Shown: piece after piece, positions 1 through 64,000 of the stretch | Position numbering within the stretch: position 1 is the first letter of the stretch | How the letters are laid out: each line of letters begins with the position of its first letter | NCBI RefSeq assembly: GCF_947568905.1 | Contig: NC_079172.1 | Location: forward strand, 9,548,001 to 9,612,000 | Source: Ostrea edulis | Taxonomy: Eukaryota | DNA length: 64,000 nt | Direction: 5' to 3' | The notes under the pieces: generated by a model | Databases searched by the model: none | Seen by the model: only the letters and a program-made list of their open reading frames with translations | What the model was told of the DNA's origin: nothing | Program-made: the position numbers and the translations under genes

Positions 1-1287
1 TTGAGAGTATACGTAACACTGGGGTTTCATTTTAATGTATCTTTATACCTACCCAAGCATTTCTGGCTTGTGTTCGTCCTGACAGAGTAGTCTGAGGGTT
101 GGCAACATTTCTATCCAAAGACTCGTCAAAACATGCCAAAACCCAGTCAATAGAGGTTTTCTGGTATCTTTCACTGTTTACACATGTAATTCTTTGTTAC
201 GTTTTGTCTTTCCGCAGTGCAAACACTTACTTTAACCAGTGTGATGAACTTTGATGATTAATGTGTGATGAAATTTGAGGATTAATATGCTGGATTCGAT
301 ACGAATACCAATGAGATGTACATGTATAACCGCCCAACATTTTACTCGGTATACTAGTATGTCAGACCGGTCGACATGTTTTCATTGCTATACCTTAATA
401 GTATTTCCTAACTAAAACTTCATAATAAGTAATAACGTTTTAAACCGGACTGAAAATTCATGCATTAACCGATTCATTATAATTTGATTTTGGACACCTC
501 AACCCAACATCCGAAAAATGTCCACAAATTAAAATTGCATTTAGCTAGAATTCGTTCTTAGTGAGTAAGAGCCGTGATTCAATAGCCTAGGAAGAACTCA
601 AAGCGTTAATTGCAAGATGTCTCTAATGCGCCTAGGAAAAATACAGATAATTAATTTTCAATGTGAATATTGAATAAAAACATTTGATAGTGTTCTCCGA
701 CATCATCGGTTTTGTTGAATCGATTCTCTGGCAAACAGTTCTCTCCCTTTCCACTTAACCGTCTTAAGATAGTTTGCAACATTGGTCATCAGGTCCGACA
801 AAATACATGTATGTCATCGAACTAAATCACTAATATTTGGATCATCGAACCTTTCGTCATATAAAGCTATAATATACGGTTTTGCATGGGTGGTTACTTA
901 ATGTGCGAAGAAGCAGAAATGACGGCAACTCTATACTTGTGCAAATAACAAAATGAAAGATATCTGGATAAAATCTCTGCTTGATGTTTTAAAGAAATTT
1001 TAAAATTGATGTCGGATTTAGAGAGTTACGGGCTAAGGAAATGACCCTTTTGCACTTGAAATAAAACCCAATCAAATTTTAAAGATTTGATACATTTGAG
1101 ATACATATGCATGCATGCTAACATATACAGGCATACACAAACTAATTCTCTATTCAGAAATACAGATTTTCACGACTTTTACAGATTTTCACGACTTTTA
1201 CAGATAGCAAGAACAGTTAGTTGCTGTTACTATTTCATTTGGAATTAAGAAAATTGAAATAAATCCATGTTGAAAATTCAGATATAA

Positions 1288-1288
1288 A

Positions 1289-1354
<66 letters not shown>

Positions 1355-1524
1355 TTCAATAAATTATATCCAAACATAAAACCCAATACTCAAACTTTTA
1401 TCCAAAAAATAAAATCTACTGACGAGCCCGCAGGGCGAAAGTGCTATAAACTTGTTTACATTGTTTAAAAATCGACTGACGAGCCCGCAGGGCGAAAGCG
1501 CTATAAATGAAAGTTTGAGTATTT

Positions 1525-1573
<49 letters not shown>
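1288..1573. repeat. (TG)n/(TA)n microsatellites flanking a small inverted-repeat unit
   Basis: Dinucleotide runs at about 1288-1352 and 1530-1573. Other runs: (TA)n at 11269-11316 and 41827-41887, (CT)n at 26419-26456. Confidence 0.9.
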
Positions 1574-1584
<11 letters not shown>

Positions 1585-1645
1585 GGAGAGTTTCATTTAT
1601 TTTCGCAACTGAGAATATATAGGTTTCCCTCTCATTACATTAATT

Positions 1646-2330
1646 GAAATAAAAGGCAAGTGGGCCCATCGCTCACTTGAACAACCCATTTTTAATTCCT
1701 GTTTTGATGCAGTACTGGACCCAGGGGCCATGTTGTGAACAAATGCGAATCTATACTATACATAAGGACGTACTTGGATATCAATACCGGTATGTGAAAG
1801 ACTCTCCCTTGGGTTTATTTAGAAGCATCTTTCTATAGAATTATCTCAAATGATCCAAAATATGTTTACCCTTATACTTGTACATATAGTGATCTCGTCC
1901 TGGTGCGTGGCTTGAACAAACTCAATTTACACTACATGGAGATGCTTGCATATTAATTACGTAATTGGAAAAGCTAGAACAACATGAAGAATCGTCTACA
2001 TCATTTCCGCAAGCTGTACCCTTGAGAAGAAGATTTTAAAGCAATTTTCATACGAAATGTTTAATTTACCGCCATCCCCCACCTGTGTTCCCGCCCTGGT
2101 AATCACGTGGGATCTACGTTACATGACGGTACTTGCGTAAATGATATTCTACACTTTCTCATCATAGAGAATGGGTATGACTTTTAATTGAACAAATCTG
2201 ATTACTTTATCCCATTTGCTCAATGTACATATGACTGTTCAGTTTGGTTGATATTGGGCCAATGGTTTTAGAGAGGAAATTGAAAATCTGAACAGTTTGC
2301 AGACGACAAACACAGAATATCAGAAAGGTT
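1646..2330. mobile_element. Degraded HINE-like element
   Basis: caagtgggcccatcgctcacttga start and HINE-type 3' part (gatattgggccaatggttttagagagga...cagacgac...cagaaa). Ends are approximate. Confidence 0.5.
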
Positions 2331-5300
2331 CTCGGTTCATAAGAGTTGAATTTTAAAACTTCTTAAGATTTTAATTTGAAAACATCATTAGTCATTACCA
2401 TCATCCATAATGAACCATTTCTGAATCAAAACGACCAAAATAAAATGACTTGTCAGTAAACAATTGTTTCGTTAATATCAACTGAAAATGTGGACTTCAT
2501 TTAATCGTATACGGTGTCATTACCCAGAAAGAAAAATGCAAGTCGTCATGAACTTGCACATGAATTCAAACAAAATACAGAAGAAAGTTTACTATTGGAC
2601 ATATTGCTGGCCTTAAGTATGTCCTGGAACCCGTGTTTGCCCTACTCTTAGTTTAAAATTCCTTTAAGGAGTTATGAAATTGATCACTGTTCATTATCTT
2701 CACTTTTCGCCTTTATCATAGCCAGTCTGCGCTATCTTAAGCACAACATATGATGTATAGATACACTAATGAAATATATGTAATGAATGTAAAAGCGCAT
2801 ACGACAGGGTTTTACGTCGTGAGACTTTCCCTTATTAGTGGTCTCCGAGACGAGTTCCCCCAGAAGTCTTATCAACTTCACACTTTCCAAAGCCAACGCT
2901 GCCTATAAACCTAGAATTAATGGTTCTGTCACAAAGCAGGAGAAATCCAGGGTACTGCCATACGTTAGTCAAAGTTAAATCACAGAAAATAATAGGCTCC
3001 AGTTGGAAAATTCAGTATGATGTCATCAATCAAGTAACTCTTACCATCGTCTTCAAATTGAATTCGTTACTAATAAAGAAAAAAACTTCTCAAAAAATGT
3101 TCAGCAGTTTAATGCAATACTTTTGTCGTGTTTTGACAACATAAATAAAGCATTTCAAAAGCTTTAATGATTAATTAAAGCACGCTTATTTACCAAAATG
3201 AGGCAACAAACCCGAAATAATGAGCCGCGAATGCAAAAATCAATTCCAGAAAATTATATCAATTAGTTGGCATAATCATTGGGAAAAATTACAACAAAGG
3301 CGCAATTAAGATCGTCCAAATGCAAAATCATGTTTTGTAAATACGTCATAATCTGAATTTTGAATTTAATGGGTGGCAGTAAGTACAGCATTCACAATAT
3401 AACAATTGTCTAACAAAACATCGAAAGTTATGTGCACATGTCTACTGTTTGACAGGATTACAGTGGTCTACATATTGTAGGAGACCGAAATGTTTCTTTC
3501 CAACGATCGTGTGATTATCTCCAATTATATGAGAATTAACGTTTCTTTTATTCAAGGCTCAAGTTCACTAAGATTGCTTTCCTAAACCTTTAATGGTCTA
3601 TCTCCAATTAACAAACCTATCAGGGGGCAAGTGCGCGCATTATATTCGATAATATTCAAGTGAAATGGCAAAGATATTAAAGGGTTTCTACCGTCTGCAT
3701 TTGCGATTGTACTAATGGGAATATGCATTACATGTCTCTTTTATATCACGAAATATGTAAAATATCAAAGAATAAACGCGATTAAAGATGGCGTCGGTGC
3801 CAAGCTAGCCCTGCTGTGAGGAGAGGCTTCCTGCTGTGCAAGTTATTCTGCATAGATTTTTCTTACCATCATCAAATGCACTTGCACGGCCACCTAAACG
3901 CAAGCGAGAAAAATGCAGTGTTCAATGTGTTTGTATCAGTAGGTCGTCATTTCGCGTTAATAAGAAGACGATGAACACGACACCTCGTTTACTCAGAATG
4001 TCAGAGTATAGTAATGCATTGGAAGTGGAAACATCTTGTGTGCATTTCATTCTCCCCATGCTAATAGCCACACAGATATTGCTCATTGACCAAAACGAAA
4101 GCGGAAAACCAATTTGTCAACGCCGACAAATTTGTCTTAAGAATAATTCATATAAAGAAAAAGCCTATGTTGATAGTGTGTAGCAAAAGTGAAGAATCCG
4201 ATATACATGTACTATTGGATCAATGGTATGGAAATACAGAATTGCGGGCTAAATAATGTTGGATTATATGAGTTTTTTAAACACCAAAAAATTACCTTCA
4301 GAATTGTCTTGCTACGTATTGCAAGAATCAAACATTATTTTCACGAAGTCACTGTTAATCACATTTCACGTTCTTAAGGGTTTCTCTTACCCGATAAAAC
4401 AAATCAATAACCGTGTTTATTTGAACTCCGTGGAATAAAATGTCTTAAAACTATAACTGTTTTGGTGTATTTTGATGAGAATATTTAATTTTCTGTCAGG
4501 CGCCCAAGATACGTAAACGTGTCTGTAATGGTATTTCAAATTAAATTTCTAACTAACTTTTATATTATATCCTAAAGATGCATCACTTTGTCCCACATTT
4601 GATTAAAAAATAAATAGACAATTATAGGAAGGACGCCGAGTATCAAAATATGTCTGGTTTTCCAGTTAGAAGGGAGTAGCTTCAAAAATTAAGCATAACA
4701 ATGACACATTCATGTATCTAGAAAACGAATTCAAAACGCTTTTAACCGAAGATTCCCTCATGATTGAAATGTTAGAGGTGCAGACAAACCGTCTTTGAAA
4801 ATTACGCCAACAAAGCCTGGAACTTTCTTCACTAAATACCCAATTATTCAACTTCCGTATAAAATATGTTTGTCAGGTGCTACCAATTGCAACCAACTTT
4901 GTTGTAACGTCTTTGGTAATATGTAACAAGACACTATTAATTATATGCCTGATATTTCAACATTGTGAAATGACAAAGCGTATTTAGTGTAATGCTAAAA
5001 TGCTATCTTCTTTGAAGGCTCCTTTATTTTTATGATTTTGAACTCATAAAAGCCCCAGTAAATGTACGTAGATGAACATCTGAAACGCAATCTAAGGTAC
5101 ACGGTATTAGTCAGGTGCGTGTTCAGAAACAGTATAACTTACGATGAACGACCATTCACAAACACTGCAAGTATATAGATGGGATGTCTTATATTATACA
5201 GAATTTATCAAGAATACGTTTATTGCTTATAGGAATTATGAGATTGATCACGGTTCGTTATCTTCACCTTTCGTTCAAAGAAAACATTGGTTTGCCTTCC

Positions 5301-6043
5301 AATATTTGAGAAAAGTGTGTCCCTTTGATATCGCAAGTACTTGATTCACTGGTCCAAATCACTGAACTGTGGATTTTGTAAATGTATTTACACCTATATA
5401 GTAAATTTACACCTACGTGTATTTTCAGAATTCAAGATGCGCATATACATCGTGAAATCTTCTCTCAGTCCTATTGTTTCACGGAACTTGTATAAAACAA
5501 CCAAATTTAAAGAATATTCAGTTTGTGTGTGGCATCAGTTCATGTTTGGTATCAATAGGATTAAAGCTATATTTACAAGGAATATGAAGCCCTCATTGGC
5601 AGATTATATGCTAATAGGGCTTGTTACAGGGAGTTAATGACCACGCACTTCCGCAAAAAGCGGGTGACAATTGCGTCCTTGCGATAGAAGAATTAGCGCG
5701 CATCCAGATCTGATCATTTTTAAAAAGTGGATTAATTGCAATTTCATATTAGTCAGAAACACAATAAGGTTCATGTATCATAGTATTACATCTGAATATG
5801 TATTGTGAAAATTAAAACTACCAACACTGTCTTCCAAATCTGTGGCCACATATATATTTCAGTCTCACATAGAACATAACCAATTTTCTTAAATGCATTA
5901 TTGTTGTGTTTAAATTTATATATCTAATTCGAGAACATTATATTTAGAATTTACAATGTCATAGAGATGTAAGACAATGTAATAAGCCATCATTTCTCGA
6001 TGAACGCATCGTGACACGCATAAAGCATTCAAAACTTCCTCCC

Positions 6044-6795
6044 AACAAGAGGCCCAATAGCCAAATCGCTCACCTGAGTCACCGTGGCTCATATTTTAAA
6101 GGTTTTCCCTATATATATTCGCATGTAAAACTTTGATCCCTATTGTGGTTCAACCTACCCCCAGGTGCCATAAATTTTAAAGACTTGAATCTGCACTATG
6201 TCAGGAAGCTTTCAGGTAAATGTCAACTTGTCTGGCCCAGTGGTTCTTGAGAAGAATATTTTCAAAGATTTTCCCTATACATTTATTTGTAAACCTTTGA
6301 CCCCCCCCCCCCCCCCCCCATTGTGGCTACATCCTACCCCTAGTGGCATGATTTCAACGAAGCTTTTAGGTAAATTTGTACTGTTCTGGCCCAGTGGTTC
6401 TTGAGAAGATATTTGTATGTAAAACTTTGATCCCCTATTGTGGTCCCATCTTACCCCCGGGAGTCATGGTTTTAACAAACTTGAATCTGCACTAGGTCAG
6501 GAAGCTGTCATGTAAATTTCAGCTCTTCTGGCCTAGTGGTTCTTGAGAAGATTTTTAAATGACCCACCCTATTTTTGCATTTTTGTGATTATCTCCCCTT
6601 TGAAGGGAGCATGACCCTTCATTTAAAGAAACTGGAAAACTCTTCACCCAAAGATGCTTTTTTTTATAAGATTGGTTGAAATTGGACCTGTGCGTCTGGA
6701 GAAGAAGTCGAAAATATGAAACCTTTACGGACAAATAGACGGACAACGGGTGACCAGAAATACCGACTTGAGCTTTCAGCTCAGGTGAACTAAAA
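6044..6795. mobile_element. HINE element carrying ~166-bp Cg170-like satellite monomers
   Basis: Starts aacaagaggcccaatagccaaatcgctcacctgag. Repeated aaaactttgatccctattgtggt...ttgaatctgcacta...gtggttcttgagaaga units. Ends gagctttcagctcaggtgaactaaaa. Confidence 0.75.
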
Positions 6796-7956
6796 GTTAA
6801 ATAACACAATACAGTTAAAAGAAGGAATGTCTAGCTGATCTGCTTTATGGTGACATTATGCAGATTTCCCAATGGTCTCTTTATTGTGTACCCCATAATA
6901 CAATCAAACTAAATATAGTTTATCACTTAGAATTCAACTCGGAGAATACTTTGTCTCAAAGCGTGTAATAAAAGGTGATTGCGGTGGAAAGGTATTTTGT
7001 GAATGAAATAGCTTCAAGCATATGCAAGTTGTACATGTGTATCCCTTGCGTGATGCGAATGTTTTGTTTTATTTTTTTAAACATATATTCATACCTGCTG
7101 GGTGTTATATGACTGTATATTAACCAATATGTTGTATTGCATAAGGAATAAAGAATCGAATTGAATAGTATGTGTACACTGTACGATGTACAGGAACATT
7201 AACCACTGCGTGATATATCACACGAGACATATGAAATGGTATATGCTTGATATACAGGTACATGTAGTTTGAGACAAATGAAATGATACGAGGTATATGT
7301 GATGTGCATGTAGACTGAAACATGGGTCATGGTAGAGTTAGCTGGGACGAATCCAGGAATGACGGTTATGGGGCGCATATTTATGAGGCAGTGGGTCTGG
7401 GGGCCGCCCTGAGGCCCCCCAGTGGGTCAAGGGTGAAGCCCTGGTGGGGGCCCAGAGGGCGAAGCTCCTGGATTTTGCAGATTTTATAGGGCTTGAAATA
7501 TGTCTCCTATGTAGTCATTTTTACTATTTTGTATCATTTTTGATAAGGTGAAATTAATAAAATGATGCAAATTTTAAGGGGTTTGGGGGAAAATATAAGT
7601 TCTCCAAGTAAAATTAATTCATTAAATCAAAAGATTTTGTCATTTATATCTCCGAGAGTGGAAGAAATTATTGCTTCTTTTGTCGTTTACATTTTTCTAA
7701 ATAAGACACCACGATTTACCCTAAATTTGAAAATGTTAGGAGGACGTGTGCCGGCTGCCCCCCCCCCCCCTTAAATCCACCACTGGTTGGACATAGAATG
7801 TATGGTATGGTAGCGTGAGGCATAGGTAATGGTATATCCACGAACGAGACATACTGGGTAGGATATGATGAAAATCATGTATGATATAAATGTAAGGTGA
7901 CGCATAGTAAATGGTATAATAAATTAATGTTATGTGAGACATAGGAAATATTATAC

Positions 7957-8885
7957 ATGCAAGGTGAAGATAACGAACAGTGATCAATCTCATAACTCCT
8001 ACAAGCAATACAAAATAGATAGTTGGGCAAACACGGACCCCTGGACACACCAGAGGTGGGATCAGATAAACACGGACCCCTGGACACACCAGAGGTGGGA
8101 TCAGATAAACACGGACCCCTGGACACACCAGAGGTGGGATCAGATAAACACGGACCCCTGGACACACCAGAGGTGGGATCAGGTGCCTAGGAGGAGTAAG
8201 CATCCCCTGTGATGGACATGTACCGAGAGTCATGAAAAATAGTATTTATGTGATGTACATTTATCCCGAGACATAGAAATATGCGTATAGTGTAGCATGA
8301 GACATAGGTTATAGTATGTGCATGGCAAGTAGCGCGAAATATACACGTAGGAAATGTATAATGCGATATACATGTAGTGTGAGACATGTTTATATCTCTC
8401 AACTGATTCAATACGCAAGAGCTTGTTCTGTGTATGGTCGGTTTTTAAATCGAGGCAAGCTACTGACAAACAAGTTCATGGTACAGGGGTTTCAACAGTT
8501 TCGTTTAAATTCAGCATTTCGCAAGTTCTGTGGTCGTAATAACGATCTAGTTTGCCAATACAACCTATCCTTTTGTCAAATGCTGTCTGACTTGTTTCAT
8601 ACCGATTATTAGGCCGTTCTTGGCACACCGATTTTGACTACGGATAACTTCGTTTACCTGATCAAGATATAGGGCTCACGGCGGGTGTGATAAGTCGACA
8701 TGGAATGCTTACTCCTCCTAGGCAATGATCCCTGGATATACCAGAGGTGGGATCAGGTGCCTAGGAGGAGTAAGCATCCCCTGTCGACCGCTCACACCCG
8801 CCGAGAGATCTATATCTTGGTCAGGTAAACGGCCTAATTAATCGTTATGAAACACTTTAGACAGCATTTGACCCAATGATAGGAT
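7957..8885. mobile_element. Composite of Penelope-like fragments: 7957-8210 (-), 8388-8724 (+), 8725-8885 (-)
   Basis: Same family. The ORF at 8316-8612 contains VYISQLIQYARACS...QMLSDLFHTDY. The last two pieces form a fold-back. Confidence 0.7.
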
Positions 8886-10607
8886 GTAGGATAGATTGGT
8901 GTGATAGGATGATATATAGGAACGTCACGAGCTGTGTGAAGTATCAGAGATGGCGCTTACGGTGGTGGGAAGCACAGTTCTTTATCGATTTTATCCTAAA
9001 TGTTTTTTTTTAGGTTTGATGCAGCGTCGAGATTGACAATCGAAATGTGACTCTTCAGATACAATAGCTTGATGCATAAATGTACATAGTACATGTAGAC
9101 TGGCGGTAGACAAAGCGATTTATATATGACTGTCCCAAGAAAACGATTTCCCAATTTACATTGTACATGTATAATCACCCACCCTCCTATTCAATCATTT
9201 CTAAAGTGATATTTATATATTTCTCTTACACTATTTAAAATACGGATTGACTATTAAAGGGATGGGTATTTGTTAGTAATGAAGCGAGAATAGAGCAAAC
9301 ATCAGGCAAATCAAACTAAACAGCAACACACATGAACAATTACGGCAACAAATTGATACTTGCGATAAGATTTATGATTTCGGCTTTTTCATTATTTAGC
9401 TGTTTAAGTACCAAGCAATAACGATTTTTGACAAATTGCATCGCCTTTCGGCGGCAGTATCTAATTGAATGAGCCCTCTCTCACGGCACCTAAGGAGTTT
9501 CACTCACAGTCATTGTTATGAAATGAGTTCCCTTACTACACGTCAGGCGTGATTTACTTAACAACCTTCTCTATCCTCAGACTACCTCGCTGTCCGCTCC
9601 ATGCAATCAGGAAGCTTAATTATGTTTAGATATTTACCGTTTTTTGTTTTCCTGTAATTCTTATGAAGAACGTTCTCTTCCTATAAGTGCATTTACGATG
9701 CTTCGCCGTGGCCATCAGTAAAAGTAATTCGAAATGAATTATATTTCACGGTAATGTACGATGTACTTCAATATTCGGAGAGGCATGTCAATCAAGGAAT
9801 CTGCAGCCGTCCTACGTAAGGTCTTCACACAATCCATGTTCTACTCTATCTGATGCTTTACTAGTTTCACAGAAAACTGAACACCCGTGTTTACTTTGAC
9901 TGACACGATAACAACTGGTAGTTTTTATATTGTAAACAGTACTGCTATATCGAATATACTTCTACCGTGTGCTGACGTTATTGTTTGTTTGTACATGCCA
10001 GTGTTAATTGGCCAGTGTTAAAATTGACAATATGATATTTCCATTCTTAAAGAGAACTTCCCTACGCATTTAGGCCTGTTGTTCAATCCTTTCTCGTTAA
10101 AATTGAAATAAAATAGCTTAAATCAAATTAGTATGTTTGTTATCTGAAAGTTAATTCCTATACAATCAATGAAATAAACTATATAACAACCAGTCTAGAT
10201 GTTTAGAATTTAAGTAGTTCTATATGTTATTTTCCAATCAACAATGACAGTTCGATTTCTTATATTCGTGTATTCTGTCGTGATAGTAAATTCATGTTCC
10301 AGATCCCCATACGGTGTATCGACGAAATGATGTAAACGAATGTTTTGTAACACTTTCGATTTTTGTCCTTCTATTTCAATACTTTAGAATTATGTAACAC
10401 AATATCATAATCTGCATCTGAACGTTTAATAAATATTGACTTTATAAAGTACCATTTATTGAATTTGATGCATTCAGTTGTCTTGATATCGAAGTTTACA
10501 AATCAATAACACATAGTGGTACTCAGATTTCTCCCATGCATCCTAGCTTCTTCGATAGTTTCTGTTTACACCTGTTGAATACTTGTAAAGCCGCTCTGAG
10601 CATACTC

Positions 10608-10793
10608 GATTTTAACTGTGGATTACTACTTTCACCTGATCAAGACTTGGGGTTCTCGGCGGGTGTGACCAGTCGACAGAAGATTCTTGCTCCTCCTAGG
10701 CACCTGATCCCACCTCTGGTATATCCAGCGGTCCATGTTTGCCCAACTATCTATTTTGTATCTTTCATAGGAATTATGAGATTGATCACTGTT
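10608..10793 (+). mobile_element. Penelope-like 3' fragment running into the assembly gap
   Basis: Same 3' module. Further short copies lie at about 2617-2708, 5221-5272, 41140-41360, 44395-44549 and 55730-55790. Confidence 0.65.
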
Positions 10794-10991
10794 NNNNNNN
10801 NNNNNNNNNNNNNNNNNNNNNNNNNNNNNNNNNNNNNNNNNNNNNNNNNNNNNNNNNNNNNNNNNNNNNNNNNNNNNNNNNNNNNNNNNNNNNNNNNNNN
10901 NNNNNNNNNNNNNNNNNNNNNNNNNNNNNNNNNNNNNNNNNNNNNNNNNNNNNNNNNNNNNNNNNNNNNNNNNNNNNNNNNNNNNNNNNNN
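10794..10991. other. Assembly gap (N run)
   Basis: 198 N. The ORFs called across it are artefacts. Confidence 1.
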
Positions 10992-11266
10992 GTAAATAAA
11001 TATTGAAAATCAGAATGACACATTCCATAAAAAACAATCATTTACTGCTAGCGCTTTCTCCATGTCTGCATGGTTCATCAGGCAGTTCAAATATGTATAC
11101 AAAAATTGTTTATTAACGTCTTTGTTATGACGTCAATAACCAGTTATAACGAACTGCCGGATGAACCATGTAGATACATATTTGAACTGCCTGATGAACC
11201 ATGTAGACATGGAGAAAGCGCTAGCAGTAAATGATTGTTTTTTATGGAATGTGTCATTCTGATTTT

Positions 11267-11319
<53 letters not shown>

Positions 11320-14300
11320 CAAATACACGGGTTTTTTTCAGTGACTCCATGACTTGGAACATAATTTTGACATGAGATCGGAAAGTATTAACGCATGTTG
11401 TTATCCATACATATGTATCTAAAGATAACTAAAATGTTAAGTTTGATACAATGAAGTATTGTGATCATTTTCAACTTCAGGAGGTAGTAAAGTATCGTAA
11501 TTTTTATATCAGATGATATATACATAATACATGTACATGGTAAAATGAGTTCTAGGTACTAAAATCTGATAACGTGTACCACCTGTTACTGGTAGAAAAT
11601 CTCACGAAAATCGTGTCCCTAACAAAATGTTTTTCCCGTAGTCTATACCTCAGTACGTAAATCTAGTCATAAAACGGGGCAAACTGGGCTGGACTCTTAA
11701 TGCATAATGTAATAAAAAATTCAACAGTTCGCAATCTTCTGTAAAATTCACAAAACATGACATTCCTAAAGTGTCAAGAATTTGCAAGACAAACCCTAAA
11801 CCATATGAGGAAAGAATGGGCTGAGGGGAAAACGTCGCAGGAATACAAACAAATTCTAATTTTTGAATTTAAATACATAAATCATAACACTATATTTGTA
11901 TATGGTATTCATGCATTTGTTCTTTCTGACGTGTTGTATCATATAAAATTTGTGTAATATGTTTACAACATTATGATTTAAACGAGAGAGCGAGGCAACA
12001 TGTCTTTTAATGGAAACTGGGATCTAGGTTCTAAAGCACATTGCCTGTATGACTAAAGATACTGCACACTAAAATACAATACATTCGAAGTGCCATCACT
12101 TATTTCTTTGCGTTCTATCAGCCTGGAACATTGTGAAACAAATGCAGTGTAATAAATCTTATGTGTCATTTTATAGCTTCTTCATAACTCAATTTTGGAA
12201 GTTGAAATACATTCCTCGTCGCGTATGGCTTTATCGCGCACCTGCATAATTTATCAACGTCGTACTCAATTTAGGATGTACTACAGTATAGACGCGGATG
12301 CAATGTATTTACTGCAGTGACGACTAATGCAACTATATTCGAGTACATATACTTTTAAAAATGCAATATGCACTCAAGAACACAGGGTTATAAAAATATA
12401 CATATTTCATGTAACAGGATTATAAGAAACTACTAATCTATTAATTCCTTTCATAGACTTGCTTTGTTCGTATCAAAGCTGGAATAATTTAGAAATATAT
12501 TTTCAAATTGCAGAAATAACGAATTGTGACTTAAAATGTGTGTTTATATAGAACAATTTAAAAATCCTCCAATTTAAATAATCTCAATAGGTCTGCATTG
12601 AAATCAGTAACACCATATGCCTTTCATAATGTGTGTTTTGATTTTACTTGTATATAGTTTAATGTCGAGTCCCTTTAGCGAATTCTTAACTCCTGCAGTG
12701 ACGTCATCATCTGTAGGTGAAGTGCCACTAACTTTGACCTAAGCCGATCGTTCAAAGTCGTAGTAGTGACGCGGTTACTTATAGCGTTAACTCAGACCGT
12801 GATACTGGGCCTCCAACCAAAAGACTCATGACTTCTACATATATAACTCCGGGCGCATGACAAGGGGACATTCAATACTTGTGTCAAAAGCCTTAGGTTT
12901 GATGCGGCGCCGTAGGATAGCAGACATACATGTACAATGTTTATACCTATTCATGAATCGATGATTTAGTTTGCATCATATACCTTTAATTCGTGGAAAT
13001 GCTGTATAAACCTGTGATTTTGTGGGAGCAATATTGCCTTGATAGTTTTAAAAAATAAGCATATCCGTGGACTTTATTTGAAAAACGGTTATCGGGGATG
13101 AAGAGTCTTTAATATTTATTGCAGTTTAGATTTTCTTTTTCAAAAATTAGAAATGGAAAACTTACAGTTCGTTAATTATGTGCGTGTATTACTCTTCCAA
13201 TTTACCTTGTGTATAACATATTCTTTGTATTATAACTTTACAGTGATTAGTAGTAGCATTATTTATGCATTGTTTTTTCACCCTCCATTACGTAATTTTA
13301 TACTGTACTAAGCTGTATCAATGTTTACGAAAAAATAAAAAAAAAACCTTCACCATGGAGGCTTTCAATTATAACCCGACGAAATAAAAGGATTTTACAG
13401 AAACAGTTTCTGAGCAACTACTGAAGGATGTTCACGACATAAATTCTAATTTGATGGACATCGTTTTATACAATTAAAGGATTAACTACTTCTCACATCT
13501 CTTTCATGATGTGAGATGATAAGATGGGGGTATTTATCTCAAACATTCTACCATGCATTAAACATTATCTACAAGCACTGATAATGATTGCTACCTACGC
13601 TAGTATCAGAAATCGATGAATGACAAAAGCAATTCCATTCAACTTAAATTATTTCAATTTTTCAACGTATATTTTATTCCCACACTTAATAACATCGATA
13701 AGCTAATAATGACGAAATATATTCCATGAGCGTGGGTTCCCTTGGGATTTAATGTACGCTTATTTGCAAAATAAAAATCTTTAACAGGATTTACATAGGC
13801 TTATACATATTCTGATAAACCTATATCAAATTTAACATTACAGATATTGATACACCTCTTGAAATTAAAACCGATATGCCATCATTTGGTATATGGATAT
13901 ACATTTTGTTAGTCTGTAGTATTGACCATTCGCCGAATAAACAATTAATATCATGTCCATTATAAAAGCACTAATAGTTTGTTAAAATACGTAAAAATTA
14001 ATTGATCTTCATATCAAGTGGTGCGAGGGACTCGTGAGCAAACTCTGAGATTAGGACAGAAAGGGGGGGGGGGTGACAACATACAGCAAATTTGAATCTA
14101 CATTTATTTACAAGATGCAAATGCTGAAATGTTAATTAGACCAATGAGATTTTGGTTCTGATTTGCTCAATGAAGAATACGGCAACGGTTCACATATAGG
14201 GGTTGTTACATAAAATTTAAAAATATCTCCACCTTGATATCAAATAGGAATCTATGAAAAATTTTATTCCATGGTGATTCACAAAACATTACAAAGCTTT

Positions 14301-17300
14301 CCGTTGTGTTTCCTCTCCAGTTAATTGATAGAAGTTATGTTGGGCTTCTTATAATGGGAGGGGGGAGAGACCCCCGTCACCCGAGTTTGGTTGAAAATAA
14401 ATACATTTGCCTATTCTTATGCACGTTCACTTGAAAATTGGGGGAAATACATACATTATATGGGGTGATATTCTGGATTGTGAATTGTACTGTGAATTTG
14501 TACCTGTGCTTTCCCTAACGGTAGCACTGCCAACCTATCAATCTCTCTCCCTCTCCTTTGTAATGTTATGGATTTCGATTAAACATTGAGAGTTTTCCAC
14601 CAGTATACGATACACAAAGATCAGAGGCGTACACGTGTACCTACGTGTAAGTACGCATAAACTTCCATATTAGTTAGAAAAAAGAGACAACCGATTAAAA
14701 ACTGAACTGAAATAAGTGGTAATAATTCAAACGATTAGTATATAAGAATAAAACTGCGATAAACAAGTACTTATCATAAAATACATTTAGTAAACATACA
14801 CTGTACAGTACCATTGATTTGTTTTAATAATTGAATAATATAACCGCTTTTAGGAAGGCGGAAGTGAATGTGGAAGCTGTTAAATATTTTGACGTGTTGT
14901 ATTATCTCGCTCAGAGAACTATTATTTGATAATATTTTCAATAATTCATATTTTATCTTTAGAAGTTTATATGACACTTTCTCTACGTTTTCCTCTACTA
15001 TTCAAATAGACTGAATGATCAAGAGAAATCCACGGAACGTACGAATAGAAGGAAATGACCGTCAGAATTATATATATATATATATATATTACAACCGAAG
15101 AAGACCGGTAACACGGTCGGAATATTTCTATAAAGTGTTTAGAGTTGTTTTTTTGGTTTTTTGGGTTTTTTTTTTATAGATTTTACAATATATATATATA
15201 TATCACAAAGCCGATAAAGTATACTCAGCTAGTTTCTTCAATACTTCAGGAGTATATCTTATATATATACAATATTGTTTACAATCCTGTTCACTATATT
15301 CAAATCTAAAATGAAGATGTGCGATATTACAGGGATCTACCACGGTTATACTGCAGATATAATGGACGTGCTATTACCGGTCTTTGAGATGTGGTATTAT
15401 AATGGTTCGCTATTCCGTCGTAAAACGCAGTCAAGAAACCGCTACTACTGAATCATTTTAATCAAAGCACATCACCAAGAATGTCTCCGAAACCTCTCAT
15501 AGTTATCATAAATGCTAATTGTAGATCAATCTCTTTCCTGTGGGAAGCATTTTTCAACATTAAAGATGCTATATTAGAAAACGGCGAGAGGTGACCCCTC
15601 TGACCTTAAGTATCTTGTATCAGAAACTTATTTATATTACATATACACTGTATGTGGTCTTTGTGCATAACAAAACATCAGAGAAAGCTGTCCATTTATC
15701 AAACATCAATTAATTACATCATCAGGAAAGATCAGACTGTGTATTCCCTACGTATTTTTTTCTGAAAATAAGAAGTCTGATAAAGACTTCATTGAGATTA
15801 ATTTCTATAGCAAAAGCCATTGTGGTAAGCCGAATCGATGACTAGAAGATTTATGGCCCTGTCTTGCTATGTATACCGAATTTGATTAGTTATATAATAA
15901 CAGATTTGCATCTTAAAAGGACTCTTTGATTTAAGTAACAGATTTCAAAATATCGTATTTAATGATTTTCACGGAAAAGGGAATCTCGACGAAGTCCGTG
16001 ATACCGCTGAACTCTACAATCGATTTAGGGCCTCTGAAGCCAGTCCATGTCCTCACTACGAGTTCACTGCCTGAAAAATTGTTTATCATTCATATGCAAA
16101 GGATTTTAAGAAACTCGCTGTGTGAAGAAGGATGAAAATTGTTTACCGGCTTGTATATAGCAATGCCGAGGGAACGGCTACGATTGTATATTTTAAGCTG
16201 AATGAGTTTATGTAAAATATTTCGTAAATTGACAGTATCTGTAAAAGCGTTTAAATTATCTTCTCTTGTAAAATATTATTTCAACACCAATACTTTGATT
16301 GGGAATATAAATGTATACGGATTATTTTTTTCTTATCCACTCTTAAAAGATTTTATTTAATATAACAAACACCTGTACGAGTAAGTATTTAACTGATGAA
16401 TATCCTTATAGTACCAAGAGTCATCTGAAAAGCAACAACACGATACAGGGTTATACACAGGATGACATCGATCTTCCTTAAAAAGACTTTCTATTTTGGC
16501 GCATTTGGTGGGTGGTGAGAAAGAGATAAAATGGTATAACGGAAGATCAGTCTACAGAGACTGTCGTTAGCAGACTTGAGATATGGATAACTACTTAAAC
16601 ATGGATTTCAATATCAGTGATCTTCTCTAAACACCAACCAATATATTTTTGAAAGATATTATCTCTTCCATTATAATGCCTTTTAACATACGATATTGTA
16701 TGTTGAGCTATTTCGCAAAGCACTTGACATTTTTAAGAAGCAATTTCGTCCTATAACCAATCTTAATTCTCGTATTGAAGAAACACCAAATTACAGTATT
16801 AAAATAAAACGTGCTCAGCATTTATGCTATTTCAATTGGACCACATCTAAAGTTACGATAAGAATAAAGAACTTTAGATGATAAGGGCTTTCTTGGCCCC
16901 TATATATAACAAAACTCTATTTCTTATGGGATAAAAGCACTGTATCCATTACCAATTTCGTATCATATCTTGTAATCTAATGTCAGAAGTGAACGATTCA
17001 TATTTTCTACCAGTAATATTATACCTGGAATATCACATACGCAATGGCGCTGTACATGTGTGAATCATTGTGCCATTTTTCATATGGAATATGGGGAATC
17101 ATACATTTTAATTAGGATCACTTGTTGTAAAATTAAGATTTACAATTACATGTATATCAGAAAGTTGTGCATCCACTCATCATCAAAATAAAGATACTTA
17201 TAATAACCTATAGAGATAACACCCATTTTGAGGACCATCATAAGCACATGTCAAAGATACAGCTATAGTTCTAACCATTTCACCAAGACACCGAAGCCAA

Positions 17301-18869
17301 CTTCTGCACTGCATTTTAATTACAGCTGCATTTAATAAGCATGGACATGATGTTCTGATTAAACACCGGACTCCCCATTCTCATTCCGTAACCTCCCTGA
17401 CCTGGTATCGACTGGCGATACTCAAACTTTCCTCTTTTATGATTTGGGTTATGCTTCTCTCGTGTGGCATCGAACGGCCGACGATCGTTTGTCTCGTTTT
17501 CGTCGTGCTGCAAGTCAGGGGCAATTAGACCTCAAAGATATCAGATGCCTCAGCCAGTAGCAAACAAGAAAACAAAAGAAACACGTTGTGATAAAATGAC
17601 GGATCATCGCATATTTCCGAAAATCCTGATCACGATCTTGACCAACACATGCCGAAGCAGAAGAGAAAAAAGGGGATATTATGTTCTTGTTTACACGTTT
17701 GCTGATGACAGACAGATCTGAGAGCGAGTATGTAGTCATAAAGAAGGGGAACAGGAAGATGTAATTTGTTTCTATGGGAATGCAGTGCACACTATTCTGT
17801 ATGACTGATAAGATTAATTACAAAGAGCAAGCCTAAAATGAATATACAATTGTTAATATGTTTGTCCTCATTTGGTTTGGATACAAGTTATGATACCTTA
17901 CATACTATAAATTCGTTCCCCGATATAAAATGATTATGTAGGAACACATGTCACATAAAGGTTATTATTATACTTCGTAATACATAATAATTTATTTACT
18001 GTTTGTTATCTTAAATGTTTCATTTCAGGGTCTAGTAGACAGGTTATCAAAACGTTCTGAGACTAGCGCCGTAAAATTAACATCACATCTTCTCTCGATG
18101 AATTCTCCATTGAAATCAATTTTGGTTCCGGTAAGAACAATGAATCGTAAAATGAAATGTTTAACAATTATTTGCAAGAGACACTCTTTGGACATTAACA
18201 AAGGAAATTTTAAATTTTTTGTAAATCTGATCTATAAAAAGTATTATTGGCGCATTCACATGCAGTGTACTAGTATGATGCATCAGTCTATATCCGAGTC
18301 CAAGGACGACATATTTGCCAGCAGGCGCCCTGATTCTTGGGTATTTGGATAACCATATCAACTTCTCGTTTTCACAACCTCCATGATGGTTTATGTCGTA
18401 TAAAAACAAGTAACTAGTGCAACTTTTGTACTCCTCCTATATTCTCAATTATTGATTTTATTTTACGTTGAGTGAAATGTTGACACTTTGACAATAGGTT
18501 TCTCCTACGGCGTCATATTTACTTTTTTTTCTGAAATCACTTGAAAATACGAACTGATAGGGAATTTTCAAATAGAGCTAATTGAGTGTGTTTTAAAAAA
18601 AACATTTTGTTAAATGATGGCATGATATGATTGAAACGCCATACCGGGTATTTTGAAGTTGCGCCTATTATGCATGCCATGAATGCTAGCAATGGTTTTT
18701 ATTCCAGTTTCACTAACAAAATATAACGAACACTCGTGCAATACCAGTACTTAATATCTCTTGCTTCAAACATTATGATTACGATGGTCCAAGAACTTTT
18801 CGATCACCCCTCTTACAGTATACAGCAAGTTCCTTTATACATTACAACCTGCACGGTCGACCTTCTATA

Positions 18870-18946
18870 CCATATACTCAAATATATTACCTTCTACACC
18901 ATATACTCAAATATATTACCTTCTACACCATATACTCAAATATATT
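18870..18946. repeat. Short tandem repeat, 29-bp unit, about 2.5-3 copies
   Basis: ttctacaccatatactcaaatatattacc repeated. Confidence 0.85.
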
Positions 18947-20725
18947 CACTGTGAAGTGTACGTTACATTACTGATTTGATAAACATATACTCTAATCCAA
19001 TACACTAACAGTGTTTGTTATGGTATCATAAACGTCCCAGCTGAACAGGGATATTTATAACTGTTATCAAGCTCATTATAGGGAACTATTACGATGTGGA
19101 TCTGATTGAGGTTCAGCTTCATTCAATTGACGACTCTTCCGGAAGACAATGGGTCTAGCAAATTCCAATTTATTGAACAGTCTGTCATTTGGATTCTTTT
19201 TACAAACAGTAAAAATGCCAAAGTAAGTTAAACGACTTGAGATAAAGTCGACTGTGATATATGGCTTGCCATTGATTTTGAAGACTGTAGATTGATGAAG
19301 AATTTAATGAAAACAGTCATCAGCGGAGATTAATAATAACTTGTTTTTTGTTCGCAATTGGACCAAGTATCATATCAGTTCTCCAACAGTTTGTTATTGC
19401 TACCACCTGGGTGTAAACAACGGTGTAACATTCAATGACTCACGTGGATATTCGCACCGATCTCCAGAGAATATGGTTTCCAAATAATGGTTTTTTTCTA
19501 TCTTTATTTGCCTTGAAAAATATCGTGCGTATGTGCTTGCTATTTTCGATCAAAAGAGACTTAAACATGGATGCGTTTATCTCCTACAAATTAGTACCTT
19601 CTTTGGTATTCTAAATCTTGATGGTATCATTAGGTGTGATTTTGACGAGATAACGGTAATATGCATTAAAGTTAAAAACCCGAAGTTGTTGCGGAATTCA
19701 TGTCTCCACTGGTATCTTTTAAATCTTATTCTAAACTGTGGTGTCAGTAATAGGCTTTGATCGTTTGCCTCCAATTTAGCTTATCAACGATCTCGTAATT
19801 AGGGGAAATTTATCGTTTAATTATATGTTTTCGTTCATGGAGAGGTATCATTCAAACTATAAATGTATGGCAACTAATTCTTCATACGAGTCCCTCAGTG
19901 TACCCAATTGTTAAATCATAGTGGTTCCTATCCTTCTGTTTTGGCATATTAAATTAATTTCTTTAAAAGATGGATGATATCGATCAATGTCAAGAGAGGC
20001 CATTCGTGTTACTAAATAACACATGTTAGCTACTTTCGTGTACATGTATGTACATAGTGCATTAACGTTACTACTCATTATTTTAGGCGATTGTACATGG
20101 ACCCACTCAGAAACCGTTATCCACAAAAACATATGTACTCCACAAATTATTAACGAAGCTGACGTTTTACTTATAAATCAATTTGTAATGACTAAACCGG
20201 AGGACATGTACGAGTACATTTAGTGAAACGTTTAACAGTTTGATCTGATTTCCACCCTAGCGACCAGAGAGAATCGCCGTCAAGATATTTACTATCAGTG
20301 TCACAGGAATGAGCAGATAGTTGATCGCTGAAGTTACTTCATTCTTAAGTAATTACCTTATGAAGTCATTTGACGAGAAAAACTACACTAATTAAATCTA
20401 CTAGGGGCCACACTAATCAATACACGACTCTTTCAGTTCATCATCATTATTACGTGTTAGTTTCTAAACTATGATCGCCATAATTTTATCTGATTATCAT
20501 GAAATAACTGCAATACCACGAAGTGAATTGGTAACGATTTTTGTTGCACTTCTCCTTAGATAAGTTTCTGAAACGCTTTGAAAATTTCATAATCGATTTA
20601 ACAAATGGCAAAGTCATCTTTTATTAGCGTTATCTGGTAAAATGCGAATATTGCAAGTGACAATTAAACGCAAAATTCATGCTACTTTCACAGTAGTTGA
20701 TAAAATCTGCTATACGCTACCATAC

Positions 20726-21155
20726 CTTGAATTGGAGCATAGAGATTGAGGGTCAAACAGTCCTCCTGACTATAGTTTGTGTGAAACATCCTTCGTCGAA
20801 TCTGTTCTCTATGACCCTCTGGGTATCTGAGGGAGGGTGGCTGTCTTATTTGGGGACACACCTCACTGACGTATGAAGCGTCATGCACATATTGCCACTT
20901 TCTGACCACAGAGGCTGGTGGCATAAACCGTGTCTTCCCTCCTCTTAGTGACGCATACCTTATCCCTGCAAACTGTTCCACTTGTTTGAAAGTGGGGTCT
21001 TTAGGGTACCCTATAACACGACCCCTAACTTGTCCTTGTTTGATTTCCACAATACGTTGTCCAATTTCTTTTACATAAACTTCCGAAAGGCAAGAATCAT
21101 GAGTTATCAGGATCACGAATCCCGCTATCAATACAACCGAACACATAACATCCAT
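20726..21155 (-). CDS. First coding exon B of a neuroligin-like / type-B carboxylesterase-family gene (paralog of exon A)
   Basis: ATG at 21155. Leader MDVMCSVVLIAGFVILITHDSCLS, then GQVRG, VEQFAGIRYA, RFMPP, KWQYVHDA, VCPQ and EDCLTLNLYAP. Phase-1 donor CAAG|GTATGG at 20726/20725, the same position as in exon A. 36 of 73 residues are identical to exon A in an ungapped alignment from ExGQR to VCPQ. Confidence 0.88.
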
Positions 21156-24100
21156 GTTCCAATCTCGTCAAAGTGTTTGCATGATTACATTATCGATGAC
21201 CGAGAAGTCTTACCGGGAAAAGTCATGAATGTGTGCGATAAACTAGTCCGAATAGAGACAGGTATGGAGAAGGGTCCATTAATCCAGGTGCCAGCAAAGG
21301 CACCCTATACAAATACAATGGCACGCTAGAAGTATTGGTTTAATCTGTCAATGAAGCGCTGTCATATTATGGCGGTATATAGTTTAACTGATCGTTGGTG
21401 ATCAGAACAGGTATTGATGGAAAGAGGCAGTTTAACGCTCGCAGACAACTATAACCTGCCACTTAACACTATCCAGCAATTTGTACACTCAATTTCATTA
21501 AGTGGCCAAATTCACCAAGAAATCTTTACGACATGTTCAAGTGGTGTCTCTTTGTATCTATGCTTCACTCCTAAAATCTAATTCCAAAGTCACAAAGAAC
21601 AAATAGCGGTGCCTCCGTAGTGGTGGAGCGAACATATAAAACCAGCCAATGATAGTTGAAAATATCGTTATATACATCTTGATGTATCTGTATTCCAAAC
21701 AAAATTAATTTCCATTGCAGAACGGCGCTCAAACAATCACATACGCCATCAACCAGCCACGTTTGACTCTTCTTATATATAAATAATAATGCTGAACTTT
21801 CATACACTGTTCGGCTCAGGTTGAGGGTTATCAATATAGAGAAGTATTAACTACCTCCATTATCTAAACACAAGGGGGGATCACAAAATACCATGTTTTT
21901 CTTTACGACTGAAACCCAAGAAATACGACTTAACAATACGACGAAGAAATTCAGCGTGTAATAAAACAATTCTTTTTCTTGTTCTCTCCCCACATTTCGA
22001 CACTTAATGTCGAGTCAAACATAGAGATAGATAAAGAAGGCGTCCCAACGGAAAGAATCTACAAAATCGCAATATCCAAGACAGAGAGTGATTACAGGGA
22101 AGAGTTCGGCCAAAATAGCAATGCGATGTACTCAAAACATCACTAATACAAAGATAGAAGGCTTATAATGATATTCATAACTAGAGTTTGATTTATAGCA
22201 TCTTCTTGTGAACTTCCTAACGATCGATGCACGACTAGGAATCAAGTTGCAGTGGTACACTGTCGCGGGTCGCACTTTGGGACAGCCGGCCAACTGAAAA
22301 GTCTCATTTTGGAGGGGAAAGTGTCACAAACCCTCTCAGTTGTGAAATAAGACAGACGGAGAATAGTCTCAACAAATATGTTAATTATGGGATGTAGAAG
22401 TTTAATCAATCTCTTGGTGAGTGAACAGCATTTGACATCTGCACATCTGCAGGACTCTGTAGAGGAGTCAAATGTCCCTTGCTTTCTAAGGATCTGGAAA
22501 AACTCCATGTCTTTGAATGCACACTTACATATTTCCATTTGAGTTCACATCAAAAGTTTCATCGAATAATCAAGAAATCGTTCAACAACTGGATATAGCT
22601 TTCAATCCGCTCCTAGTTTTAATTATAGATACATTTACATACAGTTTTAGATGAAAGTTGTATATATCTCTGTGTAAGAGAGAGAAAGTTATATCATATT
22701 CACTATAGTTTACTCTTCTTCTTTTTGCATTTTATTATTTCTTTAAATAAAAATTGCCAAAATTAAACTGCAGCAAAAATAATGCTTTATAGTGAATATT
22801 ACATTAAATCGTGAATTTCTTTTCTCACACAAAATAAAACGCAGTATAGCTAAGATGACCACTAAGAAATTGTCCAGGACCTGTTTTGGAGCCTTTAATA
22901 CTGCACCACAATACATATTTTTAGTACTCACTTTCTCTAATAGAAAATGCACGATGATCATCTGACCAGCAAATCACGTGACAATACCTACTATACCGTT
23001 CTAAGTAAGTCAATAACAGAATAGCGAAGCATGATACGCTGCGTAAAACATAAAACAAGTTTTGAAAGCTTTAAAAATAATAGCCTACATATGAAAAATA
23101 CCCACTTTAAACAATATTTTTACCACGGTACATGATGAGAATTGGGTAGCTCACACTACCTAGTATGCTGGTGCTCTCCATTGAAGGGTCAAGGTCACAA
23201 TATACACTGTATATTATAGATATACAACAACTGCGTTAAACACACGCTGCATGGTCCACCTTACTCAGTTCATAGCGGAGTACTTTCCCTTTATTTCTTA
23301 TACCGTTGTTTTCGACAGGTGTACGATTGTGGACAAAGATTTGTCTAAATCTGATGAGTGAATGCCCTTGCAATAGGGAAGATTCCTAGGGCATTCCGAT
23401 AGGAAACATGAGTTATAATTGTTGATAAAATATATTTGATCTCGGATGGATATGCCACATTTTGGAAAAGAGTAAACCCTTTGATCCTCCCCTCAGTACA
23501 CACCAGAATAATACGTCATAATTTCAGTCATGACGTAATATCACTGAGCGCAGCAAGGCCTATTTACATTGAATGGAGGTCACAAGACGTGGTTGTCAGT
23601 ATTGATTACGTAGACTGTAAACATAATTATATCAATGGATTTTTTATGACGTCATAATAACCATTTATTTCTCGTTCTGTTCAATTATGTTATGGTTGTT
23701 AGTGACTTTAACTGTGCTGCAAGCATTGATAATAATAACAATTTCTTGAATCTTATATAGCCGTGTTCTGATTAAATTCTTTAAAATGCCACATCGTACA
23801 TATAACTACAGAACATATATTGCTTACGTTCATTCGCTCTGAACTTAATCCATACACATTGTTTATTGGTTGTGGACGTTTGATTAAGATTCACAATGCT
23901 TCTTCACATAGCTGCGATCCCTTTATACATGTATCTACATTCAATATCTCTAGTGGTAATACAATTGGCATTAGGATTGATATACAAATTTATCGCCCTG
24001 ATCGGCGCGCTTTCTATATAATGAATTTATGAGCAGTACTATGTTGAATTCACAAGTTCGAACACGTGCAAAAAATGGTGACCGTGCAGGTTACATTGTT

Positions 24101-25507
24101 TCGTGGTTTTTTTTGCCATTAACTATACAGTTTATTCCCTCAAAAATGATGTTAAGAAAATTTGAAGTAGATTAATTCGGTCGTTTTACAGATTAGATTG
24201 GATCCTTGTGAGTAACGTTTTGAAAACTCGTGCAAAACACGTGATTACAAGTCCAAAGTGTTAAGGAGATGCGACATAGAACTTCTGTAAAATATGTGAC
24301 GTAGTGCCAATATTTCTCAGAGTGGAAGACATTAGGTGTTTGTGCTGAATTTACGACAGAATCAGGAGATGGAATAAGAACTGCATTATGACAGTGAATT
24401 CTCATAAATTAAGTGATTTCTATAGAATTTCTAAGGAAATAATAACACTTCAGGCTTTACTATATTGATTTTCTTGTCCTCTTTAGAAAATTATCAAAAT
24501 CCGATAAACGAAAATGCATGATAAAAACTCTTCCGTCTGCAAAAAAAAAAAATTCTCATAGTTTTAAAGCAACTTTTTAGTCTCCATAATATGTGGTTAA
24601 ACATTAAGAGCAGTCTGACATACGTACTTTACCATTAATAAAAATACACTTCTAACATTGCTGGGAGAATGGGTTTACGTTTCGACATGTACCGGTTTAA
24701 ATAAATGTTGTCAGTTGAAAAAAGTTTCTCTGACATTTTTAATACGACATTCTTTTTGTTTGTCATAAAACAGGGGAATGGTACATGGTCTTCCATTTCC
24801 TGTCTATGTCTTACGGAGTTTTGGATAAGTGGTAGGTCAAGAGTCTGAGCCGTACCGGAGACATAAAGTACCTCCAAATTTTGAGGAAAGTTATTGGCAA
24901 TGTTTTATTTTACGACGATGAGTTACAAAAACGTTTTTATTCTGATTTTATCTCTAAACACCCATTTGGAAATTTACAATTGTATAATTTCCTTGCAACA
25001 ACTGCTTGAACACAAAAAAGAGGAGTAATAAATGTCATCTACAGTAATCAAATTTTTCTGTCCGAATGGTATCTCGGCCGTGAATAGTGATGGATCGGAT
25101 GCGTGGCTCTTTTAGGTTCGACGTTTAGTACAATATTGACGCTGTAAACTGTGTTCAGAATGCAAATATCGCTGCTAAAATATTCACGCTCGGAAGCTTT
25201 GATATTAATACATGTACATGTAGCAATATATTATAATAGTGTAATTTGAAAGGGTACAATTTAATTAGGAATGTCATGTTTCTAGCAGATACCTAGCTGC
25301 ATTTTAATTATTCTGGTAATATACAAAAGAATTTCCTCGTTCTACAGAATATTCTTTTTAAGTTTTAACGATTAATCTTTAATAGAGTATTTTAATTTAG
25401 AAAGCTTCATTTTAAATTTAATGAATAACAACCAGTATCACCACGCAAGTTAAAACTTTCAATACAGGAATTTTACTGGCGGATTCGTTCTTACACTTGC
25501 AATGTTA

Positions 25508-25737
25508 GGGGCCTCCGTGACCGATTGGTTGGAGCATCACGGCCTCTCACCTCTGGTCAAGCGGGTTCGAATCCCACTCGCACCAGTCAGTGAGAAAGTT
25601 TCCCAGTTTACTTTTGGAAGGTCGGTGGTCTCTTCCCATGTACATTGTATCTGGGTTCTCTCTTCCGCCAATAAAGACTGGGCGCCACCAGATAACTGAA
25701 AAATTGTTGAGTGTGGCGGAAAACATCAATCAATCAC
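25508..25737 (+). mobile_element. tRNA-derived SINE
   Basis: tRNA-like head with B box GGTTCGAATCC (25564-25574), a central domain, and an (ATCA)n tail. Confidence 0.7.
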
Positions 25738-25795
25738 TTACAATATTAGAACATCTATCGATGAACATTACCATAAATCTGAATGCAAGTGTTTG

Positions 25796-26017
25796 ATAGA
25801 TTGATTTTTTTTTTGTTTAACGTCCCTCTCGAAAATATTTCACTCACGTGGAGACGTCACTACTGCCGGTGAAGGCCTGCAAAATTTAGACTATGCTCGG
25901 CGCTTATGGCCACTGAGCAGGAAGGGATCTTTATCGTACCACACCTGTTGTGACATGGGACCTCGGTTTTTATGGTCTCATCCGAAAAATCGCACCATTT
26001 AGTCGGTACCCCACGGG
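25796..26017 (-). mobile_element. Second copy of the Meta/Deu-type SINE, internally deleted
   Basis: Reverse complement of most of 40877-41140. Confidence 0.6.
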
Positions 26018-26416
26018 AATGCAAGTGTGATTTATGCAATAAAACTAACTGGTAAAATATTTACCCCATCGTGTACGATTTAGACTTCTTCACTAGGTAG
26101 CGTCTCTGAAATGGAAGCGTCTCTAAAATCCATTCTATATATCAAAAGAGAATCTCAAAGAGAAATGAATGGTCTTCAGAGCCATAACTTAAAACTTACT
26201 AATGACGTAAGGTTCTTATGGAAAGAACACAATGAACATGTGAGATACATCAAAATCAAAGGTGAGCTAGCTCGTCTCGCTTTTTGGCCACTGAGCCTTA
26301 AATTTCAAATATTATCGGTGTAGAAGTTCGTGACCGATGTAACCGTGTAATGAGTGATGTAAAAAACCTACTCTGATTAATATGGTTTTAAATCTTGCAT
26401 AAATTCTAAAATCCAT

Positions 26417-26459
<43 letters not shown>

Positions 26460-27119
26460 GGTAAATACAGAAAAATTCACTATACATGGAATACCCATTT
26501 CAGCCCCTATCTGGGGTTGAATTCTTTTCCTACGGAACCAAACCTAACAGTGCATGACCTTTGCGCCGTGGGACCTTGTTGACAAATTCGATGACGTTAG
26601 AATTCTCTCCTCGTTGCCAAAGTACACGGTTGGTGAAAAGGGGAATTAAAATTTTGAAGTTTCATACACAAGATGCACACTTTGTTTGAAATATTTTATG
26701 AAACACGGATATTGCAATTAATTTAAAATGAAATATAACTGACGTATGTGACAAAATATTGAAAATAAACTAAATATTCATAATCATCTAGTAATCAGCC
26801 ATTCAAAAATTACTTTCTTAAACACCACTATGATTCTACGCACAAGTACTCTGAATTTGATCTTAAAAAATATGCTGGAGTTCCTCAATTGGTGATCAGA
26901 CCTTCCAACAGTCTGTTGGAATTACCATAGACACGAATTGTGCTCTATTGTAAGCTGACCTGTTTTTATATTCTTATGAGGCATAATTTATTCAAAAGCT
27001 CCTAAATGAGAAGAACAATTCTCTAGCTGTGGTCTTCAACTCAACTAGATAAATCGGCGATGTTTTATCTACTAACAATAATCATTTTCATTCATATGTC
27101 GATTCGATATATCTCAGTG

Positions 27120-27734
27120 AACACGTAAAAAAGACACCATAGTCTTCCACATCTGCTTCGAACTTAAATATTTTATTGAACATAGATGCTAACGACAAAC
27201 TAACTCAACTTTATGATAAACGGAATGACTTCAGTTTCTCTGTCGTCAAATTCCCATATTTATGTAGCACTATTCCATTATTACCTGCATATGGTGTTTT
27301 TATCAACTGATTAGATACGCAAGAGCTTGTTCTGCGTGTGATCAGAGTTTAAATCGACGCAGGCAACTGACAAACAAGATGATGTTATAGAAGTCTCAAC
27401 AGTATCGTTTAAAGTCGATATTTCGCAAACTCTGAGGTCATTATAACGATCTAGTTTGCCAATACAACTTATCATTGGGTCAAATACTGTCTGACGTGTT
27501 TCATACCGATTGTTAGGCCGTTCTTGGCACCCTGATTTTGACTACGGATAACTCCGTTACCTGATCACGATATAGGGCTCACGGCGGGTTTGACCAGTCA
27601 AAGGGGATGTTTACTCCTCCTAGGCACCTGCTCCCACCCGTTTAATTCAAGGGTCGGTGTTTGCCCAACTCTTAATTTTGCATTCCTTTTGGGAGTTACG
27701 AGATTGATCACTGTTGGTTATCTTCACCTTTTCA
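27120..27734 (+). mobile_element. 5'-truncated Penelope-like retroelement (RT C-terminus + 3' end), frameshifted
   Basis: Encodes SASNLNILLNID...TQLYDKRNDFSFSVVKFPYLCSTIPLLPAYGV, followed by the 3' module shared by all copies (actcctcctaggcacctg...gagattgatcactgtt...tatcttcaccttttcat). Assignment to PLE (possibly Naiad-type) is from memory of the motif. Confidence 0.65.
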
Positions 27735-29045
27735 TAAAGCACAGAGGAATATCCATACATATGGATACCCACTTCTGCGACCAGTCCGAAATTCAACCCT
27801 GGACCTCAGTGCCGCAGAACTTAACCTCCCAGCAGCTATAGTGACTAGTGCGTGATCTAGGCAATTCAAAAAGATTTACATGTACAATGTATGTATAACT
27901 TGATGTTGCCCCACTGTGGAAAGGTTATTGGAGACAAGCGCAGTTATCGCAACTTACTCTTGACTAAATATAACTGCCATAAGTAAAGTAATATTGAATA
28001 TAAAGTGCAAAGAAATTCACTATTATAAATATTAGTTCCGCCCCACTCTGGGTTGAACTCATGACATGCGGAACCACACCTACTAGAAATACCTAGCCAG
28101 ATAATCAAATCTGTCTCCAAACACATGGAGATAGAGTTATATGCATCGATAAATCCCATTATCACTTCAATGTTTTAAAGTGAAATAATTGTATTTCGTT
28201 CCTTTAAATCCTATATTTCCCATGCGAGATAAATATTTACCAGATATACTCTATGGTCTAAAGCTCTGTAAATGCTCATAGAAAATGCTGATTTCTGCCG
28301 TCGGTTTATTAACGGGTTTTCGTGGTACTCCGCAATTTTAATAAATCTCAGGATGAAAATACATTTTGAACATTCCTCCCAACTCCATTGGCAAGAATAG
28401 TCATAAGAGATAATTCCACCATGCTATCGTCTCCATGCTAACGGAATTCCATTAGCCTTCACGGCTTTTCTCATAGTGTCCTAATGGGATTGGGACAGAA
28501 TGATTTTGAACAAATACGACAAAATCTCCGAAGGGTTGAAGATTCAAACCAGAGATAACAGAGAATACATGCAAATGTGGGATAAGTGAATCATGTACTT
28601 GTGTGTAAAATCAACAAATTCATAAATAATTAGGGGAAACGAGATTTCTCTACAACCATAATCGAAAAAAAGTCACATTAGATGCAGCCATAAGGCAGTA
28701 ATACCCACACGCAAGTGTTTGCCTTATATATACTCTGCGTTGTACATGTGTAACTAGCAAAGAAACCACAATAATTACAATATAACATGCCATATATCTT
28801 TTTCAAGATGCATTGAATATTCTGTTGGGCAAGTGCCGGGAGGTCATACCAAACCCTATTTCATAATTGTTGAAATATACTAGTATTTAAAACAATTGAA
28901 GTCCTGACCCCTAACCATTTATTCTCCCTGCATTTATCTATTGAATATTCTGATAGACAAGTGCACCTGGGTCATCCCAACCCCTATCATCTTTTATTGT
29001 ACAAATATATTTAAAAAATGCTTGAGATTCCAACCCTTAAAGCAA

Positions 29046-29600
29046 ATGAAAGATGAAGATAACGAACAATGATCAATCTCATAACTCCTATAAGCAATAC
29101 AAATTAGATAGTTAGACAAATACGGATCCCTGGATACACCAGAGGTGGGATCATGTGCCTAAGAGGAGTAAGCATCCACACCCGCTGTAAGCCCTATATC
29201 TTGATTAGGTAAACGGAGTTATCCGTAGTCAAAATCAAGAACGGTCTAACAATCGGTATGAAACACGCCAGACAGCATTTGACCCAATGATAGATTGTAA
29301 TGGCAAACTAGATCGTTATAACGACGATAGAATTTGCGAAATGCTGACTTCAATCGAGACTGTTGAAACCCCTGCACCATTAACTTGTTTGTCAGTAGCT
29401 TGTCTCCATTTGTGTACTTAATCAATTGAGAGATATAAACACCATATACAGGTGATAATATGGAATATTGCTACATAAATATGAGTACTTGACGATAGAG
29501 AAGTTGAAATCACCCCGTTTGTCATAGGTTGAGTTGTTAGTTTGCCGTTAATATCTGCTTTCAATAAAATATCTAAGTATGAAGAAGAAGTGGACGACCC
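29046..29600 (-). mobile_element. 5'-truncated copy of the same Penelope-like family
   Basis: Reverse complement of the same RT tail (SSSYLDILLKADINGKLTTQ...) and 3' module. Confidence 0.65.
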
Positions 29601-32600
29601 TGTGGTGTCTTTTATTTCGTGTTCACAGGGCTATATCGAATAACACTCAGAGTAGTAGGGTGGGTGTTATTCGCTGGTGCAATTATGGTCCCCTGTGTGT
29701 AATATTTAGGCTACTCCTGTATATGATCAAAGTAGATTATACAAAGACAGATTAATTAGGGAGACATGAAAGGAGTGCAGTTTTATCAAAAGACTTTAAT
29801 GTATCAAATTTGTTTAACACTGTTACATGTATAAAATATTATTAAAATTTTGTAATTGAACATATAATAACTGCAATTGTCTATAGGCAAAATAATTCTC
29901 TGATTTAAGCAACGAATATCATTTCACTAGCTTTTATATGCGAGTGGTGGGCATCACAAAATAGATAACTCCATTCTTGAACTTACGTCTATTCAAAAAC
30001 AATTTCGCCGAGTTGATTATGTGAATAAAGGTAAGTTTTATCACTTTAATATTTTTGTTACCGTAACACTGGCAAAAGAGGCTAACTCCAAATAGCTATC
30101 AATTGATTATCGTTCAATTCTGTCAATTCAGATGTGACTGTATCATATTAGAGCTTATACAACGTTTATCTGAATCTAAAAGGGTATAATCACATTTACC
30201 GATCAAGTCTGCAAGCCAATACTCCTCCCTCCTCCATCTCGCCGGAAAATTTCTCATCTTTAATATCATGGTTGTCCCCTTCAGCCAAACGATGTATTAA
30301 TGAGTAGGGACAATCAAGTATAAGTTATCAATCAATATACATAATTAGGTTATTTGATTGAGTTTATAACGTTAGTAGTAATCATGTTAGAGCGTCCATC
30401 GTGGGGAATTAGCTAACCGCTGCCTGTTTTTCTTACGGATGTCAGATTCAAAAGATCAAACTCATTCAACCGAAAACAACAGAGGCATGAGTGATAAAAG
30501 TATGCTCAACTTTCACAAATATGACGAAATGGACCCAAGGGCTAAAACAATTAGATTACACTCGTCAGTGTAATTATCTCATAAAGAGAAGAGTTGGGAA
30601 TAGTAGTCTAATGTATCAAATTCATGAATCTTAATTACCCTTAACTTTGGAACAGGAGAGGGATTATGTACCAAATTTGAGAACAAAGTATAGATATGAT
30701 GGAGGGAAGGTTAACTTTAACATAAGAGAACTGAGTGTGGCAAAAATAGTGTGTGTGTGTCATACACACACACTATTATACTAATTGATAAGGATATTCA
30801 TATCACTATATCTCAACTCACTCACAATACTAACCATACCTATGTCGAACTGTCAACCTCTCGACTCCTGTACACTTGTCAACCAATTAGATTTTTCATG
30901 TACAAGTATCTAGTACCATATTTACTGCAAAGTATTTAATAGATATTGTGAATAACCAGGTGCCTCAACCACACCGATTTCCTCAATGACTTAATAAAAA
31001 AAAACATATAACATTTCCTGTGCATTGGATAAATAGATGCCCTGGTGGTGTATACACAACTGGAAAGAGAATAATATTCATGACTCCAGTACAGCAGAGA
31101 AAATTTCCTTTAGTAACAAAATAAACCAAAACAAAAAAGTAAGGAAAACGACAACAGTAAAATGCATAGACATTTAAAGAGCATCTCAAGATTACATTTT
31201 AAACCCCCCAGACTTGAGAGCCATTTGGATCTCATTCAAGGGAAAGGCAATTTATGATAAACTGTAAATAATAAGTAGTGTAAGTTTATGAGCTATCACT
31301 CGCTTACTTAACTCCACTCTAAACTGATAAATAACATGTTCGGGCATAGTGCAAGTGCTCACAAAATTGCAATTTTTGCGTATTATGCATCCTGCAAAAA
31401 GCCTATCAAGAGCAACAACTTCATCGATCCCATGAGAAATGTCGACGAAAGGAAAGCGAAATCAATATTAAGATATTATACGACAGTGACCAGTGTCATC
31501 TAAGTGACGAGGAGGTACTTGATTTTTACATTTATATTACCCAACCGGAAGCGTGCGACGCAAGCTTAAGCGATTGTGACGTATTCTTTTTCAGGCAATA
31601 ATATCCTTTGACGTTAGTACCATCTGTCGGAGTTTTCTTAGAGAGAAATCTCTTTTCGTTTGAGGTGCTTCTTCGTGACATTAGAAACTGAGCTCAATTT
31701 TACCCTGAAAATAATGGTAGACAGGGAAACGTTGTTTCCATTTTGAAGGGAAAACATCCTATAATCCTCATAAAGGGGGGAAAAAGCAAATATCGATATA
31801 CAAGCTTCAAACTCATCTCAAATCATAGTGGCATCTTATTTCATGCTATCGAGTACAGTTTTGTTGCATTCAACAGTAATGAAATTATATTCATTTCAAT
31901 TAATCTGAGATGAAAAATAGAGAGCGGTATTGTTTGACTGCGACCCTTCCACTGTACATATTTGCTGTTCAATTTAACAGATCATTCATACACAGCATGA
32001 AATTAAACACATCGTGCAGGGAAGTTCTCATAAAAACGCAAATCTTTAAATTTTTCATACTCATATGAATAATATTCTTTTAAAAATCGATTTAATCAAT
32101 CTTAATTATGAACTGTGAAAGTAAATATCCCGGATCACCGCCGAGTCGTATTTTGTAGTTAAGATTGTGTAGGTTGGCGTAGGTTTCACCAACAATGAAA
32201 AAGGGATTAAATTCACGACTTCAGAGACTAATGTATACGTTGTGGAGAACAAAACGCGGACACAGTAATTATTAATATTGATGTCTTCAGTAGGATAATG
32301 TCACATCAATAAGATAAATAAATTTAGAATCAATACGTTTACAAATCAACGAAATGCACAATTGAAACAGGAAACTTGTGTTGTTTCCTTTCAATGCGAG
32401 TACATGGTTTCATATATCAACCAGTGTGTTCTTAAACTTACAAAGGCATTGAATTTCAAAATAGATGTACGACTTTTGATTAATTTTCCTTCAAACTTTA
32501 CAATAATTTAAACAAAATGTATTAGAGACTCGGCCGCGCATAGATTAATCTGATAGCAACGAAGAGAGAGAGGGAAAAAAGAATGACATGTATTTGCTAC

Positions 32601-32643
32601 GTATTTGTTTCGCTTTGTTTTCATTTTATTGACTACATTTGTT

Positions 32644-32734
32644 CACAGGGACTAAGCCCGTTTTAGGCCCGAACTCTGTGATACCATATTTATGGTATCA
32701 CAGAGTTCGGACCAAAACGGGCTTAGCCCCTGTG
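32644..32734. repeat. 91-bp near-perfect palindrome (fold-back / miniature element)
   Basis: cacagggactaagcccgttttaggcccgaactctgtgataccata mirrors tatggtatcacagagttcggaccaaaacgggcttagcccctgtg. Confidence 0.9.
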
Positions 32735-35700
32735 CATTTGTTTAGTTGAACTTGAAAGTTCTCCCTCTCCCTCTCTCTCTCTCTCTCTGAGTCTGTTTAT
32801 CTTTGTACAAAATATAACTTTTGCATGATTATTATGAAAATAATCATTTTGAATGAAAACGTCACAGCGGCAGTTGGTAAAACAAATGATTTGTAGGCTA
32901 TTTAAGCAATAAATCATTATTTTTGAAAAACTGCAACGATGTGTGCATACAAATTAAATAACATGCGTTATGAAAATATCTTTGCATACACCGCTGTAGT
33001 TATGAAACTACATCTTTTCAAAAAATAATCATATAGTGCTTATATTTACATTATAATAACCTTTTTAATGTGTGCATTGTTTTTTTATCTATGAATTAAA
33101 ATTCTCGCCCAATCCTTTGGGTAAGTAGCGGCTAACAGAGAAGCTATGGAACAGTACATAATATGACATATCGTAAAAAAGAGTGCGCAATGCTGAAAAA
33201 AAAAATTCAATTCTCTTGAATTGATTTTTAATTAAATATCATAAAAATCCAAAATAAAAAATATCTAAGGGTTGCAGTTCGTGCCCTCAGTACAATGAAA
33301 TGCAATTTATGTATTAGACCTATATTTACATCTCGCTTTTAATTCTATCGGAATTACCAGCTGTTAATGCGATCTTATCGTACTATATTTATCAAGATTC
33401 ATACATGCATTGTTCACAAATGCAGCATATTGATGAGGAAATGACTATCGTTACAATTTGTAAAGATATCAAATCAAAAACATTGGAAATGTAAATATTT
33501 AGCCGTAAACTACCTACAAGTCGGTAAAATGTTTTTGCAAGCTGATCTCATTGATATTCTTGGGGTTCGTACAATAAAGTTTGAAGAGACATTTAATCTT
33601 GATGGCGATCAGCGAGAATCATTATTTTCAAAATTCAGTTGAAAATTAGTAATAAAATTCTAAATTACCATTACCATGACACAGGAAGAAAATATAGAGT
33701 AAATGCATATATTGGCAGAATCCAATATTCAAATATAGTCTCACTTTTGAAACAGAAAAAAATCCAATCAAAGTTTACTTTAAATCTTTTCCAACTTTCA
33801 TAATATACATTTAGACCCAACTATGAATACCTTATTCATTTTGTAAATACTGTCTGTTTACATGTAACAAATGAACTAGATTTAAATATTTCAGATTAAA
33901 TACTGTTTAATTACATTCTCCCCTATGTGGGCGTAATAAAGATTAATTAGCAGTGTATTTTCAAAGATATTACACAATGAAGTTGACACTTATGCAAACG
34001 GTTGGAGTGCTATGGCTATAACATTAGTGTAAACAAAGTTCTACAGTCTATCATTTCTTTAAAATCCTGCAAAATATATGTCTAGTTTATTGGTATTCGT
34101 AGGTATCTATACGTACAGGTATCATCCTCTTATGATAAACAAACTACATACTTATTTCTTATTACGGTATTTGTAATGATTTTTTTTTTTATATAGGAAC
34201 AGGCTTTTATGTCAAGTTAAAATGCGCACGTGACTTTTCAACTTCACTTGTTGATTTCCAAATAAATAAATAAAACCACACAATAAAATAACAAGCTATA
34301 CATTACAGACAAAATGTTGTTGATTAATTGATTGATTAATTGTTTTACGCCGTTTTGGCAATATTTCAGGCATTTTAAGGCATAAAAATTGGTGAATGTA
34401 TGAATATAAATTAAAGTGGCACTGGTGTAATTTTTAAAGGAGAAATATGTCGGAAAGACATTACTTAATATAAAAATGATAATGGATATATTAAACAAAA
34501 TGAAGGATCTTTGTGATATGACACAATGCAAACTTCCATCATTCACAAGTAATAACAGTTTAAGCCGCGCTTTTCTTGAGAAGACAATCCGTTTCTAGGC
34601 GACATTGGGATTAAATACCGTCATTATAAAGACCCTTCTTCCCGTCTGTGTGCGTGTAGTTATGCCACGGTTGAAATTTAAGGACAATGTCTGACTCGAT
34701 ATACGAAGGTACGACTCCATCGTAAAGTTTCAGATATTTCTCTGTGGACCATGTAAAACAAGGCTTCTAGACAGATAAAGGTGTCACAAATGGAAATGGG
34801 ATTTTTCATTATGTAATGTCAATCCAGAATAATTTGAAGTTTCGTTCATTTCAACAAATCAAATTGATTTTGTTTTTATGTATGGCATTTGTCTGCAAAA
34901 CATGATTTCCAGATGGAATTTCAGCGACTTCTTAATTTCTTCTCTGCTGGGTGAAGGTTAGGACAGGCATCCGCTTGTCTTTTTTTTATTGTTATTGTAA
35001 ATCGGAAAGTACCATACTGTCAAGGGATCGCGTAAATGATCTACCGACATCGGTCATCAAATACATTAATAGCATAGTGGCACTAGTATGTTGTATCAAC
35101 ATAACAAGCGATAAGCATACCATTGTCAGACAATCCTGTTAGCTGAAGTCTCAGTCATACTCTGGGAAAACGGACTGAAGTTATGACTTGCTTGAATGAG
35201 GGCTTACTGATCACCCACGCTCTAACAAAAGTCCCCAGTCGCAAAGAGAGTTAAGGCTCTACAAGTAATTCTTCTGTCGCATCCCCTGCTGGAGGTGTCG
35301 CAACAATTAATGTAATTATCTTCTTTCCATAAAATGCACCACTGGAGGGATCCATTTAAGACGTTCACAAAAAGATATCATAAGGATCGATATTCCTTAC
35401 ATTGCTTGCACTTTACAAATTCATGAAATGTACAAAACATTTATGCATGTGCACTCGACCTTGTTTGTGTATCAAGGTCACTGTCAATTCATCTATATAC
35501 AATGCACCTATAGATTTTGGTATATCATGTTGCATCAACACTGGTTTTATTACAAATATTGTCATAAATTGCAGCATGAAATTTTTTTCTCTCTACCAAG
35601 ATAACTTACAAGTAATACTATATGTACCATATGTGCTGATGCAGAGTATGTTACATGTCAAACGATTTCTACAACCCGTTGGATTCCCCATGCACGGATT

Positions 35701-35821
35701 GTGCTCTTTATTATATTTTATATTCTTGTGGGGCAGAAATTATTCAAAGCCTTCTTCATGAGAAGAACAAGTCTCTGGCTGTGGCCTTCAACTTAACATT
35801 TAGTTGACATCGATGACGTTT

Positions 35822-36395
35822 CATGAAAAGGTAAAGATAACGAACAGTGATCAATCTCATAACTCTATGGAATACAAAATTAAGAGTTGGGCAAACACAG
35901 GTCCCCGGTCATACCAGATGTGGGATCAGGCACCTAGGAGGAGTAAGCATCCCCTGTCGACCGGTCACACCTCCACATGAGTCCCGTATCTCGATCGGAT
36001 AAACGGAGTAATCCGTTGTCAAAATCATTGTGCAAAGAACGGCCTCAACACGTCAGATAACGTTTTATCCAATTGTATTGGTCAATTATTAAATCGAAGC
36101 AAACCAAGGACAAATAAGTTGATGTTACAAGGGTTTTAACCGTCTCGTTTGAAGTCAGCATTTCACAAATAAATCTTATGGTCGTTTAGCTGATCTTTGT
36201 AAATACACCCTGTCGTTGGGTGAAATGTCTGACGTGTTTCATACCAATTGTTGGACTAGTGTGGTCAGTCAACAGGGGATGCTTGCTCCTCCCAGGCACG
36301 TGATTTCGCCTCTGGTGTGTCCTAGGACCGTGTTTGCCCTTCTCTTAATTGTGTATTTTTTATGGGATTGATCACTGTTTGTTATCTACAATTTT
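35822..36395. mobile_element. Head-to-head pair of Penelope-like fragments (- then +)
   Basis: catgaaaaggtaaagataacgaacagtgatc... at the left and ...gattgatcactgtttgttatctacaattttcat at the right. Confidence 0.65.
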
Positions 36396-37349
36396 CATTC
36401 TTAATTTTGACGGAATGATCTTGTGTCAGGGCAATGACAAACTATTTGACCATACGCTTACAACCATTGTGCAAAGCATGAGCTAAATATTTCTTCATCA
36501 CAATGTTATGACATAGCATAAAAAAATATACTTATTCTTGACCCTGACCAAATGACCTACATTTTGGATCAGGGTCATAATACACTAGCTGGCCTTTAAC
36601 AATCAAGCCTTTGCTATTAAAGTTTATATGTATGTACCATTCGAGAATGTGTTTACTCATATAGAAATGGCAGTAGCTGTAGGTGAGGTGTCACAAGCTT
36701 TGAGCAATGAGGATTATTTTTGTCGTGCCAACGTTTACCATGACCTCTGTTTTTAAATCCTCGTGAGTTGTACTCCTAACGCTGGATTCTTGGCGTAGGA
36801 ACAGTCATTCCCTATGTTAGACTTCCTTAGGTTTGACATAGCGTTATGGTGGAGAATTGAACCCAGACCTCCTGTTTGCGAAGGCGAGCGCCTTGACCAT
36901 CAGGCTGCCGTGGCCGGTACAGTATGTGGGATTCTAATGTCTCTCTTTTGAAAGTTACGACTAGCACGAAAAAATCGGAACAGACAGACATATGGATATG
37001 GTGACTCCTTTATTCCCTCTCTCCCGTAAAAGGGTGTTTGTGGGGGATAATACGGGAAGTTTCGATCATGCAATGTAACTTTCATATTCCGTCTTTAAAT
37101 GCACAACAATTTTCCCCACCCAACTCTATCAATAGAGCAGATCAAGAGTACATTGTTTCAATATTGATAAGTCAGGTGAGAAAAAAGGTAACTATAATAT
37201 AAGACTCAAATACAACTGTACTAAGACTACTTCTTACATTAAAACCATCATCAGGTTTATATCTCATAAAACATTAGACGAATTGCTGAATTACTCGGTG
37301 CTGACTATTATCAATAAATTAAAAGAAAATATATTACATCATCACTTAC

Positions 37350-37485
37350 CTTGAATTCAGTATCTTCTCATAATGACTGGTCAACACAATAAATAGATAA
37401 TTTAAAAATAATATTCCCTTACCTGTTATGGAGAGAGAAGACCTATTCACACGGATGCTTACCTGAAACAACAAATAAAAACATC
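37350..37485 (-). other. Candidate small non-coding exon(s) / recursive splice site in the minus-strand transcript
   Basis: T-rich tract gatgtttttatttgttgtttcag is followed directly by GTAAGC (AG|GT at 37463/37462). A second donor CAG|GTAAGG lies 40 nt later (37423/37422). A further acceptor ccag (37377) and donor AAG|GTAAGT (37350/37349) follow. Confidence 0.35.
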
Positions 37486-37729
37486 TTAAAATTACTATTA
37501 CATTTCCATTATTCAGGTCAGCCTAAAAATCATGTATGACCCATTTTATTTCCGAAGAATGGGTATTCATTTCCGCAGAACAAAGTATTTATTTCCAAAG
37601 GGTTTTCTTTGTCTTTATAACTATCTTAACACGATTACAAGTAAATAAGTTTCCTCTATCACTACCGACTCATACAATAGAATCTAACGAAACATGTACC
37701 TTCTGAATACTAGAGCATTTGCAGAGCGA

Positions 37730-38368
37730 CACGGGCAACATTACAATGTAATCGTGCTAAACTTGATCAACACGGGCAACATTACAATGTACTTGTTCTA
37801 AACTTGATCAACACGGGCAACATTACAATGTACATGTGCTAAGCTTGATCAACACGGGCAACATTACAATGTACATGTGCTAAACTTGATCAACACGGGC
37901 AACATTACAATGTACATGTGCTAAGCTTGATCAACACGGGCAACATTACAATGTACATGTGCTAAGCTTGATCAACACGGGCAACATTACAATGTACATG
38001 TGCTAAGCTTGATCAACACGGGCAACATTACAATGTACATGTGCTAAGCTTGATCAACACGGGCAACATTACAATGTACATGTGCTAAGCTTGATCAACA
38101 CGGGCAACATTACAATGTACATGTGCTAAATTTGATCAACACGGGCTACATTACAATGTGCATGTGCTAAACTTGATCAACACGGGCAACATTACAATGT
38201 ACATGTGCTAAATTTGATCAACACGGGCAACATTACAATGTACATGTGCTAAGCTTGATCAACACGGGCAACATTACAATGTACATGTGCTAAGCTTGAT
38301 CAACACGGGCAACATTACAATGTACATGTGCTAAGCTTGATCAACACGGGCAACATTACAATGTACAT
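37730..38368. repeat. Minisatellite, 41-bp unit, ~16 copies
   Basis: Unit caacacgggcaacattacaatgtacatgtgctaagcttgat. cacggg recurs from 37730 to 38345 at 41-bp spacing. Confidence 0.95.
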
Positions 38369-39204
38369 TGTGTATCTGTGTTAAGCTTGAACATTTACCA
38401 GTAAGGTGTGTATAGCAATGTAACTTAATTACGGGAAATGTATTTCATGACATGTAATTAAAGATATTTATTCGAAATGATAGGTATGGCCATTTCTGGA
38501 ATGAAATATGATATCTTAAAAGAAATGTAAATGGTCAGGTAGATATAACAAGATCTACATTGTGTAAAATTTTCAATAAATCATTTAAATATGTAGCTCT
38601 ATTTTTGAAACTCTGATCACATCTGCTAGACCTAAATTGCAATAACAAGAGTAACTTTGTATTTACAGGCACACATTTAATTAGAAAATTACAATATGAC
38701 ACATGTATAACCGATATATATCATAGCTGAGGTGTACTTTTATTTGGTCCAGAGAGTTTGGGAAAAAATCTTCTCCCTGTGGAGTAAAAACCATATCCCC
38801 CAGGGTGATATTTCTATCAACGGGACACATTACTTGACAACGGGTGATATAAAAATTATCCAATACATCAAATTGATGCGCGTACGATTCGCCATAGAAA
38901 TTTAAAAGGCGTCGTTTGAAATATATGTGGTCCGCAATGCGATTAATCGAAAGAAAACAAACGATATATTGGCAGCCTGGCAGATATATAGGTACATACA
39001 TGTACTGTGTGATTCACAGAATGTAACGTTTTGAACTTGTTAACTTTGAATTATTTTCCCATGTCGAAATTTTCTTGTTACATGTTCACGACAATCTCTA
39101 GCGATGAAAATTGTCAATGTTACCTTCAACTACATGCACTATCTATTGACTAGTATGTCTGACCAAGATAAAGGGTCCAAGGCGGGTATTTACAATGTAT
39201 GCAT

Positions 39205-39467
39205 CAATGTTCCACTACCACTTGCATATGGTGTTAACGTCTTTCAACTGATTCGATACGCGAGAGCATATTCTGCGTATGATCAATTTCTGAATCGAGA
39301 CAGGCTACTGACAAATAAATTGATGTCAACAGGGGATGCTTACTCCTCCTAGGCTCCTGATCCCACCTCTGGTGTGTCCAGGGGTCCGTGTTTGCCCAAC
39401 TATCTATTTTGTATTGCTTATAGGAGTTATGAGATTGATCACTGTTCGTTATCTTCACCTTGCATGT
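39205..39467 (+). mobile_element. Penelope-like 3' fragment with an internal deletion
   Basis: PLAYGVNVFQLIRYARAYSAYDQFLNR joined directly to the 3' module. Confidence 0.65.
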
Positions 39468-39494
39468 TATAGGGGCATTACTGGAACTAAAACC

Positions 39495-40480
39495 CTTACC
39501 ATTGAGATAATGCAATTTACAATTTTAGTAAAGACTACCTACTCCTTCTAAATAACTATTTTCATTAATTACTGTATCAATATCATTACAGAAAATGCCA
39601 TTTAAATATTTTACACAACACACTATATACCAAGTTTGGTCCTACCTTGGAGTCAGTACCTCAATCCCGAGGATTACGAAATTTACAATTCTAGTCGAGA
39701 CATTCCTGTTCGACATGACTGTGTATTTAGTTTTTCTTACAGATGTGCGGTTGTAGAGCAAACGAGTTTTTTAAATGTCCATTATTGCCCCGATCCTAAG
39801 ACCCGGGACAGGAGTCATTAAATTTATAAGTATGTATTCCTTGTCCGAAAGATGCTTCATACTAAATTTGTAAACAATTGTACTGGTAGCTATCAAGACA
39901 AAGTTAATAATATTTAATTCTTAACACATTTAATCACTATGACCATTTTAGCCCCACCCTGGTACCACACCCATACACATGGATCATGACATTTACAGCT
40001 TTGGTAAAGGGGTACATGTACCTGCTCCTTCTAAATAGCCATGTTTGTTAGTTTCAATTTAGTATCAATAGCATGAAAGAAGATATTACATGTATTTAAA
40101 TGTTTTACACATGAACACTATAAATGTATATCAAGCCCTGGAGTCAATACCTCTACCCCATGGATCATGAAATTTACAGTTTGGTAGAGACCTTCCTGCT
40201 CCAGATGACTAAACATTATTTTAGTTTTACATACAGATTTTCGGTTTTAGAGAAGAGGATTTTGAGAATTTGTCATTTATGACAGTTTTTATCCCACCAC
40301 AAAGGCCCCGGGGTGCAGGAGACCTGCAATTTACATTTTATACCCCTCTCTCCTGTTCCAAAAATATTCCAAATTTGAAACGAATTGGAATAGTAGTTAT
40401 TAAGAAGTTCAAAACGTTCAATTGTTAACTGCTGAAGAGGATTCAGACCAACTGCAATAGCTCACCTGAAATGACCTAAT
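39495..40480. mobile_element. Degraded HINE-like element with satellite monomers
   Basis: Repeated catgaaatttacaatt / cttcctgctc modules and a gcaatagctcacctga end. Ends are approximate. Confidence 0.45.
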
Positions 40481-40876
40481 AATTACATGTATGGGATTTT
40501 AATGGAATACGCTATTACATCACATGTATGGGACTACCCAAACCCCAGCAGAGTACGTACAGTGCGAGGGGATATAGACACCGCAAAATCAAGAACTTTG
40601 TCTGCCCTTCTTAAAAATCTACCTCTCCTCTAGGGCATCAACCTTCCCTCTCAGCTACGGACCTTTTGCTGGACCATGTAGGTTTCTTCACCTACTGACC
40701 ACGTGTCTTAGTTTCGCATTTATAGGCTAAGATTCACACCGAGTCACAGACACCTACATATTGCATATCAATATTTTCATGAACTTATTCAATTTTTCTA
40801 CAGATGTATAATCACTTCAAATATGGGATATTTTCATTGCCAATACAACCTATCATTGAGTCAAATGCTGTGACTT

Positions 40877-41066
40877 CGTGGGGATCCGGGTTAGAATACG
40901 TTCTCAGTACCCCTTACTTGTTGTAAGAGGCGAGTAAATGGGCGATCCTTCGGATGAGACCGCAAAAACCGAGGCCCCGTGTCACAGCAGGTGTGGCACG
41001 ATAAAGATCCCTCCCTGCTCAAAGGCCGTAAGTGCCGAGCACAGATCTAAATTTTGCAGCCCTTCA

Positions 41067-41098
<32 letters not shown>

Positions 41099-41140
41099 TA
41101 TTCTCAAGAGGGACGTAAAACAATATTTAATCAATCAATC
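40877..41140 (+). mobile_element. 5'-truncated SINE resembling bivalve Meta+Deu-domain (BivaMD-type) SINEs
   Basis: gtaagaggcgagtaaatgg (Meta-like) and ccttcggatgagaccgcaaaaaccgaggcccc...aaagatccc (Deu-like) segments, with a (TCAA)n tail. A reverse copy lies at 25796-26017. Family name is from memory. Confidence 0.55.
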
Positions 41141-41829
41141 TAACGTGTTTCATAAAAATTGTTAGGCCGTTCTTGACACACTGCTTTCACTATGGATTAC
41201 TCCGTTTACTTGACCAACATATAGGGCTCACAGCGGGTGTGACCGGTCGGCAGGGGATGCTTACTCATCCTAGGTACCTCTGATACATCCAGGGGTCCCT
41301 GTTTGTACAACGCTCTATTTTGTATTCCTTACAGGATCAGTTTGTTATCTTCACGTTTCACCGGGCCTATAATGCGGCTATAGTACGACAATACCCCCTG
41401 CTAACTCATTAAGGGCAATGGTTGTCGATAGAGGTTGGGATTGGTAGTTCCCAAATTTCACCGAAGACGATGGTGGATCTCGCTGATATCATTAAGAAAA
41501 CAAAACTGTACGTGTAACAAATATGTTGTGGAATATTTGGATATTATGGGAATATTCGATTTCTAAAGCATTGTATGCAGAATGTGAAGGTTTTTAAAAT
41601 TTACAGGAACTCGATCGTCTCCTGGGAAAATTCTTACGTTGAACATCCCGATAGTTATGGAGAAATGTACGAGAAAGATATATTTTTGTTTCATCGTCAG
41701 GACATCCAAAGATATTTGCAGTCTGGCCTGATGTTAACATAATATAAGAAGCATCTTTCAGGGAATTAAAAACTTTTTTAAACGCAGAGGAACACAATTT
41801 ATTTTATATGGGATTAAAACAAAACTTAT

Positions 41830-41890
<61 letters not shown>

Positions 41891-43515
41891 TAAGTATGTA
41901 TTCTTTATGGGATTTCTCTATAATGTTCTTGAGATTAAATGGTTTTCCTTAAAGTACAGTAGGTATTAAAATGGAGTAAGAGCGACAGCTTGGAAAGGCG
42001 AATATTAAATACTACCATCCCCAATCACGGATGTTCATCTTTTGTAAATTTATGATTAGCTTAGATGCTGCAACACAAGGTACATTGTATGATTAATATT
42101 ACTACAATCTCGATATTATTAAATAAATTAGAATTGGCCACAGAATGAATCATGGACAGTATTCATATTTTGTTTAACGTGTGGTACAGTTACTTGAAGG
42201 GGCGGGGAAATCTACCAGGCCCCGAAGCGGACAAATATTTTTTTTCAATACAGACGATGAGGAGTCCATGTCTGTGGAGATGAGACGGACAAACAAGATA
42301 ACAGTTGTCAAGCAGAGGGCAGGATTATACAAATTTAAAGTACATGTATAAATTTCATTTAAAAATGAAATTTGGCCGGTTAACGGTTTTGAAATAAAAA
42401 AGAAGCAATTGATAATGATTTTTATTTTCATTAAGTAGTGACCGTTGTCCAACGATTAGTTTCGTAAAATTGATTTTGTTGTTTTCGTCCTCGGTGCCCT
42501 TTCTTATTTCAACAACCAATGACCATATTCTTGATGAAACACATGTGCAAAGTCGGCTTGTTATGAAAGGCTTACAACTGGCCACAAATCAGAAAACGCA
42601 TAAAAACCTATTCTGTTCAGACAACAGAAAGCACCAAGCACTCGATGTCAGACATTTTACTGTACGTTCTGGTGTTGTGGCATCTAACTGCAAAGCATTG
42701 GTCCCCAGGTCTCATTGCCAATATCAGTATCACCAAAGCCTCGCAAGCATTAGTTTCACAACCATCATCCCAGATTACATTGCCTTTATTAGTATTACCA
42801 GAGCCTTGTGTTGCTATTTCGGCTGCCTCAATTGGTAAGCACCTTTACCATATTGCCAAACTGCCGTAACGATGCTTCATTAATAACCACTCCAAATGTC
42901 GTTGTTGGTTTTCCATTAGCAACTACACGTTCTCGATCCTCAACACTATATATTGATGCGAAAGTCCTAAATGATACTAACAACCGTGTGCCAAACGTAC
43001 ATGTACATCTGTTCAAATGTAGCAATTGCTATGAACAAACCTGTTGCGTTTAATGAAATTATATCACAAGTATGAACTTCCATGAGATCATAAACTATTT
43101 GCAATGAAAATATTTCCATTTCCAATGTTTTCGTCGATATCTTTACCAAATGAAATGATTACCATTTCCTCATGCATGTGAACGAAGTACGTATAATCTT
43201 GATAAATATGGTACGACTATTTCAACAGCTGGGAATTACGACAGAAATGAAAAGTAAAATGTAAATATAAAAAATAATTTTCATTTTTGAAAATATACGA
43301 GGGCATGAACAGCAATGCTTCACGCCAGCATACTTGTCATGGAGTGCCATCGTATTTAAGATGTAACTTTCATAAGAAATTATATCACATGCATGAGATT
43401 AACTACTTATTATATCATACACACATGATAAGGGAATTTAATGAGATGCCATGTGCAGAACTCCCTTATAGAATTTTCCGTTCATATTGAGGCGTCACCA
43501 GCTGTAGTTGAAGTG

Positions 43516-43998
43516 TATATACAGGGCGACCTGAGGTGTCTTTAGACCTATATATACAGGGCGACCTGAGGTGTCTTTAGACCTATATATACAGGGCAGC
43601 CTGAGGTGTCTTTAGACCTATATATACAGGGCAGCCTGAGGTGTCTTTAGACCTATATATACAGGGCGACCTGAGGTGTCTTTAGACCTATATATACAGG
43701 GCAGCCTGAGGTGTCTTTAGACCTATATATACAGGGCAGCCTGAGGTGTCTTTAGACCTATATATACAGGGCGACCTGAGGTGTCTTTAGACCTATATAT
43801 ACAGGGCAGCCTGAGGTGTCTTTAGACCTATATATACAGGGCAGCCTGAGGTGTCTTTAGACCTATATATACAGGGCGACCTGAGGTGTCTTTAGACCTA
43901 TATATACAGGGCAGCCTGAGGTGTCTTTAGACCTATATATACAGGGCAGCCTGAGGTGTCTTTAGACCTATATATACAGGGCAGCCTGAGGTGTCTTT
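43516..43998. repeat. Minisatellite, 35-bp unit, 14 copies, two variants
   Basis: Unit tatatacagggc(ga/ag)cctgaggtgtctttagaccta. Confidence 0.95.
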
Positions 43999-46289
43999 GT
44001 CTACCATCGCCCATGGGGACACTGTGTGCAACAGTTCACCATCCCTCCTCATTTGATGGTTAGAGTCAACATTCTGTCGATGAGCTGAGGTCACTTAATT
44101 CGCTGAAGGAAAATGACCTTTAACCTATTGACAAAAGTCCACAGCTAGTATGTAGTTGTCGTATTCTTATGAAGGACAGAGAGTTAAGGAAGTAGGCTCC
44201 TCAGCTTTAGAACACAGCCATGCAGTGTACTACAACTGTGTAGGTACTTACATGTATTCATTTGTCCGGACATATAATATATTTATTACTTAAACTTGTT
44301 CACTTAAAATTTTGCATGTTTATTCACATTTTGAAAGGGTTTAGAAGGGCTTATATTTTGTGGAGGAAGGATCGTTTAATTATATACTGTAAATACACGG
44401 CGGGTGTGACCGGTCGATATGGGATGCTTACTCCTCCTAGGCACCTGATCCCACCTCTGGTGTGTCCAGGGGTCCGTGTTTGCCCAACTATTTTGTATTT
44501 CTTATAGGAGTTATGAGATTGATCACTGTTCGTTATCTTCACCTTTCATTTCCCCATTTTGTATAAATATTGAGTATTTTGGTCAATGATTAAAAATAAA
44601 AATTTAACTATTATATCCCCCTTCCCACTTTTAAAAGTTTCATCGCAGATTTTAAGACAAGACTTTGTACATTATGTTAAATTCAATTTTAAAAGCTAAC
44701 AATACTCCTATTGTGTTCTTTTAAAATCTCAAATATTATTTAATTAAAGGCTGTTTCCATATTTCGAATACAAGTACATTATACAAGTAATCTTCAATTT
44801 TCATGTATATCATTATATGGATTTAAATAGATGGGAAACTATACATTTTTATGGCGTAAAAGTGGATCCAGAATATCATATTGTGATGCTCAGTTAAAAT
44901 TTGAATACAAAAATAATCAATATTTGTAAATGAATAGGGAACATAGATGGATAGAAGGATATGGAAAGAGAGAGCGACGGGGACGGCTTTTGTTGAGGAT
45001 GCGGAACAAAATCCTTTTGAAGGTGATGAATTTAACACACAACAAGCTTAGAATCATCCCTTCCCGTTGGTAACCGTCTAATTGTATTTTACAGCCCCTC
45101 TATCTCAGAAAATCAAGATCGATTATTCGCTGTACTCTTGTAGGAATATATAGATCAGTAATGATCTGTAATATTTTATGACTACAAAACGGAGCGCTGA
45201 GCGGGGAGATAGAGGGAGAAGTCGTTAATTGTCCAGTGTTAGCGGAACATTCGGAATGTGGCAAACTCTATTTAAGATAATTTGGGAGAATGAGAAAATG
45301 TTTTTCTCAACTGCAGCAAAATAACAAACCATGAGTACGGCATTTCTGGTAATTAAGTTTCAAATCTTTCCATTATTAATAGGATACATATCAATATGTT
45401 GTGTTATTGTCATGTCTCGGTATACACACCAGATTGGTGTCCTCCTTTTCCAGTAAGACAATATGAAAGTATTGAACTATTCCCTCCCTTGTCATACGGC
45501 CCATTCACTTTTTATTAAACATTCATTCAATGATATGGAATCACGCATCGACGAATGGCGTTATTTCAATCCCAGCGCAATTTTCGATGCCACCAATAAA
45601 GCAAAACTTCCTGGAAGTTGACCTTTTTCATTGTATTTGTGACAGCTCTTTCTCAGTGGGAGCCATCCATTTATGACACTGCAATGTTGAATTATTTTAG
45701 CACGTAAGAAGTTACATTTACACGTTATTTTCTCTTGCTATTGTTTAAAAGGTATTGCACGTTTCAAACAAAAAGGCTATCTAAATGTAACACCATAAGC
45801 TCTTTCATTTTAAGACAATGACCATTGAAGTCCAAAGTGCGTGTAATAATTTCGATTCCACAGATGGTGAATATAAAGAATACAACTTAGTGGTGTTATT
45901 CATAGGCACTATGTGTGCTCTGATTACCGACGAAGTGTCAGATCAAATGTGTGAAAAAGCCGAAATGTCTTCCATCAATTATATATCTACATCCATGCTT
46001 TAAGCACTTCTATTGATTTCTTCACTCTGTATGGATAAAAAACGTCCGAAGTAAGCATTTAACAACTGGAACACATTCATCTTGTTTTGGCCTGCTGTGT
46101 GGGCTGCCTAACGAACTTATAGCCCGACATGATAATATCAAGCTGATACTGATCCTCTTATATGCAGTCCTTTGGAATAAATATGGTTTTCCTTTATTTG
46201 TATGTTATTTGATGTCCCATTCTAACTTTTTTTTGATCATGTAGAGATGTTAGCAGCTTCAGATGAAGTGCCACAAATTTTTACCCATG

Positions 46290-46517
46290 CATGGTGCTCA
46301 AGGCCGTAGCAGTTAGGGTTATTAATCGTGCTGACGCCTACTGAGACACAGAATCTCCTGGGTTCTATATCATATCTAGAAAATCCGTGACTTTCACTTG
46401 TGTCGAACGCCCGGATCAGTGACGACCTATGATAAGCTATTGACGCGGCGCCGGGATCGCGAATCGATCCCAGGACCTCATAGTAGGTAAGGGAGCTCCG
46501 TAACCACTAGGCTACAT
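46290..46517 (-). mobile_element. Degraded tRNA-headed SINE
   Basis: The minus strand begins gtagcctagtggttacgg...gggatcgattc (A-box- and B-box-like). Related degraded copies lie at about 36650-36916 and 60400-60618. Confidence 0.45.
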
Positions 46518-46613
46518 AACTCGATTCCGTCCTTTGCAAACATAACTTGTGAAAGATTGCCTTCTTGAAATATTGGATCATAAGCGATTATAAACTATTT
46601 CCTTTTGACTTAC

Positions 46614-47037
46614 CTTTATTAGGAACATAAATATTCTGAAACAGACAATCCTCGTGCTGTTGTAGGGATTCTTTGGAGATCGACAAAAGTTTAGATACAA
46701 TTCTTGCTGAATAATGTCTATACATATCACTGACATTATAGACCACTTGCGGACACACGCCATCTTTTGTAGAAGCGTCTCGGACGTTTTGCCATTTGTA
46801 GGTTAAACTAGACGGTGGTATAAAACGAATGTTTCCCTGACGCAGGGATGCGTACCTTATGCCGTAAAAGACCTCAATGTTGTCCAACTGTGCTCCTGCA
46901 GGAAATTCAACAGCAAGTCCCCGATATCCCCCTTTCCTCGTGACAACAACTCGTTGTCCATGCTCACGAATGAGTACTCCTGCGTCGAATATGCAAATAC
47001 AGGCACATAGAATAAGAATTTCCTTAATAGGACACAT
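46614..47037 (-). CDS. First coding exon A of a neuroligin-like / type-B carboxylesterase-family gene (signal peptide + N-terminal part of the alpha/beta-hydrolase domain)
   Basis: ATG at 47037. Hydrophobic leader MCPIKEILILCACICIFDAG, then family motifs GxYRG, EVFYGIRYA, RFIPP, KWQNVRDA, VCPQ and EDCLFQNIYVP. Canonical phase-1 donor AAAG|GTAAGT at 46614/46613. Candidate upstream acceptor tttctttctttggtgcag ending at 47143. The catalytic-serine region is not in the window, so neuroligin versus active esterase cannot be decided. Confidence 0.88.
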
Positions 47038-50000
47038 TGTTTTCCAGTGACAGTATTATATACTGTAGGAATAGCACATTGCAAACATGTAGACCATGTT
47101 TTCAAACTCATCTGCTGTCACGTCGGCCTATAATTTGCGAAACTGCACCAAAGAAAGAAATGTGTTGAATAATGCTTTGGTGTTAATCATTCCGGGAAAC
47201 CATATGTCTCAGGGGATTATTAAACTAAAAGAAAACTAGTCAGAAGCGATCTCTTCCGCTGTTTAGTTCATGCAGCATTTTCTGGCAAAATTGAGAGCGA
47301 CAAATCACCGAACGACGTGTTAAATTCCGATAATCTCTCATCAAACAACGAAATCTTAAGAAAACACCTGCTCCTTCAATGTAGATATCAATATGTTTCT
47401 ACAATACGTTTGCAAACTTCCTTCGTTCTATCTATATCCTGCGCCCTATGCTAAAAGACATAATGATTATTTACGATGAAAACGAAGTCGGGTGATGTAT
47501 ACGGTGGTACACTACAAAGAAATGTGTATTACATATCATGTCGAATGCAGCTTTTCTTTCATTGTCCACAAAAGACTTGCACCAATGTCGATCGATTCCA
47601 AGTTGACAATTAGTACCCGCGAAAAAAAGGAAAAATTATGGTATCCATTAGCGGAACGCCCAGCTGTGACGTATGGCTCTGACCACATCTATTCCTGTAT
47701 TAATCCAATGTTTCTTTACCAATATAGATAATATTCCATGTCCTTAAGACGGAAAAATAATATAAACACATAGCAAGATTTATAAGACAGAATAGTTTTA
47801 CAGTCTGAAAATTCCATTGGGAAATAAGGAAACTTTGCAGGACCACTCAAAATAATTATTGTATAATTGTGCGATGCACAGCACTTGTGAATATCGCGTA
47901 TCCACGGCTTGTACGTTGGTAATCGAATTTCTGAAACGATGTTCAATTCTTAGAGTTCGGATTCAATAAAAACAGTAACAGATGATTGAATTTTCGCAGT
48001 TCCCTTTACATCTGAAACAACTCTTTTTAATATAACTCTTAAACGTCACGATTCGTTCAGTCTATTCTAATGTATATCCTGCTGAAATCACTTTTCAGCA
48101 AAGGTAATTGTGAGCGCCGCAATTCAATATGTGTCCAGCATAGCTAAGAGGCTCAATAGATCACTGATGACCAAAACGAAGAAATAGAGGGCTTTGTCCC
48201 GAATTTGTTGCCGGTCTTCTGTATGCTTAGATAGGCTATTACCATGCTAAAAAGCTACTCGATATAACGAAAGCCTCCCCCGGCGTCGATGCTTTGGAGA
48301 AATAACCTCAGTAATGATACGTTTTGCCTCCTTCTTTATTAGGCAGTCTTCCCATCGAATCAGTTGGCTACTGTAACCTTTGTATCCGATGACTATAAAA
48401 TTATACTTTCCATCGAAATAGAAGAAGATCTAAAGTATGTATATAACGTTTTTCTGAGCAATGTCTTTTTCCAAGTAATATAGGACCTCGTCCCAATGGC
48501 GACTGACTGCGAGCATGATTTGATTGCTGCCTCGGAAACTTCCAACATACTATTATTTCATTTTTAAGAGTGTGAAAGCGGAGTAATGTCATCTTAATTA
48601 CGAGTTACAAAATGAGATAATGAGCGGTAGTGAGGAATTCTATTTCCGACTAAATGGTAGTTTTATTTCGTTATAGACGTTAGAAGGGAAGAACTGGATT
48701 CCGGTGACTCTCCATTATCCGTTATATATTTTGAAATTTCGTCACGTCCGCGGACTATTTCAGACTGCAAGATACGATTTGTCATGTGATCTCATATGAT
48801 CATTAATTTCCCCTATCGACTTCAAGCTATTTTAAGAAACAAAGGATGTGTCTACACATTCCGCAATTAGAAGCTCCTCGTGATTTAGAAAGGGTACTGG
48901 TTGTATCTGCATGAGATATTATATTTTTCAAGACATATTGAGAAACTAGTGTTCACCATACAATAATGCTAACTAATGCTGCACGTAAGGTTTTGAGGAG
49001 GCATGATTGGTTATTATCCCGTTTATTAGACGAAATCCAACTCTTTTCTTTAATGTACATGTAAATGTGTAAATGAATCGGATGAGGGAATCCGTGTATT
49101 TTATATTTTCAAGCAAATCAACTTCAAAAATATTTACAACAAGTTTGTTTTCCTTTTAAAAAGACTGGAATACGGTACGTGGACCGTAGGCATGTGTTTC
49201 TCACAGAAATATTCTAGGATGAAATAAAAACATTTGTTTTATATCTTGCGACATATAAATATTTCATTATAAATCTAATCGCTAGAATTGTAATGAAATG
49301 ATATGAAATAGTTGTAGCTTTGACCTTTGACCTCAGAATTAAGATTTGATCTGGTCCCTAAAGGTGAATTTCAACAGAGGGATACAATCTGGTCTAGATA
49401 ATAATGTTCGAGTTGCACACCATAACTCAGCAATATAAACTTGGTAGCTATATGAGAACAAAATAGCGATGCTCACAAGCTTCAATGTGGATTGTCATTT
49501 CTAAATCTCGGTGCAACTTTACAAATAATGGCCATGTAATTGCTGCGTTGTGCACGTCCTAATAATGAGCAACACATGGAGAAAACGTACACAAACTTTA
49601 ACAATCCTAGCGCTAGCCTTATTTGTGCATTCGATAATTTGATAATTCCTACAGGAACAACTGTAGGTGAAGCGCCACAAATTTTGACCTGTTCATAGCG
49701 CCCAAGCCTTAGTTTCAAAGGTTTTCTTTTATTGTTTCAACGCCTACCGTGGCACGGGACATTCGTTTAAGACCCATGACTTTCCCGTCTGATACTTTGC
49801 AAACGACCACTTACTACCCATGATAAACGTCCATAGTGTGACACGAAATCTAGAATTAAGCCCGGGGCTCCCCGTTTGCGAAGCGAATGGCTGAGCAGGT
49901 AGGACACTGTCATTGGTCCTTCAACATTGAAATGCGACATGAAGCAGCTTAATAAAAATATCAGGATTTCACATGCTGGATAGATGCCATAGCACATGTA

Positions 50001-51341
50001 TACACCACACTTATATGCAATGCGTATGGCAACCCTCGTTTGAATTAAGAGAAATGAAAGCCCCATGGGCCACAATGCTCAACAACAGCGCTGATAATTG
50101 CTTGGGAAATCCTCACTTATTGTGCTCTCTATACATGCTTGATTTATTGAATAGTATCAGCAATCTATTGCTTTTTAAATGTTCATGTACAAATGTCTAC
50201 CAAAATTGGAAGTTTCATGATGCCAGGGATAGGGATTTGGTATAAGTGTGGAGCCAAAAGAGTCAATTCTTTTCGATATGAAGCATCTTTGGGACAAAAG
50301 TTGTAAATTTCAGGCAATGGATTCAGGACTTCATTGTGTTGTGCGCCCCCTTGTGTTCAGGAGGAAATAACCCGTGCTGCACAGTTTAAAAAATGTATTC
50401 CCATCGACATGTGGGCTTTGTTGTTGTTTTTTGGGGTTTTTTTTTTAAAGATTATATTCATAGATTTGAAAAATTTTAACAATGATGTTTTCAATTTTCA
50501 TATATAGTTGTTTATTTTTTTTTTTTTTTTTTTTTTTTAGAAAAAACCAGTTCGTCTATCTGAGTCTTCTAGGCATGTTAAATTAAATATTTATATCATC
50601 ACCAAATCACAGCGAAATTTGGACTCTAGAATCCCTTATTTGAAAACAAAACACCTTTTTTATTATTCCGGGAAAAATCACCAAAAAATCATATAAAATG
50701 ATTGAGAGCTTGTATCACTCTTTCGATGGTGAAATCATAGTTTGAACGAGCCATTAAATAAAAGTTTGGTATAATGAGCTACATTAAAGACGTATTATGG
50801 TTTATTAGAAGAAAAATCTAGTCATCTACATGTACATTGTACTACATTTTCGAATCATAATCGTACAACGCCTACAACACATTTTTACATACAAGGAGTA
50901 CAGTGACTTTGCCATTAATAATATCTACAACATTAATCATCACAATCGATGATTTTCTACAGCGTTACATAATGGTGTCGGGTGGCTTGTACCGGTTGCG
51001 GTGTTTCAGTACGTGGTTAGAGCGTTCGCTTGTGACAGGCAGGGTGTATAGTTTGTTCCATGCTCGTGCCTTGACATGCCTATCAAAATATATTTGTGTA
51101 TCATACATGTATATGCCCCCTTCCCCAAATTTACACGCTGAATGATTAAATCAGCATGGTGATAACCCGTCGTAATTAGTTTATTACCGGTACTTTAACA
51201 ATACACAAAATGGGGGAGACACATAAAACCTATATTGCCAGGTAGTGAGATCTTGACAACACTGATCGGCTGGGAAATAGAAGATCCTGTGCATATTGAT
51301 AACTGAAAGGTAGAGCGTTCTCAAGTCGTATAATACCTGCT

Positions 51342-51635
51342 TGACCTGACAGTGGTCTTACCCTTGGACATACTGACCTGATAGTGGCCTTAGCCCTGGA
51401 CATACTGACCTGGTAGTGGTCTTAGCCCTCGACATACTGACCTGATAGTGGTCTTACCCTTGGACATACTGACCTATATTGGTCTTACCGTTGGACATAC
51501 TGACCTGGTAGTGGTCTTACCCTTAGACATACTGACCTAATATTGGTCTTACCCTTGGACATACTGACCTGATAGTGGTCTTACCCTTGGACATACTGAC
51601 CTGATAGTGGTCTTACCCTTGGACATACTGACCTG
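51342..51635. repeat. Minisatellite, ~32-bp unit, ~9 copies
   Basis: Unit ctgacctgatagtggtcttacccttggacata with scattered substitutions. Confidence 0.9.
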
Positions 51636-52140
51636 CTCAGGATCATGAGGACGTTGGTATGTATTAACCTACCAAGTAATTAAGTCTGCAAGGTAAATTG
51701 TTCTTACCGTTGGAAAAGGTAAAACATCAGTCTACCATGTAAATGTATGTAGCTTAATGTTCTCCACATATCAGTCCCATGACATGTAGGATAGCGACTG
51801 ACAGGTGCAAAACTAATTATCGAAAGGGGCATAAATACTGTAGGTAGTGATTGCTCTTTCGCCAAACGCTCAACATTTAAAATGAGAGTCACGGATCTCT
51901 TGGGTGAGATCTTAAAAATCCGCGGTCCAATGTAACTACAGGCGTGTGTATGATTACGAACACTCACAGTTATGGTCGTAAGTACCATGCATACATGTAG
52001 GTCTAAATTTGTGGCATTTCTTCTACAGTTGTAGGTGCCTCGATATTAGTGCAGGCTGTAAAACAAATAAGTAAACAATGACCAAGTTTCCTGTGGACGA
52101 TTGTACATGTATGTGACTCTTTGAATCCCAATTCTCGTAC

Positions 52141-53132
52141 CATGAAAGGTGAAGGTAACGAACAGTGATCAATCTCATAACTCATATAAGCAATAAAAAT
52201 AGAGAGTTGGGCACACACGGACCCCTGGACACACCAGAGGTGGGATCAGGTGCCTAGGAGGAATAAGCATCCCCTGTCGACCAGTCATACATCATTTCAG
52301 CCTACTTGAATGTGCGTGAGGATGTTCATAGATGAAATACCTGATGCTGGAGAATGCGATAAACATGTGAAAATTTAGGGACGGAAGATGCACAAACAAA
52401 CGACGAATGTACTGCGATCAGACTAACTAAACATTTCAAGAATCATTAAACATTTATTTGTAAACTTTTACATGAAAGGTGAAGATAACGAACAGTGATC
52501 AATGCAAGGTAAAGAGAACAGTGATCAATCTCATACATGTAACTCCTACAAGCAATACAATATAGAGAGTTAGGCACACACGGACCCCTGGACACACCAG
52601 AGGTGGGATCAGGTGCCTAGGAGGAGTAAGCATCCACTGTCGACCACTGTCACACCCGCCATGAGCACTATATCTTGATCAGGTAAACGGAGTTATCCGC
52701 AGTCAAACTCAGTGTGCCAAGAACAGCTTAACAATCAGTATGAAACACGTCAGACAGCATTTGACCCAGTGATAGGTTGTATTGACGAACTAGATCGTTA
52801 AAACGACCATAGAATTTGCGAAATGTTGACTTCAATCGAGACTGTTGAAATCCCTGTACCATCAACCTGTTTATCAGTAGCTTACCTCGATTTAAAAATT
52901 GACTATACTCAGAACAAGCTCTTGCATATCGAATCAGTTGAGATATATAAACACCATATGTAGGTGATAATGGAATCGAGATTATTGACACCCTTGAAAC
53001 ATCAACTTGTTTGTCAGTAGCCTGCCTCGATCTAAAAACTGATCATACGCAGAATAAGCTCTTGCGTATCGAATCAGTAGAGATATATAAACACCATATG
53101 TAGGTGATAATGGAATATCGCTACATAAACAC
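52141..53132 (-). mobile_element. Three partly overlapping Penelope-like fragments in tandem
   Basis: 3' modules at 52141 and 52471. The ORF at 52728-52991 gives SPTYGVYISQLIRYARACSEY...QMLSDVFHTDC, and the RT tail is re-duplicated at ~52990-53132. Confidence 0.7.
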
Positions 53133-53320
53133 GGGAGCGTTTTCCGATCTCAACGAAATTTGGTGTGTAGGAGTAATGAGGAACCGGCTCCGGTTATCTT
53201 TTCATTAGGGGGCGTCACAGACAAACTCGGCCCTGAATCGGAATACCCTCGCGCTTTATCTGTAGTTACCGATCGAAAAAAAACGTAAACAATCTGCTGT
53301 TAAACACATCCTTTTGAAAC

Positions 53321-55489
53321 ATGCTCGGAACTTGTTGTTGTGTGCCGTATTGTTGTAATAGGGGTGGTCATCATGTATTTCCATCAGACTCGTTAAGAAA
53401 CAAGAGGCCCAAGGGCCTAGAATCGCTCTTCTGATAAATTGTACAACCCCACCATTTCTATTCTTAGCCTCTTAGTATTCTAAATCTTTAGTTAAATCCT
53501 AAGATTTAAGGTCAATGTGACCTACTTTTTGGTCTACACATTTTGAGAACCCAAGAAATATCAACTGACAAAGTTTGATGATTTTAAGCCAATTAGTATC
53601 TGAATATTGAAATATAGCTGTCAAATTCCAATCGTAGGTCATGGTGACCTAATTTTTGGTCAGCGAACTCCGAACATGCAAGACCCATCAACTGACAAAG
53701 TTTGATGACTGTAGGTCAAATAGTATCTGAAATATATAAATATAGCCGTCAAATTCCAAAAGTAGGTCAAGGTGACCTATTTTTTTCGTCAACACCCTTC
53801 AAACATGCAAGACCCAACAACTGACAAAGTTTGATGACTGTAGGTCAAATAGTATCTGAATTATATAAATATAGCTGTCCAATTCCAAAAGTAGGTCAAG
53901 GTGACCTACTTTTTGTCAACACCCTTTGAACATGCAAGACGCATCAACTGACAAAGTTTGATGACTGTAGGTCAAATAGTATCTGAAATATATAAACATA
54001 GGTGTCCAATTCCAAAAGTAGGTCAAGTTGACCTACTTTTTGGTCGAAACCCTTCGAACATGCAAGACCCATCAACTGACAAAGTTTGATGACTGTAGGT
54101 CAAATCGTATTTGAAATATATAAATATAGCCGTCAAATTCCAAAAGTAGGTCAAGGTGACCTACTTTTTGGTCGACACACTCCGTTGACTCAAGATGCAT
54201 CAACTGTCAAAGTTTGATGATTGTAGGTCAATTAGTGACTGAAATATATAAATATAACTGTCAAATGCCAAAAGTAGGTCACAGTGACCTACTTTTTGGT
54301 CAATACACTCCAAAGACTCAAGATGCATCAACTGACAAAGTTTGATGATTGTAGGTCAAATAGTGTCTGAAATATAGTAATTTAGCTGTCAAATACCAAA
54401 AGTAGGTCACGGTGACCTACTTTTTGGTCGACACAAACCGAAGACTGAAGACGCATCAACTGACAAAGTTTGATGATCCTAGGTTTTACAGTGCCCAAAA
54501 TATGCATCTAAAATTGAAAATGTGAAATTTGAATATCTGCAAAATTCAAAAAGTAGGTCACTGTGACCTACTTTTTTTATAAATATGTTTCAAGGCCTCA
54601 AGATTCATCAACTTACAAGATTTGATGATTCTAAACCTCTCGGTATTTGAAATAACAACTTAAAATATATCTATAAATGATAAGCCATAAAATTCAGAAA
54701 GTAGGTCACGGTGACCTATTTTTCAGTTGACGCATTTCAAGGTACCATGATCCACCAACTGACAAGTTTTGATGATCATAGGCTTCAAAGTGTCCAAGAT
54801 ATGCATCAAAATTAATTTTAAAATAAATACCTGCAAAATTCAAAAAGTAGGTCACCGTGACCTACTTTTGAGACAACTTGACACAAGGTCCTAAGATGCA
54901 TCAACTGTCAAAATTTGATGATCCTAGTCCTTATAATGACTAAAATATCTAAGATTTAAGGAATTTAAAAAAAAAATTAATTTAGGTCAACTTTGAAGTG
55001 ACCTTGAGACCACACCCTTTGCCCCAGGGTAATGCCTTGAACAATTTTTAATCTACAACATATCCTCATCCTTATGTGTAAGTTTGGTGATAATCTGCCC
55101 TGTGGTTCTTGAGAAGAAGATTTTTTAGCAACCACTATTTTTTTTTTGGTATTTTCCTGATTATCTCCCCTTGTTAAAGGGTCACATCCCTATATTTAGT
55201 ATGTATGAAAGCCCTTGGGCCAATGATACCCTGTAACAAATTTGAAAAAAATTGGCCAAGGGGTTCTTGAGTTATAGCCCTTTTTCTAAAAAGTTTACGC
55301 ACACCGCACACCGCACAAATGGCCATAGCATTAGCTCTTTGAGCCTTTGGCTCAGAGGAGCTAAAAAGGCCTGGATTCACGCAATTAAACGTGGTGAAAC
55401 TCGTTTTCAAAGCTGTACTCCGTCAACTTTTCCTGTTGTTTGCAGAGCGCATTTTATATCGGACGACTATTTGACTGAAACTGAATATG
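53321..55489 (+). pseudogene. THAP zinc-finger exon of the transposase, split by a HINE insertion (pieces 53321-53400 and 55366-55489)
   Basis: Joined translation MLGTCCCVPYCCNRGGHHVFPSDSLRK-KAWIHAIKRGETRFQSCTPSTFPVVCRAHFISDDY shows the THAP C-x-x-P-x-C...FP...W...C-x-x-HF signature. Donor G|GTAACT at 55489/55490. Confidence 0.8.
53399..55365. mobile_element. HINE (Helentron-associated interspersed element) with a central tandem array
   Basis: Starts aacaagaggcccaagggcct...atcgctc. Ends with (acaccgc)n, a short hairpin gagcctttggctc and gaggagctaaaaa. Inserted in an A-run. Internal ~128-bp and ~148-bp repeat units. Confidence 0.8.
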
Positions 55490-56102
55490 GTAACTATTGC
55501 TTATCTTGAATTTTTGTTTATAATATACATGTACAAAGTAATGTTGATATATAGTATTTTGTGTAGTACTTATATCGCATTTACTGAGAAAAATCCGCTA
55601 ATGGGATCGGCAACTTACTACACATGCAAAATAATCTGATAAGGTTACAAACACTCTCACACGAGGAATCCCCACTGACACTTGCAATTACTGGTCATTT
55701 ATTACTACCCATTATATCTTAACACCATAATGAAAAAGTGAAGATGAAGAACAGTGATCAATTTCATAACTACTATATAATCACAAAATATGTCCAAAAG
55801 TATCCACCCTGTTGATAATTTATGCATACCTGCAAGCATGGGATTCTGTGTTTTGACATTGATGTCTACTTAAAACATTGTTTACAAATTTTACAGGTTT
55901 CAGATAAATCAAAAAACAAATGCGATCCTTTTGTATATATATATTAAGTTCATAATGATGCAGATGTTTGTAGTTATATTATTTGCTACTCTTTGATAAA
56001 TTATACTGCAAGTTCTAAAACATATTTTAGTACATGTATGTATAACCCTTACTAATTCAGTAATTGATTCAAAGCATCATTGATACAATTCATTCAGTTT
56101 TT

Positions 56103-56309
56103 AGGAATGACTCCTGTGCTACTGTGATAGAGGACAGAAAGATATCCAGCAAACGTGTACACATTGAAAGAATTATTGGACTTGCCAAAACTTTCAAAAT
56201 ACTGAGAGAACCTATGAATAGCTCTGAAACAAAGCTTTCCTGTAAAATTATTTATGTCAGTTTCATGTTGTACAATTTTAAGAATTGCATAGTGCCATCT
56301 TATGCATAA
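56103..56309 (+). pseudogene. C-terminal fragment of a DDE_Tnp_4 (Harbinger/ISL2EU-type) transposase
   Basis: DRKISSKRVHIERIIGLAKTFKIL...IIYVSFMLYNFKNCIVP matches the R-V-H-I-E-R-x-I-G motif carrying the catalytic E. Most of the core domain is missing. Confidence 0.75.
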
Positions 56310-56351
56310 TTCACCATTAAAAATTGATGTGATTAAAGAATAAACCTTTAT

Positions 56352-56522
56352 TTAATTTTTTAAACATTTATTCCATGTACATTTACCATCGTATGTCTTG
56401 AAAAACGTTTTCTCTAACAGAGCAGACTTAAAATATCTTTCATAGAATTCATTAAAATTTCTCTTCATCTCGTCAATAAATTTGTCATTCCTTTTAATTT
56501 GAAAAGCTCTTATCACAATGAA
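56352..56522 (-). pseudogene. C-terminal fragment of a YqaJ/lambda-exonuclease-like second ORF
   Basis: Hand translation FIVIRAFQIKRNDKFIDEMKRNFNEFYERYFKSALLEKTFFK. It is convergent with the transposase stop, as expected for ISL2EU. The similarity is recalled, not searched. Confidence 0.55.
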
Positions 56523-56978
56523 GGTCCCTGTAGAGTTGTGGATCGGGTGACATCATAATAAATTCAGGTCCAGAAATATCGGTCCTTGCACGATGTTCAT
56601 TTCTTCTATATGCTTCAATTAAGTCTGTAATCAAATAACACTTATCAGGTGATCATTATAATGTAAAACATAGTGGCAATAATCAAATGATTATAACACT
56701 GTATCGTTTTATTCAATATAAAAATGCGTTTCTATTTTGCTGCAGACATGAAGCAATATAGCAACGATGTTGGAATTGCCGAGGAAATTCAAGATTAGTT
56801 TAGCTCGGTGAATCTGCAAACTTTTACAAGAATTCCTTTCTGATAACGTATGTAACACCTAGTTTCATTATACGTTGTTATAATATATTTAGATAATATC
56901 TAAACACCATTGATAGTTATTTACTGCGTTAATCATATTTTACTTGGATTAACATAAAAACATTGAATGTTTATTTAC

Positions 56979-57079
56979 CTTCTTACAAGTTACTACTTTC
57001 TTCCCAATTTCTTTGCTCCAAACTTTTCTAACTCTTTCCTAAGTTCAGGTATTGCCATATGACCACAACTGGATGCCAT
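56979..57079 (-). pseudogene. SAP-domain first exon of the second ORF, carrying two stop codons
   Basis: MASSCGHMAIPELRKELEKFGAKKLGRK**LVR followed by donor AG|GTAAAT. Fits the SAP pattern ELxxELxxxGxxxxGxKxxLxxR. Confidence 0.6.
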
Positions 57080-60000
57080 CGTAAGTAAAAGGTAGTGTTT
57101 GTGTTTTCCGAAATCGCATTCGACAATGGTTGCTGATAAACCCATCTTCTCAACATTGATCTTTCTTTTTTTTTTTTTTTTGTTCAAGGCCGGATTTGCC
57201 TGTGGCGCTCTCTATCAATACAAGATAAGATAACCGACTCCGGTTCCTCATCGAAGATGATGAATATAATGGTAAACTCAAACTTTTGGATAAATGACCA
57301 CCAAAATGGTGGAAAATTTTCAGTGTTGTCTGATCTGTAAAAGCATGTGCATAAGGTAGTTGATGATTTGGAATAAAATGGTGAACTGGAAATTTTCAAA
57401 ATAGCCTCAAAGAACACGTCATTTTTTTTCCCCTGTCCGATCCAATCTACATGTGTAATAATCGGTAGCGAATTCAAAACAGCTAAATTTAATTAGATTG
57501 TGTCCGATCTCATCAAAATTTGGTATGTAAGGGTAATTGAGTATGGCGAATAAAATGGTGAACTTTCTTGAAAATGCTGAACTCGCCGTTCTAAAGATGG
57601 CCAACAAAAGACATCAAATTTCAGAATAAAACTTGAATGTATAGGGGAAACCCTGCCCAAATATTTTTGCAGTGGTTTTGAAAATGCATTAAATGCAATC
57701 CCAGTATTTCACATGCTGAGGATACAATAAAAAAAAATTTGCTTTAATGGGGACTCCCTGCCCAACGCGTCCATTTTCCAATGTCCTATCTCAACAAAAG
57801 TCAGTATGTAGTGGTACATGTAGTTTAGGATGAGGAATAAAATGGTGAACTCGATATTCTAAAAATGTTGGAAATTTTCAAAATAATTTCTGAAAACGCG
57901 TCGATTTTTAATGCCCGATCTGAACAAAAATTCAATTAGTATGAGGTAGTTGAGGATGGCGCACATTATGATAAACTCCAAATTATCAAAATGGTCAAAA
58001 TTTTCCTTGGAAAACGTTTCAATATTTCAAAGTTGTCCGAACTCAACAAAATTTGGTATGTAATGGTTGTTTGGAATCGCGATAAAATGGTGAACTCGAC
58101 ATTTTGAAAATGGCCGCACAAACCGTGTCAAATTCCTGATTAAAACTTTAATGTACAGGGGAACCTCTGCCCAATTCTTTTTAGCGATTTTTGAAAATGC
58201 TTTTTAAAGAATTCCAGAATTTTACGTCTCTTAGGGGATACAATCACAATTATTTAAAATCCATCATGGTAATTCATGTATCTTTTTTTTAAAGGGTGCA
58301 GTTTTCTGACATACATGTAATACGTGTTTGAAATTTATAATATCTGGTTGGTTTGGTATGTGAAATACAATGCCTCCATTAACTAATGGCGCACTTAAAA
58401 CTTGTTTTTTCTTGTGCTGAAAGAGTTTCCTTTCGTTCTAAGGGATCTCAGGAGAATCAACTTTCATGGTTTTGGAAGAGGAGTACAAGACTAAAACCGC
58501 ATGAAGTTTACTATTAGTATTTTGAGGAAAGTGAAGTTAAAGCAATTCTATTTTGGGGGGTAGGAATTCAAGTGGTGTTCGTTTGGGAGGCTTTCGTAAT
58601 AACATCCTGTTACAATTATTACTTGTCAAAATTGCAGTTCCTTTAAACGTACTTACAAATATGATTCTATGGGCAATATTCAATTTAACACATTTTGCCA
58701 AGGTGTGTTTTAGATAAATTCCTTTAGGATGATTTGGATAGCAAATAGCTATTGTTGATCTATTGAATTGATCACATTCAACATTACATACACGGTATCT
58801 AGAAGGGATTGTGGATTTCTACAGCCTGTCATAGCCGAAAAGTGAATCGTGCGTATGTGTACATGTATACAAATTTCAAGGTTACTACCATGTTTAATAG
58901 ATAACGCGAGCAATACATGTACATGCAGTTAAAATGTGACTAATGTTAACAGATGCAGACAGACTGACAAACGCGACATGCCTCCGATTTAGTAGCACAT
59001 GTATATTGTGCACGTCTTTACGGTACGGAGCAAAACGCTGTTGGTTCTAAAAAGATATTCGAACTATTTCCTTCTCTTTCACAAGGATTAGTAACAAACC
59101 ACAATATAAAAATCGAAACATATGTCCCTAAATCCCCTGTAATCCGTTTTTCATACTTAGAACCCATCACTCTGAAGAGAATTCGTACGAAAACCGCGAA
59201 TGCAATCTACAACAACACCTCGGGATGAAGGTATGACAAAATAATAAATACATGTCTTAATGACGTAAGCGAGATTACATTTGATTGTTATTATTAGACA
59301 CCGTCTGTTTCATAAATTCTTCATATGTTAAGATCTGTGAGGAACACCGCTCATTAAGTTATCATTTTCATCACATGCTGTGTGAGGGTGTTGCGTTATC
59401 TGATAAAATGTCAGCAATTGAAAGTTTATCGAAATTTACTGTTTTGTATTACTAATTATGAGATATTTTGTGTCGATAAAAACAGGAGTATGAAGTTTCA
59501 TTTGTAAAGCATTGAAATATTGCACAGCTGTTTCAAGCTGTGTAAATGTTTTCACAGATTAAACGAAACTGATATTGCACGACAGAAAATTAATATATAG
59601 TTTCATTATGAATATATACAACTATATATACACACCCTAGGTTCCGATATGTACGGTCTTTTCAGAAAATCGGTATAAATGCCGAAATGACAATACACCA
59701 AATTGATGTAATGTCGATTTGGTACTTTTAATACAATTTTCTTTGGAGCGAGGGGACATTTTTACCTTCTGATACGTTGATAATAATTTTGAACTACCAA
59801 GTCTGAATCTATTTGATTTACTGACTAATTCTAAACCATTGGGTAACAACCTGAAGTGAGATATGCTTAGTGGAAAGTCATAGAAAAAAAATGTATTTTT
59901 CAAATATTGACGGCTAGATAGGTAAAGTTAAGGAGCTCACGACATTCATCGTAAAATCAACCCACCTCTCCGCCTTGTTCCTATATATGTAACACTAGGT

Positions 60001-60618
60001 CATTCTTAATGATATTCTGCTTAGCGAAACTAATCATACCGCTTACTCCCCCTCGGATAATTTCAGTCCCTTTAATGTGATTTTGTCACTATTTATTTAT
60101 AATTATGTATGTTATGAGATGGGTCTCATATATAAAATAGTTATTAACTTCCCAGACGTCATACATAAAATTTGTCTGATATGGTAGACTAGTTCGTCTT
60201 AAAAAATCGTCAGAACCACTCTTCGATGTTTCTCGTTGATGAGACTGCAGTTTATTCAACGTTTATGATACCACTTACTGATATCTCAAAATCTGTATCA
60301 TTTATATTTCTTTTTAAAAAAGTTTTCTGTGTTTTACGTCGCTCTGAGGATCTTTCACTCATGTACATAGGTCATCAGGTTGGGTGAAGCAACTTTACCA
60401 ATCACACAGGGCGATTTGGTACTGGTGCTTCTTAATCGTGGCATGGGGCATCGATTTTTAAGATCTCGTTCGAAAGAACCCCGAATTTTATAACTAATAC
60501 ATAACGCTTGGTGAGTGAATATTTGCTACTTGTACATGTACCTCTCTAAACGCAACAGGCCTAACATTACTGGGGTTTAAACCCACGACCTCCTGAACAC
60601 GAAGCGAGCGCACGGTGG

Positions 60619-60949
60619 CGAATCAAGTGACTTTTGATATGATCAATTACACAAAATGGCGACGAAATTTAACACAAGGGAAAATTCAAACGAAAAAGTA
60701 ACACCTTTATTAATTACGAACTGTCACATAACTTATATCAACATTTGAAGAATTTTCTCAGGAACAAGTGTTAGTTATACATGCGATATACAAGCAGAGA
60801 ACACTGACATAGTTTTTTGTTTTTAGTCAAAAACTTTTTGATAAAGGTTAAGTGTCAATTTGTTATTGATAAAGGTAATTCTTTTTCGTTTGAATTTCCC
60901 CTTGTGTTGATTTTTGTCGCCATTTTCCGTGTCAAAGTCACGTGATTCG
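60619..60949. mobile_element. MITE-like element with ~90-bp imperfect terminal inverted repeats
   Basis: cgaatcaagtgacttttg...aaaatggcgacgaaatttaacacaagggaaaattcaaacgaaaaag mirrors ctttttcgtttgaatttccccttgtgttgatttttgtcgccatttt...aaagtcacgtgattcg. Confidence 0.65.
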
Positions 60950-63214
60950 GCTCCATGGAGGGATTACCGTCATCAGTTGTATGTGCAAATGAAATTCCCA
61001 AATATTTGTCAATAATTTTATTTTGAAAAGGTCGTCAGGTTTTAAACAGACTTGTAATTCACATAGAGCATTCAGTACATGATCGCGATCTTTTAATTAA
61101 TTGAACATTTTCCAAATAACAAATTTATTTATCTTCCATGTAAAATAGGGAGCAAACTGAGATTGTTAGACACGGCTAAGACATTGGTAGTACTTAAAAG
61201 ACATAGTTCTTCGTGTGTGATTTTTTCTCTCTCTCTTTTCTTAAGTTTTATACCTTAATTTGTAGAGATAATCAATTGCTTGAAACTTGGTACACGCAGG
61301 TTGTTTACATGCATGTACATGTGAAATTTGAGGGTAGTCAGTTGTTTGAGACAATGCTATGTAAGGTGTCATTTTTTCCGTTATGGACAGACAAGACAAG
61401 TAACATACAATACATCCTGTTGAAATATTTTTAAAACTAATTTCACAAATTAATTTTTAAATTTAATGATGTCAACCTTAGACTACAGCTTCCTAGGTTG
61501 CTGTCTAAGAAAGACAACTCTCTCGAATACAACACCAAGTGAACATTGATTTATCTAGAGTTATCTTTCCACTTCATAGATCAGACGAAAGAATTTAATA
61601 GTATATCCTACCTAAATTCACAAGTAGCCATATATCTGTTATCGGAGACTTTACATTGCACAATATGCAAATACGTTTCTACGGTCCTCTGAGGATAAAA
61701 AAATGGTGCGAACTACATGTTTAATTTTCACAAAGAATTGGAAGAATCGTGTGATAGGTGGGCGAGACACGAAGATTAAAAAAACCATGTAGGATTGTTC
61801 TACAGATTTTATTGCTGTATCAAGTAACTTTAGACAAGAAGATACGCGAATGTTCAGGAATCCAGTTGATTATTTGGTGCTAGGGAGTCCAGAGTTTTAA
61901 AGACATTTTGCAGATTTACTATATACATGTACAGACACTCGATTTACTACCGGCGTTTCCTACCCAGAAGTATAGAATTTCACAGTTCTGGTAAACACTG
62001 CTTTCTTCGTTATCACTTTGCACCCAGTTTGGTTGTTTAATTTGCTGGTGTCCAGGGGAAGATTTTTAATAGAAATAAGTTATTTCCAGAAGTGTTTTAC
62101 TACGATGTACATGTATATATAGGTGCTATATTAGTAGCCCCGCACGAACTCCAGATCCTGAAAACCATGCATGGGTAATGAATTTTACAATTGTCATAGA
62201 GGCATTCTTTCTTGTCATGAGTATGCACACTGTATTGTCCACTAGATCTTACAGACAGAGATCCGTCAAGAGGTTTTAAGAAACATCATTTCTTGAAATT
62301 TTGGTCTCCATTGAAGATGGCATGAAATTCACAAGTCACGTAGTTCTCATCCCATTTACGCTACATGCCAATTTGAGGGGGGGGGGGGGGGGGTCTGAGG
62401 AGAAGCTAAATAGCTAACATTTAATACAGTCGAATTTGGAGGTTTATTATTTCCATTCACCTTGGTGCATGCCACACTGAATTATGTTATGTTGACTGTG
62501 ACATCATTAAGGCGAGCGCAGATATGTATACATTAAAGATTCCGGAATCTTTTCCCGGTGGAGGGGATTGCCACATGCAATTTTTCCAAGCCTATTCTTG
62601 AAAATAACAGTATTTACTTCTGGAAGTGCTTTAAAAGAATAGATAAATGTATTTTTTCTACCAAACTCGGGGACATGGGTGGTTTGACTTCCCCTTTCCT
62701 AGCATGACCTCAACCAATGAAATAAAGATGCTGAATGGAAAAAGTAACGGAAATACTCTATAATGTAATGAAGATCGTACAATATAATAAAAACATCTCC
62801 ATAAATCGCTATTCAATATCGAGGTAGTGATATCCTTACACATTGTGTAAGAACCCCCATGTAGCATTGTAATAATTGTAGCATAGTATTCCTCATAATG
62901 ACAGTAAAACAATATCATATTGAACAGAATCCTAATCTTTAACTCACTGATTATTTCAGTATATTCGCATCTCGTAAATAAAATATTTATGTAGATATAC
63001 GTTACACCCCCTCTCCTACTTTTTGTCGGTATGGATACAGTGTGATCCTTTCAAGAAGCCTGTGATTATGTAATCAAGGTGTTCGTGATCATCTGATGTT
63101 TACAGTAATATCTCTTTATAAACGTACATACTTTTCAGTAAAATTCCGTGGTTGAATTGTTTCATCGTGTGCAAGCATGCTGATGCTCTAAACAAGACAA
63201 GATGATGAAGAGAG

Positions 63215-63943
63215 CATGTGCGGATCTAGAGAATAGTCGGGGGTGGGAGTAGACCATTATGATTTGTGCAAAAAATTGAGTTATTTACGCTAAGCGATGA
63301 GTACTTTACTAAATCACTAAATTAACATGCTTGGTTAAGTACAGAGTGTTCTCTAAGGAATATATACTGGGGTGATTTGTTTGACAGCCATCTTTCAGTT
63401 ACAATTTACATAATTACCGGTGATTAATGTAACAATTTTATTCATACCCAGTCTTTATCAATAGTAAGGATTGGACGTGTAAATGTTTTCGCCTTTCACT
63501 ATCTTGCCAACAACAAACCTCTGGACAATATAAACCTATGACTGACGGTATTGTATGCGGCTGTTTCGTCTTAAAGTCATTGATGATGACGTCGGTAGAG
63601 CACTACTTCGTTCATTATCAGATATTGACCGAACAGAAATTGTACAATCATTTATCAGGACGGCAAACGGAAGGTGATTTCAATCAAGTATCTTTTGCTT
63701 TAAATCAGGACCTCCATGTTTTTCATGGCAATTAGTAAAAGTTCGTGGAAATTTAAGTTTGAACCGATGAAAAAAAAAACAAAAAAACATGCACTAAAGC
63801 ATCACCCTGATCCGCTCCATTTTTGGATTTGAGCCTTGAGTTGAATTGAACCTTCACGTTTTTGTTTGTTTAAAAGGAGACTTTTTTCTACCAAAACTTC
63901 TAACCCCACTCCCTCCCGTAAAATAATCTTAGATCCACACATG
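63215..63943. mobile_element. Putative non-autonomous TIR element
   Basis: Ends catgtgcggatctag and ttagatccacacatg are near-perfect 15-bp inverted repeats. No TSD seen. Confidence 0.4.
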
Positions 63944-64000
63944 GGGGCTGTCACCAGGTTTCACATCACCGAGCCTAGAAAATCTACGCGAGCAGTAGGT

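What the first reader, a model, noticed from the sequence alone, without database searches (positions are those of the whole stretch)
20726..47142. Two paralogous neuroligin-like first coding exons in tandem with no gene body between: a candidate protocadherin-style variable-first-exon locus
Seen: exons A (46614-47037) and B (20726-21155) are on the same strand. Each has its own ATG and signal peptide, both are intact, and both end at the same phase-1 GT donor after EDCLxxNxYxP. The 25.4 kb between them has no gap, and neither the ORF track nor my reading shows the downstream family motifs (HGG, NYRLG, GNxGLxDQ, GxSxG/GxGxG) or a transmembrane exon. None appear in the 20 kb beyond B either, apart from whatever the N gap may hide. 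Established: this boundary corresponds to the end of the first coding exon of vertebrate neuroligins (splice site A); clustered protocadherins and chelicerate sDscam use arrays of promoter-linked variable first cassettes spliced to constant exons. Inference: A and B are mutually exclusive N-terminal cassettes of one gene whose constant exons lie left of the window, and more cassettes may lie outside it. About 50% divergence with intact frames argues against B or A being a dead recent duplicate. I do not know of such an architecture being described for a neuroligin/cholinesterase-like gene.
Basis: partly seen in the sequence, partly recalled or inferred. Interest (0 to 1): 0.88.

Follow-up and report, generated by a model that had tools for sequence, protein, structure and literature searches.

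The report
Oyster neuroligin alternative first-exon array
The window holds two of at least six interchangeable first coding exons of one oyster neuroligin (synaptic adhesion) gene; related molluscs' gene models show the same layout, but I found no paper on it, and use of exon A is inferred, not seen in RNA.

Summary
Exon A (46614-47037) and exon B (20726-21155) lie on the minus strand. Each has an ATG, an in-frame stop just upstream, a hydrophobic N-terminus, a carboxylesterase-fold match and a phase-1 G|GT donor. They are 39% identical. Nothing else in the 64 kb matches the constant part of the gene.

B is 88-93% identical to the first exon of RefSeq neuroligin isoforms in Saccostrea echinata, S. 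cucullata and Crassostrea virginica. In each species 4-5 isoforms differ only in a paralogous first coding exon and share an identical 736-743 residue remainder. So the variable-first-exon architecture is real, and the constant exons lie outside the window.

A matches none of the five modelled types and forms a sixth clade. It looks functional: it is intact in another oyster, dN/dS is about 0.14, the donor is kept, there is an in-frame indel, and 1.6 kb of upstream DNA is conserved. I found no spliced A transcript, and one related contig carries a frameshift.

The same layout appears in RefSeq models of mussels, scallops, clams and abalone, but not of octopus, a nemertean or spiders. The exon boundary coincides with vertebrate neuroligin splice site A. 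Five literature searches found no description.

The scan noted this gene's other cassettes before, on neighbouring DNA (s1-274679).

The parts
46614..47037 (-). Cassette A. A variable first coding exon of 141 codons plus 1 nt, holding a signal-like N-terminus, the N-terminal strands of the esterase fold and the complete Cys-loop (Cys95-Cys131). It is a sixth cassette type that no RefSeq model of related oysters uses.
   Evidence: PF00135, E 1.3e-14; in-frame stop 7 codons upstream of the ATG; dN/dS about 0.14 against L001; own clade, support 100/99; exactly two Cys in the mature part
46612..46613 (-). GT of the phase-1 splice donor of cassette A (AAAG|GTAAG). The donor is conserved in the contigs L001 and L005 from related oysters.
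47038..48655 (-). Conserved upstream region of cassette A, a putative own promoter and 5' UTR. It is colinear with L001 at 68.5% identity, while synonymous sites are near saturation.
20726..21155 (-). Cassette B. A variable first coding exon of 143 codons plus 1 nt, with the Cys-loop at Cys100-Cys133. It is the orthologue of the first exon of RefSeq isoforms XP_061171369 (S. echinata), XP_062567066 (S. cucullata) and XP_022343472 (C. virginica).
   Evidence: E 2.8e-19; 93, 92 and 88% identity
20724..20725 (-). GT of the phase-1 splice donor of cassette B (CAAG|GTATG). The exon's last G starts the Glu codon that begins the constant part (EKDNSS...) in the orthologues.
21156..22420 (-). Conserved upstream region of cassette B, a putative own promoter and 5' UTR. 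It is 74% identical over the 1.8-kb colinear stretch that includes the exon, against three contigs of another oyster, with near-invariant blocks 150-350 nt upstream of the ATG.
28142..31614 (-). Three colinear conserved non-coding blocks between A and B, at 28142-28507, 30056-30462 and 31223-31614. A short further block lies at 24455-24500. Their role is unknown; they could be enhancers, non-coding exons or old shared repeats.
   Evidence: no ORF or Pfam signal
15770..19322 (-). Colinear conserved non-coding blocks inside the long intron below B, at 18937-19322 (76% over 404 bp), 17435-17712 and 15770-15859.
10794..10991 (.). Assembly gap, the only N run in the window. It lies in the intron below B. 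I left it unfilled.

Best explanation
A and B are two members of a tandem array of at least six paralogous first coding exons of a single neuroligin gene on the minus strand. Each cassette supplies its own start codon, its own signal peptide and roughly the first 115 mature residues of the esterase-like ectodomain. That stretch includes the whole disulfide-bonded Cys-loop. Each cassette ends in a phase-1 donor that joins one shared second exon, which begins EKDNSSPFPVMVFIHG in the orthologues. That exon lies more than 20.7 kb downstream, left of the window. Transcription starting upstream of one cassette gives an mRNA with that cassette only. Downstream cassettes have no usable acceptor and carry in-frame stops before their ATGs. 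The gene therefore makes a small set of neuroligins. They share an identical neurexin-binding body, dimerisation helices, stalk, membrane anchor and PDZ tail, and differ in the N-terminal sheet and Cys-loop. These cassettes end exactly where vertebrate neuroligins insert splice segment A. Shown: the two exons and their features, the shared-body isoform structure in three other oysters for B and four other cassette types, and purifying selection on A. Inferred: that A is transcribed and joined to the same second exon, that each cassette has its own promoter, and that the cassettes change partner or glycan binding or cell-type-specific expression.
For: B is 93, 92 and 88% identical to the first exon of RefSeq isoforms in S. 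echinata, S. cucullata and C. virginica. Within each species the isoforms carry 4-5 different paralogous first exons and one identical constant part (one distinct constant sequence in each Saccostrea species; two in C. virginica, differing by 5 residues). The S. cucullata gene spans 175.6 kb, which fits cassettes spaced tens of kb apart. No constant exon and no other cassette type lies in the window. For A, the orthologue in another oyster (L001) is intact and keeps the AAAG|GTAAG donor. It differs by a 6-codon in-frame indel, with pN 0.22 against pS 0.69, giving omega of about 0.14. About 1.6 kb upstream is colinear and conserved. A forms its own clade with 100/99 support. All six types keep exactly two Cys in the mature part, 26-38 residues apart, together with the invariant core residues. 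The orthologue's body is a neuroligin. Its best solved-structure matches are neuroligins at E 1e-123 against 1e-68 for esterases, there is no GxSxG nucleophile motif, and the transmembrane segment aligns with NLGN2. The NLGN2 splice-A insert falls exactly at the cassette/constant junction. The same isoform pattern occurs in a second oyster neuroligin gene, in Mytilus, in scallops, in Mya, Mercenaria and Ruditapes, and in Haliotis. An earlier scan note (s1-274679) reports three further cassettes and the constant region starting about 18 kb left of this window. That note is a lead and I did not check it.
Against: I have no RNA evidence for this genome. The four runs offered were genomic DNA. No spliced A-type protein exists in the 5.8-billion-protein collection in the length ranges I could search, and none of the three annotated oysters models an A-type isoform. 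One related contig (L005) has a 13-nt deletion just before A's donor that shifts the frame. A has diverged more than B: 64% against 88% amino-acid identity to the contigs available. The species of those contigs are unknown, so this comparison is not calibrated. RefSeq isoforms are automated models, and I could not inspect their transcript support. Continuity between A and B (31.6-46.7 kb) rests on this assembly alone.
Confidence: 0.8

Rival explanations
1. A is a retired cassette. It belonged to the array and was under selection for most of its history, but it is now rarely or never used and is beginning to decay.
For: No RefSeq model in three oysters uses an A-type exon. No spliced A-type protein was found. 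L005 carries a frameshifting 13-nt deletion next to the donor. A has diverged more than B.
Against: The ORF is intact in this genome, in P0009 (99% identical to A, probably the same species) and in L001. Omega is about 0.14, the indel is in frame, and the donor and 1.6 kb of upstream DNA are conserved. A's path length in the tree (0.5) is similar to the C. virginica-Saccostrea distances of the modelled MMA and MNW cassette types, about 0.54 each. B-type spliced fragments were also missing from the same searches, so the absence of A-type ones says little.
Confidence: 0.12
2. A belongs to a different transcription unit. It could be a partial duplicate of the first exon captured by another gene, or one spliced to exons unrelated to neuroligin.
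For: The window shows no constant exon, so A's splice partner is unseen. Conserved non-coding blocks of unknown nature lie between A and B.
Against: A has the same strand, the same phase-1 donor and the same boundary residue pattern as all other cassettes. It keeps both Cys-loop cysteines and the fold's core residues, which only make sense joined to the rest of the esterase fold. No ORF of 100 or more residues elsewhere in the window has a Pfam match.
Confidence: 0.05
3. The tandem arrangement is an assembly artefact that joins two loci or two haplotypes.
For: One gap lies in the window (10794-10991). Nothing independent bridges 31.6-46.7 kb.
Against: A and B are only 39% identical, so they are not haplotypes. 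Independent genomic contigs of 5.9 kb are colinear with 44524-50100. Contigs of another oyster are colinear with 15.8-31.6 kb. Orthologous genes in other oysters span about 175 kb with several cassettes.
Confidence: 0.02

Closest known systems
Clustered protocadherins (vertebrate Pcdh alpha/gamma) and chelicerate sDscam, which have tandem 5' variable cassettes joined to constant exons by promoter choice (PMC4835542)
   Same: Both have tandem same-strand paralogous first exons. Each first exon has its own start and signal peptide and only a donor site, and all join one set of constant exons. In this gene each cassette is also preceded by its own conserved upstream DNA, and the cassette types are old and orthologous across genera.
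   Different: This gene has about six cassettes, against 14-100. The variable exon encodes only part of one globular domain (the N-terminal sheet plus Cys-loop of an alpha/beta-hydrolase fold), where Pcdh and sDscam cassettes encode whole domains. No promoter element is shared between cassettes. Neuroligins bind heterophilically. There is no evidence of stochastic single-cell choice.
UGT1A locus, which has variable first exons with individual promoters joined to common exons 2-5 (my own knowledge)
   Same: A modest number of paralogous first exons each change the specificity-determining N-terminal part, while the rest of the protein is shared.
   Different: UGT1A first exons encode a whole substrate-binding domain of an enzyme. 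Here the product is a catalytically dead adhesion protein, and only about 115 mature residues are swapped.
Vertebrate neuroligin splice site A (PMC7486126; structures 8gs4 and 8g7d)
   Same: Both diversify the same place in the protein. The cassette/constant junction aligns exactly with the point where the NLGN2 A insert enters, right after the second Cys-loop cysteine and the YxP motif. In mammals, an insert at this site changes heparan-sulfate interaction and synaptogenic activity (PMC7486126 abstract).
   Different: Vertebrates add or omit a short insert by cassette-exon splicing behind one first exon. The mollusc gene replaces everything upstream of that point by using alternative first exons.
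RefSeq (Gnomon) isoform models of bivalve and gastropod neuroligins, for example XP_061171368-71, XP_062567065-70 and XP_022343467-73
   Same: They show the same gene and the same architecture. B is the orthologue of one modelled cassette.
   Different: These are automated models without a published description. None includes an A-type cassette.

Membership tests
Neuroligin (catalytically inactive type-B carboxylesterase-fold synaptic adhesion protein) | Carboxylesterase type-B fold | tested here: met
   A and B match PF00135 positions 2-94. The orthologue P0001 carries PF00135 over the whole ectodomain.
Neuroligin (catalytically inactive type-B carboxylesterase-fold synaptic adhesion protein) | Closer to neuroligins than to active esterases or cholinesterases | tested here: met
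   On orthologue P0001, the best solved-structure matches are NLGN1-4 at E 1e-106 to 1e-123, against 1e-68 for CES1 and cholinesterases.
Neuroligin (catalytically inactive type-B carboxylesterase-fold synaptic adhesion protein) | Nucleophile serine of GxSxG lost | tested here: met
   On orthologue P0001 only, because this part lies outside the window. The sequence FGHGHGAA aligns with NLGN FGSGAGAS, and the domain has no GxSxG.
Neuroligin (catalytically inactive type-B carboxylesterase-fold synaptic adhesion protein) | Stalk, single transmembrane segment and cytoplasmic tail with C-terminal PDZ ligand | tested here: met
   On orthologue P0001, the transmembrane segment aligns with that of NLGN2, and the C-terminus is ...ITVV. 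It is not in the window.
Neuroligin (catalytically inactive type-B carboxylesterase-fold synaptic adhesion protein) | Binds neurexin | not testable with these tools
   This needs binding assays.
Variable-first-exon gene array (Pcdh / UGT1A / sDscam kind) | Two or more tandem, same-strand, paralogous first coding exons, each with its own start codon | tested here: met
   Shown. In-frame stops lie 7 and 5 codons upstream of the ATGs.
Variable-first-exon gene array (Pcdh / UGT1A / sDscam kind) | All cassettes join one shared set of constant exons | tested here: inconclusive
   For B and four other types this is shown in the orthologues' RefSeq isoforms, which have an identical constant part. For A, only the matching phase and boundary are shown. 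In this genome the constant exons lie outside the window.
Variable-first-exon gene array (Pcdh / UGT1A / sDscam kind) | Each cassette has its own promoter | tested here: inconclusive
   The upstream DNA of A (1.6 kb) and of B (1.3 kb) is conserved between oysters while synonymous sites are saturated. I had no transcription-start data.
Variable-first-exon gene array (Pcdh / UGT1A / sDscam kind) | Conserved sequence element shared by the cassette promoters (as in Pcdh) | tested here: not met
   The A and B upstream regions show no significant similarity. A paired TGACAG motif seen upstream of both A and B is absent upstream of two other cassette types.
Variable-first-exon gene array (Pcdh / UGT1A / sDscam kind) | Mutually exclusive or stochastic use in single cells | not testable with these tools
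   This needs 5' single-cell or long-read RNA data.

The most novel reading that the evidence does not exclude
Conchiferan molluscs (bivalves and at least some gastropods) evolved a promoter-driven neuroligin code. A handful of ancient first-exon cassettes, each expressed in particular neuron or cell types, swap the Cys-loop face of neuroligin. That is the same site vertebrates tune with splice insert A. The swap would change glycan or co-receptor binding and so synapse type. Cassette A would be a rarely expressed member that automated annotation has missed.
Probability: 0.25. Interest if true: 0.85.

Novelty: new member of a known kind. Interest (0 to 1): 0.62.

Why it matters
Neuroligin diversity is thought to come from gene number and from two short splice inserts. 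This gene instead makes its variants the way clustered protocadherins, UGT1A and spider sDscam do, from an array of first exons. The array swaps the N-terminal sheet and Cys-loop and ends exactly at vertebrate splice site A. If the cassettes differ in expression and in binding, molluscs reached the same diversification point by another genetic route. That would give an experimentally tractable set of natural Cys-loop swaps for asking what that face of neuroligin does. It also shows that a variable first exon can replace part of a single folded domain as well as whole domains. For annotation, A is a conserved cassette missing from current models of related oysters.

Tried and rejected
1. Gene body hidden in the window. 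tblastn (word size 2, E up to 10) with three orthologous constant parts and all other cassette types found nothing beyond A and B. I rejected this.

2. RNA evidence. The look-up of sequencing runs with kind rna returned six runs. The four I laid had flat depth across exon and flanks and colinear 5.9-kb contigs, so they are genomic DNA. They gave no expression information.

3. DNA of the orthologous loci. The S. cucullata gene range (175.6 kb) is too long to be served, and P0001 is not on record. I therefore could not map cassette order or look for an A-type exon in the annotated oysters.

4. Spliced A-type proteins. I searched with A alone (78-247 aa range) and with a 300-column profile (165-525 aa range). 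Both found only genomic read-through ORFs. The full-length search showed no A-type isoform cluster.

5. A shared promoter element like the Pcdh CSE. The A and B upstream regions are not similar. Both have two conserved TGACAG motifs within 400 nt (0.22 expected), but the MRG and MKL cassettes of other oysters have none. I rejected the motif as a common element.

6. Other genes in the window. Eight further ORFs of 100 or more residues have no Pfam match.

7. Literature. Five full-text searches combined neuroligin with variable or alternative first exons, bivalves, Crassostrea, tandem arrays and sDscam. None found a paper that describes this. A review of wiring receptors does not mention it either.

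8. Structure prediction. I did not run it.


Full report
**Observation.** Exon A runs from the ATG at 47037 to a last base G at 46614, followed by GTAAGT (141 codons plus 1 nt). Exon B runs from the ATG at 21155 to a last base G at 20726, followed by GTATGG (143 codons plus 1 nt). Both match the start of the Pfam carboxylesterase model PF00135, positions 2-94 of 515, with E-values of 1e-14 and 3e-19. Both end in EDCLxxNxYxPxx. In-frame stops lie 7 codons (A) and 5 codons (B) upstream of the ATGs, so neither can be read as an internal exon. The only N run is 10794-10991.

**No gene body in the window.** A profile-free search of 1.8 billion representative proteins with B gave a full-length 879-residue protein, P0001, that is 93% identical over the exon. 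tblastn of its remaining 736 residues against the window found nothing. The same was true for two other orthologues, even at E up to 10 with word size 2. Only A and B match any cassette.

**What the gene is.** P0001 is RefSeq 'neuroligin-2-like isoform X2' of Saccostrea echinata. Close relatives are isoforms from S. cucullata and Crassostrea virginica.
- Its best solved-structure matches are neuroligins 1-4 (E 1e-106 to 1e-123), against 1e-68 for active esterases.
- The nucleophile motif reads GHGHG where esterases have GxSxG.
- The transmembrane segment aligns with that of NLGN2, and the protein ends in ITVV.
- These features lie outside the window, so I tested them on the orthologue only.

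**The architecture.** I listed the 90% clusters and compared N-termini.
- S. echinata has four isoforms, S. cucullata five, and C. virginica five isoforms with four first-exon types.
- The first coding exons are mutually 25-37% identical paralogues of 131-170 residues.
- All of them join the same second exon, which begins EKDNSSPFPVMVFIHG.
- The constant part is a single identical sequence in each Saccostrea species. C. virginica has two versions that differ by five residues.
- B is the orthologue of one of these types (93, 92 and 88% identity).
- The S. cucullata gene spans 175.6 kb, which fits cassettes tens of kb apart.

So one gene with an array of alternative first exons is what related genomes' models show. 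In this genome the constant exons and the other four modelled cassette types must lie outside the window. I could not check that note here.

**Cassette A.** A matches none of the five modelled types (37% identity at most). In a maximum-likelihood tree each cassette type is a strongly supported clade across oyster genera. A, together with a genomic contig of another oyster (L001), forms a sixth clade with 100/99 support.

Evidence that A is a working exon:
- L001 keeps the ATG, the open frame and the AAAG|GTAAG donor.
- L001 differs from A by a six-codon in-frame indel.
- Non-synonymous differences are 0.22 per site against 0.69 synonymous, giving omega of about 0.14 with synonymous sites near saturation.
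- About 1.6 kb upstream of the ATG is colinear and 68.5% identical.
- Like all other types, A has exactly two cysteines in the mature part, 35 residues apart, and the invariant core residues.

Evidence against:
- No annotated oyster models an A-type isoform.
- The protein collection holds no spliced A-type product in the length ranges I could search.
- One contig from a related sample (L005) has a 13-nt deletion just before the donor.
- The sequencing runs offered for this stretch were genomic DNA, so I have no expression data.

A's divergence (path length 0.5) is larger than B's. It is similar to the C. virginica-Saccostrea distances of two modelled types, about 0.54 each. B is therefore the unusually conserved cassette, and A is not an outlier. 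I put the probability that A is a used cassette of this gene at about 0.75-0.8.

**Promoters.** B's upstream DNA is 74% identical to three contigs of another oyster over a 1.8-kb stretch that includes the exon. It has near-invariant blocks 150-350 nt before the ATG, while synonymous sites are saturated (pS 0.80). This fits a separate promoter for each cassette but does not prove it. The A and B upstream regions share no similarity. A paired TGACAG motif present in both is absent from two other cassette types. I found no protocadherin-like common element.

**How it probably works.** A transcript that starts at one cassette uses that cassette's donor and the first available acceptor, which belongs to the shared second exon. 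Downstream cassettes lack an acceptor and begin with stops. The proteins differ in three parts: the signal peptide, the N-terminal strands and the whole Cys-loop. Across types the Cys-loop varies in length (26-38 residues), net charge (-3 to +5) and glycosylation sequons. The junction aligns exactly with the point where the NLGN2 splice-A insert enters. In mammals, an insert at that site changes heparan-sulfate interaction and synaptogenic activity (PMC7486126, abstract). From my own knowledge of neuroligin structures, the residues that contact neurexin and the dimerisation helices lie in the constant part. That points to a modulatory role or one specific to another binding partner. This step is inference.

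**Spread.** I found same-species isoforms with identical bodies and paralogous first exons (22-67% identical) in:
- a second oyster neuroligin gene, with four cassettes in S. echinata;
- two Mytilus species;
- two scallops;
- Mya, Mercenaria and Ruditapes, with five full-length cassette types in Ruditapes;
- Haliotis.

Patella isoforms also have two different N-termini. Isoforms of Octopus, a nemertean and two spiders share one N-terminus. The layout therefore looks old within molluscs. These are automated models.

**Novelty.** Five full-text searches and one review gave no description of alternative first-exon arrays in neuroligins. The architecture is visible in RefSeq, and this scan has already noted it for the neighbouring DNA. 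I classify it as a new member of the known kind 'variable-first-exon array'. Its unusual trait is that the variable exon replaces part of one folded domain. What this window adds is two further cassettes at the 5' side of the array, one of them unmodelled elsewhere.

Noticed in passing
window 44397-44593: A very high-copy short repeat. Word depth in genomic runs is 1e5 to 1e7, against about 12-95 in the flanks, with many internal 'goes back' and 'skips' joints. It is probably an abundant short tandem or MITE-like element.
   Followed up: no
window 37729-38368, 43516-43998, 51342-51635, 53509-54476, 8029-8182: Five tandem arrays with these periods and copy numbers: 41 bp x15.6, 35 bp x13.8, 32 bp x9, 128 bp x7.6 and a perfect 39 bp x3.9. 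They lie in the DNA around and between the cassettes.
   Followed up: no
window 18937-19322, 28142-28507, 30056-30462, 31223-31614: Colinear non-coding blocks, 67-76% identical to contigs of another oyster although synonymous sites are saturated. I saw no ORF or Pfam signal there. They could be enhancers, non-coding exons or old shared repeats.
   Followed up: partly
L005:340-940: The A-type cassette in this single Logan contig has a 13-nt deletion immediately 5' of the conserved donor, which shifts the frame. It could be an allele, a species difference or an assembly error.
   Followed up: partly
proteins P0174, P0177, P0179, P0183 (S. echinata); P0167 (O. edulis); P0178 (C. virginica): A second oyster neuroligin gene, about 45% identical, also has at least four alternative first exons. 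The cassette tree weakly pairs two of them with two cassette types of the first gene. The array may therefore predate the gene duplication, but long branches make this unsafe.
   Followed up: partly
proteins P0313 (Mya arenaria), P0327 (Ruditapes philippinarum): These RefSeq isoforms begin inside the Cys-loop, only 30-43 residues before the constant part, and have no signal peptide. They may be truncated or degenerate cassettes, or model artefacts.
   Followed up: no
L002:567-1244, L003:4452-5129: A 225-residue ORF without Pfam match is called about 0.8-1.5 kb upstream of the B cassette in another oyster. The window has no ORF of 100 or more residues at the corresponding place, 21.7-22.4 kb.
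   Followed up: no
one search hit list: 584 representative proteins match cassette B at E of 0.001 or better, and most of the 150 listed are only 120-290 residues long. The ones I looked at are stand-alone cassette ORFs read through into the intron on genomic contigs, which suggests a large pool of such first exons in public assemblies.
   Followed up: partly
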